Shown here: positions 1-43,600 of the stretch, piece after piece
Layout: the number at the start of each line of letters is the position of its first letter
Numbering within the stretch: position 1 is the stretch's first letter
Source of the DNA: Thermoproteota archaeon
Lineage (GTDB): Archaea > Korarchaeota > Korarchaeia > Korarchaeales > Korarchaeaceae
Length of the DNA stretch: 43,600 nt
Reading direction: 5' to 3'
Assembly (NCBI GenBank): GCA_027491415.1
Contig: JAOZFH010000006.1
Coordinates: 1 to 43,600 of the forward strand
Notes under the pieces: generated by a model
The model's input: only the letters and a program-made list of their open reading frames with translations
Databases searched by the model: none
What the model was told of the DNA's origin: nothing
Translations under genes and position numbers: made by a program

Positions 1-1
1 T

Positions 2-1405
2 CCCGGGCTCCTGATACCGCTCGTCGATAGGGGAATGAGAGAAGAGAGGTCCGGCGGGTACGGCTTCCTCGGATACCTAAGCGTTGCGGTCCTATTGGCG
101 GCGCTTATCCTCACCCTGACTCTGGCATTGGAGCTGTCCTCCTTAGGCCAGAGGGTCTTCGCCTTCGAGGATACCCTGCTATTCAACAGGTACTCCGCTT
201 ACCTGGGGGTGCTGGTCTCTCTCGGAACCCTCCTGGTCGCCGTGGCCTCCATCCACGAAGTCAAGGGCTGGTCCACTGCCCCGAGCTTCTACTCGCTCAT
301 TCTGCTCACGCTGGCGGGAGTGCTGGCGATGCTGTTCGTCTCTGACATGGCGACCCTGCTGTCCGCCTGGACCCTCGTGGCGGTGGCCTCCTACGTCGTG
401 GTGGGCCTGAAGAAGGACGACCCGAGGTCTCTGGAGGGTGCGGCCAAGTACGGACTGATGGGCGCCGCCTCCTCCTCGCTTATGGTCCTGGGCATCGCGG
501 TCCTCGTTGGCCTCACGGGCACGAGTTTCCTGCCGGAGTCCATCAGGATCTCCGGGTTTCAGATGAGCCTGATACTCGTGACCCTGATAGTGCTCGTCGC
601 CTCCTTCGGCTTCAAGCTGGGGATATTCCCGTTCCACGCGTGGCTGCCCGATGTCTACGGGGGGGTTCACCCGCTGCTCGTCTCTTACATAGCTGGGGTC
701 GTCAAGATGGCCGCAATAGCTGGCATCCTGAGGATGGTGCTACCGCTGGTGGGCTCGACGGGACCCCAGAACTGGCTTCACGTGTTGGGCCTGCTGGCCG
801 TGCTGACTATGACCTACGGGAACATGGTAGCCCTTGTGCAGAAGAACGTGCAGAGGATGATGGCCTACAGCAGCATAGCTCACGCGGGCTACCTGCTCGT
901 GGGCTTCGCGGCCGTGGCAGATCCCCTCAGCAGGGTCACCGGGCTTCAGGGGGTGGCCCTCCACCTCACGACCTACGTCCTCGCGAAGGTCGGAGTCTTC
1001 GTAGGGCTCGCCTACCTGATACGGAGAGGCCTCGGCACGACGCTGGAGGACATGAGGGGCATAGGAAGGAGGATGCCGGCCCTGTCCCTGGGGATCGCTG
1101 TGCTGCTCCTGAGCCTCATGGGGATGCCGCCGCTCCTGGGATTCTGGAGCAAGTTCACCTACCTGTTCCTGTCGGTCGTTGACGCGGCCCCGTGGTTGAC
1201 CTTGATAGCCATCCTCAACAGCGGGATATCCGTCGGCTACTACGCCCAGGTCCTCCGGTACATGTTCTTCAAGGAGGGCGGAGGGGGAGCGCCGGCCGAG
1301 AGGGCTTCCGATCCGGAGGTCGTCGTGGTGGTTCTGACCGCGATCCTCAGCGTGGTGCTCGGCCTTGGCCTTGCTCAGCCCATAGCAGAGGCCTTTGGGC
1401 CCTGA
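2..1405 (+). CDS. nuoN: NADH-quinone oxidoreductase-like subunit N (proton-translocating membrane subunit), 5' partial
   Basis: Hydrophobic ORF with EGAAKY, FKLGIFPFHAWLPDVY, RMMAYSSIAHAGY and GMPPLLGFWSK motifs; the frame is open back to the window edge. Confidence 0.9.
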   Translation, partial: PGLLIPLVDRGMREERSGGYGFLGYLSVAVLLAALILTLTLALELSSLGQRVFAFEDTLLFNRYSAYLGVLVSLGTLLVAVASIHEVKGWSTAPSFYSLILLTLAGVLAMLFVSDMATLLSAWTLVAVASYVVVGLKKDDPRSLEGAAKYGLMGAASSSLMVLGIAVLVGLTGTSFLPESIRISGFQMSLILVTLIVLVASFGFKLGIFPFHAWLPDVYGGVHPLLVSYIAGVVKMAAIAGILRMVLPLVGSTGPQNWLHVLGLLAVLTMTYGNMVALVQKNVQRMMAYSSIAHAGYLLVGFAAVADPLSRVTGLQGVALHLTTYVLAKVGVFVGLAYLIRRGLGTTLEDMRGIGRRMPALSLGIAVLLLSLMGMPPLLGFWSKFTYLFLSVVDAAPWLTLIAILNSGISVGYYAQVLRYMFFKEGGGGAPAERASDPEVVVVVLTAILSVVLGLGLAQPIAEAFGP

Positions 1406-1425
1406 ACCTCCCCCCCACCTTTTTT
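1406..1425 (+). terminator. Pyrimidine tract (C-run then T7), candidate archaeal terminator
   Basis: acctcccccccacctttttttg directly after the nuoN stop and before a convergent gene. Confidence 0.55.
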
Positions 1426-1432
1426 GATCGCT

Positions 1433-2059
1433 TCACACGGGTCGGCGGTCGGTCGATCGGGCGGGTGTCGCCCGCCTGAGGGTCAGGTCCCGAACCTCAA
1501 TCCAGAAGAGCCGAGGCTTCACCCACATTTCGGCCCTGTATCTGAGCAGGATCTCCTCCTCCCCCACCTTGGAGACCCAGAATTCTATCTGCTTGATTGG
1601 ATGAGGCGCAGATATGCTGGAGGCCGGGAAGTACCTGTAGCCCTCCGCCTTTAGCTTGAAGTCTCCGAACTTGAACTTCTTCTTACCTAGCCTTTTCACG
1701 CGACCGACAGACCGGTCGAGCCCCTCCCTCTTCCGGTAGTATTCCTTGGTCGTGACGTCGTGATAGGCAACGAACGGCCCCAGGTAGTTCTCTAGGAGGG
1801 AGGCCGCCCTCTTGGGAGACGACACCTCCTCTCCCTCGACGACCGCCCTCGATACGGAACCGTCCGTGAGGACCCAGAATTTCCCCTCCCCCGCGTAGGA
1901 CGGCCTCAGGGCAAAGATCAGGCAGGCCTCCCCCTCACTCACCCGGCGATCTAGGACCTCGAACTCCCAGAAGCCAGATTCAAACTCCTCCCCGACCTCC
2001 ATCCTCATCAGGTCTATCTCCCGCGCGAGCCTGACCAGCTCTTGGGCGGCAGCACGCAT
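1433..2059 (-). CDS. Hypothetical protein
   Basis: Long ORF with normal codon use; ATG at 2059 chosen because a TTATAC box lies about 25 nt upstream; no family recognised. Confidence 0.6.
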   Translation of the reverse strand: MRAAAQELVRLAREIDLMRMEVGEEFESGFWEFEVLDRRVSEGEACLIFALRPSYAGEGKFWVLTDGSVSRAVVEGEEVSSPKRAASLLENYLGPFVAYHDVTTKEYYRKREGLDRSVGRVKRLGKKKFKFGDFKLKAEGYRYFPASSISAPHPIKQIEFWVSKVGEEEILLRYRAEMWVKPRLFWIEVRDLTLRRATPARSTDRRPV

Positions 2060-2187
2060 CGCGGCGGCCGGGGCGCGGTTGTGTATAACGGGCGCGCCCC
2101 CCAAGGCGGGCAGGTTATAATGAAATTTTCTGCGGTTGGCCACTCCACAGAAAAGGGATAAATGGAACCGGGGAGTCGCATCGCCAG

Positions 2188-2523
2188 GTGACGCGTGTGA
2201 CGAAGGTCGAGGTTAAGAGGGTTGGGGTGGCCTCCGTCTTCAAGATCTACCTGATCTTGGGCGTGATCTTGGGTATCATCTTAGGGCTTCTCCTAGTTCC
2301 GATTCTCTCGATAGCGCCCACAACGCCGGGAATTCGACCGGGCGGATATCCCACGGGTCTGCTGCCGTTGGGTGGGCTTGTGGGTGGCATACTCCTTGGG
2401 GTCGTCTACGGGATTGTCGCTGGCATCAGCGGGGCCATAGGGGCCGTCCTGTACAACCTTGCGGCCAAGGTGGTTGGGGGAATAGAGCTGGATCTCGAGG
2501 AGAAGACCGGGCTGGAGTACTGA
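2188..2523 (+). CDS. DUF3566-like two-helix membrane protein
   Basis: KRVGVASVFK N-terminus, two hydrophobic segments and YNLAAKVVGGIEL C-terminus. Confidence 0.7.
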   Translation: MTRVTKVEVKRVGVASVFKIYLILGVILGIILGLLLVPILSIAPTTPGIRPGGYPTGLLPLGGLVGGILLGVVYGIVAGISGAIGAVLYNLAAKVVGGIELDLEEKTGLEY

Positions 2524-2735
2524 CGGACCTCAGGGACGAGAGGACCTCCGCTGACGGACGGCTCAGGGGAGCTTTCAATGCTAGAGATACCGGGCGGAGT
2601 TCATCATAGAGCACGCGTTCAGGGAGAGGGAGGCCGCCCTGAGATCCATGCTTGACGAGGGGCTCGGCCAGTCTGCGCTGATAGGGTTTACCTGGCAAAA
2701 ATCCCGCGATCATCGCGTGCGAACCCGCGAAGGCC

Positions 2736-3260
2736 ATGAGCAGGAGGGGAGGGTCTTTCCCTGATCCGCCCGGGATGGAGAGGGTTCTGAGACGTACGTG
2801 GGCTTTGGAGGTCCCTATAAACGTCGCTGAGAGCCACGAGGTCGCCAGTTTCTTCGTGTTCGGCAGGGCCTTCACAGGACCTACTCCACGCCACCTGTCG
2901 AGAGCGCCGGAGCGCGCCTCGCCTTCAGTTGCATGGTGATATGCAAGAAAGACCTCTGCATCCCGGTCTCGCACTCCGAAAACCCGTCTCCCCTCGACGT
3001 TGGCGTGGATTTCGAGTACCGGATTGGGATCAACTTCTTCGACCTAAACCTGAGCGTGGCGGCGGCAGACTCCGACCTCTGGGACGACGGCCCAATTCAA
3101 CCCTCACGGTTCAGAGTCGTCGCGGGTTCGACGGCGGCTGGCTCAACCCGACGGGGTACGTGGTGGTTCTGGCCGGAGAGGTGGGCCGTCGGCAGGGGTG
3201 TGGGACGAGAACGGCGTATTCTCGTAGGGCAGGTCGTTCAGCGAGGGGGGTCAGGTCAGG
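2736..3260 (+). pseudogene. Possible degraded gene remnant
   Basis: Protein-like stretches continue across three + strand frames with switches near 2875 and 3095; no family recognised, ends uncertain. Confidence 0.3.
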
Positions 3261-3393
3261 ATTGCCGACTGGCCGAAACCCTCCCCACAAAGCCCAGATG
3301 GCCAGCCCCCCGCGCGGGGAGGCCCGAATCCCCCGGCCATGGCCGAAGAGCTCTCGTACCCTCAAGATCACCGTGGAAGAGCCCTCGGGGGAT

Positions 3394-3797
3394 TCAGGGC
3401 AGGGATCTCTCTGAGGTCTCTCTGATCTCCCTCCACAGTTTTTCCATCCTCCTGACGAACCTCTCCGAGTCCTCTATGAGTTCTTCAACCTCCTTCTCTG
3501 ACAGCGTGAAGGCCGACGCGTAATCTCCCTCCTCTCTTGCCTCTCTTAGGACGTTAAGCACCCTCGCGTACTCCCTCTCGAGCAGACCCCCCTCCACAAA
3601 TCTGAACCAGAGCCTGAAGGCGACCCCCGAGTGCGTGGTTGGCTCCTCTCCGACGAGGAGGAGAACCGCCCGCGCGACGCTGAATGCCGCATAATAGGCC
3701 CTACTCACGGCGTCCTCCAGCTCCCCGGCCTCAAGCAGCAGCTTGGCCGACCTAGCTTGGCCCTGGCCTTCCTGAGCAGGGCCTCAGCCTCCCTCAA
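3394..3797 (-). pseudogene. HEPN-domain protein with a 1-bp frameshift near 3753
   Basis: SRAYYAAF, TH.G and R...DY motifs; TTG at 3797 overlaps the MNT stop but is out of frame by one base. Confidence 0.75.
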
Positions 3798-4111
3798 GCC
3801 CTCCAAAGCACCTTTCCCTCCCTCCTCACCCTCCTCAGGAGGGCGGTCCTGCCGGACGAGTAGTCACCGACGGACGCGACGATCACCGTAACGGGCACGC
3901 CCGTCTCGGAAAACACGTTTGAGGAGATCCTTCGCGCCATGGGCCTGGCCCGCTCCACATCCCCAACCACTAGTAGGATGTCCACATCGCTGTCAGGCCG
4001 GTAGTCGCCCCTTGCTACGGAGCCGAACACGATCACCGCTCTGGCCCCCGGGATCTTTGATAGTTCGTCTCTGAGCTTCTTCAGAACGCCTCCCAACCTC
4101 AGCGAGAGCAT
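3794..4111 (-). CDS. Minimal nucleotidyltransferase (MNT) antitoxin
   Basis: VFGSVARGDYRPDSDVDILLV motif; directly upstream of the HEPN gene. Confidence 0.9.
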   Translation of the reverse strand: MLSLRLGGVLKKLRDELSKIPGARAVIVFGSVARGDYRPDSDVDILLVVGDVERARPMARRISSNVFSETGVPVTVIVASVGDYSSGRTALLRRVRREGKVLWRA

Positions 4112-4622
4112 CCATGCCCTCCTAACCCCTTCATCCCTAATAATGTTGGTCGGAGGGGATCCCCAACCCCGCATAGGTCATGGCCCAGCAAAATGCGCCC
4201 CCCAAGAGGCGCCTCTAAGAGATCCCACCGGCTGCAGGGGTGTCTTGGGACCGCTATCGTAGGAGCGAGGCCTGAGACCACACGGTATACAACTTACTTA
4301 GCACTGACCATCCATGTTTACCCACATAAGCTTCGAGAATTAATTAATCGCTCGATCTGGCAGATACGATGATATACGTCGTGCGTTAACAGCAGACTTA
4401 TACGAAAATTCCTGTGCTGAGACAGTAAGCTGCGCGGGAGGTGTCGGCTCCTGTTCCTATTGCTGCATTCGGGATGAGGGAGCTATCGGTGCTCTATTGT
4501 TCTCACCGGCGACCCCTTTAGTGGAGAGAGGGGGAAATTGAGGAGAGTAACGTCTCGCGCGTAGCGGTCCCCAGCAGAAGACCTGGTTCGGCGATCCCAC
4601 CGCCTGCTCTCGCATGTTATAC

Positions 4623-4647
4623 TTATATCCACACAATTTGTGTGGAT
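4623..4647 (+). promoter_or_regulatory. TATA box plus perfect palindrome, candidate vapBC operator
   Basis: TTATAT at 4623 overlapping ATCCACACAA-T-TTGTGTGGAT (4627-4647) just before the antitoxin start. Confidence 0.7.
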
Positions 4648-4651
4648 TCAC

Positions 4652-4927
4652 GTGCCCAACCTCACCGTATCCCTGCCGGAGGACCTGAGGAGGCGCATGA
4701 GGGCGCATCCCGAGATAAGGTGGAGCGAGGTCGTGAGGCGCGCGATAGAGGAGTACCTCGACCGACTCGAGCTCGTGGAAGAGGAACCCATCGTCTCCTT
4801 GGCTGATAGGGTGAGGGAGCTGGAAGGTTACGACCCCGAGGCCGACAAGCCTACCGCCGGCGAGAGGGATGTTGCCGACGACCTGGAGAGAGCGAGGGTG
4901 AATAGGCTTGAAGAACTCGAGCGATGA
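4652..4927 (+). CDS. vapB: Ribbon-helix-helix antitoxin (VapB-like)
   Basis: MPNLTVSLPEDL...IRWSEVVRRAIEEYL RHH pattern; overlaps the downstream PIN gene. Confidence 0.8.
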   Translation: MPNLTVSLPEDLRRRMRAHPEIRWSEVVRRAIEEYLDRLELVEEEPIVSLADRVRELEGYDPEADKPTAGERDVADDLERARVNRLEELER

Positions 4928-5264
4928 GCTCTATGACACCTCTGCCCTGATCTCAGCCTGCAAGAAGAGAAGTGAGGGACTGAGGGGGTACACCACGATA
5001 CTCAACGTGGTGGAGTACCCCCCAAGCCTCGCGCTAAGGGGCCTGAGGGTCATTTACCCCACCAGGGAGGACTACGAGCTGGCCATCCGGCTGCAGATCA
5101 GGCTCAGGAGAATCGGGAGAGCGGTCGGAGCCATAGATCTCTTGGTAGCGAGCGTCGCCGTCAGGCGGAGCCTGGAGGTGGTCACGAGTGACAGGGACTT
5201 CAAGGCAATAGCTGAAGTGGAGCCCAGGCTCAGGCTCAGGCCGATCGAAGACAAGAGATCCTGA
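4908..5264 (+). CDS. vapC: PIN-domain toxin (VapC family)
   Basis: LYDTSALI, AIDLLVAS and VTSDRDF motifs. Confidence 0.9.
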   Translation: MKNSSDELYDTSALISACKKRSEGLRGYTTILNVVEYPPSLALRGLRVIYPTREDYELAIRLQIRLRRIGRAVGAIDLLVASVAVRRSLEVVTSDRDFKAIAEVEPRLRLRPIEDKRS

Positions 5265-5360
5265 CCGCCCAGCCTGCCTGTGAGGAGGCTCCGTGTTCCA
5301 AAACCCACTCAGCCCCTGCCCACAAACAGAATAAAGAGGAGGTGTAGAGGAAGGTTAAGC

Positions 5361-7298
5361 CTACTCCCCCAGCCTCCCCAGGCTGGCCAGCTCCTCAGCC
5401 ACGTCGGTCAGACCCAGCTGTTCTAACTTGCTTCGCTTCGGCCACCCGGTCTCCCAGTCGAGCCCCCGATACTCGTAGTACTCCCTGAGCATCACCTCCA
5501 GCTCCACTACCTGTCCCTTGCCCGGGCCCTCGGGCATGGGCTCCTCCGTGAACCTCGGGTTGAGGGTGTCCGCCTCCTTGCCCACCCCCTCCCTAGCGTT
5601 GAAGGCCCTCCTGAGCATGTAGATCCTCTCCCCGGCCAGGGCGAGCCTCCTCTCGCTTCCGAGTTCCTCTATCCCCGTCAGGGCCTTCAGCCATGGGGCG
5701 AAGTCGTCGTAGTAGTAGATCATCGGCCACATGGCGCCGTACTTGCAGGTGATCATCGAGTCCACGATGGAGTAGAAGTTCTCGGTCAGCCAGGTGAGGT
5801 ATCCCTTGCCCGTCGGGTCCAGCCTGTCGTCTATCACCATCCTCTTGGCCTCCTCCTCGCCGAACCTCTCATAGGCGTACTTCACGGCCCAAGGCAGCTC
5901 GTCGTAGGTGCAGAGACCCCTGAGGTGGTCCGCACCCCTCACGTTGACGGCGTGGGCGAGGCCTATGGACTTGTGGCTCCTGCCGTCCTGCGCCGACGCC
6001 TCCAGCCCCTTAACGTGTATCACGTACCTCTCGGTGCCCTTCCCGATCTTCCTGGCCGCCCTGAGCGCGCCCTCGGCGAGGAGGTCTCCTATACCCTCCC
6101 TCCTGGCCATCTTGTGGAGGAGGTCGATGACCAGGTCGACGTCCCCCCACTTGGGCCTCAGGCCGCCTATGTCCTCCTCCGTCACGAGCCCCCTCTCGTA
6201 TACCTCCATGAGCCAAGAGATGATCTTCCCGGCCGTTATCACGTCCATGCCGTACTCGTTGCAGAGGTTGTTCGCGTGTATTATCGCCCCCAGGTCGCTG
6301 ATCATGACGTTGGTCCCCAGAGACACCAGGGCCTCGTACTCGGGCCCGCCGGTGAGCGTGCACGCGAACCTGCCGGAGTCGACGTGGTGGACGTACTTGC
6401 ACTGGAGGAAGCAGGAGAAGCACGACTTGTGGCTTATCCTGACGGCCTTAAGCGCCTCGCCGTTTATCTTCTCCGCCTCCGGGAAGACTCCGGTCCAGTG
6501 GTTCTTTGTGGGGAGCCTGCCGATGCTGTACATGACGTCGATGAGGTAGGGCGTTCCGTATCCCCTGATGGTGTCGTTCGCTATTTCCCTCCACTCTCCG
6601 GTGGTGGCCTTAGCGTATATGCGCTGGATGACCTCGTAGAACTCCTCGAAGTTGGCCACCTTAATGCCCCTGCTCCCCCTCACCGCCACGGCCTTCAGGT
6701 TCTTGGAGCCCATCACGGCCCCCATACCCGTCCTGCCTGCGGCGTCGTAGAAGTCCACCATGACGTTGGCGAACCTCACCAGCCTCTCCCCGGCGGGACC
6801 TATCACCGCCGACTGGACGCTGTCGTCCCCCACGTCCTCCCAGATCAGCTTGAAGGTCTCCCTCGTGGTCTTGCCCCACATGTGGCTGGCGTCCCTGATC
6901 TCCACGTGATCGTCATCTATCCACAGGTACACCGGCCTCTCGGCCCTGCCGGTGATGGCGATGAAGTCGTAGCCGGCGTACTTGATCTCGGGGGCCAGCT
7001 GTCCGCCTACGTGGGACTCGCCCCATATGCCGGTGAGGGGCGCCTTGGACGCTACCACCAGCCGACCGGTCGCGTGCCCGAGCGTGCCGGTCACCGGGCC
7101 GGTGCCGAAGAATATTACGTTCTCCGGACCGAGTGGATCTATCCCGGGAGTGAGGTGATCCCAGAGGTACCTGGCGGCGAACCCCGTGCCCCCGACGTAG
7201 TCCCTCATCCACGCCCTGGGGGTATCCCTCACCCTGTGCTTCCCCGTGGTGAGGTCGACCTCGAGGTACCTGCCCGCGTAGCCTCCGATACCCTCCAT
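5361..7298 (-). CDS. aor: Tungsten-containing aldehyde:ferredoxin oxidoreductase family, large subunit
   Basis: AAGRTGMGAVMGSKNLKAV, CxxC...C, GPEYE, NEYGMD, LAEG and RGADH motifs. Confidence 0.92.
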   Translation of the reverse strand: MEGIGGYAGRYLEVDLTTGKHRVRDTPRAWMRDYVGGTGFAARYLWDHLTPGIDPLGPENVIFFGTGPVTGTLGHATGRLVVASKAPLTGIWGESHVGGQLAPEIKYAGYDFIAITGRAERPVYLWIDDDHVEIRDASHMWGKTTRETFKLIWEDVGDDSVQSAVIGPAGERLVRFANVMVDFYDAAGRTGMGAVMGSKNLKAVAVRGSRGIKVANFEEFYEVIQRIYAKATTGEWREIANDTIRGYGTPYLIDVMYSIGRLPTKNHWTGVFPEAEKINGEALKAVRISHKSCFSCFLQCKYVHHVDSGRFACTLTGGPEYEALVSLGTNVMISDLGAIIHANNLCNEYGMDVITAGKIISWLMEVYERGLVTEEDIGGLRPKWGDVDLVIDLLHKMARREGIGDLLAEGALRAARKIGKGTERYVIHVKGLEASAQDGRSHKSIGLAHAVNVRGADHLRGLCTYDELPWAVKYAYERFGEEEAKRMVIDDRLDPTGKGYLTWLTENFYSIVDSMITCKYGAMWPMIYYYDDFAPWLKALTGIEELGSERRLALAGERIYMLRRAFNAREGVGKEADTLNPRFTEEPMPEGPGKGQVVELEVMLREYYEYRGLDWETGWPKRSKLEQLGLTDVAEELASLGRLGE

Positions 7299-7299
7299 C

Positions 7300-7800
7300 T
7301 CACACCACCCTGGGGAGGGCGAGCTCCAGCAGCTTCGGGATCCTCTCCAGGCTCTTCTTGCGCCTCATGAGGTTGGCCACCGTGACCGGGACGTAGTGGA
7401 GAATCTCCTCGGGGCAGAACCTGACGCACTGCGGATCTCCTCCGCAGAGGTCGCACTTGATGACCTTGTTCGACACGGGGTCGACCACTATGCCGCCGAA
7501 CGGGCACACGGACACGCAGGTCTTGCACCCGATGCACAGGTCGTAGTTCAGCGTAACAAGGCCGGAGTCCCTGTCCTTCTGCAGGGCCCCCGTTGGACAG
7601 GAGGCGACGCACGGCGCGTCCTCACACTGCACGCAGAACACCGGGACGTTGACTCCCCTCTCCGGGTCCCTGAGGACCGCTATCCTCGACCTCTTAGGGT
7701 TGAACTCCCTCTCGTGCCAGAGGGCGCAGGCCAGCTCACAGGTCCTGCACCCGGTGCACCTCTCGAAGTCGGCAACCAGCATCATCCTGGGGGCAGCCAA
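7300..7800 (-). CDS. 4x[4Fe-4S] electron-transfer subunit (DmsB/HydN-like), partner of the oxidoreductase
   Basis: CTGCRTCELAC, CVQCEDAPCVASCP, CIGCKTCVSVCP and KCDLC..C..CP; stop 1 nt before the large-subunit start; start codon uncertain. Confidence 0.9.
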   Translation of the reverse strand: MAAPRMMLVADFERCTGCRTCELACALWHEREFNPKRSRIAVLRDPERGVNVPVFCVQCEDAPCVASCPTGALQKDRDSGLVTLNYDLCIGCKTCVSVCPFGGIVVDPVSNKVIKCDLCGGDPQCVRFCPEEILHYVPVTVANLMRRKKSLERIPKLLELALPRVV

Positions 7801-8003
7801 TTCGGATCGCCCGCCGCCGCCCATAGGCGAACGTAAAAATCGTTGGCTTAGCAACTCTAACCCGGCTGGGGCATTGAGCGGATTGACTTGGGGACCTCCC
7901 CGCCGCCGGGACGGTCACCCAGAACCCGGGGTCGAGAATCGAACCCCCGGGAGCGCGAAACTCTTATTTGGCCCACCTATATCGCGCGTGAAGAGGTGAT
8001 CGG

Positions 8004-8300
8004 GTGGCCGCGGGCGAGGGAACGAGGGTCAGGTTCAGGTTCTACCTGACCGCCAGGGAGGTGATAGGGTCAAGGGAGCTGGACGTTGAGGTCCCCGGAG
8101 ACACCCTGGCGGATGCCATCAGGGAGCTCAGGGGGAGGCTGGGGGCCAAGGCGTCCGTCCTATTCGACGGCGACGGCAACCTGAAGAGTCACTACTCAAT
8201 CCTAATAGGGGGCAACCTGGTCCGGCCCCGCCAGTGGGGGGAGGTCAAGCTCCGGAGGGGCATGGTAATAGACGTGATACCCCCGGTCGGCGGCGGCTGA
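8004..8300 (+). CDS. MoaD/ThiS/SAMP ubiquitin-like sulfur carrier
   Basis: About 98 aa beta-grasp pattern ending PPVGGG; GAGGTGA SD upstream. Confidence 0.88.
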   Translation: MAAGEGTRVRFRFYLTAREVIGSRELDVEVPGDTLADAIRELRGRLGAKASVLFDGDGNLKSHYSILIGGNLVRPRQWGEVKLRRGMVIDVIPPVGGG

Positions 8301-8331
8301 GGGGAACTCGCGGCTCAGGAGGCGCGCGGGA

Positions 8332-9615
8332 TTGAGGCTAGAGTCTGTCGACGTGTTGGTCGTGGGAGGGGGGCCCGCGGGGGTTGCCGCGGCCGTCTCG
8401 GCCAAGGGGAGGTCGCCCGACGCCAGGGTCGCCCTGGTCTCCTCTGAGCCGACCCACTACATGAGGCCCGCGGTCACCGCCCTGATCGAAGACCCGAGTC
8501 TGGGTGAAGATCAGATAACCTCCTTCGACCCCGTGAAGCTCCTCGAATTCGGGGTAGAGCCGTTTACCCGCGCCAAGGTCCTTGAGGTCGACTCTGACGG
8601 GGCGAGGGCGAGGGGGCCCTGGGGGGAGGTCGCCTTCGAGTTCTCCTCGCTTGTCTTGGCGACGGGCGGGAAGCCCTTCGTCCCACCCGTGGAGGGAGCA
8701 GGGCTTGACGGAGTCACGTCGGTTCGCACGATAAGAGAGGCCAGGAGACTGGCGTCAAAGATCTCCCCCGGGATCAGGCTGGTCGTGGTCGGCGCCGGCC
8801 TCGCCGGCGTCAAGCTCGCCCTGGCATCCCACTCTCGGGGGGCGGACGTGACGATCGTCGAGATGAAGAACGTCCTGTGGACCGTCTTGGACCCGCCGCT
8901 CTCCGACTTGGCCGGGCAGATCGTCAGGGGCGCCGGGGTTAAGGTCATCGAGGGTAGGGCCGTGGAGAGGATACTCGGCGAGAACGGCAGGGTCTCGGGA
9001 GTTGAGGCCGGCGGCGCGAGGGTAGAGGCGGATCTAGTCATATTCGCCACGGGAGTGAGGCCAAACTCCCGCCTGGCCGAGGAGATGGGCCTAGAACTGG
9101 GGGTGAGGGGCGCCGTCCGGACGGACGAGCGCATGGCCACGTCGAGGGAGGGGGTCTGGGCGGCCGGGGACTGCGCCGAGACCATCGACTTGGTCACGGG
9201 AAAGAGGACGTACAGGCCCATAGGCAGCCTAGCCTACCTCGGCGGGAGGATAGCTGGAGTAAACTCCGTGGGGGGGAGGGCTAGGTACGCTGGGTTCATC
9301 AGGAGGCAGGCGGAAGACGTGAAGGGGATTCACCTGGCGTCCTTGGGACTGACTGGGGCTGAGGCGTCGGCTCTTGGGGTTCCCCACGAGCCCGTGGAGC
9401 TGAAGCCTTCTAGAGGACCGCCGTCCCTCCCGTGGTGGCTTCACAGGTCGGCTGGAAGGGCCCTGGCCCTGGTCGAGAAGGGAACCGACAGGCTCATCGG
9501 CTTCCAGGCCCTCGGGCTTCCGCTGTCTAGGAGGAAGTCCTACGCCATCGTCAGGCTGATAGCCACGAGGGCTAGCGTCTCAGAGCTTGAACTACTGGGC
9601 TACTCGCCGAGCTGA
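8332..9615 (+). CDS. FAD-dependent NAD(P)H oxidoreductase (pyridine nucleotide-disulfide family)
   Basis: GGGPAG, LATG, VGAGLAG, ATGVRPN and WAAGDC motifs; HYMRP where NADH oxidases carry the redox Cys. Confidence 0.85.
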   Translation: MRLESVDVLVVGGGPAGVAAAVSAKGRSPDARVALVSSEPTHYMRPAVTALIEDPSLGEDQITSFDPVKLLEFGVEPFTRAKVLEVDSDGARARGPWGEVAFEFSSLVLATGGKPFVPPVEGAGLDGVTSVRTIREARRLASKISPGIRLVVVGAGLAGVKLALASHSRGADVTIVEMKNVLWTVLDPPLSDLAGQIVRGAGVKVIEGRAVERILGENGRVSGVEAGGARVEADLVIFATGVRPNSRLAEEMGLELGVRGAVRTDERMATSREGVWAAGDCAETIDLVTGKRTYRPIGSLAYLGGRIAGVNSVGGRARYAGFIRRQAEDVKGIHLASLGLTGAEASALGVPHEPVELKPSRGPPSLPWWLHRSAGRALALVEKGTDRLIGFQALGLPLSRRKSYAIVRLIATRASVSELELLGYSPS

Positions 9616-9637
9616 CTCGGCCGACCTGTGCGGGATG

Positions 9638-10222
9638 TCAACCACTCCAGCACGGGTTGTCCCATCTGTTCATCCTGCATAATTCGCTGAGCGGGAGTCT
9701 GGGTTCCTTTGGCTTGTCGTCCGCGGGAATTCCGATCGGGAGAATGACCTCCAGCCTCAGCCCCTCTGGAGCGCCCACCGCCTCGGCCACCTTGGCCGGG
9801 TCAGAGGGGGTGTAGGTGAGCGTGCCGAGGCCCAGCTCCTCAGCGGCCAGGAGGGCGTACCCAACGGCGATCCACGTCGACTGCACCGAGTAGGGCGCCC
9901 TGGCCTGCGAGAACACCAGCACGAGGAAGGGGGCCTCCTCGAGGAAGGGCTTCTCCGGCGAGAACCCCTTGGCCTGGAGCCACTCTCTCAGCTCCCCCGA
10001 GACCCTCTCGTAGAACCTCCTCTCGCCCTCCTCTGCGGCGGCCCTTATCCGGGCCTTCAGTCCCGAATCCGACACCACGAGGAACCTCCAGGGCTGCCAG
10101 TTGGCCCCCGATGGGGCCTGTCTCGCCGCCTCCAATATCCTCAGTACGTCCTTCAGGGTCACCCCACCGGCTCTGAACCTCCTGACTGATCTCCTACGAG
10201 CTGCCAGCTCTAAGACTCCCAT
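9638..10222 (-). CDS. Nitroreductase family flavoprotein
   Basis: RRSVRRF, APSGANWQPWRF and LAAEELGLGT motifs. Confidence 0.92.
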   Translation of the reverse strand: MGVLELAARRRSVRRFRAGGVTLKDVLRILEAARQAPSGANWQPWRFLVVSDSGLKARIRAAAEEGERRFYERVSGELREWLQAKGFSPEKPFLEEAPFLVLVFSQARAPYSVQSTWIAVGYALLAAEELGLGTLTYTPSDPAKVAEAVGAPEGLRLEVILPIGIPADDKPKEPRLPLSELCRMNRWDNPCWSG

Positions 10223-10263
10223 CGGACCGGTCGCGGCCTCGGAGGGAAAAAATGTTGGGAGGG

Positions 10264-11007
10264 TCAGGGCCCCAGGGCCACTAGGATCATCTCACCCTGT
10301 GGATACACGGCCTTGACCACACCCAGGGGCGGAGCGTCGGGGCTCCACCAGACGGTCGCCCCCTGGTATACGATCTTGTAGCACGAGAAGGTGCCGGCCG
10401 GGACGGTCACGGTCTCCACCCCCACGACGGAACTCGTCTGCGGCGGCACGTACTCGTACTGACTGTACTGCTGAGGCGAGGCGGCCTGACACCCTACTCC
10501 CGGGATGCAGATCTGGACCTCAACCGTCTCGCCCGTCGCCACGTTTATCCAAGCCGTCACGGAGGGAGACGCGGCCTGCTGCCCACCCGCGCCCTCGTAC
10601 TCGTAGGTCACCCTGAGGCACTCGGCGCCTCCCCTCACCTCCCTACCCTAGACCGTCACGGTCATGTACACCTCTCCCTGCGGGAGCGTGATCTCGTACC
10701 TTGCCCAGGTCCCGGGGGACAGGCTGCCCCAGAGGGATGCGTAGTCGATCTGACTGGGCTTGGACGGAGGCGGACTCGTGCTGGGGCCCTTTGTGGTGGG
10801 CGGAGGAGTTGGCCTTGGCCTCCTAGGCGGCTTTGGCTTCTTGGTCGGCGGGGCGGTCGTGCTCGGAGCTTGCGTGGTGGGAGGCGCGGTCGTGGGGGGA
10901 GCGACCTCCCCTCCAGGCCTCATGTAGAAGTAGTAGAATCCGACGGCCCCGAGTACTAGGGCCCCGATCACCACAAGGGCCATCCCCTTGTCACTCACGC
11001 TACCCAC
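10264..11007 (-). pseudogene. Membrane-anchored exported protein with Pro/Thr linker, interrupted by one in-frame TAG (10650-10648)
   Basis: ORFs 10648..11007 and 10264..10638 share a frame and read YMTVTV*GREVRGGAECLRV; N-terminal TM helix, PTT repeats and ETVTVPAGTF motif. Confidence 0.7.
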
Positions 11008-11105
11008 CTTCCCTTCGGGCTCCCCCTTTGGCGCCTGAGCGGTGGGATATATTTGGACTTAGGAATGCTTGGTTTAGATCTTTGTTCTATTACCATGGAG
11101 GTGAC

Positions 11106-12941
11106 TCAAGACCTCGTTTTGTCGGAATTGGAGGAGGCCCCCGAGGCGCCAGCGTTGATGTCCAAGATGCCGAGAAGCCCGAGATCCCTCAGAATCTGTT
11201 CGGTCGGCCTTCCGGATGGATCCCACCCCCTCAATCGATAGAACTTCAGTAAGGAGGCTCTGAAGTCGTCATAACTTGTAAAGGCCCTTCTACCTTGAGA
11301 GGGGCCGCTTGGAACGGGTTCCCACATCCTCGGCGGCAGAGAGTCTTCGGCCTCCGGGTTCAGGCCCTCTCTCAGGTTGTAGAGCCTCGAGAGGGTCTCG
11401 ATTCGCCACCCGACCTTCAGAACATCCTCGGGGGTGTACCCTATGCCGGTCGCCGCCGCGAGCATCTCTGCGTAGTCCCGCTCGTCCAAGTCGAGGAACG
11501 AGCAGATTACGAGGCTGTCCGCCGCGGCCTTCCTATCCCTGTTCCTGATCATGGACTCAACGGTGTCGAGGGCGCTCCTGTCCGGCTTCTCCCTTGCGTC
11601 GGGCCACCCCCTGAGGTGCGAGGCCCCAACTTCGGCCGTGGCGTAGCTGAGGCCAAGGCCGATCCTCCCCCTCGGGTCCCACGCCGGCATGTCGAGCCCC
11701 TTCACGTGGACAGCCAGCTCGGGAACCCCGAGCTTCCTCGCCGCCCTCGCGGCGCCTTCGGCCAGCAGATCCCCGATCCCCCTCCTGTGGGCTATCGCGT
11801 CGGCCAGCCTCAGGAAGCACTCCACATCTCCGAACCTCAGATCTCGGAACTCCTCGTCCCTAAGTACCCCCCTCTCGGCACACTCTGCTGCGAGGGCCAT
11901 CGCGCTCCCCGCGCTTATCACGTCGAGCCCGAGCCTGTTGCACCTCTCGTAGAGACTCATCATGTCTTCCGGCCTCTCCAGCCCGAGGTTGGACCCAAGC
12001 ATGGCCATGCCCTCGTACTGGATCACCGAGTAGGAGCCGTCGACCCTGTGGTACTTCACGCAGGCCCTGGGGCAGGCGAAGCAGGCCAGATCCCTGACCC
12101 TATACCTCCTCAGCGCGGCGGGATCGTAGTTCTCGGCGTGCTCGAAGCTCGTCGTCTGGAAGTTCCTCGTCGGCAGCATGCCCAGCTCGTTGGCCGCCAC
12201 GAGGGCGCTGGTGGTTCCGTCGTTCTGAGGTCCTCTCCGGCCCTCGGTCCTCCTCCAGATCTCTCGGTAGATCTCGAGCACCCTCTCCCAGTCGGCCGGG
12301 CGCGCCGACCAGGACCCCATCACGGCTATGGCCTTGAGCCTCTTCGATCCCATCACCGCGCCGGTGCCTCCCCTCCCGGCGGCGTGGAGCCTCTCCGCAT
12401 GTACCACAGAGTACCTGACCAGGTTCTCGGCCGCCGGCCCCACCACCGCCACAGAGGGGCCGCCATAGTGGGCCTCGAAGACCGCGTCGTGCGCCCGATA
12501 GACGTCGAGCCCCCAGATCCAGTCCGCGTCCCTAAGCTCCACTTCGCCGCTCTCCACGAGGAGGTAGACGGGTCTCTCTGCCCTGCCCACGACCATTATG
12601 GCGTCGAAGCCTGCGAACTTCAGTTCCGCACCGAGGAAGCCGGAGGCGTGGCTGTCTATGAAGTAACCCGTCAGGGGAGACTTGGTGACCACAACGAACC
12701 TTCCACAGCCGGGGAATATGCCGGAGAGGGGACCCGCCGCTACGATGAGCGGGTTCTCCGGCGCGAAGGGGTCCACGCCCCTCGGCGCCTCCCTGTAGAG
12801 GAGGTAGGCTCCGAGCCCCTTCCCGCCTAGGAGGCTGGTGAGCACCTCTCGGGGTATCGGGACGACCTCGTGCTCGCCTCGCGTCAGGTCGACCCTCAGG
12901 TAGCGGCCGGCCCACCCTCGCGCTGCGTCGTCAGCCGCCAT
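11106..12941 (-). CDS. aor: Second aldehyde:ferredoxin oxidoreductase family protein
   Basis: AAGRGGTGAVMGSKRLKAI, CFACPRAC, QYE, NRLGLD, LAEG and GASH motifs. Confidence 0.9.
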   Translation of the reverse strand: MAADDAARGWAGRYLRVDLTRGEHEVVPIPREVLTSLLGGKGLGAYLLYREAPRGVDPFAPENPLIVAAGPLSGIFPGCGRFVVVTKSPLTGYFIDSHASGFLGAELKFAGFDAIMVVGRAERPVYLLVESGEVELRDADWIWGLDVYRAHDAVFEAHYGGPSVAVVGPAAENLVRYSVVHAERLHAAGRGGTGAVMGSKRLKAIAVMGSWSARPADWERVLEIYREIWRRTEGRRGPQNDGTTSALVAANELGMLPTRNFQTTSFEHAENYDPAALRRYRVRDLACFACPRACVKYHRVDGSYSVIQYEGMAMLGSNLGLERPEDMMSLYERCNRLGLDVISAGSAMALAAECAERGVLRDEEFRDLRFGDVECFLRLADAIAHRRGIGDLLAEGAARAARKLGVPELAVHVKGLDMPAWDPRGRIGLGLSYATAEVGASHLRGWPDAREKPDRSALDTVESMIRNRDRKAAADSLVICSFLDLDERDYAEMLAAATGIGYTPEDVLKVGWRIETLSRLYNLREGLNPEAEDSLPPRMWEPVPSGPSQGRRAFTSYDDFRASLLKFYRLRGWDPSGRPTEQILRDLGLLGILDINAGASGASSNSDKTRS

Positions 12942-13914
12942 CGCGACCCACCACCCCAGGGCCTCCCGCCAGCCTCTTCATTTCGGCGAGCACCTTTAAC
13001 CTCCTCTCCTTTCTCCGGGCGGCCTCCTCCCACCTTAATCGAGCACTCTCATCTCTTGGGATCAGGGGCGGGACTGGCGCCGGTTTCCCGCTCTCGTCGA
13101 CGTGAACAAGCGTGAAGTAGGCCGTCGTGCAGTGCCTCGCAGGCGATTCACCGGGCCTCTCCGTTATCACCTTGACCTCCACCTCCATGCTGGTCCTCCC
13201 GGTGTGGTTGAGCCTGGCGGCCATGGTCAGCACGTCCCCCACCCTGATCGGCCAGTAGAACGCCATGTGGTCGAGGGAGGCGGTCACTACCCTCCCCCCG
13301 GCGTGAAGGGCCGCTGCGGCCGCGGCGAAACCGTCCATCTCCAGCAGGAGGGAGCCTGCATACATCATGTCCCCGTACACGGCCGCGTCGGGCCTCACCA
13401 CCCGAACCGATCTCAGCCCGAAGCCCCCGAGGTCCACGTCGAGGGCCCTCTCGGCCCTGTCGCTCACCCTCCCCCGGACGTCCTCTAACCACTCTCGAGC
13501 GGCCTCCCACGCCTCGCCGCCCCTCGGAACTACCTCGGGGTCTGGGACGGGCCTGGGCCGACCGCGGGCGTCCACCGAGACGAAGGCCATGCGGGCGACG
13601 GTAGCCAGGCTCCTCTCCCCCGTCTCGGCGTCCTCTATCCAGCAGTCGACTCTGACGGCCATCGAGGACCTCCCCACGTACTCCACCGTCGCCCGGTAGG
13701 AGAGTATGGAGCCGGGAGGGACGGGTCTGATGAAGAAGAGGTCGTCAAGGTATCCCAGAACGGCCGGGCCACGCGCCACCCTGGTCGCTGCCACCGAGCC
13801 GGCGTCGACCAGCCAGTGCATCATCCAGCCGCCGTAGAGCGTTCCCCTGGCGTTCACGTGCCGGGGGAGGACGGGCCTGATCAGCTCCACGTCGGCCCCT
13901 CTGGTGCTGGGCAT
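12931..13914 (-). CDS. Tandem hotdog-fold acyl-CoA thioesterase
   Basis: Two repeats: NARGTLYGG..VGRSSMAV..FVSVD and YGDMMYAG..TGRTSMEV..LVHVD; overlaps the aor start. Confidence 0.9.
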   Translation of the reverse strand: MPSTRGADVELIRPVLPRHVNARGTLYGGWMMHWLVDAGSVAATRVARGPAVLGYLDDLFFIRPVPPGSILSYRATVEYVGRSSMAVRVDCWIEDAETGERSLATVARMAFVSVDARGRPRPVPDPEVVPRGGEAWEAAREWLEDVRGRVSDRAERALDVDLGGFGLRSVRVVRPDAAVYGDMMYAGSLLLEMDGFAAAAAALHAGGRVVTASLDHMAFYWPIRVGDVLTMAARLNHTGRTSMEVEVKVITERPGESPARHCTTAYFTLVHVDESGKPAPVPPLIPRDESARLRWEEAARRKERRLKVLAEMKRLAGGPGVVGRDGG

Positions 13915-13979
13915 GACGGCGTCCCCCCGCAGCCGGCACCAATAAAACGCTGGGGACGACCCTCTTTGCATCTCCGAGT

Positions 13980-14690
13980 TCAGGTCGGTCCGAAGGCAAT
14001 CACGAGCTCGGGCACCACGACGGTCCACTCCTCCCCCGGAGCGAGGACGACGGCGGCCTCGGTCCCCCCACCCAGCGCCCGGAGCCAGGCCTCAGCCTCC
14101 TCTCCCTCACCAGCGACCGCCAGTCTGACGTGGACGCCGTCTGGCCACGCGCCGGGGTCGAGCCTACACCTCAATAGGAGGACACGTCCGCCGGGGGTTA
14201 CCCACTGGAGGACCTCCATCGCGCCGCCGAGGCCCTCCTCTACCCTCCAGTCGCCCGAGAGGTCCTGAAGGTCGTCCCCCAACGGTAGGATGACCGGTCC
14301 CGGTGAGGCCCCCGTCAAGCAGGTCGGCATGCTCAGGGCCTTCTCGGCCTCGCCAGCGACCTCAACTCTGATGGGACCCTCGCCGACCAGGAGGATTGGG
14401 TGGGTCTCCAGGTAGGGGCCCCTGATCCTCCGTCCCGCCAGCAGCCGGATCTCATGCCCCCTGGACCTGACGACCAGCTCGATGGGAAGGGCCCCCCCAA
14501 CTCCCCTCGCTCCCGGGGGGAGGAGGGTCCAGACCCTCACCAGGGCCGCGCACAGCCCCTCGTCGCACCCGAGGACTATTGCCTCCATTGAAGAACTCCT
14601 CGTCCCGGCTCCGCACCAGGCAGAGGCTTCTGGTACACTCCACTCCGCGCCGATGAGTTCGACGGCCTCAATCAGGGTACCACACCCCAC
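13980..14690 (-). CDS. Hypothetical protein
   Basis: 236-aa ORF filling the gap in a run of minus-strand genes; no family recognised. Confidence 0.55.
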   Translation of the reverse strand: MGCGTLIEAVELIGAEWSVPEASAWCGAGTRSSSMEAIVLGCDEGLCAALVRVWTLLPPGARGVGGALPIELVVRSRGHEIRLLAGRRIRGPYLETHPILLVGEGPIRVEVAGEAEKALSMPTCLTGASPGPVILPLGDDLQDLSGDWRVEEGLGGAMEVLQWVTPGGRVLLLRCRLDPGAWPDGVHVRLAVAGEGEEAEAWLRALGGGTEAAVVLAPGEEWTVVVPELVIAFGPT

Positions 14691-14707
14691 GCCGGTCTGT
14701 CTTACGG

Positions 14708-15454
14708 TTACTTAAGGCGGTAGAGTTCCAGGTACCACCTCGGCTTGTGTGAGGTGCTCTTCTCAAGGGTGAAGCCCCTCCTCGCCGCCACGAACCTGAA
14801 GATCCACGGCGCCCAGAGGTGGAACTCCAGCTCCTCGAACCTGCCCGTGTCGAGGTAGTGGAACAGCCTCTTTACTACCCCATCCGTGCCGCTGTACCCG
14901 GAGTGGTAAGAGACCACCGCCCCCGTTCTGAAGGGCTCGGTCCTGACATCCTTGTATCCCCCCGTAGCCAAGAGCTGGATGAAGTCCGAGGACTCCACCC
15001 GGAGCCTGCCACCCGGGGCGAGCACCCGGGCAATCTCTCCTAGGACGGTCCACACGTCGTCGATCGAGAAGTGAGGGAGGCTGTTACCGAGGAAGACGAC
15101 GTAGTCGAAGCTGTCGTCCGGCAGAGGGATCTGCCTGGCGTCGCCCCTAAGGAACCTCACCTTGGACCCCCTGCTCCTGGCCACCTCCCTCGCCCTGTCG
15201 ACCATCAGGAGGAGGGCGTCCACGCCCACCACCTCGTGTCCGAGCTCCTCGAGAAGGAAGGAGAATACCCCAGATCCACAGGCTAGGTCCAAGGTCCTGC
15301 CGGGAGGAGTCAATAGGTCCCTCAGGAATGGGCGAAGGAACTCCGCCCTCTCCTTGGCCTCCTCGGACTCGGGATCGTAGAACATCGGGTGTCTGGAATA
15401 GAACTCGAGCCAGCGGGAGATCTCAAACCTGCTATCGTTCTCACCCGCGCTCAA
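14708..15454 (-). CDS. Class I SAM-dependent methyltransferase
   Basis: LDLACGSG, GVD, GDARQIPLPDDSFDYV and RVLAPGG motifs. Confidence 0.9.
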   Translation of the reverse strand: MSAGENDSRFEISRWLEFYSRHPMFYDPESEEAKERAEFLRPFLRDLLTPPGRTLDLACGSGVFSFLLEELGHEVVGVDALLLMVDRAREVARSRGSKVRFLRGDARQIPLPDDSFDYVVFLGNSLPHFSIDDVWTVLGEIARVLAPGGRLRVESSDFIQLLATGGYKDVRTEPFRTGAVVSYHSGYSGTDGVVKRLFHYLDTGRFEELEFHLWAPWIFRFVAARRGFTLEKSTSHKPRWYLELYRLK

Positions 15455-15684
15455 GGGCCCCCAGGGGGCGTTCGGATTCTCAAATTAATTAGTTTAACAG
15501 GATGACCGAGGCAAGTTGACTAGGGGACTTGCTTAACCCACTTCCAAGCCATTCTTGAAGATCTCTCCCCCCTTACGTTGAAGGGGAGTACCTGTCATTG
15601 GGGCGTCCCCCCGCAGAGTCGCTTGCCAAAGGAGGGGACTCTCGCGAGTTCCAGTTCCGGGGAAAAAGTTGGGATGGGGCTAGC

Positions 15685-16728
15685 TCAGACGCCCCCCATC
15701 ACGTAGGCCATGATGGCCTTCTGAACGTGGAGCCTGTTCTCCGCCTCGTCGAAGACCACGCTGTGAGGCCCGTCTATCACGTCGTCGGTGACCTCCATGC
15801 CCCTGTCCGCCGGCAGGCAGTGCATGTAGATGACGTCGCTCTTGGCCCTGTCTATCTTCTCCTGATCGCATATCCAGTCCTTGTACTGGTTCATCAGGTT
15901 GATCATGCCCTCCTTGTCCACCTCGGGGACGTTGGGCGGCATGAACTTGAGGGACCCCCAGCTCTTGGGGTAGACGATGTCGGCCCCCTCGAAGGCCTCG
16001 TTCATGTCGTAGCTGATCTCGAAGCTGCCGCCGAACTCGTCGGCGTTCTGCCTAGCCATGTCCACTATCTTGGGGTCGAGCTCGAGCCCCTTGGGGTGGG
16101 CCAGGACGACGTCGGCCCCGAACCGGGTGAACGCCAGTATGGCGCTCTGGGGCACGGCGACGGGCTTCACGCCGGCCGAGTAGGCCCAGCTTACGACGAC
16201 CTTCTTGCCCTCCAGCCTACCCTTGTGCTCTATGGCCGTCATCACGTCGGCCATGGCCTGGCACGGGTGGTAGATGTCGTCCTCCATGTTGATTACGGGG
16301 ATGTCGGCCCAGTGGGCGAACTCCCTCACTATGCGGTCGCCCTTCCCGTACACCCACTGGACGGGCTTGCCGTAGATCCTTATCGCGATGGCGTGGCCGT
16401 ACCTGCTCAGCACCCTCGCCACGTCGGAGATCCTCTCGGTGGTGTAGGCGATCTCCTCACCCTTCAGGGCTGGGGTGTAAACGGCGCCGGGCTGGAGGTA
16501 GATGCCCTGGCCGCCCAGCTCGAATATGCCGGTCTCGAAGCTGTTCCTCGTTCGCAGGCTGGCGTTGTAGAACAGCATGAAGAGGGTCTTCCCCTCCAGG
16601 AGCCTGTGGGGGATCTCCTTCCTCTTCTTGTCTTTGAGCTCCATGGCCAGCTTGAGGACGGCCTCGAGCTCCTCCCTCGTCCACTCCTGCGTCGAGATGA
16701 AGTCCCTACCTCGCAGGTTCACGACCAT
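15685..16728 (-). CDS. Transcarbamylase, N-acetylornithine/YgeW-like rather than classical OTCase
   Basis: SLRTRNSF, HPCQAMAD, HCLPADRG and EAENRLH motifs; SWAYSAGVKPVAVPQS replaces the GDGNN motif. Confidence 0.85.
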   Translation of the reverse strand: MVVNLRGRDFISTQEWTREELEAVLKLAMELKDKKRKEIPHRLLEGKTLFMLFYNASLRTRNSFETGIFELGGQGIYLQPGAVYTPALKGEEIAYTTERISDVARVLSRYGHAIAIRIYGKPVQWVYGKGDRIVREFAHWADIPVINMEDDIYHPCQAMADVMTAIEHKGRLEGKKVVVSWAYSAGVKPVAVPQSAILAFTRFGADVVLAHPKGLELDPKIVDMARQNADEFGGSFEISYDMNEAFEGADIVYPKSWGSLKFMPPNVPEVDKEGMINLMNQYKDWICDQEKIDRAKSDVIYMHCLPADRGMEVTDDVIDGPHSVVFDEAENRLHVQKAIMAYVMGGV

Positions 16729-16826
16729 AGGGGTCACACCCCGGCCCCATGGCTCGCAAGGGAATCCTCATAAACCTGTCGAGCGGGAGAGGCCCGTTTA
16801 TTAGCTCGCCGGGCCTAACTCCCGAG

Positions 16827-17888
16827 ATGAGGGAAGAGCTAGTCTCGCTCCTCGAGAGACTCTCCACGGCTCCAGGACCGCCGGGCATGGAGGACCGGGT
16901 GAGGAGGCTAATAGCCCAAGAGCTCCGGGGTCACGTTGACGGCCTCGAGGTGGACGCCCTGGGCAACCTGATAGCTGTCAAGAAGGGCTCAAGGTCGGCC
17001 AGGATCATGCTCGACGCTCACATGGACGAGGTCGCGCTGATGGTACGCTCCCTTAGGGCGGACGGCTTCCTGGAGATCGTTCCCCTTGGAGGGCTGGACC
17101 CGGCCGTCCTGCTCGCCCAGCGCGTGGTGGTCCACGCGAGGAGCAGGGACATCCCTGGAGTTCTGGGAGCGAAGCCAAGACACGTGATGACCGAGGAGGA
17201 GCTGAAGAGGAGGCCCACGTTCGACGAGCTCTACGTCGACGTGGGGGCCAGGTCGAGGGAGGAGCTGGAGGCGCTGGGCGTGAGGCCGGGCGACTTCGTC
17301 ACCTTCGACGTCCCGTTCAGGAGGTTTGGTGACGCGGTGATCGGAAAGGCCTTCGACGACAGGATGGGGTGCCTGGTAGCCGTAGAGGTTCTGAAGGAGC
17401 TGCCGGAGGACTCGCCGACCGTTGTGGCGGCCTTCACCGTCCAAGAGGAGCAGGGCCTCCGCGGCGCCGGGGTCGCGGCCTACAGGATCAACCCGGACGC
17501 GGCCTTCGCCCTCGAGGGCACCATAGCCGATGACACCCCCGGCGTGCCGGAGGGGAAGAGGGTCACGATCTTGGGGGGCGGGCCCGCGATAAGGGTGATG
17601 GACAGGAGCATGCTCACCCAGAGGCTCGTCTTGGAGCACATGATCCGAGTCGCGGAGGAGGCAGGGGTCAGGTACCAGCTCCAGCTATCGCCGAGGAGCG
17701 GGACCGACGCTGGGAGGATACACCTCACGAGGGAGGGCATACCCACGGGAGTGGTCTCGGTGCCGGTGAGGTACATCCACACCCCGTCCAGCCTCGCCCT
17801 GATCCCCGATGTCGAGGAGACTGTCAGATACGTGATCCAACTGCTCGACTCAATAAGGTCGGCGGAACAGCTCCGGCCCTCGATCTAG
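16827..17888 (+). CDS. M42 family (TET-type) aminopeptidase
   Basis: DAHMDEV, KAFDDR, TVQEEQGLRGA, GTDAG and RYIHTP motifs. Confidence 0.93.
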   Translation: MREELVSLLERLSTAPGPPGMEDRVRRLIAQELRGHVDGLEVDALGNLIAVKKGSRSARIMLDAHMDEVALMVRSLRADGFLEIVPLGGLDPAVLLAQRVVVHARSRDIPGVLGAKPRHVMTEEELKRRPTFDELYVDVGARSREELEALGVRPGDFVTFDVPFRRFGDAVIGKAFDDRMGCLVAVEVLKELPEDSPTVVAAFTVQEEQGLRGAGVAAYRINPDAAFALEGTIADDTPGVPEGKRVTILGGGPAIRVMDRSMLTQRLVLEHMIRVAEEAGVRYQLQLSPRSGTDAGRIHLTREGIPTGVVSVPVRYIHTPSSLALIPDVEETVRYVIQLLDSIRSAEQLRPSI

Positions 17889-17893
17889 GCGGC

Positions 17894-18715
17894 CTACGGG
17901 GCGAGTACTATGGAGAGCTTGAGGATGAGTCCCCGCAGGACCAGCGGGTTCAGCGGAAAGATGACCACGTAAGCCCAGGTCGCAAGCGGACCGACTCGCT
18001 GGCAGATCTTTATCGATCCCATCAGGACCGTCGTGCAGTAGATGAAGACGGCAGCGAGGATGGGCCCTTCCAGCCCAGCGGTCATGAGGGCGGATCCGGC
18101 GACCGCCGGCGCGATGCGGAGGATCGGCCCCCGCCAGGCGAACTCGCCCCCGAACCTCCGAGGGGACAGCGCCGCCCCGAGACACGCCGTGAGCAGCGCG
18201 GCCCCCAGGCCGATCGCGACTGTTAGGAAGAGGGTCGCCTCCATCCACGAGGTCCCATCGAGTTCCAGCGTCCCCGCGAGCCAGAGAAGCAGATATCCGA
18301 CGGTGCCCGCCCACGGGACGATCCGGGGCCTCAGACCCTCAACGCGCCGCGTCTCGGCAGCGGCGAGGCCGACCGCCCAGGTGATGGACAGGAGGAGGAA
18401 GACAGCGCCGATGCCCGCGCCGGCGCCCAAAGTGCGGAGTGATAGAGGGATCCACCCCGCACCGAACCCAACGACCGCGAGCGATCTGAAGAGGTCTGCG
18501 CTCGCTAAGTACCATAGATCCGACGCTTTAAGTCCCTTGAACAGGATCCCAGCCTTCTTCAGCGCCCTGGCCGGAATCAAGACCGCCGCCGCCAAGGCTG
18601 CGCAGGCCGCCGCCAGCGCCGCCCCCTCGGGGAGGCGAGACACGGCAGGTGGTAGGATGATCAGGGCGGCGAGAAGCATGGTGGAGGCCACGTAGGACAG
18701 CTCAAGCTCGTCCAT
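17894..18715 (-). CDS. Hypothetical polytopic membrane protein
   Basis: 273-aa ORF with many hydrophobic segments; ATTTAA box upstream. Confidence 0.65.
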   Translation of the reverse strand: MDELELSYVASTMLLAALIILPPAVSRLPEGAALAAACAALAAAVLIPARALKKAGILFKGLKASDLWYLASADLFRSLAVVGFGAGWIPLSLRTLGAGAGIGAVFLLLSITWAVGLAAAETRRVEGLRPRIVPWAGTVGYLLLWLAGTLELDGTSWMEATLFLTVAIGLGAALLTACLGAALSPRRFGGEFAWRGPILRIAPAVAGSALMTAGLEGPILAAVFIYCTTVLMGSIKICQRVGPLATWAYVVIFPLNPLVLRGLILKLSIVLAP

Positions 18716-18824
18716 CTTCGCGCCCCGGATTTGGGTGAAATGGATTTAATTGCTTCAGCCTAGGGGAGAACTCAGATCTATTTTTTTATGGAGCGCCGGC
18801 ACCCTGCTCAGGTGCTGAGTCGCT

Positions 18825-20624
18825 TTGAGTAGAGCGTCCCTGGTCATCTTGGTCTTACTCTTGGCTTCGGTCCCCTCCACACCTCTCGTCTCTTCCGAGG
18901 GTCGGCCTGCCCCGTTCTCAGACTATCGAGAGACCCCCCTGAACAGGGTCCTGTTCCCCCGGATTGGGGCGCCGGCTCTGGCGGAGCCTGGGTCCCGCTT
19001 CGAGGCCTTTGTCGCGTGGGTCACGGATGAGGTGCCGGACCCCGAGGCCGCGTCCTGGGGCGCCTCACTGAAGTCTCTCTACTCCGACGCCGACTCGTAC
19101 GCTCTCACGGTTGAGTCCCAGGAGTTCACCGGCGACTCGTGGCGTCTGATCCTCGCCCTGCCGGGTGACGTCCAGCCTGGCCTCTACAACCTCTCGCTCT
19201 CCGCGGGTGGGGTCAGGTACGTTGAGCCGAACTCGGTGTACGTGCTGGAGCCCGGGCAATCCTCGCTGAGGGTCGCGGTGGCCACCGAGAGCCACTTCAG
19301 CCTGAGGAGGGCCCCGGGAGACGTGGCCTTCCGAGAGTCCTTCATCGACGTCCTGAACACGGCTCAGGCCCTGGGCGTGGACGCCTTCATCCACTTGGGG
19401 GATCTGCTGGGCAACGTGTACGACGAGGAGACCTTCGCCGCCTTCTACCGCCTCCTGGTTCAATCGAGGGTGCCGGTCTTCCTGGTGCAGGGGAACGCCG
19501 ACTGGGACACCGTGGAGCACGACAAGTACTACTGGGACAAGTACCTCGGCCCGATCATGCGGTACAGGGCCGAGTACCTCTGGATCACCGTCGAGGCGAT
19601 GAACACTGACACCGGGAGGGTCTCTGACGACCTGCTCGACCGGGTGGAGGCCGACCTCGCGGGGGCCGAGACCCCCGTGAAGGTGCTCATAGTTCAGTAC
19701 CCCTACTGGCAGAACTCTCCGAACGCTCAGGAGCGGCTCCCCGACATACTCAAGAGTACCAACGTTACCCTGGTCCTGTTCGGTCAGGACGGCACCGACG
19801 AGGTGTTGGAGCCGCCGGATAAGGCCGTGCTCCACGTCGCGCCGAAGACCACGCACAGGGCGGTCAGCGGCGGGTTCAGGCTCCTCGAGATCTCCGAGTC
19901 GGGACTGGTCAGGTACTGGGATGAGAGCGTGCCCAACGGGCTCCTCAACGTCTCGTACCTGCAGCCCAATGACGGGTCCTCGGAGTCGATGGCGGTGAGG
20001 GTCGAGTACGGGATCCCAGACGGGGATTACGGCCTGTCCATGTTTGAAGAGGGTGGGAGGCTGGTCCTCAAGCTGCCCGTGCTACTGAGGGACGTGGGCA
20101 GGGGGATCAGCGTCGAGGGGGCGGAAGTGAGTTGGCAGTCCAGGCGCGGCGGGAAGGTGGCCCTGCTCCTGAGGGCCGAGGTGTCGCCCGGCGGAGACCT
20201 CACGGTGAAGGTCCTCCAGGGGGAGGACGCGACCGCGCCCACGATAAGGGTCTACCCTGACGTGGTGGTGAGGAAGGCCACCCTCTACTACGAGTTGAGC
20301 GACGTGGGGCTGGGGGCCGAGTCCGTGGAGTTCTACTTCAGCGAGGACAACTCGAGCTGGGCTCCCTGCCCCGTCAAGGTGGTGGAAGAGCACCCCCTGT
20401 ACTACATTGAAGCCACCAAGCCGGTGATGTACTACAAGGCCGTAGTGCGGGACGCGGCCGGGAACGTTGGAACCTACTACGGCCAGATAGAGTTCCCGGA
20501 CCTCGGACCCACTCAGACGACTCCCCCGCCAGCGGAGAGAGGTCGGCTTAACCTAATCGCGGTCGGGGTTGCGGCGCTGGCGGCGATAGCCGTCGTCGCC
20601 GCGCTCCTGATGAGGAGGAGGTAG
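18825..20624 (+). CDS. Surface-anchored calcineurin-like metallophosphoesterase-fold protein with degenerate metal ligands
   Basis: Signal peptide, ESH/GDLL/GNAD/GQD variants of the family motifs, C-terminal TM helix plus RRR. Confidence 0.75.
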   Translation: MSRASLVILVLLLASVPSTPLVSSEGRPAPFSDYRETPLNRVLFPRIGAPALAEPGSRFEAFVAWVTDEVPDPEAASWGASLKSLYSDADSYALTVESQEFTGDSWRLILALPGDVQPGLYNLSLSAGGVRYVEPNSVYVLEPGQSSLRVAVATESHFSLRRAPGDVAFRESFIDVLNTAQALGVDAFIHLGDLLGNVYDEETFAAFYRLLVQSRVPVFLVQGNADWDTVEHDKYYWDKYLGPIMRYRAEYLWITVEAMNTDTGRVSDDLLDRVEADLAGAETPVKVLIVQYPYWQNSPNAQERLPDILKSTNVTLVLFGQDGTDEVLEPPDKAVLHVAPKTTHRAVSGGFRLLEISESGLVRYWDESVPNGLLNVSYLQPNDGSSESMAVRVEYGIPDGDYGLSMFEEGGRLVLKLPVLLRDVGRGISVEGAEVSWQSRRGGKVALLLRAEVSPGGDLTVKVLQGEDATAPTIRVYPDVVVRKATLYYELSDVGLGAESVEFYFSEDNSSWAPCPVKVVEEHPLYYIEATKPVMYYKAVVRDAAGNVGTYYGQIEFPDLGPTQTTPPPAERGRLNLIAVGVAALAAIAVVAALLMRRR

Positions 20625-20652
20625 CCCACCTTACCCCTCCACCCCCCTTTTT
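20625..20652 (+). terminator. Pyrimidine tract, candidate terminator
   Basis: cccaccttacccctccaccccccttttt directly after the stop, between convergent genes. Confidence 0.5.
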
Positions 20653-20683
20653 CACCGCGGGAGTTCGAGGGACGCGGGAAAGA

Positions 20684-21571
20684 TCACAGCATCAGCGCCA
20701 CCGGAGACCCGAGCCTCACGCCCAATGACCTGGCCACGGGTCGACACTTGGCCGTGAGGAGCAGGAGCGTTGGTCTCCCCAACCCCTCGGCAGGCTCGGT
20801 CAAGGTCTCGTAGTGGCCCATGCCCTTTGCTATGACCATATCGGACTCCTCTATCGCCTCCAGAGCCTCGCGAGTGGCCTCACCCCCGCGGAACCCCAGT
20901 CGGGGACGGACGGTCGCCGGAATCACGCGCACGCCGCTCGGCACGACTTGGCGAGCCTCATCCACGGTGACGTCGTCGAGTATTGGGCCCGGTTTGGCCA
21001 AAACCGTCACCTCCTTTCCCATGCCGACGAGAAGGTCGATGAGCAGCGCGTCTACCAAGAACTCCCCCAGGTTGTCGCTCATCAGGACCACGGATCTGGC
21101 CCCCTTGATGATGGAATAGGCCTCTCTCGTGCGATCCACCGCGAATCCCCTCGACGCTGCCCTCAAGACCGCCTTGAACGCCTTAGATGGGTCGATAGGG
21201 TGGTCCTGCACCCCCACCTCCACGGCGTTCGCTGCGGCTGAGAGGAGGGCGACCTCCCGAAACCGCTCGTAGCCTTCCGGAATCCCGGACAAGTGCCTCA
21301 AGGCCACCGTCCTGATGCCGTCCCTTACGCTCTCCATGGCCGCCCTCTTCAGCGGGCCCTTGATGTCCTCTATCCCGGAGAGCTCCGACGCCCTCAGGGC
21401 CAGCGCCGTACCGAGGTCGGCGGGAATCGCGTCGTCAGACCACATCGCCCTGAACTCTCTGAGGAGCTGCAGGGCAAGCCTGAAGGCCTCGTCCCTCTCC
21501 AGGTGGGTGAGGGAACTCAGCCTGACAGCACTCGACGAGAGGCATATCGCGCACAGCGGACTTACCTTCAC
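20684..21571 (-). CDS. DUF89/ARMT1-like damage-control phosphatase
   Basis: N-terminal CxxC, DNLGE, GPILDDVT, AKGMGHYETL and AKC.PVA motifs. Confidence 0.85.
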   Translation of the reverse strand: MKVSPLCAICLSSSAVRLSSLTHLERDEAFRLALQLLREFRAMWSDDAIPADLGTALALRASELSGIEDIKGPLKRAAMESVRDGIRTVALRHLSGIPEGYERFREVALLSAAANAVEVGVQDHPIDPSKAFKAVLRAASRGFAVDRTREAYSIIKGARSVVLMSDNLGEFLVDALLIDLLVGMGKEVTVLAKPGPILDDVTVDEARQVVPSGVRVIPATVRPRLGFRGGEATREALEAIEESDMVIAKGMGHYETLTEPAEGLGRPTLLLLTAKCRPVARSLGVRLGSPVALML

Positions 21572-21740
21572 AGGTCAGCGGGCGCAGCCCGCCTCATAAC
21601 CCTGTCCCTATCTCCGCATCCAGACATCCGGACAGTCAAGTCCACGACCTGCCCAGCGCGGTCGGTTGCTGGACCTCGCGCCGTTTTTACCGCCGGATAA
21701 ATCGTTATTTTGGTCCCGGAAAAGTTCTCTAGGTGCGGAG

Positions 21741-22292
21741 ATGAGCCTGAGGGCAATCGAGGAGGACCCCCACAGGAGGGGGGTGCTCCGGGCCGAGGTG
21801 GACATCCCCCACTTCGGCAGGGTCGTGCTCAAGGACATGTTCCTGATGTCTACCCGATGGTGGGCGGACTTCATGGCCGGGCTGACCGTCTTCGTGGGTG
21901 AGAAGGGTCTGAGGCCGGTCTTGTACTACTCCGCCTACAGGATGATGAAGGTCCACGACTCCAAGGGCATAGTCTCAACCAAGGAGAAGCTGTCTCTCAG
22001 CGAGATGCTGGACGTGGCCAGGAGGGTTTACAGGTCCCTGGGGTTCGGCGACATCCTGTCGATCACGTTAGGAGAGGAGAAGGTGGTTGTCAGGGTAAAG
22101 GACTCGTTCGAAGCCAGGGGGAGGAGGTCGGATTCGCCCGTGTGTCACTTCACTGCCTGCCTCCTCGCCGCTCTGGTGGAGGACACGACCGGCATTCGAA
22201 TAGGCCCGATGATTGAGAGGGAGTGCCAGGCCGCTGGGGCGGACGCGTGCACATTCGAAGCGGAGGTCCTCGAGGGAGGAACCCGCAGTTGA
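21741..22292 (+). CDS. V4R-domain protein (CorQ-like candidate sensor)
   Basis: LGFG, SFEA, PVCHF and ERECQAAGADACTFE motifs; stop overlaps the next start (TTGA). Confidence 0.85.
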   Translation: MSLRAIEEDPHRRGVLRAEVDIPHFGRVVLKDMFLMSTRWWADFMAGLTVFVGEKGLRPVLYYSAYRMMKVHDSKGIVSTKEKLSLSEMLDVARRVYRSLGFGDILSITLGEEKVVVRVKDSFEARGRRSDSPVCHFTACLLAALVEDTTGIRIGPMIERECQAAGADACTFEAEVLEGGTRS

Positions 22293-23446
22293 GTCCACCT
22301 GGGGGCCGCGCCGAGGCGATAGCAGTCGTGAGGTCCATCGACGGCTGCGACTCCGCGTGCTCCTACTGCCCGCGCGCCGAGGAGAGGGTCCCTCCCCGTG
22401 GCTTCCTTGACCCCCACAGGGTTGAGGTCTTCTTGGACTCGCTGATAGGCTCTGGCCTGAGGCCCGACGTGTACTTCACGTGTCCTAACCCGCTGGCTCA
22501 CCCTAGGGTGGAGGAGCTGATCGCGGCGGCGACCGACAGGGGCTTGGAATCTCATGTGTTCGTCCCCGCGGCGGCCGGCTCCCGCGAGAGATCTCCAGAA
22601 CGCCTCATGAAAGCAGGCGAGATATTCCTGTTCTGCTACTCGACCTCCGAGCTTAAGCGCGCCAAGAGGTTCGTCAGGAGGCTCCTCGTGGCTGGGAAAT
22701 CCATGAGGTTGATGTCCATCTACGTCCCCGGGGTGAACGACGAAGAGATCACAGAGATGGTGAACATCGGCAGGTCGTGGGGTCTCCAGGTGTGGGTCTC
22801 TCCCCCGGTCTTCTGCCCGGTCACCAGGTGCCCAGCGGATGTGGTCAAGGCTATGCAGGGCAGGGGGTACGACGTCTCAGATCCCTTCGGAGAGTTCATG
22901 GGGATCTACGAGATGAGGGTGACGTTCCACCGGGACTTTCCGGTATACCTCCTCTCAGGCCCCAGATGTCGCAGGGAATGCAGGATAATCTACATGGACC
23001 CGTCCGGCTTGGTTGGCAAGTGCCCCATGCTGGGCCAGCTCAACCCAGCCTACGGGCCGGAGGAACTCCGGAGCATACTCGGCTCGGGGTGCGAGCTGAT
23101 AGAGCGCTCCGCGGCCTACTCGTTCATCCCCTCCCTCAGGCTGGTCACGAAGGACGGTCAGATCCTGGATGAAGACGATCTGGACCTGCTCTCTATGCTG
23201 GAGTCGACGGGGAGCCTCAGCGCCGTCGCGAGGAGCCTCGGGCTGTCCCCCCCAGCGGTGTACAGGAGGCTCAAGAGGATGGAGTCCGCGCTGGGGTTCA
23301 AGCTCTTCGAGTCGTGGAAGGGCGGCGCCGGACGGGGAGGCGTGGTCCTCACGCCGGAGGCCCTCGAGCTGGTGCGGTCCTACCGGGGCTACAAGGCTGG
23401 CCTGGGGATCGTCCGTTTTAACCTCATGTTAAACGAAAGGGCTTAG
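22289..23446 (+). CDS. Radical-SAM-fold protein fused to a C-terminal ModE/LysR-type HTH (candidate regulator)
   Basis: CDSACSYC (CxxxCxxC), C..IYMDPSGLVGKC twitch-like segment, then GSLSAVARSLGLSPPAVYRRLKRME..GGAGRGGVVLT; GGAGGA SD before TTG 22289. Confidence 0.8.
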   Translation: MSPPGGRAEAIAVVRSIDGCDSACSYCPRAEERVPPRGFLDPHRVEVFLDSLIGSGLRPDVYFTCPNPLAHPRVEELIAAATDRGLESHVFVPAAAGSRERSPERLMKAGEIFLFCYSTSELKRAKRFVRRLLVAGKSMRLMSIYVPGVNDEEITEMVNIGRSWGLQVWVSPPVFCPVTRCPADVVKAMQGRGYDVSDPFGEFMGIYEMRVTFHRDFPVYLLSGPRCRRECRIIYMDPSGLVGKCPMLGQLNPAYGPEELRSILGSGCELIERSAAYSFIPSLRLVTKDGQILDEDDLDLLSMLESTGSLSAVARSLGLSPPAVYRRLKRMESALGFKLFESWKGGAGRGGVVLTPEALELVRSYRGYKAGLGIVRFNLMLNERA

Positions 23447-23512
23447 TTAAATTTTTTACCTAAATCGGAGAATTTTTCTTGAGCGGGTTAAAAAAATCCC
23501 TAGGGGGGGTGA
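23417..23512 (+). promoter_or_regulatory. AT-rich promoter/operator region of the coo-hdr operon
   Basis: TTTAAC-N5-GTTAAA at 23417-23433, further GTTAAA at 23446 and 23487, GGTGA SD before cooF. Confidence 0.55.
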
Positions 23513-24136
23513 ATGGCAACCGTCCCTCCGAGCTACCTGGAATACCTCATCTACGTCGACCCTGAGAGGTGCGTGGGATGTAGGAGCTGTGAGATAGCCT
23601 GCGCGGTCGAGCATTCCTCCTCGAAGGAGCTGTTTCAGGCCGTCTTCGAGGACCCTGCGCCCAGGCCGAGGACGAAGGTCGTCCCGGCAGCCGGCGTTTA
23701 CGTCCCCATGAGGTGCATGCACTGTGATCCGGCCCCCTGCGTCGAGGCCTGCCCTACGGGGGCCATGCACAGGACGGACGAGGGCTTCGTCGTATCCGAC
23801 CTCGAGAAGTGCATAGGGTGCAGGACCTGCCTCCTCGCCTGCCCCTTTGGCCACCCGACCTACGACTTTAGGAGGAAGGTGGTGAAGTGCGACCACTGCG
23901 TTGACAGGTTCCGCGTTGGACTACCGCCAGCGTGCGTCGAGGCCTGCCCGACGGGGGCCCTGAGGTACGGCAGGGCGGAGGACATCTTGGACAGGGAGAA
24001 GATCAGGAGGGCCGCGGAGATGGTGCTCGGACTTGCGGAGGCGGCCGTGGTGTACGCCAAGCCCGCCGAGAGGGCTCCCAGGTCCCCCCTGGCATCTCTC
24101 AGGGAGATGTATGAGGCCGTGAGGTGGTCAGAATGA
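23513..24136 (+). CDS. cooF: CooF-type 4x[4Fe-4S] electron-transfer protein
   Basis: CVGCRSCEIAC, CMHCDPAPCVEACP, CIGCRTCLLACP and KCDHC..PACVEACP; ATGA overlap with cooS. Confidence 0.9.
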   Translation: MATVPPSYLEYLIYVDPERCVGCRSCEIACAVEHSSSKELFQAVFEDPAPRPRTKVVPAAGVYVPMRCMHCDPAPCVEACPTGAMHRTDEGFVVSDLEKCIGCRTCLLACPFGHPTYDFRRKVVKCDHCVDRFRVGLPPACVEACPTGALRYGRAEDILDREKIRRAAEMVLGLAEAAVVYAKPAERAPRSPLASLREMYEAVRWSE

Positions 24137-26091
24137 CTGCCGCGGAGGTTGAGAGGGGTAAGCCCGGGTCAGAGAGGGTCTACGAGAGGCTAATGAGGAC
24201 GGCCAGAAGGGAATTCTACGAGTCCGTCTCCATCGACCCCACCGTCCCCAAGCTCCTGGAGAAGGCCGAGATGGATGGCGCCGAGACGGCATGGCACAGG
24301 TACCTGGCTCAGCAACCTCAGTGCGGATTCGGTCTCCTGGGGGTCTGCTGCAGGAACTGCAACATGGGGCCCTGCAGGATCGATCCGTTCGGATACGGTC
24401 CCCAGAGGGGGGTATGCGGGGCCACCGCCGACACCATAGTGGCAAGGAACCTGATGAGGATGCTCGCCGCGGGGGCCGCCGCCCACAGCGACCACGCCAG
24501 GGACATTGTGGAGGTCTTCAAGGGGATACCCGAGGGGTGGGCCAAGGACTACGAGATAAAAGACCCAGAGAAGCTCAGGGGGATAGCTCGCGCCCTCGGG
24601 CTGGAGGTGGAGGGCAGGGAGCTGAACGACCTGGCGAGGGAAGTCGCCGAGATAATGGAGTGGGAGTTCGGCAAGCCCGGGGAGAAGCCCCTCAGGCTCG
24701 TGGAAGCCTACGCCCCCAAGAAGAGGATGGAGGTATGGAAGAAGGTCGGGATAGTTCCCAGGGCGATCGACAGGGAGGTCACGGAGATAATGCACAGGAC
24801 TCACATGGGAGTCGACGCCGACCCGCTCACCCTCATCGCCCAGGGACTCAGGTGCGCCCTAGCGGACGGGTGGAGCGGCTCAATGATGGCCACGCTCCTC
24901 AGCGATGTCATGTTCGGGACGCCGAAGCCGCTCAGGGCGGTGGCCAACCTCGGGGTGCTGAGGGAGGACGCGGTCAACATACTGGTGCACGGCCACAACC
25001 CAGTCCTGTCCATGAAGATAGCCGAGGTGGCCGGCGACCCCGAGCTGGTCCAGATGGCAAAGGACCTCGGCGCGGCGGGCGGGATCAACGTCGTCGGAAT
25101 GTGCTGCACCGGAAACGAGGTGCTCATGAGGCTTGGCGTCCCCATAGCCGGCAACATGCTCCAGCAGGAGCTGGCAATAGCCACCGGCGCGCTCGAGGCC
25201 GTGATCGTGGACTACCAGTGCATCATGCCGGCTATTGTGGACGTCGCCTCCTGCTACCACACCAAGGTGATAACGACGGAGCCCAAGGCGCACATCCCCG
25301 GCGCGATACACGTGGAGTTCGACAAGGCCAACGCCGTTGAGACCGCGAAGAAGATCGTGAAAATTGCCGTCGAGAACTTCAAGAATAGAAACCCTGACAG
25401 GGTAATGATACCGAAGGAGAAGTCAGAGCTGGTGGCCGGATTCAGCGTTGAGGCCATACTAGAGGTCCTCGGAGGCACGCTCGAGCCCCTCGCCGAGGCC
25501 CTCAGGACGGGGAAGATAAAGGGGATCGTCGGGATCGTGGGCTGCGTCAATCCGAAGGTCAGGCACGACCACAGCCACGTCACCCTGACGAAAGAGCTGA
25601 TCAAGAGGGACGTCCTCATTGTGGGCACCGGCTGCTGGGCCATCGCCATGGGGAAGCACGGCCTGCTCCTCCCAGAGGCCGCAGAGCTCGCCGGACCCGG
25701 ACTGAGGGATGTTTGCAAGGCCCTCGGCATCCCGCCGGCCCTTCACATGGGAAGCTGCGTAGACTGCTCTAGGATGCTGATAGCCCTGGCGGCGCTGGCG
25801 GAGCACCTCGGAGTCGACATACCCGACCTCCCGGCGGCTGGTTCCGCGCCGGAGTGGATGAGCGAGAAGGCCGTCTCCATAGGCTCCTACTTCGTGGCTT
25901 CCGGACTACTTGTGCACCTGGGGACGGTTCCTCCGGTGCTTGGCAGCAAGAAGGTCGTCGAGATACTCACCGACAAGGCGGAAGACCTAGTGGGAGGAAA
26001 GTTCCTGGTAGAGCCCGACCCGGTGAAGGCTGCCGAGCTCATCATGGCCCACATCCTGGAGAAGAGGAGGGCGCTGGGCTGGCCGGAGTGA
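24133..26091 (+). CDS. cooS: Anaerobic Ni,Fe carbon-monoxide dehydrogenase catalytic subunit
   Basis: QCGFGLLGVCCRNCNMGPC (D/B clusters); C-cluster ligands in HGHNP, MCCTG, DYQCIMP, VGC, TGC and GSCVD; SEKA. Confidence 0.97.
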   Translation: MTAAEVERGKPGSERVYERLMRTARREFYESVSIDPTVPKLLEKAEMDGAETAWHRYLAQQPQCGFGLLGVCCRNCNMGPCRIDPFGYGPQRGVCGATADTIVARNLMRMLAAGAAAHSDHARDIVEVFKGIPEGWAKDYEIKDPEKLRGIARALGLEVEGRELNDLAREVAEIMEWEFGKPGEKPLRLVEAYAPKKRMEVWKKVGIVPRAIDREVTEIMHRTHMGVDADPLTLIAQGLRCALADGWSGSMMATLLSDVMFGTPKPLRAVANLGVLREDAVNILVHGHNPVLSMKIAEVAGDPELVQMAKDLGAAGGINVVGMCCTGNEVLMRLGVPIAGNMLQQELAIATGALEAVIVDYQCIMPAIVDVASCYHTKVITTEPKAHIPGAIHVEFDKANAVETAKKIVKIAVENFKNRNPDRVMIPKEKSELVAGFSVEAILEVLGGTLEPLAEALRTGKIKGIVGIVGCVNPKVRHDHSHVTLTKELIKRDVLIVGTGCWAIAMGKHGLLLPEAAELAGPGLRDVCKALGIPPALHMGSCVDCSRMLIALAALAEHLGVDIPDLPAAGSAPEWMSEKAVSIGSYFVASGLLVHLGTVPPVLGSKKVVEILTDKAEDLVGGKFLVEPDPVKAAELIMAHILEKRRALGWPE

Positions 26092-26894
26092 TGGCCTTGC
26101 CCCTCAGGGTTCTCGTGGCCGGGAAGGGAGGGGTGGGCAAGACAACGGTGTCCGCCCTCCTCTCTCACTTTTTGCGCGACAGGGGTATGAGGGTCCTGGC
26201 GGTCGACGCCGACTCCGTTCCAAACCTGGGTATAGCGCTGGGCCTACCACCCGAGGTCGCGGGTTCCATAGTTCCCCTCGTGAGGAACGAGGAACTCGTG
26301 GAGCAGAGGACGGGCGCCCGACCCGGCCAGGCTTGGGGGGTCCTGTTTCGAGTCAACCCCAGGGTCGACGACCTGGCGGAGAGGTACGGGGTGAGCGTGG
26401 GAGGCGGCCTGAGCCTGCTGGTCGTGGGCAGCATAGACGCAGCCAAGCAGGGCTGCCTCTGTCCAGCAATTGCGCTGGCAAAGAGGCTCCTGAAGCACCT
26501 GGTCTCCTCCACCGACGAGTCGTCGGCGGTGATCGTGGACTCGGAGGCCGGAGCGGAGGTATTCGGCCGGGGGCTCGCCGAGAACTTCGATCACATGGTG
26601 TGCGTCTCCGAGCCCACGGTGGCCTCACTGGACATCTCCAAGCGCCTCCTCAGGATGGGCCGGCAGCTCGGGATCCGCGAGTTCTCCCTCATCGTCAACA
26701 AGATGCCTGAGAGAGGCGAGTCGCTCAGGGAAGCCATAGAGAGAAGGTTCTCCGGTGAGGCCAGGGCGTTTTTCGTCCCCAGCGACCCCGAGGTCCTGAG
26801 GGCGAGCATCGAGGGTAGGGGGGTGGGTACCCTCCCAGTCGACTCTCCAGCGGTCTCGGCCCTGAGGCGGACCTTCTCTGAACTGTTCGGGTGA
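26091..26894 (+). CDS. cooC: CODH nickel-insertion ATPase
   Basis: GKGGVGKTT, VDADSVPNL, GCLCP and DSEAG.E.FGRG motifs; TGATG overlap with cooS. Confidence 0.95.
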   Translation: MALPLRVLVAGKGGVGKTTVSALLSHFLRDRGMRVLAVDADSVPNLGIALGLPPEVAGSIVPLVRNEELVEQRTGARPGQAWGVLFRVNPRVDDLAERYGVSVGGGLSLLVVGSIDAAKQGCLCPAIALAKRLLKHLVSSTDESSAVIVDSEAGAEVFGRGLAENFDHMVCVSEPTVASLDISKRLLRMGRQLGIREFSLIVNKMPERGESLREAIERRFSGEARAFFVPSDPEVLRASIEGRGVGTLPVDSPAVSALRRTFSELFG

Positions 26895-26898
26895 TCAA

Positions 26899-28878
26899 AT
26901 GGAGTCGTCGGAGCCCAGGGTCGGAGTCTACGTCTGTCACTGCGGCAAGAACATCGCGGGCAAGGTGGATGTGAGGAGGGTGGCCAAGGAGGCTGGAAGG
27001 CACCCGAGAGTAGCCGTCTCTAGGGACTACTTCTTCATGTGCAGCCGGGCGGGGCAAGAGCTCATCAAGAGGGATGTGGAGGCGGGTAAGGTGGACAGGG
27101 TGGTCGTGGCGGCGTGCAGCCCCAAGCTCCACGAGCCCCTCTTCAGGAGGGTCGTGGTCGAAGCGGGCCTCAACCCCGGTTACATGGAGCAGGTGAACAT
27201 AAGAGAGCTGGTCTCCTGGTCAACCGAGGACCCCGAGGAGGCGACTCAGAAGGCCATCAGGTACGTCTTGGGGGGCGTGGAGAAGGTCCTGGCGGCTGAG
27301 CCCATCGAGGTTGGGGAGGCAGAGGTCGTTCGGGAGGCCCTAGTCATCGGAGGCGGGGTCGCTGGCCTCGCCGCGGCCTTGGACCTGGCGGAGAAGGGAA
27401 TCAGGGTTCACCTGGTGGAGCGCTCACCCACGGTGGGTGGGCTCATGGCCCTCTTGGACAGGGTGTTCCCGACCGGCGACTGCTCCCTGTGCATCCTGAC
27501 GCCCATGATGGCCGAGGCCGAGGCCCACCCACTGATCGACATCCACACCACCTCGGAGGTCGTTGAGGTATCCGGCTCGATCGGGGACTTCCGGGTGAGG
27601 GTGAGGAGAAGCCCCAGGTACGTGGATCCAGAGAAGTGCGTGGCGTGCGGGGTATGCGCCTCCAAGTGTCCTGTCGAGGTCCCGAACGAGTGGGACGCCC
27701 TCCTCGGCAAGAGGAAGGCCGCCTACATCCCGTATCCTCAGGCCACGCCGAGGGCCTACGTGATAGACCCGAACGCGTGTCTCTTCATCAGGGAGGGGTC
27801 CTGCGGGGCCTGCGTCGAGGCCTGCCCCACGAAGGCCATAGACCTCCACGAGGTGCCGCGGGAGTTCGAACTCAGGGTGGGGGCCATCGTGGTCGCAACC
27901 GGCGTCAGGGAGTACGACGCATCCAACCTCAAGAACTACGGCTTCGGGAGAATACCGGACGTGATAACCCAGCTCGGATTCGAGAGGCTGATCAACGTGA
28001 CGGGGCCCACCGGGGGGCACCTGAGGAGACCCTCGGACGGCAAGGTGCCGAAGAGAATAGTGTTCATACAGTGCGCCGGAAGCAGGGACGTGAACCACAA
28101 CCCCTACTGCTCGGGAGTGTGCTGCATGGTCTCGCTGAAGCAGGCCGAGATCGTGAGGTCCGAGTATCCGGACTCCAAGGTCTACATCTGCTACATCGAC
28201 ATGAGGACTGCGAAGAAAGGATTTGAGGAGATGTACGAGCGGGTCAGACGAGAGGGGGTAGTCTTCGTCCAGGGGAAGCCAGGGGAGGTCTGGAGGGACG
28301 GCGATGAACTAGTGGTGGAGGTGTTCGACAAGACCCTCGGCAGGAAGCTGGAGCTCAGGGCGGACCTCGTGGTGCTGGCCGCGGGATTGTCCCCGTCGGA
28401 GGGCACCCTGAAGGTTAGGGAGGTGCTCAACGTGGGAGCGGATCTCCACGGGTTCCTCCAGGAGCTCCACCCCAAGCTGAAGCCTGTGGAGACCTCTAGG
28501 CCGGGAATTTTCATCTGCGGTGGAGCCCAAGGCCCCAAGGACATCCCAGATTCGGTCGCTCAGGCGAAGGCGGCCGCCAGCGCTGCGGCTACAGTACTGG
28601 TGAGGGGGAGGGTTGAGGTCACCGGGGAGAGGGCCTACGTGGACCCGGAGCTGTGCGTCGGCTGCATGGCCTGCGCCGACGAGTGTCCGTTCGGGGCCAT
28701 CGTGGAGAGGGAAGGCAGGGCGGAGGTTGTCCCGGCCGCTTGCGCCGGCTGTGGAATCTGCCAGCCCGTCTGCCCGACCGGCGCGATAACCAGGAGGGCC
28801 TACGGGGTCGAGCAGGTGATGAGGCAGGTGGCCGGCCTCTTGGAGGCCGCGCCGACCTCGCGCGCGGGGGAGGTGTAG
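26899..28878 (+). CDS. hdrA: Heterodisulfide reductase subunit A (electron-bifurcating flavoprotein)
   Basis: GVYVCHCG, AACSP, GGGVAG, FPTGDCSLCILTP, inserted and C-terminal ferredoxin domains, QCAGSRD..YCSGVCC, GPKDIP. Confidence 0.96.
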   Translation: MESSEPRVGVYVCHCGKNIAGKVDVRRVAKEAGRHPRVAVSRDYFFMCSRAGQELIKRDVEAGKVDRVVVAACSPKLHEPLFRRVVVEAGLNPGYMEQVNIRELVSWSTEDPEEATQKAIRYVLGGVEKVLAAEPIEVGEAEVVREALVIGGGVAGLAAALDLAEKGIRVHLVERSPTVGGLMALLDRVFPTGDCSLCILTPMMAEAEAHPLIDIHTTSEVVEVSGSIGDFRVRVRRSPRYVDPEKCVACGVCASKCPVEVPNEWDALLGKRKAAYIPYPQATPRAYVIDPNACLFIREGSCGACVEACPTKAIDLHEVPREFELRVGAIVVATGVREYDASNLKNYGFGRIPDVITQLGFERLINVTGPTGGHLRRPSDGKVPKRIVFIQCAGSRDVNHNPYCSGVCCMVSLKQAEIVRSEYPDSKVYICYIDMRTAKKGFEEMYERVRREGVVFVQGKPGEVWRDGDELVVEVFDKTLGRKLELRADLVVLAAGLSPSEGTLKVREVLNVGADLHGFLQELHPKLKPVETSRPGIFICGGAQGPKDIPDSVAQAKAAASAAATVLVRGRVEVTGERAYVDPELCVGCMACADECPFGAIVEREGRAEVVPAACAGCGICQPVCPTGAITRRAYGVEQVMRQVAGLLEAAPTSRAGEV

Positions 28879-28881
28879 CGG

Positions 28882-29793
28882 ATGACCTCAGGATCAGAGT
28901 CGCCCGAAGGACCGAAGAAGCTCGTCGTCGGCTTCTGCTGCAACGAGTGCGCCTACGCGGCCGCCGACCTCGCGGGGAGCACGCACCGCACCCACCCGCC
29001 CAACGTGCTCGTGGTGAGGGTCCCCTGCTCGGGCGCGGTCGACCCGAGCTGGCTCCTCTACGCGCTGGCCAACGGTGCGGACGCGGCCTTCGTGGCCGGG
29101 TGCAGGAAGGGGGAGTGCCACTACGTGGACGGGAATCTGAAGGCCGAGAGCAGGGTGAGCTTCCTGAAGTCGCTGCTGGATGCCGTCGGGGTGGAGCCGG
29201 AGAGGGTGGAGATGTTCTTCATGGCCGCCTCCGAGCCCCACAGGTTCGTCGAGGCCGCCAGGGAGATGGCCGCCAGGGTGGAGGCGCTACCCCCACTCCA
29301 CCGGAGGGAGAGCGTGCCTGTGGGCCCCAAGAGAGAGGCGCTAATCCGCGCCCTTCAGTCCATCGCCGTGGAGGTTAGGGACGTCCCGCTGCCGGCGATA
29401 CCAGGGTTCGAGGTGCCCGTGTTCGACTTGGACAGGTGCATCGGCTGCGGGGCCTGCATCGAGGCCTGCCCCGAGGGTGCCATTCACTCCGAGGATCGCG
29501 GCGACTTCAGGGTGTTCCTCCTGTCCGCCCTCAAGTGCACCGGCTGCGGGGACTGCGTGGACGCCTGCCGGGAGAACGAGGTCGAGGCGCTCTCGCTCGG
29601 CGGGGTGAGGGTCCCACAGCTCCTGAGCGAATGGAGTGAGGTGGCTAGGCTTGAGCTGACGAGGTGTTCGGTCTGTGGGAGGCCGTTCGCCACGGATCGC
29701 GAACTCGAGAGGGCCGACTCACCTCCGATCTGCCCTGAGTGCAAGGCCAAGGCCTCTGCCAAGGCGATATCCTTTGGGAGGGTGAGATTGTGA
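28882..29793 (+). CDS. mvhD: MvhD-type [2Fe-2S] protein fused to a 2x[4Fe-4S] ferredoxin and a CxxC..CxxC tail
   Basis: GFCCNECAYAAADLAG, RVPCSG, GC..GECHY..GN; then CIGCGACIEACP, CTGCGDCVDAC and CSVC..CPEC. Confidence 0.9.
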   Translation: MTSGSESPEGPKKLVVGFCCNECAYAAADLAGSTHRTHPPNVLVVRVPCSGAVDPSWLLYALANGADAAFVAGCRKGECHYVDGNLKAESRVSFLKSLLDAVGVEPERVEMFFMAASEPHRFVEAAREMAARVEALPPLHRRESVPVGPKREALIRALQSIAVEVRDVPLPAIPGFEVPVFDLDRCIGCGACIEACPEGAIHSEDRGDFRVFLLSALKCTGCGDCVDACRENEVEALSLGGVRVPQLLSEWSEVARLELTRCSVCGRPFATDRELERADSPPICPECKAKASAKAISFGRVRL

Positions 29794-30272
29794 GCCTAGC
29801 GAAGCGCGTGCTCGAGATCTCCGGCCAGGACGTGACGAAGTGCTTCCAGTGCGCGGAGTGCACGTCCTCGTGCCCCAGCGCCGGGCTTGACGGCTTCTAC
29901 CCCCACAGGCTGATCAGGGCTATCCTCTTGGACCTGAGGGATGAGGTGTTTCGCGGGGATTACAAGCTGTGCATGCACTGCCACCTCTGCTCAGTCCGGT
30001 GCCCCGTGGGGCTGAACTTTCCAGAGGTTGCCATCGCGCTGTCCAACGTAGAAACCAAGGAGAGAGGCCCGGATAATGTGGAGCGGGCTTTCATCTCTGA
30101 ACTGAGCAAGAGAGCTTTTGTTAACCCTGCGAGGGTGGCGCTGTCCGCTCTGGGAGTTCGAGCTCTTGCGCTGGCTGGCCTACGCGGCCTGAAGCTGGCC
30201 GGCATGCTCGCCGAGTCCGGGTCGGTGAGGGAGGAGTACAGGCGGGAGGTGGCGAGGGTTGTCAGGGGATGA
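29790..30272 (+). CDS. hdrC: Heterodisulfide reductase subunit C
   Basis: CFQCAECTSSCP and CMHCHLCSVRCP; GTGA overlap with mvhD. Confidence 0.9.
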   Translation: MSLAKRVLEISGQDVTKCFQCAECTSSCPSAGLDGFYPHRLIRAILLDLRDEVFRGDYKLCMHCHLCSVRCPVGLNFPEVAIALSNVETKERGPDNVERAFISELSKRAFVNPARVALSALGVRALALAGLRGLKLAGMLAESGSVREEYRREVARVVRG

Positions 30273-31017
30273 GGTGGCCTACTATCCGGGATGCTCCGCG
30301 CTGACCACGGAGAGGCCCTACCTGAGGACCGCCGAGGTAGTGCTCGAGAGACTGGGCGTGCCCCATCGCCTAATAGACGACGCGCCCTGCTGCGGGACCG
30401 TCGAGCTGGAGATGGTGGACAGGCGGGCCTCTCGGAGGGTAGCGGAGATCGTCGCGGAGGTGGCGGACGGGGCGACCCTCGTCACAGGGTGTTCCGGGTG
30501 CTATGGGACCCTCAGGAGAAGTGGAGTCGGAGTCACGCACCTGATCGAGTTCCTCGGCAGGAGGGTCGGGGCAGAGGAGATTGCAAGGAGGGTGGTCAGG
30601 AGCTGGCCCGTCAAGGTCGCCCCCTACTACGGCTGCCAGGCACTGAGGCCGAGAGAACAAGCCATCGATGACCCCGAGGATCCTCAAATCCTGGAGGAAC
30701 TCATGGCGGCCATCGGCGCCGAGCCCGTGGACTTCAGGATGAGGATCAAGTGCTGCGGCGGACCGATTCTCCTCCGCCGGCCCGAGTATGCCAAGCAAAT
30801 GGCCAGATCCGTTCTGGAGTCGGCCAGGGAGGCAGGGGCGGAGTGCGTTGTCACCATATGCAACCTCTGCCACTTCATGCTGGACTTCTACGGGGGAGGG
30901 GTCCTACCAGTGCTCCACGCGACCCAGCCGATCGCCTACGCTCTCGGGGAGCCCGTCGATGGTCTGGGGCTCGAGGAGCACTTCACTCCCGTACCCGGGG
31001 GGCTGTTCCACCCGTGA
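30259..31017 (+). CDS. hdrB: Heterodisulfide reductase subunit B
   Basis: Two CCG domains: YPGC..CCG..CSGC and YYGC..CCGG..CNLC. Confidence 0.92.
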   Translation: MSGDEVAYYPGCSALTTERPYLRTAEVVLERLGVPHRLIDDAPCCGTVELEMVDRRASRRVAEIVAEVADGATLVTGCSGCYGTLRRSGVGVTHLIEFLGRRVGAEEIARRVVRSWPVKVAPYYGCQALRPREQAIDDPEDPQILEELMAAIGAEPVDFRMRIKCCGGPILLRRPEYAKQMARSVLESAREAGAECVVTICNLCHFMLDFYGGGVLPVLHATQPIAYALGEPVDGLGLEEHFTPVPGGLFHP

Positions 31018-31077
31018 CCCAGGCCCTCCTCCACGCCCCCAATTTCTTTGAGTCGCGCGTCGAGGGAGGTGATCGCC

Positions 31078-31269
31078 GTGTGTGAGGGAGTCGCCCTGCT
31101 GATCTCCTCAAGTTCTGAGAAGACCGTCATGGAGGAGGTGGTCTCAGTCAGCATCAGTGGGGGTAGAATCACCCTCGTGAACGAGGATGGAGACGTGTTG
31201 GAACTCCTGGGCGTTAAGGAAGTCTTGGTCGACCTGATAAGGCACCGAGTGATGATAGTCACTGAGTAG
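31078..31269 (+). CDS. cooT: CooT nickel-binding protein
   Basis: Starts M-C-E after a GGAGGTGA SD; VMEEV and VDLIRHRV motifs; 63 aa. Confidence 0.85.
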   Translation: MCEGVALLISSSSEKTVMEEVVSVSISGGRITLVNEDGDVLELLGVKEVLVDLIRHRVMIVTE

Positions 31270-31505
31270 CCAGGCCAGACCCTCAAATCATGCTTTCAGG
31301 TTCAGGAAGAGCGCCTATGCCGGACCGATTAGATTGGACGGAGCGGAAGCATGGGGGGACTCCCGGCCGATCCCCCCGCAACCTGTGCGTGGAGTACGGT
31401 CATCAAGTCGCCCGATTTTGCTCTTAAAGACCAAGAATGACCGACAGAGGCTGTTGGGGGAACCACACTAAGAAAATTTTTGGATTTGGCTGAGTTCCCC
31501 TCCGC

Positions 31506-32345
31506 GTGTTTCATCGGGGTGTCCTATGGTCAGTCGGAGCCGCCGTCCTGTGGGGCATTGAGCCCGTCTTAGTCGACGAAGCGATGGATGAGTTTACGTC
31601 AGTTTCGATAAACGCCTGGAGGAACCTAGGGGCCCTCATGTTCTGCCTGCCGGCGGCGCTCCTCCTTGTCCCGAGCTTTCATCTTGAACTCGCCCCCTTG
31701 GCAATGATAGCCGCCTCCGGGGTCCTCAGCCAGGGGCTGGGGATGTACTTCTACTCCGAGGCGATCCACAGGGCGGGCCCCGGGAAGGCCATTCCGATAG
31801 TCCAGACCTTCATATTCTGGGCACAGCTCCTGGGATTCTTCCTCTTCGGCGAGGTACTTACCCTAGCCACCCTAGCGGGCGTCTTTCTGACTATTCTAGG
31901 GGTCTGGCTGGTCACGTGCGGGGGCGGGAGGGACGACCCGCTCGGCGTCGCCGCAGCCCTTCTTACCTCCGTGCTCTGGGCAGGCGGAGACGCCCTGACG
32001 AGGGCCGCCCTCTTCGACGTCTCGCCCATAGAGACGAGCGCCTGGAGGTCGCTCATGATGTTCGCGATGTTCTATGTCCTGGCCACTAAGACCAGCGGTC
32101 TCAGGGCGAGCAGGCGGTGTACGTGGCTCGCGCTAGTCAGCGGAGTGCTGGGGCTGGGGTTGGCCCTGTTCATGTACTTCCTTGCCATGTCCAGGGTGGG
32201 TCTATCCCTGGCCGCCCTGCCAATCTCCCTCAGCCCCATAATCTCCCAACTGACATCGTGGAAGGCTGGCAGGGAGAAGCTCGGTCCAAAGATGCTGCTG
32301 GGTGGGTCTCTCGTGGCCACGGGAATAGCCCTGGCCTCTCTGTGA
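31506..32345 (+). CDS. DMT/EamA family transporter
   Basis: Two roughly 140-aa hydrophobic repeats with LWG, LFGE.L and REKL motifs. Confidence 0.85.
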   Translation: MFHRGVLWSVGAAVLWGIEPVLVDEAMDEFTSVSINAWRNLGALMFCLPAALLLVPSFHLELAPLAMIAASGVLSQGLGMYFYSEAIHRAGPGKAIPIVQTFIFWAQLLGFFLFGEVLTLATLAGVFLTILGVWLVTCGGGRDDPLGVAAALLTSVLWAGGDALTRAALFDVSPIETSAWRSLMMFAMFYVLATKTSGLRASRRCTWLALVSGVLGLGLALFMYFLAMSRVGLSLAALPISLSPIISQLTSWKAGREKLGPKMLLGGSLVATGIALASL

Positions 32346-32438
32346 ACGTCGGCCTCTACGACAGTCCCAGCGGGCGTCCCGCTGGACAACTCCAGAACTT
32401 TTTAGGAACCGGTTAGCCACGCGGTTGGGGGGAGGCTA

Positions 32439-33431
32439 GTGAACCTTCTGGACCTCGTTCTGTCTAGGGAGAAGAGGATGGCCGCTCCTCTCGTTACCTA
32501 TCCCGCCCTAAAGCTACTCGGGGCTGATGTAGATCAGGCCCTCGGCGATCCCGAGATCCACTCTGAGGCGGCTAAGCTGACTCTGACCGAGTTCGGCTTG
32601 GACATGATGCTACCGCTGATGGACCTCACTGTCGAGGCTGAGGCGATGGGAGTCAAGGTAAGGATGTCGCCAACGGAAGCGCCGACGGTGGTTGAGCACC
32701 TCTCGATGGAGGAAGCCTTGGCCATGGCTATTGCCAACCTCCCCGACCCTGAGAGGGATGCCAGGTTTCCGGACTTCCTCAGGGCGGCCGAGCTGATGAG
32801 GTCGAAGTGCCCAAGGGAGATCCCGCTTGGGTTCTACCTGCTAGGTCCTTTCACCTTGGCGGGGCAGCTGGTCGGCGTCACAACCCTCCTCAAGGCAGTC
32901 AGGAGGGATCCCGAGTCAGTTTCGCAGCTCGTTGAGATGTGCACGGAGGTGCTGGCTAGGTACGCGGATGGCCTGGCTCAGCGAGGGGTTGACTCTCTAG
33001 TTATGGCGGAGCCCACGGCGGGGCTCGTCTCGAGAGAGGACTACGTCAGGTTCTCCGGGAATCCCACTGCTGAGCTCACGTCTCGAGTTCCGTCTCAGTG
33101 GATCCTCCATATCTGCGGCAGGTCGGGGCACCTCGTGGACCTAATGGCTCAGACGGGGGTGGTCGGGGTGAGCTTAGATCACAATGTGGATCTCTTAGAG
33201 GCCGCCGAGAAGGTGTCGGACGAGATACTGCTCGTCGGGAACTACTCGCCGGTGAAGGTCGCAATGGAATCCGCAGACGTGATCAGGCAAGAGGTAAGGG
33301 ATCTGTTAGAGAGGCTCTCGTCCATTCCAAACCTGATATTCAGCACAGGGTGCGACGTGCCAATGAGGGCCCCGCTAGAGAACGTGAAAATTCTAGCGGA
33401 GGTCGCGCACGAGTTTTCCCAGCCTTCCTGA
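32439..33431 (+). CDS. UroD/MtaA-CmuA family methylcobamide:thiol methyltransferase (MT2)
   Basis: DLTVEAEAMG, GPFTLAG, Zn ligands LHICG and STGCDVP; corrinoid gene context. Confidence 0.88.
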   Translation: MNLLDLVLSREKRMAAPLVTYPALKLLGADVDQALGDPEIHSEAAKLTLTEFGLDMMLPLMDLTVEAEAMGVKVRMSPTEAPTVVEHLSMEEALAMAIANLPDPERDARFPDFLRAAELMRSKCPREIPLGFYLLGPFTLAGQLVGVTTLLKAVRRDPESVSQLVEMCTEVLARYADGLAQRGVDSLVMAEPTAGLVSREDYVRFSGNPTAELTSRVPSQWILHICGRSGHLVDLMAQTGVVGVSLDHNVDLLEAAEKVSDEILLVGNYSPVKVAMESADVIRQEVRDLLERLSSIPNLIFSTGCDVPMRAPLENVKILAEVAHEFSQPS

Positions 33432-33434
33432 CTT

Positions 33435-33460
33435 TCAAAAGACGTCAAAAGATTTAAAAC
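33435..33460 (+). promoter_or_regulatory. BRE/TATA promoter with a tandem repeat and no downstream + strand CDS
   Basis: TCAAAAGA twice (33435, 33445) then TTTAAAA (33453-33459), about 29 nt before the hairpin start. Confidence 0.55.
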
Positions 33461-33481
33461 TCCCTTTCGACATGCGGATTC

Positions 33482-33546
33482 GGCCGGGGGACCCACCCTA
33501 GGCTAACCCCTCAGGCTAGCCTCCCCCCGGTGGGAATCCCCCGGCC
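33482..33546 (+). ncRNA. Candidate structured small RNA
   Basis: Nested stems GGCCGGGGGA/TCCCCCGGCC, CCCACC/GGTGGG and AGGCTA/TAGCCT between convergent genes, starting at the expected distance from a TATA box. Confidence 0.6.
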
Positions 33547-33614
33547 TGGCGTTAATTCCTATCCTAGGATTGTCAAATTTCATCGATTGATGACTCGGCC
33601 TCTCTGGTTGCCGG

Positions 33615-34562
33615 TCACCGGAGCCTCTTGTACGGCTTCCCCAGTGACGCGGGACCCTTCACACCCCTGCCCACGATCACCAGCGCTATCAGGGTCAGCA
33701 GATAGGGGAGCATCAGGGCGAACTGATAGGGGAACCACGCAAGTGTGAGCAGACCGCTCGCTTGGATCCGTAGCTGGAGCGAGTCAGCGAACGCGAACAG
33801 CAGAGTACCTAGAGTCATCTTCAGCGGGTCCCACCTGCCTAGGATTATCATGGCTATCACGATGAATCCCCGGCCAGCGGTCATGTTGTCGAGGAACATG
33901 TTGTACTGGGAGATCGACAGCAGTGCTCCGGCCACACCTCCTAGCGCGCCCTCCGCTAAGAGGGTGAGATATCTGAGCCTCACGACGTCGACTCCTAGGT
34001 AGTCAGCCACCTGTGGATCCTCTCCCGACGCGGTTATCTCGAGGCCTACCCTGGTCCTCGCTAGCACGAAGTAGAGCAGCGGGATGCTGAGCAGCGCGGC
34101 GTAGGTGAAGGCGGTCTGGTTGAAGAGCACCGGGCCTATCACGGGTATAGAGCTAAGGAGGGGAATCGGGGTCTCCCTGATGACAGTCGTCACGTGCGGT
34201 GGAACGGGGCTCGTGTACCAGCCGAATATCGCCCTGTACAGGTAGAACGTCGCTCCAGACGCCATCAGCGTCAGCGCCAAACCCGTCACAACTTGGTCGA
34301 GTGCGAGAGAGACCGTCATGAACCCAAAAATCGCGTTGGCAGCCATCCCCACCAGAATGGCCGCCAGGACTCCAATCCACGGGCTCCCCGTGTAGTACGT
34401 GACGATGAATCCGGAGAACGCGCCGAGGAGCATGATGCCCTCGAGCCCGAGGTTCAAGATGCCGCACCTCTCCACCAGGATTTCCCCAGCCCCCGCCAGG
34501 AGGAGCGGGGTCATCACCCGCACGGCAGCCCTCATAAGGTCGATCGCCATCTCAATCGGCAC
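33615..34562 (-). CDS. ABC transporter permease (nucleoside/purine CUT2 type)
   Basis: ERCGILNLGLEG, GE.P..AD..G, GRGFI and LPYLLT motifs. Confidence 0.9.
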   Translation of the reverse strand: MPIEMAIDLMRAAVRVMTPLLLAGAGEILVERCGILNLGLEGIMLLGAFSGFIVTYYTGSPWIGVLAAILVGMAANAIFGFMTVSLALDQVVTGLALTLMASGATFYLYRAIFGWYTSPVPPHVTTVIRETPIPLLSSIPVIGPVLFNQTAFTYAALLSIPLLYFVLARTRVGLEITASGEDPQVADYLGVDVVRLRYLTLLAEGALGGVAGALLSISQYNMFLDNMTAGRGFIVIAMIILGRWDPLKMTLGTLLFAFADSLQLRIQASGLLTLAWFPYQFALMLPYLLTLIALVIVGRGVKGPASLGKPYKRLR

Positions 34563-35601
34563 TCTCAACCACCTCCTTACGGAAGATCCTCTCACTGATC
34601 GGTTCGCTGGCGACGGCGAACACTATCACGAGCCCCTGTATCAGGTAGGCCATACCCACGGGGATGTGAGCCATGCGGTGCATCGTGTAGCTCCCGTTAA
34701 TTACCGCGCCCATGAAGATGGAGGCCAGAAGGACGCCAACGGCGTTCAGGTTCCCCAGGAGCGCCACTGCGATTCCCGTGAACCCGTATCCCGGAGAGAG
34801 CTCCATCCTCATCTTGTGTTGTATGGCGGAGACCTCGATTCCACCCGCTAGGCCAGCGAGGAGGCCGCTGATAAGCATGCTCAGGACCACTATACTCCCT
34901 ATGTCCGTCCCCGAGTACCGCGCGGCCTCCGGGTTGGCGCCCACGAGCTTGAGCCTGAATCCGAAGGTCGTCTTCTCCCTCAGGAAGTGGACTATGGGTG
35001 TTATCACTAGGATGGCCACCAGGATCCCAAGGTGGAGCCTCACACCCTGGACGAGGCGGGGCATCCAAAGTGACTGAGGTAGAGTTGGCGACTCCGGGAA
35101 CTGGGACACCGGGTCCCTTAGCGGACCCGTGAGGAAGTAGCTAACGAGGTAGAGGGCGATGTAGTTCATGATCACGGTGGTGAAGATCTCGTTGATCTCG
35201 TACTTGGCTCTGAGAACCGCGGGGATGAGCGCCCACGCGGCTCCGGCTAGGGCCGAGGAGAGGAGCATCACAGTGAGGCCGACGGAGCTGGGCAGCCCCC
35301 CTAGGGAGAGGCCGACCCACGCTGCAACGAGCCCGCCCATGTAGAGCTGACCCTCAGCTCCTATGTTCCAGACCCTGGCCGTGAACGCCACGGCCAATCC
35401 GAGACTCACCAGCAGGATCGGCGTGGCCCTGACCAGCGTCTCTACAGCCGTTACGGAGTTCCCGAACGCCCCCTTTACGAACATGTAGTAGTAGGCCCTC
35501 ACCGGGTTGGCGCCCGCCAGCCCGATGAACAGGCTCGCCGTCAGGAGCGCCAGGCCTATGGCAATCAGGGAACCCAGCACCCTGCTAAGCCTGAGGGCCA
35601 T
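34552..35601 (-). CDS. ABC transporter permease (nucleoside/purine CUT2 type)
   Basis: WNIGAEGQ, GANPEAARYSG and GYGFTGIAVALLG motifs. Confidence 0.9.
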   Translation of the reverse strand: MALRLSRVLGSLIAIGLALLTASLFIGLAGANPVRAYYYMFVKGAFGNSVTAVETLVRATPILLVSLGLAVAFTARVWNIGAEGQLYMGGLVAAWVGLSLGGLPSSVGLTVMLLSSALAGAAWALIPAVLRAKYEINEIFTTVIMNYIALYLVSYFLTGPLRDPVSQFPESPTLPQSLWMPRLVQGVRLHLGILVAILVITPIVHFLREKTTFGFRLKLVGANPEAARYSGTDIGSIVVLSMLISGLLAGLAGGIEVSAIQHKMRMELSPGYGFTGIAVALLGNLNAVGVLLASIFMGAVINGSYTMHRMAHIPVGMAYLIQGLVIVFAVASEPISERIFRKEVVESAD

Positions 35602-35623
35602 CAGGCTCTCTCCACCATCGACG

Positions 35624-37153
35624 CTATCGCCCAACAACCTCACCTCCCAGCATGTAGGTACCTATCTCCTGAGCGGTCATCTGGCCAGCAGGCCGTATCG
35701 CAACCATCCTCCCGTCGTACATCACCCCTATCACGTCGCTGAGCTCGAGGATCTCATCCAGATCGGTCGACACGAGGAGTATGGCCGCACCGCCATCCCT
35801 GAGTCTTATCAGCATTTCCCGGACGAAGTTCGTCGACTTCACGTCCAGCCCGGCGGTCGGGTTCTCGGCGACGACGAGGCGTGCGTTCATGGAGAGTTCC
35901 CGCCCGACGATGAGCCTCTGGATGTTTCCGCCGGAGAGATACCTGACGGGGATGTCGATTCCTGGACACTTCACCTTGAATGTCTCGACGATCTTGGAGC
36001 AGAACTTCCTCAGAACCTCCCCCTTGATAATCCCCCGTTCACTGAAGGGGTTAACCCAGAACCTCTTCAAGGCGGAGTTGTCTACTACCGGGAGATCGGC
36101 CGCCACACCCCTTTCTATCCTCTCCTCCGGGATGTACGCCATCCCCATCTCTATGAGCTCGGAGACACTTCTCCCGGTGATATCCTGCCCGATAAACAGT
36201 ATGCGGCCGGACTTGACCGGCCTGAGTCCTGTTATGGCCTCGACCAACTCCTTCTGACCGTTACCCTCTATCCCGGCTATCCCGAAGATCTCCCCCTCGT
36301 GCACCGTAAAGGAGACTCCCTTCACCGCCAGCCCGCCCCGGTCCCCCTCCACCCGAAGGTTCTCAACCCGCAGGATCTCCTCGGCCGTCTCCTTAGGCTT
36401 CGCCCTCTCTACGCGAGTGGGTGCCACACGCTCTCCGACGACCAGCGCGACGAGTTCTTTGTCGTCCACCTCCTCCGGCTTTACCCGCGCCACGACCCTG
36501 CCCTTTCTCATCACGGTGATCCTATCGCTGATGGAGAGGGCCTCCCACATCTTGTGTGTCACGAACACGACAGACTTGCCCTGCTCTACCATGCTCCTGA
36601 GGGTCTCAAACAGGGCCTCGACCTCAGGCACCGCGAGTATTGAGGTGGGCTCGTCGAAGATGAGGACGTCGGCGTTCCTGTAGAGCAGCCTTAGGATCTC
36701 GACCCTCTGCTTCTCTCCCGCTGAGAGCTGGTCTATCTTGGCTTCTGGATCTACTTTGAGCCCGACGCTCTCTGAGAGCTCTCTGATTCTTTCTTTCGCC
36801 TCCTCTAGGTTGAGGAGGTGCGGGAGGTCGCTCATCCCCAGAATGATGTTCTCTGCCACAGTCAAGTTGGGAATTAGGGTGAAGTGCTGGTGGACCATCC
36901 CTATCCCAAGGTTCATAGCATCTCTGGGGCTCCTGATGTCCACCTTCCTGCCCTTGACGTAGATCTCGCCCTCATCCGGCCTGAGGCATCCTGCGAGAAT
37001 TTTCATTAGAGTGGTCTTGCCAGCGCCGTTCTCCCCCAGCAGGGCGTGTATCTCCCCCCTCCTCAGGTCGAAATCGACCCCCCTGTTGGCCACGACCCCG
37101 CCAGGGTACACCTTCACGATTCCCTTCATCAGAACGACTTCTTCTGTGCCCAT
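35624..37153 (-). CDS. ABC transporter ATP-binding protein, tandem-domain CUT2 type
   Basis: GENGAGKTT, GMVHQHF, DEPT and LSGGNIQ motifs. Confidence 0.93.
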   Translation of the reverse strand: MGTEEVVLMKGIVKVYPGGVVANRGVDFDLRRGEIHALLGENGAGKTTLMKILAGCLRPDEGEIYVKGRKVDIRSPRDAMNLGIGMVHQHFTLIPNLTVAENIILGMSDLPHLLNLEEAKERIRELSESVGLKVDPEAKIDQLSAGEKQRVEILRLLYRNADVLIFDEPTSILAVPEVEALFETLRSMVEQGKSVVFVTHKMWEALSISDRITVMRKGRVVARVKPEEVDDKELVALVVGERVAPTRVERAKPKETAEEILRVENLRVEGDRGGLAVKGVSFTVHEGEIFGIAGIEGNGQKELVEAITGLRPVKSGRILFIGQDITGRSVSELIEMGMAYIPEERIERGVAADLPVVDNSALKRFWVNPFSERGIIKGEVLRKFCSKIVETFKVKCPGIDIPVRYLSGGNIQRLIVGRELSMNARLVVAENPTAGLDVKSTNFVREMLIRLRDGGAAILLVSTDLDEILELSDVIGVMYDGRMVAIRPAGQMTAQEIGTYMLGGEVVGR

Positions 37154-37214
37154 ACCCACTCACCGGAGCGGCTGAGCGGTTTTATCTGGAAAAAGGGGGT
37201 GGTGAGAGGGATTT

Positions 37215-38240
37215 TTACCCTCCACCAGCCCAGCGCTCGGGATCCCAGTCCTCGTAGATGGGGACTTGGATCTCGCCGTTGAGTATCTTCTGCTGGGCTT
37301 CTTCCACAGCTGCAACGACGTCCTGTGGGATCTGCTTCTTGAGGGTCGGATTCCAGACGAGCTTAGCCCACCCCTCTTTCATGCCCCAGTTGATTATCCC
37401 TCCGTGGAATGTGCCAGCCCTCACGGAGTCCACCACGTAGCGAACGAACGGCTTGAGATCCCAAGTAACGCTTGCGATGACCACATCCGGCGCGAGGTCG
37501 GTCTGGTTGACGATGTTACCGATCGCGTAGCCCTCGACGCCTGCCTCCTTGAAGGCCTCGAAGACACCGTACCTCTCTGCGTAGATCACGTCGGCTCCAG
37601 CCTCTATCTCGGCGAGGGCCGCCTCTTTAGCCTTGACCGGATCAAACCAACTCTCGAGGAAGATCACCTTGATCTCCACATCCGGGTTGACCGACTTGGC
37701 CCCTGCGCAGAACGCGTTGACGAGCCTGTTGACGTCGGGCACCGGGTATGCCGTGACCACGCCAATGACGTTGGTCTTCGTGAGCTTACCGGCTAATACT
37801 CCAGCCAGGTAAGCCGCGTCCTGGATCCAGTAGTCGTACAGCATCACGTTGGGCGGCCACTCGACGTCTGTGGGGCCAGAGCCTTGGGCGAAGTACACGT
37901 TCGGAAACTCCTTGGCCAGCTTTCTGGTTACCTCGTTGTACCCCCAGCTGTGGGGAAATATCACCTGATATCCCTCGGCTATGTACTCCCTTATCACCCT
38001 CTCCACGTCCGCCGTGTCCACCTTCTCCGTGTAGACGTACTCGATGTTCAGCTCCTGCTCGGCCCAGGTCATAGCCTCGTGCAGGGCAGTGTTCCAAGGC
38101 TCCTCTATGGGGGTCACGTAGATGACAGCCACCTTGAGCTTCTCCTCCTGGGGCGCTGAACCCTTGGTTGCAAAGTAGGCCCCGGCGGCCACCAAAACTA
38201 TGAGGACGGCCACAATAATGCCCAAGTACCTGCTACTCAG
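37215..38240 (-). CDS. BMP-family substrate-binding protein
   Basis: N-terminal TM anchor, AYLAGVLAG, NAF.AGA and WFDP.K.KEAA motifs; start is CTG 38240 (good SD) or TTG 38225. Confidence 0.9.
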   Translation of the reverse strand: MSSRYLGIIVAVLIVLVAAGAYFATKGSAPQEEKLKVAVIYVTPIEEPWNTALHEAMTWAEQELNIEYVYTEKVDTADVERVIREYIAEGYQVIFPHSWGYNEVTRKLAKEFPNVYFAQGSGPTDVEWPPNVMLYDYWIQDAAYLAGVLAGKLTKTNVIGVVTAYPVPDVNRLVNAFCAGAKSVNPDVEIKVIFLESWFDPVKAKEAALAEIEAGADVIYAERYGVFEAFKEAGVEGYAIGNIVNQTDLAPDVVIASVTWDLKPFVRYVVDSVRAGTFHGGIINWGMKEGWAKLVWNPTLKKQIPQDVVAAVEEAQQKILNGEIQVPIYEDWDPERWAGGG

Positions 38241-38394
38241 GCTGCCTCCCCCCTAAGGCTGAGCCTCTAGGCTCGGATGCTTTTAAACTATGGTAGTCGG
38301 TCAGAACAATACCTCTGACTGTTTAACTTCAGCTGATCTCCTTTCTGATGATCCATCTCTCTGAGGCCGTCTCCTAAGCTTCGGATCTCGTGAG

Positions 38395-40344
38395 TCAGAC
38401 CAACCTCGACTTGAGCTTCTCCAATAGGTTCTTGTGCCTATCGGCGACGACGAGGCCGTCCATCTTCTCCACAACCTCTTGGAAGCGGAACAGGTCAAGG
38501 TGAGGCAGGTACATAGAGGCCATGAACTCCTCTTGGAACCTGGGATGAGCCGCCAGTTCATAATACCTGATCTTCTGCGCGATTTCCCAGCACTCTCTTC
38601 TCTTGTCGATTGATATGAGAGCAACCCTTGCTCCTACACCAGCAGCGTTTCCCACCTGCGTTATCTTCTCCAGTGGAAAGTCTGGCAGCATCCCGATCCT
38701 CTTGGCGCTGGCTGGGTCGATGTAGAGCCCAAACGCCCCTGCCATGAACACCCGCTCCACGTCCTTCACAGAAACCCCCATTTCGCTCATGAGGATCGAG
38801 GCCCCGGTGTGCATGGCCGCCTTCGCCTTCTGGAGCTCTCTGACGTCCCGCTGCGTGATCACTATATCCTTCCCAATTGCCGTCTCGTCTGCAAAGGCCA
38901 GGATGAACTCCATTCCGTCTGGTCCCTTTCTGATCCTCTCATGCTCGCGCTCCAGTATCTTGCCGGTCGTGTCTATCACTCCGGCGCTCAACATCTCTGC
39001 TAGGGCGTCCACGATGCCCGACCCACAGATCCCCTTCGGGCTCACCCCGTCTACCACAGAGTATTTCACGTCGAGGGTGTTGGGGTCGATCCACACCCTC
39101 TCGATGGCCCCTGAGGTGGCCCTCATCCCGAACTTTATGTGAGCTCCCTCGAAGGCCGGCCCGGATGCGCAAGAGACCGCGTGCATCTCATCCGAATTTC
39201 CTATCACGATCTCTGTGTTAGTACCCACGTCTATCATGAAGGAGAGTTCGCTTGACAGGTGAATTCCCGTGCTGAGCACATCAGCCACAGCGTCCGCCCC
39301 AACAAAGCCGGCGACGTTGGGCAGCAGGTGAACGTTTCCAGTTGGGAGCATCTCCACTCCAAGGTCACAGGCCCTAACATCGAGCGGGCTGTCGATCACT
39401 GGGGTGTAAGGCGCCTCAGCCAAGTCACGGGGGGGGAGACCCAAGAAGAGGTGGTGCATGAGCGTGTTGCCAGCCACTACGAGTTCGACGACCAGCCTCG
39501 GGTCGACTCGGGCAGACTCGCAGGCCTCACGAATGAGGCCGTTGATTCCCTGAATGATCACCCTATGAAGCTCTCTGAACCCCTCTTCCGTCCTGCTGTG
39601 AGCTATCCTGGCGATGACGTCTTCTCCAAACGGAATCTGTGGGTTGGGAGCGGAGGAGACGGAGACCAGCTCGCCGCTCCGCAGGTCCACTAGATAGCCC
39701 GCCAGCTTTGTCGTCCCTATGTCTACGGCGAATCCGTAGAGTCTCTCATCTTCTCCCGGTCTCACGTCTAGCAACCCGACATCCGTATGCCACACTATCG
39801 TGACGGTCCAGTTTCCCTTCTTGACGGCACGTGGGAGGTACCTCAGCACACGCAGATCCGCCCGAAGGCTTCCTTTGTGGGGGAGTTTACTGATCAGGCG
39901 TTCGAAGTGAGCCCTCGGGTCGCTGAGACTGGGCTTTGGGAGCTTTAGAACAGCGATGTGGGCGGCAGGGTTGAGCTCGACTTCTACATGCTTGCCCTCA
40001 ACAAGCAACCTCTGCCTCCCGCTTCTACTCTGCTCCGGAACTTCCACGACAACCTTTCCCCTGCCAGAGAACCTGGCCTGGCACGCCAGCCTGAACCCGG
40101 CCCTCAGCTCACCTGGTTCCAGGTACCTCTCTTCGCTAGAGCTTGGAGGGCTCAGCAACTCTCTCCCCTCTCTGATTATCACCTTGCACTTCCCACAGAG
40201 TCCGAGTCCTCCACAAATTGACGTTATATCGACTCCCAGGTCTTTAGCGGCCTCCAAGATGGTTTTGTCAGTAGAATACCACCCTCGGCGGCCTTCAGGT
40301 TGAAAAATGGCTAGGAGACCCCGTTTCTTGGTTGGATAATCCAT
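38395..40344 (-). CDS. ASKHA-type reductive activator of corrinoid proteins (RACo/DUF4445) with N-terminal [2Fe-2S] domain
   Basis: CGGLGLCGKC..RLACQ, DIGTTK, GFVGAD, DVGTNTE, GPAFEG, GICGSG, AGAFG and GNAA motifs. Confidence 0.93.
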   Translation of the reverse strand: MDYPTKKRGLLAIFQPEGRRGWYSTDKTILEAAKDLGVDITSICGGLGLCGKCKVIIREGRELLSPPSSSEERYLEPGELRAGFRLACQARFSGRGKVVVEVPEQSRSGRQRLLVEGKHVEVELNPAAHIAVLKLPKPSLSDPRAHFERLISKLPHKGSLRADLRVLRYLPRAVKKGNWTVTIVWHTDVGLLDVRPGEDERLYGFAVDIGTTKLAGYLVDLRSGELVSVSSAPNPQIPFGEDVIARIAHSRTEEGFRELHRVIIQGINGLIREACESARVDPRLVVELVVAGNTLMHHLFLGLPPRDLAEAPYTPVIDSPLDVRACDLGVEMLPTGNVHLLPNVAGFVGADAVADVLSTGIHLSSELSFMIDVGTNTEIVIGNSDEMHAVSCASGPAFEGAHIKFGMRATSGAIERVWIDPNTLDVKYSVVDGVSPKGICGSGIVDALAEMLSAGVIDTTGKILEREHERIRKGPDGMEFILAFADETAIGKDIVITQRDVRELQKAKAAMHTGASILMSEMGVSVKDVERVFMAGAFGLYIDPASAKRIGMLPDFPLEKITQVGNAAGVGARVALISIDKRRECWEIAQKIRYYELAAHPRFQEEFMASMYLPHLDLFRFQEVVEKMDGLVVADRHKNLLEKLKSRLV

Positions 40345-40417
40345 CCAACCATCGTTATGGTTCAACTAACTATAATAGTTTGATCCCCTTGCCCCCGGTA
40401 GGCAGGGTGGGTCTGCC
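40345..40417. promoter_or_regulatory. Divergent promoter region with two short palindromes
   Basis: AACCAT-cgtt-ATGGTT (40347-40362) and AACTAT-a-ATAGTT (40368-40380). Confidence 0.5.
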
Positions 40418-41074
40418 ATGAGTGAGGGGGAGGCTATCCTGAGGGGTTTAGCCGAGTCTGTGATCGATGGCGACGAGGACCGCGCGCGGGAGTTTGCAAA
40501 GAAAGCGGTCGATGCCGGGATAGACCCGCTGACAGCGATAAAGGAGGGTCTCATGAGTGGCATGAAGGTGGTCGGCGACCGGTTCTCCCGGCTTGAGATC
40601 TTCCTTCCCGAGGTTCTTCTCGCCGCAGACGCCATGAAGGCGGCTCTTGAGATTCTGGAGCCGCTCATAGTGAAGGAAGAGAGGGAAAAGCTCACGCTGG
40701 GTAAGGTGGTCATAGGCACAGTGCAGGGCGACATCCACGACATCGGGAAGAACATCGTGGCCATGCTGCTGAAGGCGAACGGCTTCGAGGTTTACGACCT
40801 CGGCAGAGACGTTCCAATAGACGAGTTCATCAACAAGGCCGAGGAGGTCGGGGCAGACATAATCGCGATTTCGACCCTCCTGTCGACCTCAATGCCGTAC
40901 ATGGAAGATGTGATAAGGCTCCTGAAGGACAGGGGGCTTAGAGAGAAGTATAAGGTTATGGTGGGCGGAGGTCCCGTCACGAGGGAATTCGCGGAGGAGA
41001 TAGGAGCGGACGGGTACGGGGACAACGCCGAGGAGGCCGTCGAGGTGGCCAAGAAGCTCCTTGGGAGGGCGTGA
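40418..41074 (+). CDS. Methyltransferase cognate corrinoid protein (MtmC/MtbC/MttC family)
   Basis: FLPEVLLAADAM cap, GDIHDIGKNIV (DxHxxG), DLG.DV and MVGGGP motifs. Confidence 0.95.
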   Translation: MSEGEAILRGLAESVIDGDEDRAREFAKKAVDAGIDPLTAIKEGLMSGMKVVGDRFSRLEIFLPEVLLAADAMKAALEILEPLIVKEEREKLTLGKVVIGTVQGDIHDIGKNIVAMLLKANGFEVYDLGRDVPIDEFINKAEEVGADIIAISTLLSTSMPYMEDVIRLLKDRGLREKYKVMVGGGPVTREFAEEIGADGYGDNAEEAVEVAKKLLGRA

Positions 41075-41077
41075 AAA

Positions 41078-42448
41078 ATGGTGCTCTCCATCTGGGAAGT
41101 GCTGGACCTGGCCGAGAGCGGCCCCTACATGAGCGAGAGAGACTTCGACCTCAAGGTCGTCGCGAGGCTCTGCAGGGAGCTGGTCAAGGAGTACGACATA
41201 AGGTACGACCCAGAGCAGATAGTGACGAGCGACGACAGCCTCGCGGACGATGTCTTCGAGGCCGGCTTCAGGCTCGCCGTAGAGACTGGAATTTACTGCA
41301 TCAACACGAAGAGGATCATAAGATTCACGGAGGAGCAGATCAAGGAGGGCATCGAGTCGGCGCCTGAGCAGATAACTGTCGGGTGGGGCAAGGACGCGAG
41401 GGTCCTCTACGCGAGGAAGGTAGAGGACTCCAGGTACCCCATCATAATGGGCGGCCAGGCTGGGGCGCCGATACCGGAGGAGTTCCACCTCCCGATGGCC
41501 ATGTCATACATTAAGGAGCCCCTGATAGACACGATAAACCACGGCGGGCTAGCGGTGGTCGAGGGAAGAAAGGTCAAAACCGGGAGCCCGCTCGAAGTGC
41601 AGGCCACTAGGAGGGAGCTTCGGAACCTCAAGGAGGCGGCCAGGAGGGCCGGTAGACCAGGCATACACTTCTTGGCGGGGGAGAGCAGCAACACCTGCAT
41701 CGGGGACCTGGCGATTGCCTCCGACGAGTACATGCAGACCACGGACGCCCACCTCATTGCTATCCTAAACGAGCTGAAGACGGACTACGACAGGCTGACC
41801 AAGGCAGTGAACTTCACGGAGTACGGGGCCATGAACGTGACCCTGGTGGACCCAATCATTGGTGGCTACGCTGGGGGACCGGCCGGTGTTGCTGTGAACT
41901 TCGTCGCCTCGTTCCTGCTGGGGAGGCTCCTTTACCAGTCGGTGTACCACATATGCCATCCGATCCACTACAAGATCGTGAGCACCAGCGCCCCGGAGGG
42001 CATGTGGGAGCTCAGCGTCGTCGGTCAGGCGATGGCCAGGCACACCCCATTCATAATCATGGGGGACGTATGGACGTCGGCCGGCGCCGGGACCGAGATG
42101 ATATTCTACGAGATCACGGCGAACACGGTCACGAACGTCGTGACCGGCACGCACCCGCTGGGCGTCTCGGCCACCAACGGCACCTACCCGAACGCCAGCG
42201 GCCTGGAGACGAGATTCATGGCCGAGGTGGCTAGGGCCACCGTGAAGGCGGGCCTGAAGAGGTCGGAGGCCAACGAGATCGTGCTAGAGATGCTTAAGAG
42301 GTACAAAGACAAGCAGGAGAAGCCGGACATAGGGAAGCCGTTCCCAGAACTCTACGACGTGGCCACAGTGACCCCCAGGGAGTGGTGGCAGGACCTGTAC
42401 AACAGGATGAAGTCCGAGATCGCCACCCTGACGGGCCTCCCGCTCTGA
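41078..42448 (+). CDS. mtmB: MtmB-family corrinoid methyltransferase without pyrrolysine (paralog 1)
   Basis: DDSLADDVFEAG, AGRPG, LNELK, PIIGGYAGG, G.E.RFM.EVARA and GK.F.E.YD..TVTP motifs; no in-frame TAG. Confidence 0.9.
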   Translation: MVLSIWEVLDLAESGPYMSERDFDLKVVARLCRELVKEYDIRYDPEQIVTSDDSLADDVFEAGFRLAVETGIYCINTKRIIRFTEEQIKEGIESAPEQITVGWGKDARVLYARKVEDSRYPIIMGGQAGAPIPEEFHLPMAMSYIKEPLIDTINHGGLAVVEGRKVKTGSPLEVQATRRELRNLKEAARRAGRPGIHFLAGESSNTCIGDLAIASDEYMQTTDAHLIAILNELKTDYDRLTKAVNFTEYGAMNVTLVDPIIGGYAGGPAGVAVNFVASFLLGRLLYQSVYHICHPIHYKIVSTSAPEGMWELSVVGQAMARHTPFIIMGDVWTSAGAGTEMIFYEITANTVTNVVTGTHPLGVSATNGTYPNASGLETRFMAEVARATVKAGLKRSEANEIVLEMLKRYKDKQEKPDIGKPFPELYDVATVTPREWWQDLYNRMKSEIATLTGLPL

Positions 42449-42476
42449 TCCGCCCATCCACGACGTGGTGATCCTC

Positions 42477-43600
42477 GTGAAGAACAGGATGCTAGATATC
42501 GAGGATAAGGCATTCAGGAGCGGCCCCTACTGCGAAGAGAGAGAGTTTGACAGGATGATGATCCGCCGAATAAGGGAGCTGGTCAAGGAGTACGACATAA
42601 GGTACGACCCAGATCAAGTGATTCCCAGCGACGACAGCCTCGCCGACGCTGTCTTCGAGGCCGGCTTCAGGCTCTTCCTCGACCTGGGCGCCTACTGCAT
42701 GGAGACCAAGAGGAGGATACTGTTCACCGAGGAGGAGGTCTGGGAAGCCCTGCGTCAGCTCCCGGAGCACTATGTCATGGGAGAGGGGAAAGACCGCATT
42801 GTGATGAGGGCTCGGAAGCCAGAGGATCCAACCCCTCCGGTCCTGCACGGCGGTCCAACCGGCACGCTCTGCTCTGAGGGCGACGTTTACCTCAAGACCC
42901 TCATCTCATACGCCAAGGAGCCGGTGGTCGACTCCCTAGGCGCGGGATCCCTCAGGACCGTGAACGGCGTCGTCATCAGGACCGCCTCGCCACTCAACTT
43001 TCGGGCCGCCAGGATCGGCGCCGAGATGGCCAGGGAGGCCCTCATCCGGGCCGGAAGACCCGGTCTGCACATAAACGACGTCGCCGTGGTGGTCCCCGAG
43101 GCCAAGCTCGCCGCCCTAGATCCACACAGGGGGATAAGGCCCTCTGACGGTCTTCTAGTCTCCCAAATGGTCGAGCTCAAGGTGAGCCTCCACCACCTGT
43201 CCCTGGTGGAGCACCTGCTGGCCTACGGGTGCTTCATCAGCGACCTGATGACGCCAATTCAAGGAGGATACGCAGGCGGGCCCGAGGGAACCGCCATCGT
43301 GACGGTCGCGGAGCACCTCCTGGGCCTAATGTGCTACCACGCGGAGTATCACTTCCTCAGCCTCACGCACATGCTGACACTCAATAACACGGACAGGGGT
43401 GGCCTCTGGATAGTCAGCATCGTAGGCCAGGCGCTGTCTAGGAACACTAGGATACTGAGCGCCTACGACTGCTACGTTAGCTCGGGACCGGGAACTGACA
43501 TGATACTGAGGGAGGTGGCCGCGGGGGGTATAACGGCCTCCGTGAGCGGAATCCACCTTGAAGGAGTCGGGTCCGCCGGAGGTAAACTAGTTGACCACGC
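42477..43600 (+). CDS. mtmB: Second MtmB-family methyltransferase without pyrrolysine, 3' partial (absent from the ORF track)
   Basis: Manual translation from GTG 42477 (GGTGA SD) is open to the window end: DDSLADAVFEAG, AGRPGLHINDV, MVELK, PIQGGYAGGPEG. Confidence 0.88.
   Translation, partial: MKNRMLDIEDKAFRSGPYCEEREFDRMMIRRIRELVKEYDIRYDPDQVIPSDDSLADAVFEAGFRLFLDLGAYCMETKRRILFTEEEVWEALRQLPEHYVMGEGKDRIVMRARKPEDPTPPVLHGGPTGTLCSEGDVYLKTLISYAKEPVVDSLGAGSLRTVNGVVIRTASPLNFRAARIGAEMAREALIRAGRPGLHINDVAVVVPEAKLAALDPHRGIRPSDGLLVSQMVELKVSLHHLSLVEHLLAYGCFISDLMTPIQGGYAGGPEGTAIVTVAEHLLGLMCYHAEYHFLSLTHMLTLNNTDRGGLWIVSIVGQALSRNTRILSAYDCYVSSGPGTDMILREVAAGGITASVSGIHLEGVGSAGGKLVDH

Follow-up and report, generated by a model that had tools for sequence, protein, structure and literature searches.

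Methanogen heterodisulfide reductases of the MvhAGD-HdrABC and HdrA2B2C2 types combine an HdrA flavoprotein, an MvhD domain, an HdrC with two 4Fe-4S motifs, and an HdrB with two CCG domains. In Thermococcus onnurineus, a CODH cluster whose electron sink is an energy-converting hydrogenase is accompanied by a V4R and LysR-HTH protein pair, CorQR (PMC6557876). HdrA/B/C/MvhD-type COGs are listed among Ni-CODH-associated proteins by Inoue et al. 2019, whose data set includes one Korarchaeota CODH (PMC6344411); no description of the Korarchaeal operon was met in the parts of that paper that were available.

For methyl transfer, the classical reference is the MtmB/MtmC/MtbA/RamA system of Methanosarcina. 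A pyrrolysine-free MtmB was first given a function in Methanococcoides methylutens Q3c, where MtqB/MtqC act on tetramethylammonium/choline, and the remaining non-Pyl MtmBs are described in that report as having unknown function (PMC13044021). The methanogen LWZ-6 reduces monomethylamine with H2 and grows on it (PMC12244365). Further, methylotrophy without MCR has been proposed for Culexarchaeia, Brockarchaeota, and vent Korarchaeia with Mto (10.1101/2022.04.06.487207; PMC10667645).

The window, by which we mean the whole 43,600-nucleotide stretch analysed, places a coo-hdr operon next to a set of methyl-transfer genes (Table 1). None of the relatives examined has the two modules linked. We consider it likely that these are two independent modules lying side by side, a core CODH-Hdr operon and an accessory methyl-transfer block.

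Table 1. Features of the coo-hdr operon and the methyl-transfer block (window coordinates)
Feature	Coordinates	Strand	Evidence
V4R-domain protein, CorQR-type putative CO-responsive regulator partner	21666..22292	+	PF02830 E 2.4e-11, 44 bits (cut-off 31)
Radical-SAM + LysR-type HTH protein	22223..23446	+	PF00126 E 4.1e-12, 46.3 bits (cut-off 26.6); PF04055 E 1.8e-7
cooF, polyferredoxin electron carrier of CODH	23513..24136	+	Fer4_11 E 4.6e-22
cooS, Ni-CODH catalytic subunit	24124..26091	+	TIGR01702 769.7 bits (cut-off 478)
cooC, Ni-insertion ATPase	26091..26894	+	CbiA/ParA-type P-loop
hdrA, HdrA2-like flavoprotein	26899..28878	+	NF040770 801 bits, model 1-643 of 777 (cut-off 1100)
mvhD domain fused to 2x[4Fe-4S] ferredoxin domain	28882..29793	+	PF02662 E 1.9e-45
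hdrC-like subunit	29739..30272	+	TIGR03290 53.2 bits (cut-off 160)
hdrB-like subunit, two CCG domains	30259..31017	+	PF02754 E 3.5e-25, 2 stretches
cooT-like 63-aa ORF, putative Ni chaperone, closes operon	31078..31268	+	PF10133 24.5 bits (below cut-off 27), E 3.4e-5, profile 1-58 of 60 covered
Accessory methyl-transfer block, EamA to MtmB2	31270..43600, then C41 to ~base 433		~12.75 kb
EamA/DMT-family permease	31506..32345	+	PF00892 E 4.8e-36
URO-D-family MtaA/CmuA-like methyltransferase, presumed MT2	32439..33431	+	PF01208 E 4e-64
BMP/PnrA-type ABC importer: two permeases, double ATPase, binding protein	33615..38225	-	PF02653 x2, PF00005, PF02608 E 2.1e-52
RACo/RamA-like ATP-dependent reductive activase, N-terminal 2Fe-2S domain	38395..40365	-	PF14574 E 5.7e-99, PF17651, PF17650, PF00111
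Methyltransferase-cognate corrinoid protein	40418..41074	+	TIGR02370 237.3 bits (cut-off 215.3); PF02310, PF02607
MtmB1, pyrrolysine-free MtmB-family MT1	41078..42448	+	PF05369 E 2.3e-107, 360.1 bits (cut-off 25)
MtmB2, second pyrrolysine-free MtmB paralogue, cut at contig end	42465..43600	+	PF05369 E 2e-80, 271.3 bits

The coo-hdr operon and its conservation

Pfam and NCBIfam searches recovered, intact, every CO-oxidation and Hdr gene that an earlier note on this DNA had named. The V4R protein, the radical-SAM/LysR-HTH protein, and the CooT-like ORF are operon genes beyond those on its list. CooS, encoded by a single-copy gene (tblastn), passes the TIGR01702 equivalog cut-off over model positions 2-620 of 621. 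The genes overlap, as the cooC start does the cooS stop, or are spaced by 3-4 nt, with one 60-nt gap before cooT, and the hdr genes are flanked by cooC and cooT, both of which serve CODH maturation. The CooT-like product starts V-C-E; in CooT, Cys2 is the Ni ligand. The V4R and LysR-type HTH proteins lie directly upstream of cooF-cooS-cooC, as in the CorQR cluster of T. onnurineus. Here, however, the HTH protein has a radical-SAM domain (its real start is probably further downstream than 22223), the CO-responsive role is putative, and Hdr takes the place of the energy-converting hydrogenase as electron sink.

The Hdr part has the full methanogen-like domain set by Pfam and motif count: an FAD/4Fe-4S HdrA, an MvhD domain, an HdrC-like protein with two CxxCxxCxxxC motifs, and an HdrB-like protein with CCG at residues 44 and 165. 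The MvhD-ferredoxin protein has two CxxCxxCxxxC motifs of its own and matches positions 647-773 of the HdrA2 model, so that it and HdrA together span that model. In contrast to methanogen Hdr, the genes lie inside a coo operon and are accompanied by neither a hydrogenase nor an F420 module, and all the CoB-CoM equivalog cut-offs are missed (HdrA2, 801 against 1100 bits; HdrC, 53.2 against 160; HdrB by TIGR03288, 114.7 against 345). Nor does the genome point to a host that makes CoM-S-S-CoB, as mcrA, mcrG, and ComB were not found in it. Since the host lacks MCR, the disulfide substrate of its Hdr is probably something other than CoM-S-S-CoB. The hdrA, hdrB, and hdrC genes of the operon are the only copies genome-wide. 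Inoue et al. 2019 (PMC6344411) place Hdr-like COGs in a Wood-Ljungdahl context group, whereas the present genome is without ACS.

We compared the CooS locus in nine family relatives (G002, G004, G008, G010, G011, G013, G014, G016, and G019). The order cooS-cooC-hdrA-mvhD-hdrC-hdrB is kept in eight of them; the exception, G014, has cooF-S-C-T without hdr. A V4R gene lies upstream of cooF in seven relatives, the radical-SAM/LysR-HTH gene is also conserved, and cooF identity is 67-95% across seven relatives. A cooT homologue directly follows hdrB in G002, G004, G010, G013, G016, and G019. The coo-hdr operon is thus an old core operon of the family Korarchaeaceae. Its product would most likely be a soluble CODH-Hdr complex. 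In such a complex CooS would oxidise CO, and CooF and the MvhD-ferredoxin protein would carry the electrons to the flavin of HdrA. They would then move on to the HdrBC CCG site, there reducing a disulfide that is probably not CoM-S-S-CoB, and possibly ferredoxin too.

A methyl-transfer block with pyrrolysine-free MtmB proteins

The methyl-transfer genes named earlier are likewise all present by Pfam and NCBIfam, with MtmB2 cut by the contig end. The window contig (C22) and contig C41 are joined by a 16-nt overlap; the remainder of MtmB2 lies at C41:9-251, and the joined protein is intact at 461 aa. The distance of 1.2 kb given for the two modules is about right, as the MT2 gene starts 1,170 nt beyond the stop codon of cooT and 1,421 nt beyond that of hdrB. 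Neither MtmB1 nor MtmB2 contains an in-frame UAG or pyrrolysine, and both frames are stop-free; the pyrrolysine position of MtmB 1L2Q aligns with Leu in MtmB1 (match E 7e-71). The corrinoid protein is the only one of its type in the genome, other B12-binding matches being in frames of 516-580 aa. The activase, also present in one copy, has the C-terminal ASKHA, middle, linker, and Fe-S domains of a RACo and scores below the cut-offs of the RamA subfamily model (146.8 against 500 bits) and AcsV (506 against 800 bits).

The URO-D protein is a single-copy protein as well. It falls below the MtaA/CmuA and MtaA/MtbA cut-offs (TIGR01463, 165.4 against 235.4 bits; the others, 150.9 against 400 and 110.1 against 600 bits). 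Alignment to MtaA 4AY7 shows that the HIC and GC positions are kept, with H.C at residue 224; the Zn site of MtaA is His-x-Cys ... Cys. Among 53 URO-D matches (E <= 1e-30), the minority bearing organism names includes no methanogen. Its named cluster mates are Ca. Korarchaeota.

The block thus resembles the Methanosarcina system in its MtmB-family MT1, cognate corrinoid protein, URO-D-family MT2, and ATP-dependent activase. It differs in having Leu instead of pyrrolysine, an MT1 represented by two divergent paralogues in tandem, an ABC importer in place of a permease, an MT2 and activase below the family cut-offs, and no downstream MCR. The likeness to MtqB, as another pyrrolysine-free MtmB homologue, is by description rather than by sequence. 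A closer counterpart is the corr-MtmB1-MtmB2 plus BMP importer unit found at three loci in Methanomethylicia (LWZ-6, LCB70, and Bin S31), with identities of 68-71% for the corrinoid protein, 71-74% for MtmB1, 61-63% for MtmB2, and 46-53% for the importer. Those hosts, however, are cultured methyl-reducing methanogens; their importer is convergent with the methyltransferase genes, and RACo, URO-D, and EamA are not beside it.

The block encodes a corrinoid methyl-transfer chain with all its steps. The importer would take up a substrate with an N-methyl group, which could be monomethylamine or a small N-methylated heterocycle. The MtmB1/MtmB2 pair would methylate the Co(I) corrinoid protein, RACo would re-reduce oxidised cobalt at the expense of ATP, and the Zn-type MtaA-like enzyme would hand the methyl group on to an acceptor that is probably a thiol; EamA may export a product.

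The genes to the right of the block suggest another partner and another substrate. On C41, directly adjoining the block, lie an SsnA-type aminohydrolase (553 bits, cut-off 444) and a second BMP-type importer. If these were the block's true partner, the MtmB pair would act on an N-methylated compound of purine-like or amidine type that had been imported, rather than on free monomethylamine; the pair would demethylate it, and amidohydrolases would process the product. The BMP/PnrA-family binding protein within the block is in keeping with this, as are the retention of the importer beside the MtmB pair in Methanomethylicia and the amidohydrolase-superfamily genes no more than ~6 kb from MtmB homologues in G003, G004, and G005 (adjacent only in G004). 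However, the MtmB-family genes of the LWZ-6 and LCB70 genomes are the tandem MtmB1/MtmB2 pair only, and LWZ-6, with only such a pair, grows on monomethylamine (PMC12244365). Moreover, the ssnA neighbourhood arose from the same insertion as the coo-hdr neighbourhood, so that adjacency to ssnA is no better evidence of coupling than adjacency to coo-hdr. We hold this partnership as a tentative and rather doubtful alternative.

A host genome without MCR

The assembly (1.78 Mb, 63 contigs) is 96.28% complete, with ~4% absent by marker count. It belongs to a Korarchaeon, an archaeon of hot-spring type, EF-2 being 77% identical to that of Ca. Korarchaeum and at most 59% identical to sequences outside that group. 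Profile searches for mcrA (PF02249) and mcrG (PF02240), which gave matches in control genomes, found none in this genome. A genome-wide search for CdhC/ACS (PF03598) likewise found no match and hence no acetyl-CoA synthase candidate, and MtrH, MTHFR, and a MetE-type enzyme were not found either. The lack of mcr, acs, and mtr genes that had been noted for the window therefore extends to the rest of the assembled genome. The check on CoM synthesis was divided: ComB was not found, and a ComA homologue is present, so sulfonate-thiol chemistry of some sort may be possible.

The earlier note had offered CO-dependent methyl-reducing methanogenesis, with mcr elsewhere in the genome, as one reading. 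Given the missing mcrA, mcrG, CdhC/ACS, MtrH, and MTHFR, this reading finds no support. For it to be real, mcr would have to be hidden in the unassembled part. The residual incompleteness and the number of contigs leave some room for this, and one family member, G014, carries mcrA. Against it, mcrA was found in none of the genus's four other genomes and, among the 24 other family genomes searched, in just 1 (G014 itself); G014 lacks an MtmB homologue, and its coo cluster lacks hdr; and ComB, too, was not found here. We regard a hidden mcr as highly improbable.

The absence of MCR, ACS, MtrH, and MTHFR instead suggests that the block demethylates its substrate and disposes of the methyl groups, or that it serves for scavenging; it would feed neither methanogenesis nor acetogenesis. 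The published proposals for MCR-less methylotrophy likewise concern archaea with sets of corrinoid methyltransferases (10.1101/2022.04.06.487207; PMC10667645). As described there, however, methyl groups pass via MtrH to THF/H4MPT and the Wood-Ljungdahl branches, whereas this genome has no MtrH, MTHFR, or ACS and only a URO-D-type MT2.

Probable insertion of the block and the question of coupling

The block is absent from exactly the same site in the congeners G004 and G002, where cooT runs into the content of C41. DNA of G004 matches C22:16799-31269 at 93.5% and, 187 bp on, C41:434-4275 at 95%; that of G002 matches C22:21680-31251 and C41:434-4269 at 85% identity. cooT is the last segment shared with both congeners. 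The block would thus have been gained, or alone kept, by this species between cooT and the resident ssnA/BMP-importer cluster. We found no integrase, tRNA, or flanking repeat in the block, so insertion here and two deletions, in G004 and G002, can be separated by parsimony alone, which favours insertion.

Because coo-hdr is family-wide and close relatives lack the block at this spot, the adjacency most likely reflects a chance insertion rather than a novel metabolism that joins CO and methyl groups. The earlier note had proposed linkage in relatives as a test, with independent expression beside it. The linkage half of this test speaks against coupling, the two modules being unlinked in every relative examined; independent expression of the two is inferred. 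Methyl-transfer genes adjoin coo-hdr in none of the eight relatives having the operon, at least seven of which (G013, G019, G010, G016, G008, G011, and G002) lack MtmB genome-wide. MtmB and CooS of G004 lie apart, on C5 and C11, respectively; G005 has a URO-D-MtmB-corr module and no CooS above cut-off; and the methyl-transfer module of G003 lies on a contig of 14.3 kb that has neither coo nor hdr. The gene identities of the earlier note and its caution that adjacency proves no coupling thus hold, its methanogenesis alternative is not supported, and its other reading, a non-methanogenic thiol-based methyl/CO metabolism, is possible but weakened by the lack of linkage.

Some features do favour that reading, in which CO oxidation by CODH-Hdr would be coupled to methyl-thiol metabolism, for example through a methyl-S-X / X-S-S-Y cycle with the disulfide reduced by HdrBC, and selection would have favoured this site for the block because it brings it under the control of the CO-responsive regulators together with the operon. 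EamA and URO-D run in the same direction as the operon, and only 238 nt separate cooT from the EamA start; transcription may therefore read through from cooT. A thiol-methylating MT2 with kept MtaA Zn-site positions, next to a thiol-regenerating Hdr that is the only one in the genome, is chemically suggestive, and the ComA homologue fits. RACo requires low-potential electrons, which CO oxidation could provide, and this speaks against independence of the modules. The Hdr of MCR-less Korarchaeia is, moreover, described as lacking an assigned substrate (PMC10667645). Against coupling stand the eight relatives with coo-hdr alone and the separate modules of G003, G004, and G005. An AT-rich, TATA-like stretch seen by eye at 31470-31490, inside the block and just upstream of EamA, suggests that the block may have its own promoter. 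Further, no reaction is known that leads from a methyl thioether to a heterodisulfide without MCR or an analogue. We therefore think functional coupling unlikely. A more specific version, that MCR-less Korarchaeaceae run a CO-driven, flavin-based Hdr on a thiol/disulfide couple whose thiol pool, in this species alone, the acquired MtmB-corrinoid-MtaA-like chain also feeds, strikes us as quite improbable. If true, it would tie CO oxidation to methyl turnover in a cycle that serves energy or detoxification and is not methanogenic, and would represent a piece of methyl-reducing metabolism that has survived or been re-assembled and works without methane.

The accessory block also differs in composition from its surroundings, with a GC content of 0.594 against 0.639 in the flank and GC3 of 0.69-0.86 against 0.81-0.90. 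MtmB homologues occur in 4 of 40 Korarchaeia. In the MtmB1 tree, the protein groups with other Korarchaeal copies as sister to the Methanomethylicia clade and is not nested inside it, so the block may be old within Korarchaeia.

The coo-hdr operon in the Korarchaeaceae

The gene list that the earlier note had drawn from the sequence was borne out by ORF listing, Pfam, and NCBIfam (see the table). The genes from cooF through hdrB are tightly packed on the plus strand, and we add to this unit two genes upstream and a CooT-like ORF at its end. The latter, an unlisted ORF that begins V-C-E, is where the operon truly ends and where the inserted block has its left edge. The upstream V4R and LysR-HTH pair sits beside a CO dehydrogenase (CODH) cluster, as does CorQR of Thermococcus onnurineus, described as CO-responsive (PMC6557876).

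Table. Genes of the coo-hdr operon and of the adjoining methyl-transfer block, and aldehyde:ferredoxin oxidoreductase genes at three related loci
Feature	Position	Strand	Remarks
V4R-domain protein	21666-22292		added to coo-hdr unit, upstream of cooF
Radical-SAM/LysR-HTH protein	22223-23446		added to coo-hdr unit, upstream of cooF
cooF	23513-24136	+
cooS	24124-26091	+	TIGR01702, 769.7 bits (cut-off 478)
cooC	start 26091	+	start overlaps cooS stop
hdrA	26899-28878	+
MvhD domain fused to 2x[4Fe-4S] domain	28882-29793	+
hdrC	29739-30272	+
hdrB	30259-31017	+	two CCG domains
CooT-like ORF, 63 aa	31078-31268	+	added to unit; Pfam CooT, whole profile, 24.5 bits (cut-off 27)
EamA	31506-32345
URO-D/MtaA-like gene	32439-33431
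BMP/PnrA-type ABC importer	33615-38225	-
RACo activase	38395-40365	-
Corrinoid protein	40418-41074	+
MtmB1	41078-42448	+	MtmB family
MtmB2	42465 to contig end	+	MtmB family
Aldehyde:ferredoxin oxidoreductase, LCB70	L014 6890-9207
Aldehyde:ferredoxin oxidoreductase, G029	L043 2947-5149
Aldehyde:ferredoxin oxidoreductase, G005	L032 5425-7620

CooS scores above the family cut-off in 10 of 25 genomes of the family (our own included), and two more, G001 and G003, have partial matches at contig ends. Among CooS loci fetched from nine relatives (stretches of 7.7-20 kb each), eight keep cooS-cooC-hdrA-mvhD-hdrC-hdrB in the same order (G002, G004, G008, G010, G011, G013, G016, and G019). The V4R and radical-SAM/HTH genes lie upstream in seven of these eight, the G016 contig starting inside cooS, and a cooT-like ORF directly follows hdrB in six relatives. 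The only mcrA-bearing family member, G014, has cooF-cooS-cooC-cooT without hdr (L035, G014:C70) and no MtmB homologue. The coo-hdr operon is an old, family-wide unit. No corrinoid protein, MtmB, URO-D, or RACo gene was found in the nine relatives' CooS stretches.

The hdr genes sit between cooC and cooT and are therefore nested between two CODH maturation genes. By tblastn, hdrA, hdrB, and hdrC are the sole copies in the genome. In this family the only Hdr copy lies inside the CODH operon, so the Korarchaeaceae Hdr is likely to receive its electrons from CO or from reduced CooF. All three subunits fall below the NCBIfam equivalog cut-offs for the CoB-CoM enzyme, which fits another disulfide substrate. 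A published survey (PMC10667645) records that every genus of Korarchaeia retains part of the HdrABC/MvhD set and finds its role in the absence of MCR puzzling, a question on which the operon offers a concrete lead; the word CooS is absent from the main text of that paper. More generally, Hdr-like COGs are on record in the vicinity of Ni-CODH genes (PMC6344411). A literature search that mostly covered work outside subscription papers found no report on Korarchaeum cryptofilum that joins CooS or CO dehydrogenase with heterodisulfide; the operon may nonetheless have been described already.

In its upstream half (1-21600), the window begins with a NuoL/Mrp-type antiporter subunit that the contig start truncates. 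Also encoded there are two AORs, one at 5361-7298 that has a 4Fe-4S partner and one at 11106-12941, as well as a nucleotidyltransferase and a PIN-domain protein, which may be a toxin-antitoxin pair. An M42 peptidase, a nitroreductase, a double thioesterase, and a pyridine-nucleotide disulfide oxidoreductase complete the list.

Site and edges of the methyl-transfer block

Comparison by blastn with the congener G004 aligns its locus collinearly with C22:16799-31269 (C22 being the contig studied here) at 93.5% identity and then, 187 bp on, with C41:434-4275, on another contig of the same genome, at 95%. The congener G002 matches C22:21680-31251 and then C41:434-4269 at 85%. In both, cooT directly precedes genes for an aminohydrolase of the SsnA type (553 bits against a cut-off of 444) and for another BMP-type importer, which in our genome are found on C41. 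The end of C22 (43585-43600) and C41:1-16 overlap by 16 nt, placing the assembly break inside MtmB2; across the join MtmB2 is an intact 461-aa frame, its Pfam match ending at profile position 369 on C22 and resuming at 370 on C41. From these matches and this join it follows that both congeners lack, at this site, a block of 12.75 kb that in our genome starts at 31270, takes in the remainder of C22, and extends over about 417 nt of C41. MtmB1 and MtmB2 share a 173-nt stretch that is 79% alike, which may have caused the assembly break. Among sequencing runs, the only match listed shared 0.13 of the sampled words and no RNA run matched; three runs yielded short, divergent contigs of relatives that bear neither on transcription nor on an empty-site variant.

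The block is missing even from G002, the more distant congener, so that parsimony favours a single gain, with two separate losses the less likely history. The GC content of the block is 0.594 versus 0.639 for the rest of C22, and GC3 is 0.69-0.86 in its genes versus 0.81-0.90 in the flanks. Signatures of insertion were not seen: the window holds no tRNA, the block genes include no integrase, and no direct or inverted repeats of at least 10 nt are shared between the two block ends.

Within the block, 33505-33527 and 40426-40448 form a 23-nt inverted repeat (96% complementary, extending to about 35 nt). The 5' end of the corrinoid gene is thus repeated, in inverted form, immediately after the last permease gene of the importer, which resembles a scar left when the segment with importer and RACo was inverted. 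The importer and the MtmB genes are divergent here and convergent in Methanomethylicia.

Proposed coupling of CO oxidation and methyl transfer

From the adjacency of the two modules, the earlier note had inferred either CO-dependent methyl-reducing methanogenesis or a non-methanogenic thiol-based methyl/CO metabolism, cautioning that adjacency alone does not prove coupling. The host genome, in which the window makes up all of contig C22, comprises 1,783,303 bp in 63 contigs (completeness 96.28%, contamination 1.11%). The EF-2 it encodes shares 77% identity with proteins that bear the name Ca. Korarchaeum, with the next tier at ≤59% and named Lokiarchaeia and Bathyarchaeia matches at 52-55%, identities that rule out Culexarchaeia as the host. 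Searches of this genome returned no match for mcrA, mcrG, CdhC/ACS, MtrH, MTHFR, MetE-type methionine synthase, or ComB, all with matches in control genomes. Across the 41 genomes searched (our own included), mcrA occurs in two, G014 of the same family and G033 from outside the phylum, and in none of the four other genomes of the genus. Lacking mcrA, mcrG, and CdhC/ACS, the genome therefore supports neither methanogenesis via CO nor acetyl-CoA formation from methyl groups and CO. That methanogenesis lies hidden in an assembly of this completeness is extremely improbable, with mcrA and mcrG unmatched here and mcrA unmatched in the rest of the genus.

Our genome, G000, encodes at G000:C28:47123-48199 on the minus strand (L036 9124-10200) a homologue of ComA (phosphosulfolactate synthase) that carries a fused TrmB-type HTH and adjoins a sulphur-transport-family protein, in the absence of MCR or ComB. 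Of the 41 genomes searched, 7 have ComA, among them four further members of the family that lack MCR.

Methyl-transfer genes elsewhere in the class were surveyed alongside. MtmB homologues occur in 4 of 40 genomes, our own and G003, G004, and G005. G004 has a lone MtmB on C5 and CooS on C11; G005 has URO-D, MtmB, and corrinoid genes in a row, with CooS not above the cut-off; G003 carries URO-D, RACo, corrinoid protein, and MtmB 55-72% identical to those studied here, together with MtrH, and no coo or hdr genes on the 14.3-kb contig bearing this module. MtrH homologues are present in 25 of 40 Korarchaeia, mostly in genomes without MtmB, and within the genus only in G003, beside this module (L033 5510-6442).

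The adjacency from which the proposal started is real. The two modules are unlinked in every relative examined, which is one half of the outcome that the earlier note had itself named as refuting it (the other being independent expression), and the comparative evidence leaves coupling unsupported. To our knowledge, no step without MCR makes a disulfide for Hdr from a methyl-thioether. A real link between CO and methyl metabolism, adjacency notwithstanding, thus seems unlikely, and both modules belong to known kinds; that they are independent and were juxtaposed by a lineage-specific insertion is the probable explanation. This disposes of an attractive but unsupported idea, methyl reduction powered by CO, for a genome unable to produce methane. 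Two points merit pursuit: the Hdr that Korarchaeaceae without MCR carry embedded in a CODH operon, and the presence in a non-methanogen of an MtmB block that is compact and complete.

In G029, from another class of the phylum, a Fer4-AOR-CooC-like-corrinoid-MtmB run adjoins a full ACS/CODH cluster with four CdhD-family genes, CdhC, CdhA, and CdhB (L043, G029:C9:74000-93999). This is a methyl and CO neighbourhood of the acetyl-CoA kind, to which the idea of coupling might apply.

Relatives, substrate, and methyl acceptor of the block

MtmB1 and MtmB2 have open frames with no internal stop, and MtmB1 has Leu at the site that corresponds to the pyrrolysine of Methanosarcina barkeri MtmB (1L2Q). 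Among named sequences, those nearest to MtmB1 come from Methanomethylicia (70-74% identity), and the loci of LCB70, LWZ-6, and Bin S31 of that group have the same corrinoid-MtmB1-MtmB2 unit beside the same BMP-type importer (corrinoid protein 68-71%, MtmB1 71-74%, MtmB2 61-63%, importer 46-53% identity). In a quick IQ-TREE analysis (124 rows; of the 119 hits P0002-P0120, the 7 under 430 aa were left out), MtmB1, an unnamed hit (79%), and a clade made up of further Korarchaeal copies fall together (SH-aLRT 86); this group is sister to a 23-row Methanomethylicia clade (100), both together at 96, and the sister of MtmB2 is formed by the MtmB2 copies of Methanomethylicia (99). The pair in tandem therefore predates the split between the Korarchaeal and Methanomethylicia lines. 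Recent transfer from Methanomethylicia was rejected, as MtmB1 is sister and not nested, the URO-D protein has its nearest named relatives in Korarchaeota, and the reduction in GC3 is modest. The pyrrolysine-free unit of cultured Methanomethylicia thus also exists in a non-methanogen, where it is accompanied by its own activase and a Korarchaeota-specific MT2, the URO-D protein.

The URO-D protein, the sole member of its family in the genome, matches MtaA (4AY7) at E 3.5e-27 and keeps the HxC and GC positions, which we take to bind zinc; it scores below the MtaA/CmuA, MtaA, and MtbA cut-offs. Its 53 relatives at E ≤ 1e-30 have identities of 96%, 60%, 56%, 46%, and 45%, then ≤38%. Those with names, a minority of the 53, belong to Korarchaeota, Thermoproteota, Actinomycetota, Syntrophales, Promethearchaeota, Thorarchaeota, and Bacillota, with no methanogens among them, and its cluster mates are named Ca. 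Korarchaeota archaeon. A search of metagenome contigs for URO-D-related loci gave 500 pattern matches and 0 confirmed. By the chemistry of the URO-D family, the methyl acceptor is most likely a thiol, though not necessarily CoM. Since the genome lacks MCR, ACS, MtrH, and MTHFR, the block would most simply serve to demethylate an imported compound, the methyl group being disposed of or scavenged. Its corrinoid protein is the only methyltransferase-type one in the genome.

The candidate substrates are monomethylamine and an N-methyl heterocycle, a choice separate from the matter of coupling. LWZ-6 reduces monomethylamine to methane with H2 (PMC12244365), and in the complete genomes of LWZ-6 and LCB70 the tandem genes are the sole MtmB-family members; we infer that the pair is the only candidate found for this activity. 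According to PMC13044021, the only non-pyrrolysine MtmB with demonstrated function acts on tetramethylammonium and choline. The nucleoside-receptor-family importer and recurring amidohydrolase genes hint at an N-methylated heterocycle or amidine, which is also in play. Genes of the amidohydrolase superfamily are no further than about 6 kb from MtmB homologues in G004 (L031 8518-12576), G003 (L033 4131-6442), and G005 (L032 15462-16817), and one lies at the right flank of the block (L037 434-1756); they are directly adjacent only in G004 and at the block flank, and the set includes a creatininase-family gene in G004 and SsnA in our genome. The block offers a compact gene set for finding substrate and methyl acceptor biochemically.

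In LCB70, G029, and G005, the corrinoid or MtmB genes have beside them, or within about 1 kb, a gene for aldehyde:ferredoxin oxidoreductase accompanied by a 4Fe-4S protein, and an AFOR_N fragment (L038 484-783) lies directly upstream of the third MtmB gene of our genome, on contig C12.

What the first reader, a model, noticed from the sequence alone, without database searches (positions are those of the whole stretch)
23513..31269. cooF-cooS-cooC-hdrA-mvhD-hdrC-hdrB-cooT: a putative CO-driven electron-bifurcating heterodisulfide reductase
Seen: the first seven genes overlap or lie within 4 nt, cooT closes the run so CODH maturation genes bracket the hdr genes, and no hydrogenase, formate dehydrogenase, Flx or ACS gene is present. 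Established: HdrABC-MvhD bifurcates electrons from MvhAG, Fdh or Flx, and Thermococcus couples cooFSC to a membrane hydrogenase. Inference: CooS/CooF is the donor module, so CO oxidation reduces a disulfide and ferredoxin. I know of no characterised complex of this kind.
Basis: partly seen in the sequence, partly recalled or inferred. Interest (0 to 1): 0.88.

Follow-up and report, generated by a model that had tools for sequence, protein, structure and literature searches.

The report
CO dehydrogenase operon fused to heterodisulfide reductase
An uncultured archaeon carries one tightly packed operon joining a nickel CO dehydrogenase to a complete flavin-based heterodisulfide reductase, which suggests that carbon monoxide, rather than hydrogen or formate, drives this electron-splitting enzyme.

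Summary
Eight genes on the + strand (23513-31269) encode CooF, CooS, CooC, HdrA, an MvhD-ferredoxin fusion, HdrC, HdrB and a CooT-like protein. The first seven overlap or lie at most 4 nt apart. All metal-cluster cysteine motifs that I checked are intact.

The arrangement is not chance. It recurs in 9 of 16 fetched relatives' loci, across three genera with Hdr subunits only 46-74% identical, and in 8 of 17 metagenome loci.

The same cooFSC cassette is followed by other acceptor modules elsewhere:
- a membrane hydrogenase in one family member and in an Asgard archaeon;
- NuoEFG-like genes in a bacterium.

So Hdr sits in the acceptor position. The C-terminal half of the MvhD fusion is homologous to the hydrogenase's HycF/NuoI-type Fe-S subunit. 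A complex prediction places CooF on that half, but it only just passes (0.61 against a best control of 0.41).

No second HdrABC and no Mvh-type hydrogenase were found in the 96%-complete genome. A CorQR-like regulator pair lies upstream.

Best reading, at about 0.6: a CO:disulfide(+ferredoxin) oxidoreductase, a new donor variant of HdrABC-MvhD. Still untested are transcription, activity, bifurcation itself and the identity of the disulfide. I found no description of it in the papers searched.

The parts
21666..22292 (+). V4R-domain protein, CorQR-like putative CO-responsive regulator component
   Evidence: PF02830 V4R, E=2.4e-11. Conserved upstream of cooF in g1, g3 and g5 loci and in Asgard locus L001. 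CorQR is described as a V4R protein plus a LysR-type HTH protein in PMC6557876 (passages).
22223..23446 (+). Radical-SAM-like domain plus C-terminal LysR-type HTH protein, CorQR-like regulator component
   Evidence: PF04055 at 31.9 bits and PF00126 HTH_1 at E=4e-12. CX3CX2C motif at residues 42-49. Conserved in relatives and in L001 at 25% identity.
23447..23512 (+). AT-rich spacer upstream of cooF, promoter-like, ending in a GGGGGGGTGA ribosome-binding-like run
   Evidence: Read from the sequence. About 45 nt are nearly identical in the two congeners shown. Promoter function was not tested.
23513..24136 (+). cooF, a 4x[4Fe-4S]-type electron-transfer protein (16 Cys)
   Evidence: PF13247 Fer4_11, E=4.6e-22. 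44-53% identical to the genes beside cooS in L001-L003. All 16 Cys are invariant in 8 orthologues.
24133..26091 (+). cooS, Ni,Fe CO dehydrogenase catalytic subunit
   Evidence: TIGR01702 at 769.7 bits against a cut-off of 478. 1020.8 bits to solved CODH 6t7j_B over residues 31-651, with the Cys motifs aligned. It is the only Prismane/CODH hit in the genome.
26091..26894 (+). cooC-like Ni-insertion ATPase
   Evidence: P-loop GKGGVGKTT and a CLC motif. PF01656 CbiA. 49-53% identical to the gene after cooS in L001-L003.
26899..28878 (+). hdrA, flavoprotein with N-terminal, inserted and C-terminal Fe-S domains
   Evidence: 643.8 bits to 5odc_A over residues 4-648 against 2-650. NF040770 HdrA2 at 801 bits, below its cut-off of 1100.
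28882..29793 (+). mvhD fused to a HycF/CooX/NuoI-type 2x[4Fe-4S] domain and a C-terminal 4-Cys ribbon
   Evidence: PF02662 at 154 bits for residues 15-136. Residues 14-144 align with MvhD 5odc_D, and residues 182-278 with FHL subunit 7z0s_F. 31% identical to the hydrogenase Fe-S subunit of L001, E=3e-14. All 18 Cys are invariant in 9 orthologues.
29790..30272 (+). hdrC-like, 2x[4Fe-4S]
   Evidence: Two CxxCxxCxxxC motifs. TIGR03290 at 53 bits, below its cut-off of 160.
30274..31017 (+). hdrB-like, two CCG domains (10 Cys)
   Evidence: PF02754 at 88 bits with two stretches. The Cys of both CCG motifs align with HdrB 8rvu_b.
31078..31269 (+). cooT-like small Ni chaperone
   Evidence: PF10133 at 19.3 bits, below the cut-off of 27. 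A profile of 10 orthologues against PDB gives 6fan_A CooT, E=1.5e-4. Cys2 is invariant.

Best explanation
The operon encodes a soluble CO:disulfide(+ferredoxin) oxidoreductase.

Proposed electron path:
1. CooS, matured by CooC and CooT, oxidises CO.
2. CooF carries the electrons to the HycF/CooX-type ferredoxin domain fused to MvhD.
3. The MvhD [2Fe-2S] cluster passes them to the FAD of HdrA.
4. From FAD, one electron path runs through HdrC to the two non-cubane clusters of HdrB, which reduce a still unknown disulfide.
5. The other path runs through HdrA's inserted ferredoxin domain to ferredoxin.

By analogy with MvhAGD-HdrABC, the reaction would be: 2 CO + 2 H2O + RSSR + Fd(ox) -> 2 CO2 + 2 RSH + Fd(red) + 2 H+.

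Transcription is probably switched on by CO through the CorQR-like pair upstream.

Shown here: gene content, intact cofactor motifs, conserved synteny, the modular position of Hdr, and the homology of the fused domain.
Inferred: complex formation, the direction of electron flow, bifurcation, and CO-dependent regulation.
For: 1. All cofactor motifs are intact.
- The CooS Cys motifs align with 6t7j.
- HdrA aligns end to end with 5odc_A, including the inserted and C-terminal ferredoxin domains.
- The ten CCG cysteines of HdrB align with 8rvu_b.
- The MvhD domain aligns with 5odc_D.

2. Synteny is conserved.
- hdrA directly follows cooC in 9 of 16 relatives' loci: genera g1, g3 and g5.
- Hdr subunit identities there are 46-74%.
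- The same holds in 8 of 17 metagenome loci.

3. The two modules are inherited together.
- HdrA at 72% identity or more occurs only in those nine genomes plus G000, always beside CooS.
- In genus g3, 4 of 10 genomes have both and 6 of 10 have neither.

4. Hdr sits in the acceptor position.
- The same regulator-cooFSC cassette is followed by group-4 hydrogenase genes in family member G014 and in Asgard locus L001.
- It is followed by NuoE/F/G-like genes in L002.
- In a CooS tree the 9 Hdr-linked rows fall in one clade (support 100/100), in which G027's CooS nests as a tenth row.
- The sister of that clade is the hydrogenase-linked G014 (support 87/85).

5. The C-terminal half of MvhD-fdx is homologous to the hydrogenase's Fe-S subunit.
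- 31% identity, E=3e-14, to L001:18389-18916.
- 39% identity between the L001 subunit and the corresponding G014 gene.
- It also matches 7z0s_F.

6. Complex prediction of MvhD-fdx with CooF.
- Score 0.61, best of 3 controls 0.41. This mark was reached by 58 of 80 solved complexes and 2 of 110 mismatched pairs.
- The runs agree in at least 80% of their contacts, and the partner's pLDDT is 71.
- The interface lies on residues 189-299 of the fusion and on CooF 101-115.
- My own alignments were used, so the calibration counts hold only roughly.

7. No rival donor or second Hdr was found.
- tblastn found no second HdrA, HdrB or HdrC in G000.
- The only PF00374 hydrogenase has its own HdrD-like partner.

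8. The upstream V4R protein and HTH_1 protein match the domain make-up of the CO-responsive CorQR pair (PMC6557876 passages).
Against: - There is no transcript, protein or activity evidence, and no sequencing run was listed.
- The complex prediction passes by exactly the minimum margin (+0.20), and one unrelated control scored 0.41.
- The disulfide is unknown. McrA and DsrC were not found. Only a ComA-like gene (241 bits, below its cut-off of 280) and an MtaA-family gene hint at coenzyme M.
- HdrA, HdrB and HdrC all score below the NCBIfam equivalog cut-offs for CoB-CoM reductases.
- At standard CO pressure the CO2/CO couple (about -520 mV, recalled) reduces ferredoxin directly, so bifurcation is not required.
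- MvhD-ferredoxin fusions also occur in Flx-like hdr clusters without cooS, in 4 of 17 metagenome loci. The fused domain is therefore not specific to CODH.
- G000 is a draft. The NuoD-type gene is missing from it but present in 23 of 24 other family genomes, and a congener has a group-4-like large subunit. Other partners therefore cannot be excluded.
Confidence: 0.6

Rival explanations
1. The enzyme is a non-bifurcating CO:disulfide reductase. CO electrons simply run downhill through CooF, MvhD-fdx, HdrA and HdrC to HdrB. The purpose would be to keep a thiol pool reduced, for redox homeostasis or stress protection, or to use a disulfide or polysulfide as terminal acceptor. Ferredoxin would not be a product.
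For: - CO is already a low-potential donor (recalled E0' of about -520 mV), so no energetic coupling is needed.
- In the sister family f3, cooF-cooS sits beside a divergently read Fer4_11 protein and an HdrB-like 2xCCG protein, with no HdrA or MvhD within that 10.8-kb locus (G027, L102). This suggests a simple CODH-to-CCG link exists.
- The genome carries a Psr-like molybdoenzyme, so sulfur compounds may matter to it.
Against: - HdrA keeps the complete inserted ferredoxin domain and the FAD domain, aligned with 5odc_A.
- Those domains would be superfluous for a linear chain.
- They have been conserved at 72-98% identity across three genera.
Confidence: 0.17
2. The two modules are co-regulated but physically separate. 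CooS/CooF reduces free ferredoxin. HdrABC-MvhD then uses that ferredoxin, or another donor such as H2 via the group-1 hydrogenase, F420H2 or NAD(P)H, in the manner of HdrA2B2C2. The link would be a shared regulon, not a complex.
For: - HdrA's best NCBIfam hit is HdrA2 at 801 bits. Its characterised member is ferredoxin- and F420H2-dependent (PMC5296606, title and abstract in the listing).
- A hydrogenase exists elsewhere in the genome.
- The complex prediction is only a borderline pass.
Against: - Overlapping stop and start codons run from cooC through to hdrB.
- The orthologous HdrA is never found away from CooS in the 41 genomes searched.
- The MvhD fusion carries the very domain type that sits in CODH-linked hydrogenases.
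- The group-1 hydrogenase has its own HdrD-like acceptor gene.
Confidence: 0.18
3. The complex runs in reverse. It would oxidise thiols and reduced ferredoxin together to push CO2 reduction to CO for carbon assimilation.
For: Ni-CODHs are reversible, and Hdr complexes can confurcate (PMC12054007 passages).
Against: - No acetyl-CoA synthase (CdhC) was found in the 96%-complete genome, so CO would have no sink.
- The mean potential of thiol plus ferredoxin electrons is far above the CO2/CO couple (recalled potentials).
Confidence: 0.03

Closest known systems
MvhAGD-HdrABC, and FdhAB-MvhD-HdrABC, of methanogens (solved: 5odc, 8rvu, 7bkb)
   Same: HdrA aligns end to end. HdrB has both CCG motifs. 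HdrC has two clusters. MvhD serves as the entry adaptor. I expect the same bifurcating core.
   Different: - The donor module is CooS/CooF rather than a [NiFe] hydrogenase or formate dehydrogenase.
- MvhD carries an extra HycF/NuoI-type ferredoxin domain and a 4-Cys ribbon.
- HdrB is shorter, at 247 aa.
- No Mcr was found, so the substrate is probably not CoM-S-S-CoB.
- Scores fall below the NCBIfam equivalog cut-offs.
FlxABCD-HdrABC of Desulfovibrio (Ramos et al. 2015; seen only as a citation in PMC4703632, otherwise recalled)
   Same: A soluble donor module with Fe-S proteins and an MvhD-like subunit sits upstream of hdrABC in a non-methanogen. The nearest non-CODH relatives of the MvhD-fdx fusion (35-38% identity) lie in Flx-like clusters: Fer4_22 protein, NAD_binding_1/DHODB protein, Fer4_11 protein, hdrA, mvhD-fdx, hdrC, hdrB.
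   Different: There is no NAD(P)H-binding FlxA-type gene here. CooS and CooC take that place.
CODH-energy-converting hydrogenase clusters with CorQR (Thermococcus type)
   Same: - The V4R plus HTH regulator pair followed by cooF-cooS-cooC.
- CooS scores 1020.8 bits to the solved CODH 6t7j; that this entry comes from Thermococcus is my recollection.
- The Fe-S subunit of that hydrogenase type is homologous to the fused domain of MvhD-fdx.
- Family member G014 and Asgard locus L001 carry exactly this type.
   Different: The membrane hydrogenase and antiporter genes are replaced by hdrA, mvhD-fdx and hdrCB. Protons are therefore not the acceptor encoded in the operon.
HdrA2B2C2 of Methanosarcina acetivorans (PMC5296606; title and abstract only, in the listings)
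   Same: It is the best NCBIfam model for both HdrA (801 bits) and the MvhD domain (161 bits).
   Different: There, HdrA and MvhD form one polypeptide. Here they are two genes, and the donor is different.
Culexarchaeia Ehe cluster (PMC9723716, passages)
   Same: It is an archaeal cluster that co-locates a CO dehydrogenase subunit with Hdr subunits.
   Different: That cluster is built around a membrane [NiFe] hydrogenase, with CdhA, SdhA, GcvH and HdrA2B2C2. It has no cooFSC-hdrA-mvhD-hdrCB unit.

Membership tests
Ni,Fe-CODH (CooS) | Score above the curated equivalog cut-off | tested here: met
   TIGR01702 at 769.7 bits against a cut-off of 478.
Ni,Fe-CODH (CooS) | Cysteine and histidine ligands of the B, C and D clusters | tested here: met
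   The alignment to 6t7j_B shows the QCxFGxLGVCCRNCxMGPC, GMCCTGNE, DYQCIMP, GCxNP, GTGCW and GSCVDC motifs all identical. Which residue binds which cluster is recalled, not tested.
HdrABC-MvhD flavin-based bifurcating reductases | HdrA with FAD domain, N-terminal, inserted and C-terminal Fe-S domains | tested here: met
   Residues 4-648 align with 2-650 of 5odc_A at 643.8 bits. The Cys motifs coincide in the printed alignment.
HdrABC-MvhD flavin-based bifurcating reductases | HdrB with two complete CCG motifs (5 Cys each) | tested here: met
   C7, C39, C40, C73, C76 and C121, C160, C161, C196, C199, aligned with 8rvu_b.
HdrABC-MvhD flavin-based bifurcating reductases | MvhD/FlpD domain | tested here: met
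   PF02662 at 154.3 bits against a cut-off of 22.3. 119 bits to 5odc_D.
CoB-CoM heterodisulfide reductase in the strict sense | Scores above the NCBIfam equivalog cut-offs, and presence of Mcr to make the heterodisulfide | tested here: not met
   HdrA scores 801 against 1100 and 650 against 1400. HdrB scores 114.7 against 345. HdrC scores 53 against 160. No McrA was found in G000, which is 96% complete.
HdrABC-MvhD flavin-based bifurcating reductases | Actual electron bifurcation, meaning disulfide-dependent ferredoxin reduction | not testable with these tools
   This needs enzyme assays.
FlxABCD-HdrABC | NAD(P)H-binding FlxA-type subunit in the cluster | tested here: not met
   No NAD_binding_1/DHODB-type gene lies in 21666-31269. 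Such a gene is present in the Flx-like metagenome locus L135.
CODH-ECH (hydrogenogenic) clusters | Group-4 [NiFe] hydrogenase genes next to cooFSC | tested here: not met
   None is present in the window. They are present after cooC or cooT in L001 and G014.
CooT | A protein of about 60 aa with N-terminal Met-Cys, and a family model match | tested here: inconclusive
   PF10133 at 19.3 bits, below the cut-off of 27. A profile of 10 orthologues hits CooT 6fan_A over 2-59 against 2-58, E=1.5e-4. Cys2 is invariant in 10 of 10. The Ni-binding role of Cys2 is recalled.
CooC | P-loop ATPase with a CXC metal motif, encoded beside cooS | tested here: inconclusive
   GKGGVGKTT and CLC motifs. Only the general CbiA/MinD-type models matched. 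49-53% identical to the gene after cooS in L001-L003.
CorQR CO-responsive regulators | A V4R-domain protein paired with a LysR-type HTH protein next to a CODH cluster | tested here: met
   Domain make-up only: PF02830 and PF00126. Sequence homology to the Thermococcus proteins and CO sensing were not tested.

The most novel reading that the evidence does not exclude
This would be a further donor class for HdrABC-type flavin-based electron bifurcation, after H2, formate, F420H2 and NADH. The enzyme would be hydrogenase-free and CO-driven.

It would let these hot-spring-type archaea make reduced ferredoxin from trace CO. At nanomolar CO the CO2/CO couple rises to roughly -380 to -400 mV (my Nernst estimate). 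At that potential, direct ferredoxin reduction is uphill and coupling to disulfide reduction pays.

It would have arisen by swapping the membrane hydrogenase of a CODH-ECH cluster for an Hdr module, while the hydrogenase-type Fe-S entry domain was kept as a fusion to MvhD.
Probability: 0.4. Interest if true: 0.85.

Novelty: new variant of a known kind. Interest (0 to 1): 0.72.

Why it matters
HdrABC-MvhD is the textbook flavin-based bifurcating enzyme. A 2025 survey of HdrA clusters lists NADH, F420H2, H2 and formate as donors and has no occurrence of 'carbon monoxide' (PMC12054007, passages).

A CODH-fed Hdr would do three things:
- add CO to that donor list;
- give a mechanism for energy-efficient use of trace CO without any hydrogenase;
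- show how redox modules are exchanged, since ECH, NuoEFG and Hdr all follow one cooFSC cassette.

It also defines a compact eight-gene unit with thermostable relatives of solved proteins. That makes direct tests feasible, by assay and cryo-EM. It may also interest people who build CO-driven reduction systems.

Tried and rejected
Searches and tests that gave nothing usable:
- Wider synteny. Among the 80 closest CooS loci from one genome per species, 0 of 80 have hdrA after cooC. One, L033, has hdrC-hdrB-hdrA starting about 5.6 kb downstream. Many of these loci are short, so the cluster looks confined to this lineage, but this is not a full census.
- Expression. The look-up of sequencing runs listed no run, so no RNA holder was listed.
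- 16S rRNA. Three conserved primer motifs found nothing in the assembly. Taxonomy rests only on the atlas row for the MvhD-fdx cluster: 107 members, 86% Archaea, commonest Thermoproteota. I used class-level guesses (Hadesarchaea, Brockarchaeota, Thermofilum, Korarchaeota) only to choose literature search terms. None is established.
- The disulfide. No DsrC was found. GcvH is present but was not followed up. ComA-like is present without neighbouring com genes. Genes downstream of the cluster are not conserved between genera. No candidate emerged.
- Methyl-transfer genes in the window (MtaA-family, MtmB, corrinoid protein, RACo). I considered them a possible link to a CoM-type thiol. No EamA or MtaA-family match was found in the fetched g3 and g5 loci.
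- Second Hdr or MvhD. The other CCG proteins are a GlcF-like gene beside a GlcD-like oxidase, and the hydrogenase-linked HdrD-like gene. The weak FlpD hit on C56 lies in a 538-aa polyferredoxin beside a Psr-like enzyme.
- Absence of PF00346 in G000. I rejected this as evidence, because 23 of 24 other family genomes have it and the window starts with an antiporter-like subunit cut by the contig end.

Literature. I read passages only, never whole papers:
- PMC13056359: 0 occurrences of Hdr, heterodisulfide, MvhD or bifurcat-.
- PMC6344411: hdr-like COGs mentioned only in the Wood-Ljungdahl context group.
- Also 10.1101/2025.09.16.676500, PMC5861303, PMC6775978, PMC9723716, PMC8065059, PMC4791640, PMC6557876, PMC4652020, PMC4703632, PMC12054007, PMC11338639, PMC7325909 and PMC10469681.
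- None of the passages seen describes a cooFSC-hdrA-mvhD-hdrCB operon.
- Subscription journals and supplementary tables were not visible and may hold such a mention.

Tree. It holds 25 rows. I used only 9 of the 77 loci L004-L080, and left out G028 (partial), G032 and G038. The root is a midpoint for drawing only, so the direction of the ECH-to-Hdr swap is not shown.

Full report
WHAT IS THERE

The window has about 63% G+C. It is contig C22 of a 1.78-Mb draft genome in 63 contigs, 96% complete.

On the + strand between 23513 and 31269 lie eight genes. Pfam and NCBIfam identify them as follows:
- a CooF-type Fer4_11 protein;
- CooS, TIGR01702 at 769.7 bits against a cut-off of 478;
- a CooC-like P-loop ATPase;
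- HdrA, 659 aa;
- MvhD (PF02662, 154 bits) fused to a two-cluster ferredoxin, 303 aa;
- an HdrC-like protein;
- an HdrB-like protein with two CCG domains;
- a small CooT-like protein.

Reading the junctions gives the spacing:
- cooF/cooS overlap in ATGA. cooS starts at ATG 24133, and two congeners have a stop codon just before that ATG.
- cooS/cooC overlap by 1 nt.
- cooC to hdrA is a 4-nt gap, and hdrA to mvhD a 3-nt gap.
- mvhD/hdrC overlap in GTGA.
- hdrC to hdrB is a 1-nt gap.
- hdrB to cooT is 60 nt.
- An AT-rich 66-nt spacer precedes cooF, and 236 nt follow cooT.

ARE THE PROTEINS INTACT?

- CooS scores 1020.8 bits to the solved CODH 6t7j over residues 31-651, and every cysteine motif in the printed alignment is identical.
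- HdrA aligns from residue 4 to 648 with HdrA of the solved Mvh-Hdr complex (5odc_A, 643.8 bits). This covers the N-terminal domain, the FAD domain, the inserted ferredoxin domain and the C-terminal ferredoxin domain.
- HdrB is short, at 247 aa. It keeps both five-cysteine CCG motifs, which align with HdrB 8rvu_b.
- HdrC has two CxxCxxCxxxC motifs.
- The CooT-like protein fails Pfam's cut-off (19.3 against 27 bits). A profile of ten orthologues finds the solved CooT 6fan_A end to end (E=1.5e-4), and Cys2 is invariant.
- HdrA, HdrB and HdrC all stay below NCBIfam's equivalog cut-offs for CoB-CoM reductases. I file them as HdrABC-type, not as CoM-S-S-CoB reductases.

IS THE ARRANGEMENT MORE THAN CHANCE?

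I searched 41 genomes (G000 plus 40 relatives) with CooS. Eighteen have a match.

I fetched the surroundings for 16 of the 17 non-own hits. G001 was left out because its match sits at a contig start. Results:
- Nine loci show hdrA directly after cooC. They are G002, G003 and G004 (genus g1), G010, G013, G016 and G019 (g3), and G008 and G011 (g5).
- In those loci HdrA is 72-98% identical, MvhD-fdx 66-95%, HdrC 46-97% and HdrB 55-95%.
- The other seven are G014, G027, G028 (a 3.6-kb contig, undetermined) and four genomes of other families.

A search with HdrA shows that the orthologous HdrA, at 72% identity or more, occurs only in these nine genomes and G000.
- In genus g3, four of ten genomes have both CooS and this HdrA, and six have neither.
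- Genus g2 has other HdrA types (47-49% identical) and no CooS.

A metagenome scan with the MvhD-fdx alignment returned 17 loci, and eight carry the same cluster.

Outside this lineage the cluster was not seen. Among the 80 closest CooS loci from one genome per species, none has hdrA after cooC.

WHAT THE NEIGHBOURS SAY

Upstream, on the same strand and conserved in all three genera, lie two genes:
- a V4R-domain protein;
- a protein with a radical-SAM-like N-terminal part (CX3CX2C motif) and a LysR-type HTH.

This is the domain make-up reported for the CO-responsive CorQR pair of Thermococcus (PMC6557876 and PMC4791640, passages).

The same regulator-cooF-cooS-cooC cassette is followed by different modules elsewhere:
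- In Asgard locus L001 (CooS 70% identical), by antiporter-like, NuoH-like, [NiFe] large-subunit and ferredoxin genes of a group-4 hydrogenase.
- In family member G014, by cooT and then the same hydrogenase genes.
- In bacterial locus L002 (66% identical), by NuoE/NuoF/NuoG-like genes.

Hdr thus occupies the place that an electron-accepting module takes in related clusters.

In a CooS tree of 25 rows, the nine Hdr-linked sequences plus G027 form one clade (support 100/100). Its sister is the hydrogenase-linked G014 (87/85), followed by L001 plus L002. The root is a midpoint only, so the direction of change is not shown.

THE ADAPTOR

The C-terminal half of MvhD-fdx is homologous to the Fe-S subunit of those hydrogenases:
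- 31% identity, E=3e-14, to L001:18389-18916, extending into the first CxxC of a C-terminal four-cysteine ribbon;
- 39% identity between the L001 subunit and the G014 gene;
- a match to formate hydrogenlyase subunit 7z0s_F, and to NuoI-type chains.

All 18 cysteines of the fusion are invariant in nine orthologues.

A complex prediction of the fusion with CooF reached the mark, but only just:
- Score 0.61, best of three controls 0.41. This mark was reached by 58 of 80 solved complexes and 2 of 110 mismatched pairs.
- The runs agree in at least 80% of their contacts, and the partner's pLDDT is 71.
- My own alignments were used, so the calibration counts hold only roughly.
- The interface lies on residues 189-299 of the fusion and on the cluster loop 101-115 of CooF.

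This is support, not proof. It is also tempered by the fact that MvhD-ferredoxin fusions (35-38% identical) occur in four of the 17 metagenome loci inside Flx-like clusters. Those have a Fer4_22 protein, a NAD_binding_1/DHODB protein, a Fer4_11 protein, hdrA, mvhD-fdx, hdrC and hdrB.

THE REST OF THE GENOME

In G000 I found:
- one CODH;
- no second HdrA, HdrB or HdrC by tblastn;
- one PF00374 hydrogenase, with small and large subunits, a 263-aa ORF, an HdrD-like protein, and HypD/HypF nearby, so it has its own acceptor;
- no McrA, no CdhC and no DsrC;
- a ComA-like gene at 241 bits against a cut-off of 280, and GcvH.

PF00346 was not found in G000. It is present in 23 of 24 other family genomes, including all four congeners, and congener G002 also has a group-4-like large subunit. 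The window begins with an antiporter-like ORF cut by the contig end. I therefore treat this absence as an assembly gap. A Nuo-like complex would give reduced ferredoxin an outlet, but that is inference.

HOW IT MOST LIKELY WORKS

1. CO is oxidised at CooS.
2. Electrons pass through CooF to the HycF-type domain and on to the [2Fe-2S] cluster of MvhD.
3. From there they reach the FAD of HdrA.
4. One branch goes through HdrC to HdrB, which reduces a disulfide.
5. The other branch goes through the inserted ferredoxin domain to ferredoxin.

Is bifurcation needed?
- At one atmosphere of CO, no. The recalled E0' values are: CO2/CO about -520 mV, ferredoxin about -500 mV, heterodisulfide about -140 mV.
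- At nanomolar CO, probably yes. Levels of 0.2-20 nM are cited for aquifers in PMC4703632 (passage).
- By my Nernst estimate the CO2/CO couple then lies near -380 to -400 mV. Ferredoxin reduction would be uphill, and coupling to disulfide reduction would make sense.
- HdrA has kept its full ferredoxin arm across three genera, which favours this over a linear chain.

I give the CODH-to-Hdr link about 0.6, and bifurcation itself about 0.4.

RIVALS

- A linear CO:disulfide reductase (0.17). This is favoured by the simpler cooF-cooS plus Fer4_11/HdrB-like pair in G027.
- Co-regulated but separate modules linked by free ferredoxin or by another donor (0.18).
- Reverse operation for CO2 reduction (0.03). 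This is unlikely without ACS.

KNOWN OR NEW?

The parts are all known families. The combination, with CooS/CooF as the donor module of an HdrABC-MvhD core, was not described in any passage I saw in fifteen papers from ten searches.
- A 2026 survey of CODH contexts has no mention of Hdr (PMC13056359).
- The 2019 CODH survey notes hdr-like COGs only in the Wood-Ljungdahl context (PMC6344411).
- A 2025 survey of HdrA clusters names NADH, F420H2, H2 and formate as donors (PMC12054007).
- The Culexarchaeia paper describes a different hydrogenase-centred cluster with CdhA and HdrA2B2C2 (PMC9723716).

I rate this a new variant of a known kind, with interest 0.72.

Noticed in passing
window 32439-33431 and 38395-43598: A methyl-transfer gene set. 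It comprises an MtaA/CmuA-family protein (165 bits, below its cut-off of 235), a RACo-type corrinoid activase on the - strand, a B12-binding corrinoid protein (40418-41074), and two MtmB-family ORFs without an in-frame stop. The second MtmB ORF runs off the window. No McrA was found in the genome.
   Followed up: partly
window 2-1405, and genome-wide: The contig starts inside a Nuo/Mrp antiporter-like gene. The NuoD-type family PF00346 is missing from G000 but present in 23 of 24 other family genomes, including all 4 congeners. The nuo-like operon is therefore probably lost in an assembly gap.
   Followed up: partly
L102 (G027, family f3) 162-4616: cooF-cooS sits next to a divergently read Fer4_11 protein (278 aa) and an HdrB-like 2xCCG protein (277 aa), with no HdrA or MvhD within that 10.8-kb locus. 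Its CooS nests inside the Hdr-linked clade. This may be a simpler CODH-to-CCG link.
   Followed up: partly
L002 11863-15589: In a bacterial MAG, cooF-cooS-cooC (CooS 66% identical) is followed by NuoE-, NuoF- and NuoG-like genes. This is a third acceptor module on the same cassette.
   Followed up: no
L134-L137 (metagenome contigs): Flx-like hdr clusters with the order Fer4_22 protein, NAD_binding_1/DHODB protein, Fer4_11 protein, hdrA, mvhD-ferredoxin fusion, hdrC, hdrB. They are the nearest non-CODH relatives of the fusion, at 35-38% identity.
   Followed up: partly
window 29665-29793 (MvhD-fdx residues 262-303): A C-terminal Cx2C-x18-Cx2C ribbon is invariant in nine orthologues. Its first CxxC aligns with the hydrogenase Fe-S subunit of L001. 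The metal it binds is unknown.
   Followed up: partly
G000 contig C43 (L123 7226-13647): A group-1-like [NiFe] hydrogenase gene set: small and large subunits, a 263-aa ORF with no Pfam match, a 446-aa HdrD-like Fer4+CCG protein, HypD, and HypF nearby.
   Followed up: partly
G000 contig C56 (L125 1994-7699): A Psr-like molybdopterin oxidoreductase with Fer4_11 and NrfD subunits, next to a 538-aa polyferredoxin that gives a weak FlpD hit.
   Followed up: no
window 5361-7854 and 11106-12941: Two aldehyde:ferredoxin oxidoreductase genes, one with an adjacent Fer4_11-type protein 38% identical to CooF.
   Followed up: no
window 23447-23512 and the same place in G002, G004: About 45 nt of the AT-rich spacer upstream of cooF are nearly identical among the three g1 genomes. 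g3 genomes share a different but partly similar AAATTCGGAA core. This may be an operator or promoter.
   Followed up: no
L103, L104 (genus g5): Here the cooT-like gene is not behind hdrB. It lies about 1.4 kb (L103) to 2.9 kb (L104) away on the other strand. In L104 it is followed by two small ORFs and a radical SAM gene.
   Followed up: partly

Follow-up and report, generated by a model that had tools for sequence, protein, structure and literature searches.

Experimentally defined trans-acting sRNAs of archaea are few in the published accounts consulted here, and they come mostly from Methanosarcina, with further cases from Haloferax and Sulfolobus (PMC3510493, PMC5867862). In Methanosarcina mazei, sRNA162 is described as masking a ribosome binding site (RBS) by pairing with the mRNA, and both cis- and trans-encoded targets are reported for it. 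As presented there, the pairing takes place through an unstructured linker, and methyltransferase operons are reached indirectly through the regulator MM2441 (PMC3510493). Two further sRNAs of this organism, sRNA154 and sRNA41, are described as carrying loops with anti-RBS sequence that repress translation, and sRNA41 as acting on several RBSs of one functional module (PMC5867862). Direct sRNA control of a corrinoid-protein/methyltransferase operon was not found in the literature searched, the route taken by sRNA162 being the indirect one.

The locus considered in this study lies in a window of 43,600 nucleotides (the whole stretch of DNA that was analysed) from a genome of 1.78 Mb. A 65-nt hairpin occupies the 183-nt spacer between two convergent genes, MT2 and the permease gene of an ABC operon, and its + strand is complementary to the start region of a corrinoid-protein gene 6.9 kb away (Table 1). 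By analogy, the antisense mechanism that we propose for this hairpin has a precedent in sRNA162: in both cases an archaeal sRNA would pair with mRNA at the RBS and regulate a methyltransferase/corrinoid-protein operon. Unlike in sRNA162, however, the pairing region of the candidate lies inside a hairpin and the corrinoid mRNA itself would be the direct target; moreover, the two share no sequence relation (no Rfam match), and sRNA162 has been shown experimentally whereas the candidate is only predicted. The candidate also differs from sRNA154 and sRNA41 in organism, sequence and pathway (nitrogen metabolism and ACDS in their case), and it has one outstanding in-silico target and no homologue in the genomes searched.

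Among bacteria, the Firmicutes sRNAs of the RsaE/RoxS type expose unpaired C-rich loops with the motif UCCC, which pair with the G-rich Shine-Dalgarno (SD) sequences of several mRNAs. The candidate is archaeal and no Rfam match connects it with these bacterial RNAs, and a 27-nt copy of one target would be the main source of its specificity.

Table 1. Coordinates, in the window, of the hairpin, its flanking elements and the gene starts matched by it
Feature	Position	Strand	Remarks
BRE/TATA-like element, 16-mer ending TTTAAAA (33453-33459)	33444-33459	+	Predicted transcription start ~33483
Candidate sRNA body, 65-nt hairpin	33482-33546	+	Outer stem 33482-33497 with 33529-33546; AA bulge 33535-33536
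Inner stem-loop	33500-33522	+	Fold prediction
Antisense core, inverted copy of corrinoid codons 3-12	33501-33527	+	Antisense to 40426-40453; one mismatch, one extra base
C6 internal loop, proposed seed for G run of targets	33523-33528	+	P(unpaired) 1.0; forced opening costs 0.0 kcal/mol
Possible 3' tail with two small hairpins	33547-33593	+	Putative part of sRNA; fold of 33470-33600
Three T4 tracts, possible ABC operon terminator	33459-33456, 33450-33447, 33440-33437 (33437-33459)	-	Same DNA as + strand BRE/TATA
MT2 (URO-D family), SD and GTG start	32427-32439	+	13/13 to 33516-33528; weak or uncertain target
BMP/ABC operon, mRNA 5' end (G6AGGC...)	38236-38253	-	Predicted start ~38256; 18 pairs with one bulge to 33510-33528; moderate or uncertain target
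SD region of corrinoid gene	40404-40413	+	10/10 versus 33490-33499; duplex -19.6 kcal/mol
Corrinoid-protein gene	40418-41074	+	First gene of corrinoid-MtmB-MtmB operon; Pfam: B12-binding_2 and B12-binding
Main predicted target site, corrinoid codons 3-12	40426-40453	+	Complementarity, blastn, accessibility ranking

Hairpin structure and promoter-like element

The first-pass annotation had described a TATA-preceded hairpin at this site, with the C6 run and ACCCCUC in unpaired loops and an inner stem that pairs slightly better on the minus strand. The hairpin is real and its fold is established, with a minimum free energy of -44.5 kcal/mol on the + strand (z -5.06) and of -51.5 kcal/mol on the minus strand (z -5.07); on neither strand was any of 200 shuffles equally stable, and by stability the hairpin is 9th among the 2258 inverted-repeat windows of the genome. 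The preference for the minus strand was borne out as well, since the minus fold is better by 7 kcal/mol and holds two G-U pairs whose + strand counterparts would be C-A mismatches. With regard to the loops, the description was correct for C6, while ACCCCUC is only partly open (0.72 overall). The apical CCUCA is unpaired with a probability of 0.98 in the + strand ensemble, and C6 and this apical loop provide, in thermodynamic prediction, the accessible seed that is looked for in a trans-encoded sRNA.

No known RNA class was recognised in this sequence. Rfam 15 gave no hits at gathering score over the whole window, and the best match by E-value within 33380-33680 was a sub-threshold one to SorX (13.8 bits versus a threshold of 46.6, E 0.97); ARAGORN detected no tRNA or tmRNA. 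Guide RNAs bear either an ACA box directly 3' of a hairpin or C/D boxes (RUGAUGA ... CUGA) at their ends. Inspection of the sequence showed neither an ACA directly 3' of the stem, whichever strand is read, nor a pair of C and D boxes flanking the hairpin, and a guide RNA of the H/ACA or C/D box kind was rejected. The palindrome was also considered as an operator and rejected, as AGGCTAGCCT and GAGCCT-N2-AGGCTC are too rare elsewhere to define a regulon. A second example of the design was not encountered among the intergenic hairpins inspected or the orphan promoter sites.

The TATA sequence noted earlier upstream of the hairpin is present, as the TTTAAAA that ends a 16-nt element. On a PWM derived from the regions upstream of 40 stable RNAs in the same genome, this element scores 11.5 bits and lies at an offset of -39 from the hairpin base, the typical range being -36 to -42, and the predicted + strand start (~33483) falls at the hairpin base. 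The best minus-strand site in the spacer reaches 7.7 bits with the same PWM, and promoters of the neighbouring protein genes score 6.4-7.2 bits. The element also has the 11-mer AAGATTTAAAA in common with the 5S rRNA promoter of the genome, where TTTAAAA begins 31 nt before the 5S 5' end, and the same spacing is found at the hairpin. TTTAAAA itself occurs 30 times in the genome, 26 of these occurrences being intergenic. The likeness to a stable-RNA promoter is established by these comparisons, which support, in silico, a promoter-like element placed at the right distance for a + strand RNA. At the other end, the putative + strand tail is not followed by a T run of at least 4; among stable-RNA genes of the genome, 10 of 40 have such a run within 50 nt.

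Complementarity to gene starts and its genomic background

The matches that the first-pass annotation had listed for the corrinoid, MT2 and BMP gene starts were all reproduced exactly, and these sequence relations are established. When the intergenic region is compared with the genome by blastn, its best non-self match is the corrinoid one (E 5e-4). The hairpin departs from the corrinoid site by a C-U mismatch and a bulge, with no wobble pairs, and MT2 and BMP both agree with the hairpin at the two positions where it departs from the corrinoid gene. The duplex between the core and the corrinoid site has an energy of -53.8 kcal/mol, and opening the core while the outer stem is kept closed costs 10.8 kcal/mol. 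The 10-mer at 33490-33499, complementary to the SD region of the same gene, lies in the closed outer stem with a P(unpaired) of 0.21, and its duplex is not colinear with the main one because the order of the two segments is permuted.

The direction of copying can be deduced from the protein. N-terminal residues of the corrinoid protein fit the family pattern in 5 orthologues, and the region corresponds to a conserved N-terminal helix. The gene copy is therefore regarded as the constrained one and, since it encodes a helix conserved in the family, the hairpin copy as the derived one.

For the other two genes the evidence is different. Taken singly, the blastn E values of 1.5 for BMP and 5.7 for MT2 represent genome-wide background. 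The net energy of pairing is -10.2 kcal/mol for BMP from its predicted start and -7.0 kcal/mol for MT2 in its operon context, the latter becoming +2.3 kcal/mol if the MT2 mRNA starts at ~32425.

Considered together, the matches exceed chance. Of 1000 dinucleotide shuffles, only 6 score as high as the corrinoid match at any place in the genome. For local hits of at least 25.6 bits within C22:26400-40600, three hits were obtained in none of 1000 shuffles, two hits in 6 and one hit in 99. The sequence GGGGGAGGC is found in the start region of 9 of the 1834 predicted genes, and three of these are the corrinoid, MT2 and BMP genes, within an 8-kb stretch.

The ranking of targets was examined over start regions defined by a crude gene caller (1834 ORFs chosen by GC3, with the start taken as that of the longest ORF), in scans that drop 24-32 genes near contig ends and take in untranscribed upstream DNA. 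In the uniform scan that includes accessibility, scored approximately with up to 6 suboptimal duplexes per gene, the corrinoid start region ranks first of 1804 at -21.8, followed by a runner-up at -16.6, and it reaches -29.7 when the mRNA begins at its predicted start; MT2 and BMP are placed 134th and 139th. By raw duplex or cofold energy MT2 and BMP rank 8-49 of 1810. It had been proposed that one sRNA coordinates three transcription units. In silico, this proposal is supported as regards the corrinoid gene, whose first place and whose extended complementarity above the genomic background are established; as a coordination of three units it is not supported, since MT2 and BMP do not rise clearly above the SD-driven background.

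Other scores were less discriminating. Full-length duplexfold over 15,215 seed-containing windows is a poor statistic, dominated by long imperfect GC duplexes, which at -75 to -85 kcal/mol occur commonly throughout the genome, and it places the corrinoid site 10th, BMP 488th and MT2 2729th. In a pseudoknot-free cofold of the best 3,500 of these 15,215 windows, which forces the outer stem open because pairing inside a closed loop cannot be modelled, the corrinoid site ranks 14th and BMP 133rd, and MT2 gains 0.0 kcal/mol.

Occurrence among relatives

A DNA search of 33300-33750 against 41 genomes returned, apart from the sequence itself, only the internal corrinoid match and a single match of 33 nt within the permease gene, with no homologue of the hairpin in any of the 40 other genomes. 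A single-sequence covariance model of the hairpin likewise recovered only its own copy among the 40 genomes of the class (0 of 39 others), and these genomes yielded no alignable homologue in which the compensatory base changes of a conserved structured RNA could be seen. In metagenome and genome contig collections the degenerate 23-mer motif had no matches, and a search with the MT2 protein detected no relative.

The nearest syntenic genome, G003, belongs to the same genus and has neither the hairpin nor the ABC operon; in it 25 nt separate the convergent genes MT2 and RACo. No antisense partner of the G003 corrinoid start region occurs in that genome, the best non-self matches being of 15 and 14 nt (E 0.6 and 2.2). 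For the permease, the best match among the 39 other genomes of the class is at 49% identity. In the genus g3 the genes of the corrinoid/ABC neighbourhoods are ordered differently and the BMP proteins share only 27-34% identity, and for these reasons these neighbourhoods are unusable as homologous loci. A search of sequencing runs listed no RNA run with the locus and one DNA run, X1, which contains 9% of the sampled words and, at 80% likeness over 31000-43600, supplies short contigs of a relative, roughly 90-95% identical, on parts of the ABC, RACo and corrinoid genes; its cover is absent from bins 32684-33525, and it is hence uninformative on the hairpin.

Explanations for the hairpin and their biological meaning

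We tentatively favour the explanation that the + strand encodes a lineage-specific trans-acting antisense sRNA, with the corrinoid/MtmB operon as its real target and with MT2 and BMP as weak extras of the SD type, a reading drawn from the sequence relations given above. From these we infer production of the RNA, its pairing and the repression of translation in the following manner. The BRE/TATA promoter would start transcription of the + strand at the hairpin base, and the 16-bp outer stem would serve as a scaffold from which the inner 27 nt would expose C6 and the apical CCUCA as two unpaired loops rich in C. The C6 loop would nucleate on the G run of the corrinoid mRNA, the inner 6+2-bp stem would then open at a cost of ~11 kcal/mol, and a 27-bp duplex would form over +9 to +36 of the corrinoid mRNA, which would block initiation and lead to repression of the corrinoid-MtmB-MtmB operon. 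Because the copied stretch reads G5AGGC, the candidate sRNA would at the same time be an anti-Shine-Dalgarno mimic, and weaker pairing may be possible with the unusual G6AGGC SD sequences of MT2 and of the BMP/ABC operon. Such an RNA would also be fully complementary to the 3' UTR of the ABC operon.

As the main rival, which we consider less likely, the hairpin could be only a 3'-end structure, RNA-stabilising or terminating, of the minus-strand ABC mRNA and possibly of the convergent MT2 mRNA, its likeness to the corrinoid gene then being a young micro-duplication without function. The position in a convergent spacer and the better minus fold, with its two strand-specific G-U pairs, agree with such a role, and the locus resembles the 3' hairpins and terminators of convergent genes in being a GC-rich stem-loop that T tracts follow on the minus strand. 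Past the permease stop there are three T4 tracts, at +155, +164 and +174, and at least three such tracts are found downstream of only 14 of 576 genes. MT2 is without a T4 tract of its own, from which it follows that both strands are probably read through the hairpin, and absence of the hairpin from every relative examined would be in keeping with a structure of this kind. The tracts, however, begin 22 nt past the stem, where the criterion for an intrinsic-type terminator is a GC-rich stem with a T-rich run within 0-2 nt, and 155 nt after the stop, where the median first T4 in the genome comes at 31 nt. A scan of 33300-33750 on both strands found no terminator-like site with a hairpin and T run. 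Further, a terminator does not need a 27-nt copy of a gene start, and this explanation accounts neither for the match of 27/28 and 10/10 with a start region that lies at a distance of 6.9 kb nor for a good stable-RNA-type promoter at exactly -39, in the same AT block on the opposite strand.

A bolder form of the antisense explanation, which seems to us unlikely, is that the birth of an sRNA is being observed. A 28-nt inverted micro-copy of the corrinoid start, a scaffold hairpin and a stable-RNA-type promoter would together have given rise to a hub regulator and, with the copied codons reading as a strong SD sequence, a mimic of the 16S tail, which would tie together the translation of all three transcription units of a module for methyl transfer and transport (corrinoid-MtmB, MT2 and BMP/ABC) and would also be cis-antisense to the ABC 3' UTR. 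The 16S 3' end of a genome of the same genus is ...GGATCACCTCCC. The two departures at which the hairpin agrees with MT2 and BMP are as expected if it were being tuned to several targets.

The first-pass annotation had itself offered the alternative of a protein-binding motif shared on the sense strand, with the hairpin as the 3' end of the ABC operon. In the form considered here, G5-6AGGC(T)A(G/T)CCTGAG would be a sense-strand motif common to the module, either an unusually long SD or the site of an RNA- or DNA-binding regulator, and the hairpin would hold a fourth sense copy in the ABC 3' UTR. With the hairpin assigned to the ABC operon, all four copies do have the sense orientation of their transcription unit, and the hairpin copy is the consensus of the four; the clustering of GGGGGAGGC noted above (three of nine start regions here), the location of the BMP motif at the predicted mRNA 5' end and the in-frame CTG that follows the motif at SD distance in BMP and the corrinoid gene point in the same direction. 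We nevertheless judge this alternative to be clearly improbable, as the motif varies in its position relative to the start codon (MT2 -12, BMP -28 counted from its TTG, corrinoid gene +9), and the corrinoid motif is ordinary coding sequence for the conserved helix. Only the hairpin and the corrinoid gene share the long identity of 28 nt, the stem of the hairpin's minus strand is weakened and not preserved by the two changes in the corrinoid copy, and no candidate binding protein was identified.

A recombination scar, left by insertion of the 4.7-kb ABC operon between MT2 and RACo at direct repeats of 18-19 bp (33510-33528 and 38236-38253), has a very small probability in our assessment. The BMP site is a direct repeat of the minus-strand copy of the hairpin, so placed that two copies of the same orientation bracket the whole operon, and the arrangement of MT2 and RACo in G003 and the low identity of permease orthologues (never above 49% in the 39 other genomes of the class) agree with an insertion. 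The stronger corrinoid match and the 13/13 match to MT2 would remain unexplained, though; the GC3 of the ABC genes, 0.77-0.81, is similar to that of their neighbours, and neither integrases nor genes of mobile elements occur in the Pfam-annotated neighbourhood. The matches might also be complementarity by chance, driven by SD-like G runs in a genome rich in GC, as the single E values for BMP and MT2 and the many imperfect duplexes of -75 to -85 kcal/mol would allow, but this is already very unlikely in view of the shuffle counts and of three of the nine genes with GGGGGAGGC lying within 8 kb.

Were the hairpin only a 3'-end structure with a relic copy, it would be ordinary. If, as we tentatively prefer, the + strand RNA is real, the candidate would belong to a known kind of archaeal sRNA, and an uncultured archaeon would possess a switch that acts directly and post-transcriptionally on a methyl-transfer module of the non-pyrrolysine MtmB type. 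The hairpin would share the anti-SD design of the bacterial sRNAs with C-rich loops, and the RNA would clearly exemplify a regulator that has arisen from the very target it controls.

Gene context and fold of the hairpin

The source genome is archaeal (1.78 Mb, 63% GC, 63 contigs), with the window on contig C22, and the gene layout around the spacer places the hairpin (33482-33546) between two convergent genes, MT2 and the ABC permease. The methyl-transfer module is preceded by the redox cluster. The tandem MtmB-family genes, neither of which contains an in-frame stop, seem on that ground to be MtmB homologues of the non-pyrrolysine type. In the first, the Pfam match extends over MtmB positions 2-447 of 450, and the two have a common stretch of 173 nt at 79% identity.

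Genes and features of the methyl-transfer module and its flanks
Feature	Position	Strand	Basis
Radical-SAM/HTH fusion protein	22223-23446		
Redox cluster	23513-31017		
Redox cluster, 4Fe-4S protein			
Redox cluster, CO dehydrogenase/prismane-family protein	24124-26091		
Redox cluster, HdrA-like flavoprotein	26899-28878		
Redox cluster, MvhD/FlpD-like protein	28882-29793		
Redox cluster, HdrC- and HdrB-like (CCG domain) proteins	29739-31017		
EamA transporter	31506-32345	+	Pfam
MT2-type URO-D methyltransferase	32439-33431	+	Pfam
Spacer, 183 nt	33432-33614		
ABC operon permease	33615-34595	-	Pfam
ABC operon second permease	34552-35643	-	Pfam
ABC operon ATPase	35624-37159	-	Pfam
ABC operon BMP/PnrA-type binding protein	37215-38225	-	Pfam
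RACo-type reductive activase	38395-40365	-	Pfam
Corrinoid protein	40418-41074	+	Pfam
MtmB-family gene, first	41078-42448	+	Pfam
MtmB-family gene, second	from 42465 (42465-43598)	+	Pfam

The folding energy of the hairpin is -44.5 kcal/mol for the + strand and -51.5 for the minus strand; for either strand z is about -5 and none of 200 shuffles gives an equal or better fold. It ranks 9th in stability among 2258 inverted-repeat windows genome-wide, few of which are, like it, intergenic. The first-pass annotation had placed the C6 run and ACCCCUC in unpaired loops; in the + strand ensemble this holds fully for C6 (33523-33528, P(unpaired) 1.0) and less so for ACCCCUC (0.72), while the apical CCUCA reaches 0.98 and the 10-mer 33490-33499 lies within the closed outer stem (0.21). 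As had been noticed, the inner stem pairs better on the minus strand, where 10 pairs run without a break; two of them are G-U and become C-A mismatches on the + strand.

A second very stable intergenic hairpin of this genome (C27:85043-85122, within locus L095, G000:C27:84900-85300) has a long uninterrupted GC-rich stem, a loop, UUCCUCCCCCGA, that looks anti-Shine-Dalgarno-like, and no Rfam match. Since the genome's own 16S rRNA gene (locus L010, G000:C52:32092-32887) is truncated by a contig end, with only model positions 4-828 present, the anti-Shine-Dalgarno was taken from genomes of its genus and family, whose 16S 3' terminus is ...GGATCACCTCCC.

Complementarity and ranking of targets

Pairing of the + strand had been claimed with corrinoid codons 3-12 (33501-33527 versus 40426-40453), the corrinoid Shine-Dalgarno region (40404-40413, by the 10-mer), and the MT2 (32427-32439) and BMP (38236-38253, minus-strand mRNA) starts, and all four complementarities proved to be as claimed, coordinates included. 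The corrinoid match is the top non-self blastn match of the spacer genome-wide (23 nt, 96%, E 5e-4); the BMP and MT2 matches, taken singly, are at background level (E 1.5 and 5.7). When 1000 dinucleotide-preserving shuffles of 33482-33548 were compared with the genome with the spacer masked, six attained the corrinoid-match score (39.1 bits) anywhere. Matches of at least 25.6 bits within C22:26400-40600 numbered one in 99 shuffles, two in 6 and three in 0 of the 1000; the real sequence has three, a favourable outcome for the shuffle test that the first-pass annotation had proposed. GGGGGGAGGC occurs 31 times in the genome, both strands counted, including 32427 (+), 33528 (-) and 38253 (-), and GGGGGAGGC lies within -30 to +36 of the start in 9 of 1834 genes predicted by a crude purpose-made gene caller, three of the nine being MT2, BMP and corrinoid. 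The set of complementarities exceeds chance, and the nearby 10-mer match is unlikely to be fortuitous; its order is permuted relative to the main match, and we infer that the two duplexes could coexist only as a bent two-helix arrangement with the outer stem opened.

In a genome so rich in GC, raw interaction energy serves poorly as a statistic. Across start regions (-35 to +45 of 1810 of the 1834 predicted genes), corrinoid, MT2 and BMP ranked 6, 14 and 49 by cofold gain and 2, 45 and 8 by core duplex energy. An accessibility-corrected score, summing duplex energy and the opening costs of sRNA and target (near IntaRNA's computation; outer stem free to stay closed, best of up to six suboptimal duplexes, 1804 genes), put corrinoid first at -21.8 kcal/mol, the next best gene at -16.6, MT2 at rank 134 (-5.9) and BMP at 139 (-5.8). 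With mRNAs cut at their predicted starts, corrinoid scored -29.7 and BMP -10.2, and MT2 gave -7.0 in operon context and +2.3 if its mRNA begins at about 32425. Isolated duplexes gave -53.8 for the corrinoid core, -19.6 for the 10-mer, -29.1 for MT2 and -39.4 for BMP, with a core opening cost of 9-11 kcal/mol. The corrinoid target is therefore outstanding, and MT2 and BMP depend on the measure used. The observation as a whole was confirmed and its interpretation supported in part; the proposal of one sRNA coordinating three units would narrow to corrinoid as principal target, with MT2 and BMP reduced to weak side targets. Judged from sequence, we tentatively favour, at somewhat short of an even chance, a promoter-driven antisense sRNA from the + strand whose main target would be the corrinoid-MtmB operon's start region, with MT2 and BMP as weak side targets of the anti-Shine-Dalgarno kind.

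Promoter and 3'-end signals on the two strands

TTTAAAA is rare in this genome (30 occurrences, 26 intergenic); 13 of the 26 precede a gene start on the same strand by 18-75 nt, and one "orphan" is the 5S rRNA promoter, its first T 31 nt ahead of the 5S 5' end, which has the 11-mer AAGATTTAAAA in common with the candidate promoter. A position weight matrix trained on the regions upstream of 39 tRNA genes and 5S found a BRE/TATA 16-mer of 9.3-19.1 bits in 37 of these 40 regions, in most cases with its first base between -36 and -42, and gave at most 2.3 bits in the remaining three. The candidate 16-mer at 33444 scores 11.5 bits and lies at -39 from 33483, the hairpin base, the first paired base being 33482. 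Sites scoring at least as high number 367 genome-wide (78 coding, 289 intergenic), and 163 of the 289 lie no more than 150 nt ahead of a gene start. The top minus-strand site in the spacer reaches 7.7 bits. The BMP and corrinoid sites score 7.2 bits (predicted start about 38256) and 6.4 bits (about 40399); MT2 has no upstream site above 6 bits and may be co-transcribed with EamA. The top RACo promoter-like site (12.3 bits at 40385, minus strand, 40346-40385) is back to back with and overlaps the corrinoid promoter; its predicted start near 40346 falls downstream of the longest-ORF TTG at 40365, and therefore the true start codon probably lies further inside.

The main rival, a rather unlikely one in our estimation, holds that the hairpin is the 3' end of the ABC operon and carries a relic copy. 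Three T4 tracts follow it on the minus strand (+155, +164 and +174, counted from the stop codon of the permease); of the 576 genes followed by a gap of at least 60 nt, 180 have any such tract and only 14 three or more, the median first T4 in the genome lying 31 nt after the stop. These tracts begin 22 nt beyond the stem and coincide with the DNA that forms the BRE/TATA on the + strand, and a consensus terminator scan called no terminator at the hairpin. Absence of a T-run after the + strand hairpin says little: in this genome T4 or longer follows within 50 nt in only 10 of the 40 stable-RNA genes. MT2 has no T4 tract within the spacer, so both strands are probably transcribed through the hairpin. 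The sRNA and 3'-end readings are compatible, not mutually exclusive.

The BMP reading frame has no ATG, GTG or TTG between the in-frame TAG (38255-38253) and TTG 38225 (minus strand), and a start at that TTG leaves the membrane anchor without a preceding positive residue. The only arginine available (SSRYLG) is upstream, following an in-frame CTG (38240-38238) 4 nt behind a G6AGGC Shine-Dalgarno, which suggests possible translation from CTG; the corrinoid gene has the same layout (G5AGGC, 4 nt, CTG), with codon 8 as the in-frame CTG. An inverted repeat, GAGCCT-N2-AGGCTC (38261-38274), separates the BMP TATA box (38287-38281) from the predicted start at about 38256; it is the only intergenic one of six in the genome and a candidate repressor operator for the ABC operon.

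Descent of the element and known systems

The corrinoid N-terminus has the helix x-E-[IL]-L-x-[GR]-L ahead of the G-D motif, as in five orthologues from other genomes, which makes the gene copy the protein-constrained one and the hairpin copy the derivative. The two differ in the run's sixth G and at G versus T in CTAG/CTAT, and at both positions the hairpin agrees with MT2 and BMP. This makes it the "hub" of four copies, a pattern to be expected as much of a consensus sense motif as of an antisense RNA with several targets. The sequences also permit a recombination scar, the hairpin and BMP copies being direct repeats left bracketing the ABC operon, although this leaves the stronger corrinoid match unexplained.

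At the nearest syntenic locus, in the same-genus genome G003 (MT2 55-56% identical, RACo 54%, corrinoid 72%, MtmB 65%), MT2 and RACo converge with a gap of 25 nt and no ABC operon or hairpin between them; the DNA at corrinoid codons 3-12 differs, and the start region has no antisense partner within that genome. DNA, covariance-model and pattern searches found no hairpin homologue, so that neither these searches nor the G003 locus yield comparative evidence in favour of the sRNA, and the element is lineage-specific. The whole BMP/ABC operon is absent from the G003 locus (33432-38394 compared with L043, G003:C30, 10530-10556). In a further genus, a BMP-type ABC operon is likewise present within 5-15 kb of corrinoid genes, in another gene order, a hint at import of the methylated substrate by the transporter.

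The closest known systems are the Methanosarcina mazei RNAs that mask ribosome binding sites, sRNA162 (PMC3510493) and sRNA154 and sRNA41 (review PMC5867862). sRNA162 affects methyltransferase/corrinoid operons only indirectly, via a transcription factor, whereas direct pairing with the corrinoid mRNA is predicted here; the literature searched gave no direct sRNA-to-corrinoid-mRNA link. If true, the candidate would be a further archaeal base-pairing sRNA alongside the M. mazei type, with a corrinoid mRNA as its direct target.

Follow-up and report, generated by a model that had tools for sequence, protein, structure and literature searches.

Methylamine methyltransferases, by textbook account, depend on pyrrolysine (Pyl), and to our knowledge all known monomethylamine (MMA) methyltransferases need this residue. 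Two adjacent genes, P1 and P2, at the end of a 43,600-nucleotide stretch of a Thermoproteota archaeon of the Korarchaeaceae (contig JAOZFH010000006.1, positions 1 to 43,600 of the forward strand; hereafter the window) encode MtmB-family proteins free of Pyl, and raise the question whether MMA can be demethylated without pyrrolysine or whether P1 and P2 have another true substrate. This question is directly testable, because Methanosuratincola petrocarbonis LWZ-6 uses MMA and the only candidate enzymes found in it are orthologs of the pair. In genome papers of 2019, the available text deemed Verstraetearchaeota unable to use methylamines for lack of Pyl (PMC6783470). The pair is not new as a sequence finding, since homologs of MtmB without Pyl were recognised years ago and the genes already carry annotations in public MAGs; P1 and P2 belong to a known, barely studied enzyme group and not to a new kind of system. 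What the window contributes is the whole system in compact form in an archaeon that is not a methanogen, together with a defined set of residues for each of the two subfamilies, P1-type and P2-type.

P1 (41078..42448, forward strand) encodes a protein of 456 aa that matches PF05369 over HMM positions 2-447 (E 2.3e-107, 360 bits), and P2 (42465..43600, forward strand, open at the contig end) has 378 aa in the window and matches the same family over HMM positions 8-369 (E 2e-80, 271 bits); the curated cut-off of PF05369 is 25 bits. phmmer searches of the PDB matched P1 to Methanosarcina barkeri MtmB 1L2Q (E 7e-71) and P2, compared by sequence only, to M. barkeri MtmB 1TV2 (E 3e-56). The AlphaFold2 model of P1 (pLDDT 92.5) superimposes on 1L2Q with TM 0.95 and rmsd 1.8 A at 31% identity, but reaches a TM of only about 0.5 on MttB and MtgB. 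P2 is whole in the organism and is cut just by the contig end: contig C41 opens with a 16-base overlap to the window end, encodes the last 84 aa of P2 and supplies PF05369 HMM positions 370-450 (C41:9-251), and the database protein P0121, 99% identical to P2, crosses the window/C41 junction. A comparison of ortholog N-termini indicates that the true start of P2 is probably GTG 42465, GTG 42477 or ATG 42489. Neither reading frame contains an internal stop, and a third MtmB-like gene of this genome is located on contig C12.

Both proteins align gaplessly around the active site to 1L2Q, 1NTH and 1TV2, and the X of Pyl202 is replaced by Leu in P1 and by Asn in P2. TTG at 41672..41674 (forward strand) encodes Leu199 of P1 in the motif GRPGIHF-L-AGE, AAC at 43074..43076 (forward strand) encodes Asn204 of P2 in the motif GRPGLHI-N-DVA, and the second motifs are TLVDP and DLMTP, respectively. 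The open reading frames, motifs and codons listed in an earlier note on this DNA were thereby reproduced by translation and PDB alignment, and the Pyl202 column of Pyl-containing MtmB falls, with no gaps nearby, on the Leu and Asn that it had named. The corresponding column of P1 orthologs holds Ile or Leu (codons ATA, ATT, CTN and TTR) and never TAG, and all 11 P2-type instances in the loci hold Asn (AAC or AAT). Sequencing run X1, a DNA run that contained 0.05 of the sampled words, represents a relative's DNA, since 0/27 pieces were at least 99% alike; the place of 41672 is covered there by a single 473-base contig with 61 differences from the window. According to Hao et al., E205, E229 and E259 are said to act as acidic partners of Pyl. 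P1 keeps E205 alone of these three, with E259 replaced by Leu and E229 by a hydrophobic residue, and P2 keeps none, with Ala in the E205 column and Leu in the E259 column. The alignment therefore agrees with the earlier claims that both proteins are without Pyl and the E259 equivalent, that only P1 retains E205 and that the two sites differ, while the loss of Pyl of which the note speaks is only a possible origin of this state. The E259 column is Leu in 236/236 aligned Pyl-free relatives, and the Q333 column is Asp in both P1 and P2.

The conserved P1-type set consists of E205, H228, Asp at the M261 and Q333 columns and Trp at the Y335 column, and the conserved P2-type set of H197, Asp at the G203 column, D226, Asp at the Q333 column and Tyr335. 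The presence of site residues that are strongly conserved yet different in each subfamily suggests that both enzymes are active. In a tree of the subfamilies, which is midpoint-rooted only and contains no Pyl-type MtmB, P1 is positioned in a 28-tip clade together with LWZ-6 P1 and the contig C12 paralog (support 0.988), P2 is positioned in a clade that includes LWZ-6 P2 (support 0.992), and both subfamilies have bacterial as well as archaeal members. Judged from these sequences, P1-type and P2-type proteins constitute two old, deeply separated subfamilies with their own motif sets. The description of the pair as tandem paralogs, in the sense of a local duplication, is thus contradicted, because the subfamilies are deeply separated and each has bacterial and archaeal members. 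Pyl-type MtmB was found in none of the loci, and all genome-search matches were free of internal stops.

Directly upstream of P1 lies the gene of an MtxC-type corrinoid protein (CoP; 40418..41074, forward strand) with a B12-binding_2 cap and a B12-binding domain (PF02607, PF02310), which scores 237 bits against TIGR02370 (cut-off 215). It is the sole PF02607 match in the genome and, as the only MtxC-type corrinoid protein there, must be used by both P1 and P2, which supports the earlier suggestion of a shared corrinoid protein. Divergent from the CoP gene is that of a RACo/RamA-like reductive activase (38395..40365, reverse strand) with a 2Fe-2S ferredoxin domain and an ASKHA ATPase (PF14574, PF17651, PF17650, PF00111), whose matches to the NCBIfam models AcsV and RamA are below cut-off. 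The lone URO-D family gene of the genome (32439..33431, forward strand; PF01208, E 4e-64) encodes a candidate methylcobamide:thiol methyltransferase (MT2) of the MtaA/CmuA family, with 165 bits against TIGR01463, under the cut-off of 235. CoP, activase and MtaA-like MT2 are therefore all encoded alongside the MT1 genes, forming an MT1/CoP/MT2 set of predicted activity. Four genes of a BMP/PnrA-type ABC importer, assigned by Pfam, occupy 33615..38225 on the reverse strand and encode two permeases (33615-34595 and 34552-35643), an ATPase (35624-37159) and a substrate-binding protein (37215-38225). The window thus holds the archaeon's complete corrinoid methyl-transfer system of CoP, P1, P2, activase, MtaA-like enzyme and importer. 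PylD, PylS and a tRNA with a CUA anticodon are absent from the host genome (96% complete), in which searches for McrA, MtrH, CdhC, MtaB and a pterin-type methyltransferase also found nothing. There is no gene of the MttB superfamily (PF06253) in it either, and P1 and P2 match PF05369 only. Culexarchaeia were rejected as the lineage of the host, since they possess MttB and MtrH (PMC9723716), both of which are missing here. An SsnA-like aminohydrolase gene and a PreA-like gene near the cluster were considered as evidence of base catabolism and rejected, neither being present in other loci.

The substrate-binding protein of the importer has its best PDB match in the guanine-binding AtzT (6PI5, E 6.9e-48); the available text of the AtzT report gives a guanine Kd of about 110 nM, and mentions that adenine was modelled in 3S99 (PMC6834077). 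At the AtzT ligand-contact positions, the window protein and 15/16 cluster-adjacent binding proteins elsewhere carry the signature W-N-S-W-D-W-E-R-Y. The overall identity of the cluster-adjacent proteins is merely 39-74%, and a contact signature shared despite this divergence implies that one ligand has been kept across lineages. The base-stacking Trp194 and Ser97 of AtzT are retained, but the residues that read the guanine edge are altered (Asn218 to Glu, Asn220 to Tyr and Tyr45 to Asn), so that the ligand is not guanine. The ligand of this conserved importer should reveal the substrate of P1 and P2.

The gene order CoP-P1-P2 was found in 20/29 related loci, and in two more the P1-P2 pair stands at the contig start. 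An importer relative adjoins the cluster in 21/29 loci, six of the remaining eight being too short to tell, and both the cluster order and the adjacent BMP-type importer recur in Methanomethylicia and other archaea. P1-type genes without a P2-type gene beside CoP were found in Chloroflexota (L032, L033), Ignisphaera (L027, L029) and same-genus relatives (L044). The window proteins are 68% (CoP), 71% (P1) and 61% (P2) identical to those of LWZ-6. On the complete chromosomes of LWZ-6 and Methanosuratincola verstraetei LCB70, the PF05369 matches are the tandem pair alone, with no internal stops; no PylD, MtbB or MttB (PF06253) was found in either, and no match to the PylS model exceeded 22.6 bits (cut-off 178). 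The P1/P2 cluster is thus the sole MtmB/MtbB/MttB-type gene set of both genomes. Two more corrinoid proteins are encoded in LWZ-6, one beside a URO-D gene and the other beside an MtrH-like gene, along with an unassigned 558-aa ORF. The available text on LWZ-6 reports that with H2 it reduces methanol and MMA, the latter supplied at 10 mM, and that dimethylamine (DMA), trimethylamine (TMA), betaine and methanethiol are not reduced (PMC12244365). In the literature searched, no paper was found that attributes the MMA use of Methanosuratincola to a Pyl-free MtmB.

The best explanation of these observations is a complete corrinoid system in which P1, P2 or both have protonated MMA as a true substrate, a reading to which we give about an even chance. 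In such a system, the BMP-type ABC importer would be a dedicated one, and each of the MtmB-like enzymes would accommodate a small N-methylated cation in a pocket that has hydrophobic residues in place of Pyl, E229 and E259, and whose conserved carboxylates and aromatic residue may serve instead. The methyl group of the bound substrate would be presented to the Co(I) centre of the CoP that both enzymes share and then handed to a thiol by the MtaA-like enzyme, and the activase would repair CoP oxidised to Co(II). P1 would be the likelier MMA enzyme because it keeps E205 and H228, and P2 may have a second specificity distinct from MMA. What the data show directly is the protein family and fold, the site residues, the synteny and the gene content, and from these we infer the substrate, the chemistry and the methyl sink. 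MMA is favoured by the use of this compound in LWZ-6, where the orthologous pair is the only MtmB-family set, by the clades that P1 and P2 of the window share with P1 and P2 of LWZ-6, and by the partial MMA demethylation that another Pyl-free MtmB homolog, MtqB, shows in vitro (PMC13044021). If this is true, the system contains a Pyl-independent MMA methyltransferase. The earlier proposal that the enzymes act on substrates other than methylamine is accordingly only partly supported: as a blanket claim it conflicts with orthologs being the sole set in an MMA-using organism. Against MMA count the closest solved members of the importer family, which bind guanine or adenine and not small amines, and the identity of the window proteins to those of LWZ-6, which is just 71% for P1 and 61% for P2. 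Growth of LWZ-6 could also reflect a side activity, since MMA was tested at 10 mM, or an MMA enzyme not yet recognised among the proteins related to its two further corrinoid proteins and the 558-aa ORF. MMA-derived methyl groups would also have no evident use in the window host, which lacks McrA, MtrH, CdhC and a pterin-type methyltransferase.

The importer points to a different reading, possible although rather unlikely, in which the native donors are not free methylamine but imported N-methylated heteroaromatic, purine-like bases, probably cationic ones such as N7- or N1-methyl purines. The BMP importer would bring in the donors, P1 and P2 would demethylate two positions or two bases, and LWZ-6 would consume MMA through a side activity that shows at millimolar concentrations. 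Such donors would fit the BMP-type importer beside the cluster in 21/29 loci, the guanine- and adenine-related nearest solved relatives of its binding protein (AtzT and 3S99), and the single contact signature across lineages in which Trp194 and Ser97 are retained; removal of Pyl would presumably give space for a substrate larger than MMA, and in hosts that are fermentative and MCR-free, base salvage would be more sensible than methyl use. However, the altered guanine-edge residues speak against guanine itself, a box of Trp and Tyr that includes Asp and Glu would suit methylammonium or a quaternary amine too, and the restriction of the SsnA-like and PreA-like genes to this locus leaves no conserved link to base catabolism. 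We know of no N-methyl purine:corrinoid methyltransferase. Moreover, LWZ-6 does use MMA, as its description states in the available text (PMC12244365). The narrower version, in which P1 and P2 are corrinoid-dependent enzymes that each demethylate one of two positions on imported, cationic, N-methylated bases of the purine type, seems to us unlikely. If a purine-base system were true, it would extend the MtmB family to a new class of substrate and give Methanomethylicia a new type of methane precursor, and an MCR-free host would pass the methyl group to a thiol, discard it and salvage the base.

The sharing of one CoP by two enzymes with different active sites could instead reflect successive demethylation of one polymethylated amine, either a quaternary amine such as tetramethylammonium or choline, or TMA taken through DMA to MMA, and the Pyl-free MtmB homolog MtqB does use tetramethylammonium and choline according to the available text (PMC13044021). 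We nevertheless consider this very improbable. Despite having the same pair, LWZ-6 showed no use of DMA, TMA or betaine in the accessible part of its description (PMC12244365), and a tree legend places the MtqB clade near the Pyl enzymes (PMC13044021). P1-type genes without a P2-type gene near CoP in Chloroflexota, Ignisphaera and same-genus loci show, in addition, that the two enzymes are not bound to each other as an obligate two-step pair. We found nothing in favour of the sequential demethylation suggested earlier, and the range of substrates used by LWZ-6 speaks against the TMA-DMA-MMA series. M. barkeri MtmB is a hexamer, and P1 and P2, which share a fold family and form a strict tandem pair in 22 loci, might build one mixed oligomer with one catalytic subunit and another that binds substrate or CoP or is regulatory. 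This arrangement also seems very improbable, since each subfamily has its own invariant polar site residues and the P1-type is found alone in several lineages.

In comparison with known systems, the window resembles M. barkeri MtmB/MtmC in its PF05369 family and TIM-barrel fold (TM 0.95 for the P1 model), in the CoP gene directly upstream of P1, and in the RamA-like activase and MtaA-like genes nearby. It differs from that system in the lack of UAG/Pyl, with Leu (P1) or Asn (P2) at position 202, in the hydrophobic E229 and E259 columns and Asp for Q333, and in a host with neither Pyl machinery nor MCR. MtgB, MtcB and MtpB (PF06253/COG5598) are likewise Pyl-free methylamine-methyltransferase homologs that work with a corrinoid protein, on permanently charged N-methyl substrates, but P1 and P2 are of a different family (TM about 0.5 for the P1 model). 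The available text on MtqB/MtqC of Methanococcoides methylutens Q3c describes a tetramethylammonium and choline:corrinoid methyltransferase, characterised in 2026 as the sole characterised Pyl-free MtmB homolog; its clade has a conserved Met-Cys site pair, the other Pyl-free MtmBs are given as functionally unassigned, and MtqB demethylated some MMA in vitro, weakly (PMC13044021). By description, MtqB/MtqC resembles the window in combining a Pyl-free MtmB-family member with an adjacent corrinoid protein, and it differs in that LWZ-6, with its P1/P2 pair, has no betaine use reported in the available text (PMC12244365). With MtqB as precedent (PMC13044021), the earlier analogy to quaternary-amine enzymes is possible. 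The LWZ-6 and LCB70 clusters, annotated 'monomethylamine:corrinoid methyltransferase', share gene order, subfamily clades and importer site signature with the window, but those organisms are MCR-bearing methyl-reducing methanogens with MtaB/MtaC, whereas the window host is without McrA and MtaB. In the window, the activase and MtaA-like genes adjoin the cluster, an arrangement shared by the 'Desulfurococcales' MAG loci L023, L024 and L028.

Three consecutive plus-strand genes in the window, which spans an entire contig, encode a 218-aa corrinoid protein (CoP; 40418-41074), P1 (456 aa; 41078-42448) and P2 (42465-43600), whose frame runs off the contig end. Both P1 (E 2.3e-107) and P2 (E 2e-80) match the Pfam family PF05369 MtmB, and neither matches an NCBIfam model at E 0.01 or better. 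In the phmmer alignment with M. barkeri MtmB from the PDB, which is gap-free around the active site, the X of Pyl202 aligns with Leu199 of P1 (TTG, 41672-41674) and with Asn204 of P2 (AAC, 43074-43076), and every detail of the earlier note on the reading frames, the motifs and the codons at the Pyl column was upheld. E205 and H228 are present in P1 and replaced by Ala and Leu, respectively, in P2; in both proteins the E229 and E259 columns are occupied by Leu and the Q333 column by Asp. The functions that E229, E259 and Q333 have with respect to Pyl in the M. barkeri enzyme have reportedly been described by Hao et al. The AF2 model of P1 (pLDDT 92.5) compares with 1L2Q at TM 0.95. The remainder of P2 lies on contig C41 of the same genome, with a 16-base overlap at the contig start followed by HMM positions 370-450, and the junction of the two halves is bridged by a 99%-identical database protein; P2 is thus complete in the organism despite the contig break.

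The alignment comprised P1, P2, two proteins of Methanosuratincola petrocarbonis LWZ-6 and the 232 database proteins in two hit lists that reached 400 aa, 236 sequences in all; P0001 (equal to P1) and seven shorter database proteins were left out. The midpoint-rooted FastTree phylogeny split into 115 and 121 tips. P1 was positioned in a 28-tip clade (support 0.988) together with a paralog on contig C12 and the P1 of LWZ-6, and P2 in a 27-tip clade (support 0.992) with the P2 of LWZ-6. The E259 column is Leu in all 236 aligned sequences and the E229 column holds a hydrophobic residue in 235. Classification on the G203 column and, for the P1-type, on two further columns (these define the classes and are not results) gave 113 P1-type and 122 P2-type proteins, near the two tree halves. 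In the P1-type, H228 is retained in 108 of the 113 proteins, Asp occupies the M261 column in 86 and the Q333 column in 105, and the Y335 column is Trp in 86. In the P2-type, His197 and D226 are present without exception (122/122), the M261 column is Thr in 119 proteins, the Q333 column is Asp in 108, and Tyr335 occurs in 116. The fetched loci yielded 43 motif instances, a set that is incomplete because the motif pattern overlooked some P2 copies; the Pyl column is Ile in 17 of these, Leu in 13 and Asn in 11, with Lys and Val once each and TAG in none. P1 and P2 therefore belong to two subfamilies and are not products of a local duplication. Of the 'remodelled paralogs' proposed previously, the differing sites stand, with conserved residue sets, and the local duplication does not, given the separate clades. 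Because the sets are conserved across the 113 and 122 sequences, the active-site remodelling is a family-wide trait of two enzyme types and not specific to the window.

Three of the 113 P1-type proteins (P0046 and relatives) carry a genetically encoded Lys at the Pyl column. In locus L029, from an Ignisphaera sp. MAG, it is specified by AAG on the minus strand (~13975) within the motif GRPGMPIKAGE. The Pyl site thus also exists in a version with ordinary lysine.

The related-locus search yielded 29 loci, whose gene order was established by tblastn with the window proteins. The order CoP-P1-P2 was found in 20 of them, P1-P2 at a contig start in two more, a rearranged cluster in L028, and CoP-P1 or P1 without a P2 match in six, two of which (L030, L035) end within P1. 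The hosts are Methanomethylicia/Methanosuratincola, 'Desulfurococcales' MAGs, Ignisphaera and Chloroflexota. A BMP-type ABC importer adjoins the cluster in 21 of the 29 loci; six of the eight negative loci are too short to judge and two, from Chloroflexota, have a different ABC system. The P1/P2 module is real, intact and conserved.

The host genome (1.78 Mb, 96% complete) is archaeal, with proteasome genes and 12 intron-bearing tRNAs, and its RuBisCO finds its best named matches in 'Thermoproteota archaeon' (95%) and 'Candidatus Korarchaeota archaeon' (86%). An MtmB-family match occurs in six of the 43 species of its GTDB phylum. CoP, P1 and P2 are 61-71% identical to their LWZ-6 counterparts vs 34-43% for the proteasome and TatD proteins, which suggests that the module was spread by lateral transfer. 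A third Pyl-free MtmB-like gene of the P1-type (C12:813-2195; 62% identical to P1) has Ile at the Pyl column and is solitary, without a corrinoid gene. Since it has orthologs in same-genus genomes (82-86% identity), CoP-P1-P2 in the window appears to supplement, or to have replaced, a resident system. In one same-genus genome (L044) the ortholog is preceded by a RamA-like gene and a corrinoid gene.

At this completeness, McrA, MtrH, CdhC and MtaB were not found in the genome, and its sole URO-D/MtaA-like gene lies, as does its sole corrinoid protein, in the window; judging from this gene content, the methyl group can presumably pass only to a thiol-type acceptor. The sole pterin-binding protein is dihydropteroate synthase. 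Just upstream of the methyl-transfer genes lie a CooF-like ferredoxin and the anaerobic CO dehydrogenase catalytic subunit CooS (within 23513-31017; subunit 24124-26091, TIGR01702, 770 bits), followed by HdrA2-like, MvhD/FlpD-ferredoxin, HdrC-like and HdrB-like genes (26899-31017). A 407-aa ORF with radical SAM and C-terminal HTH (LysR/AsnC-type) domains (22223-23446) directly precedes CooF/CooS.

As to the substrate, the reading ranked most likely, which we hold at an even balance, is that at least one of P1 and P2 demethylates protonated monomethylamine (MMA) without Pyl. In the complete chromosomes of LWZ-6 (L031) and M. verstraetei LCB70 (L014) the tandem pair constitutes the only PF05369 matches and has no internal stops; PylD, MtbB and MttB were not found in either genome, and the PylS model gave nothing above 23 bits (cut-off 178). 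MtaB is present in LWZ-6. According to the species description (PMC12244365), LWZ-6 reduced methanol and MMA (tested at 10 mM) with H2, and not di- or trimethylamine, betaine or methanethiol. In this Pyl-free isolate, the P1/P2 orthologs are therefore the only candidates that can be recognised for MMA use. Two points qualify this: the MMA concentration of 10 mM in the substrate test, and the two further corrinoid proteins of LWZ-6 described below. Earlier genome papers had noted Pyl in methyltransferases of Methanosarcinales and Methanomassiliicoccales alone (PMC6421429) and had deemed amine use in Verstraetearchaeota unlikely for want of Pyl (PMC6783470). MtqB of Methanococcoides methylutens Q3c, presented in excerpts of PMC13044021 as the first function for a Pyl-free MtmB, demethylated tetramethylammonium and choline with slight MMA activity. 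Sequential demethylation by P1 and P2, as advanced in the earlier note, found little support and is improbable.

The main rival, possible and clearly less probable than MMA demethylation, is that the native substrate is an imported methylated heterocycle. The importer's binding protein (37215-38225) has AtzT (6PI5, E 6.9e-48) and then 3S99 as its closest PDB entries; as described in part of PMC6834077, AtzT binds guanine at ~110 nM and adenine was modelled in 3S99. AtzT contact residues were mapped on the PDB alignment with a chain-index offset of +5, which held at every contact position mapped. In the window protein Ser97 and Trp194 are unchanged, and Phe98 is replaced by Trp, Glu165 by Asp, Asn218 by Glu, Asn220 by Tyr and Gly-Tyr45 by Trp-Asn. 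The signature W-N-S-W-D-W-E-R-Y is shared by 15 of 16 cluster-adjacent binding proteins elsewhere, including those of LWZ-6 and LCB70, several of the loci being closely related and hence non-independent; the L022 protein deviates at one position. From this shared signature, the importer is predicted to have one conserved ligand other than guanine. A planar cationic heterocycle would suit a Trp/Tyr box that carries two carboxylates, and so, equally, would methylammonium or a quaternary amine; the importer thus favours neither reading.

LWZ-6 has four corrinoid proteins in all. One of them is preceded by a URO-D family gene in an MtsA/MtsB-like arrangement and followed by a 558-aa ORF without a Pfam match, and another lies near an MtrH-like gene (extra loci C1:1257851-1259559 and C1:292950-295369; L053, L054). 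Directly 3' of the P2 tail, C41:437-10960 encodes an aminohydrolase of the SsnA type (553 bits, exceeding the cut-off), another BMP-type ABC importer with a different binding-site signature (W-T-S-F-E-W-D-S-P), and a PreA-like DHO_dh/4Fe-4S protein; these three are not conserved in the other loci, where no SsnA or PreA-like gene was found. The same stretch carries a ferredoxin and an aldehyde:ferredoxin oxidoreductase (AFOR). In ten Methanosuratincola-type loci (L011, L013-L017, L020, L022, L030, L031) a 4Fe-4S ferredoxin and AFOR precede the corrinoid gene at a distance of 0.2-5 kb, and at least eight AFOR-like tblastn matches occur in the host genome, two of them inside the window (5361-7298 and 11106-12941).
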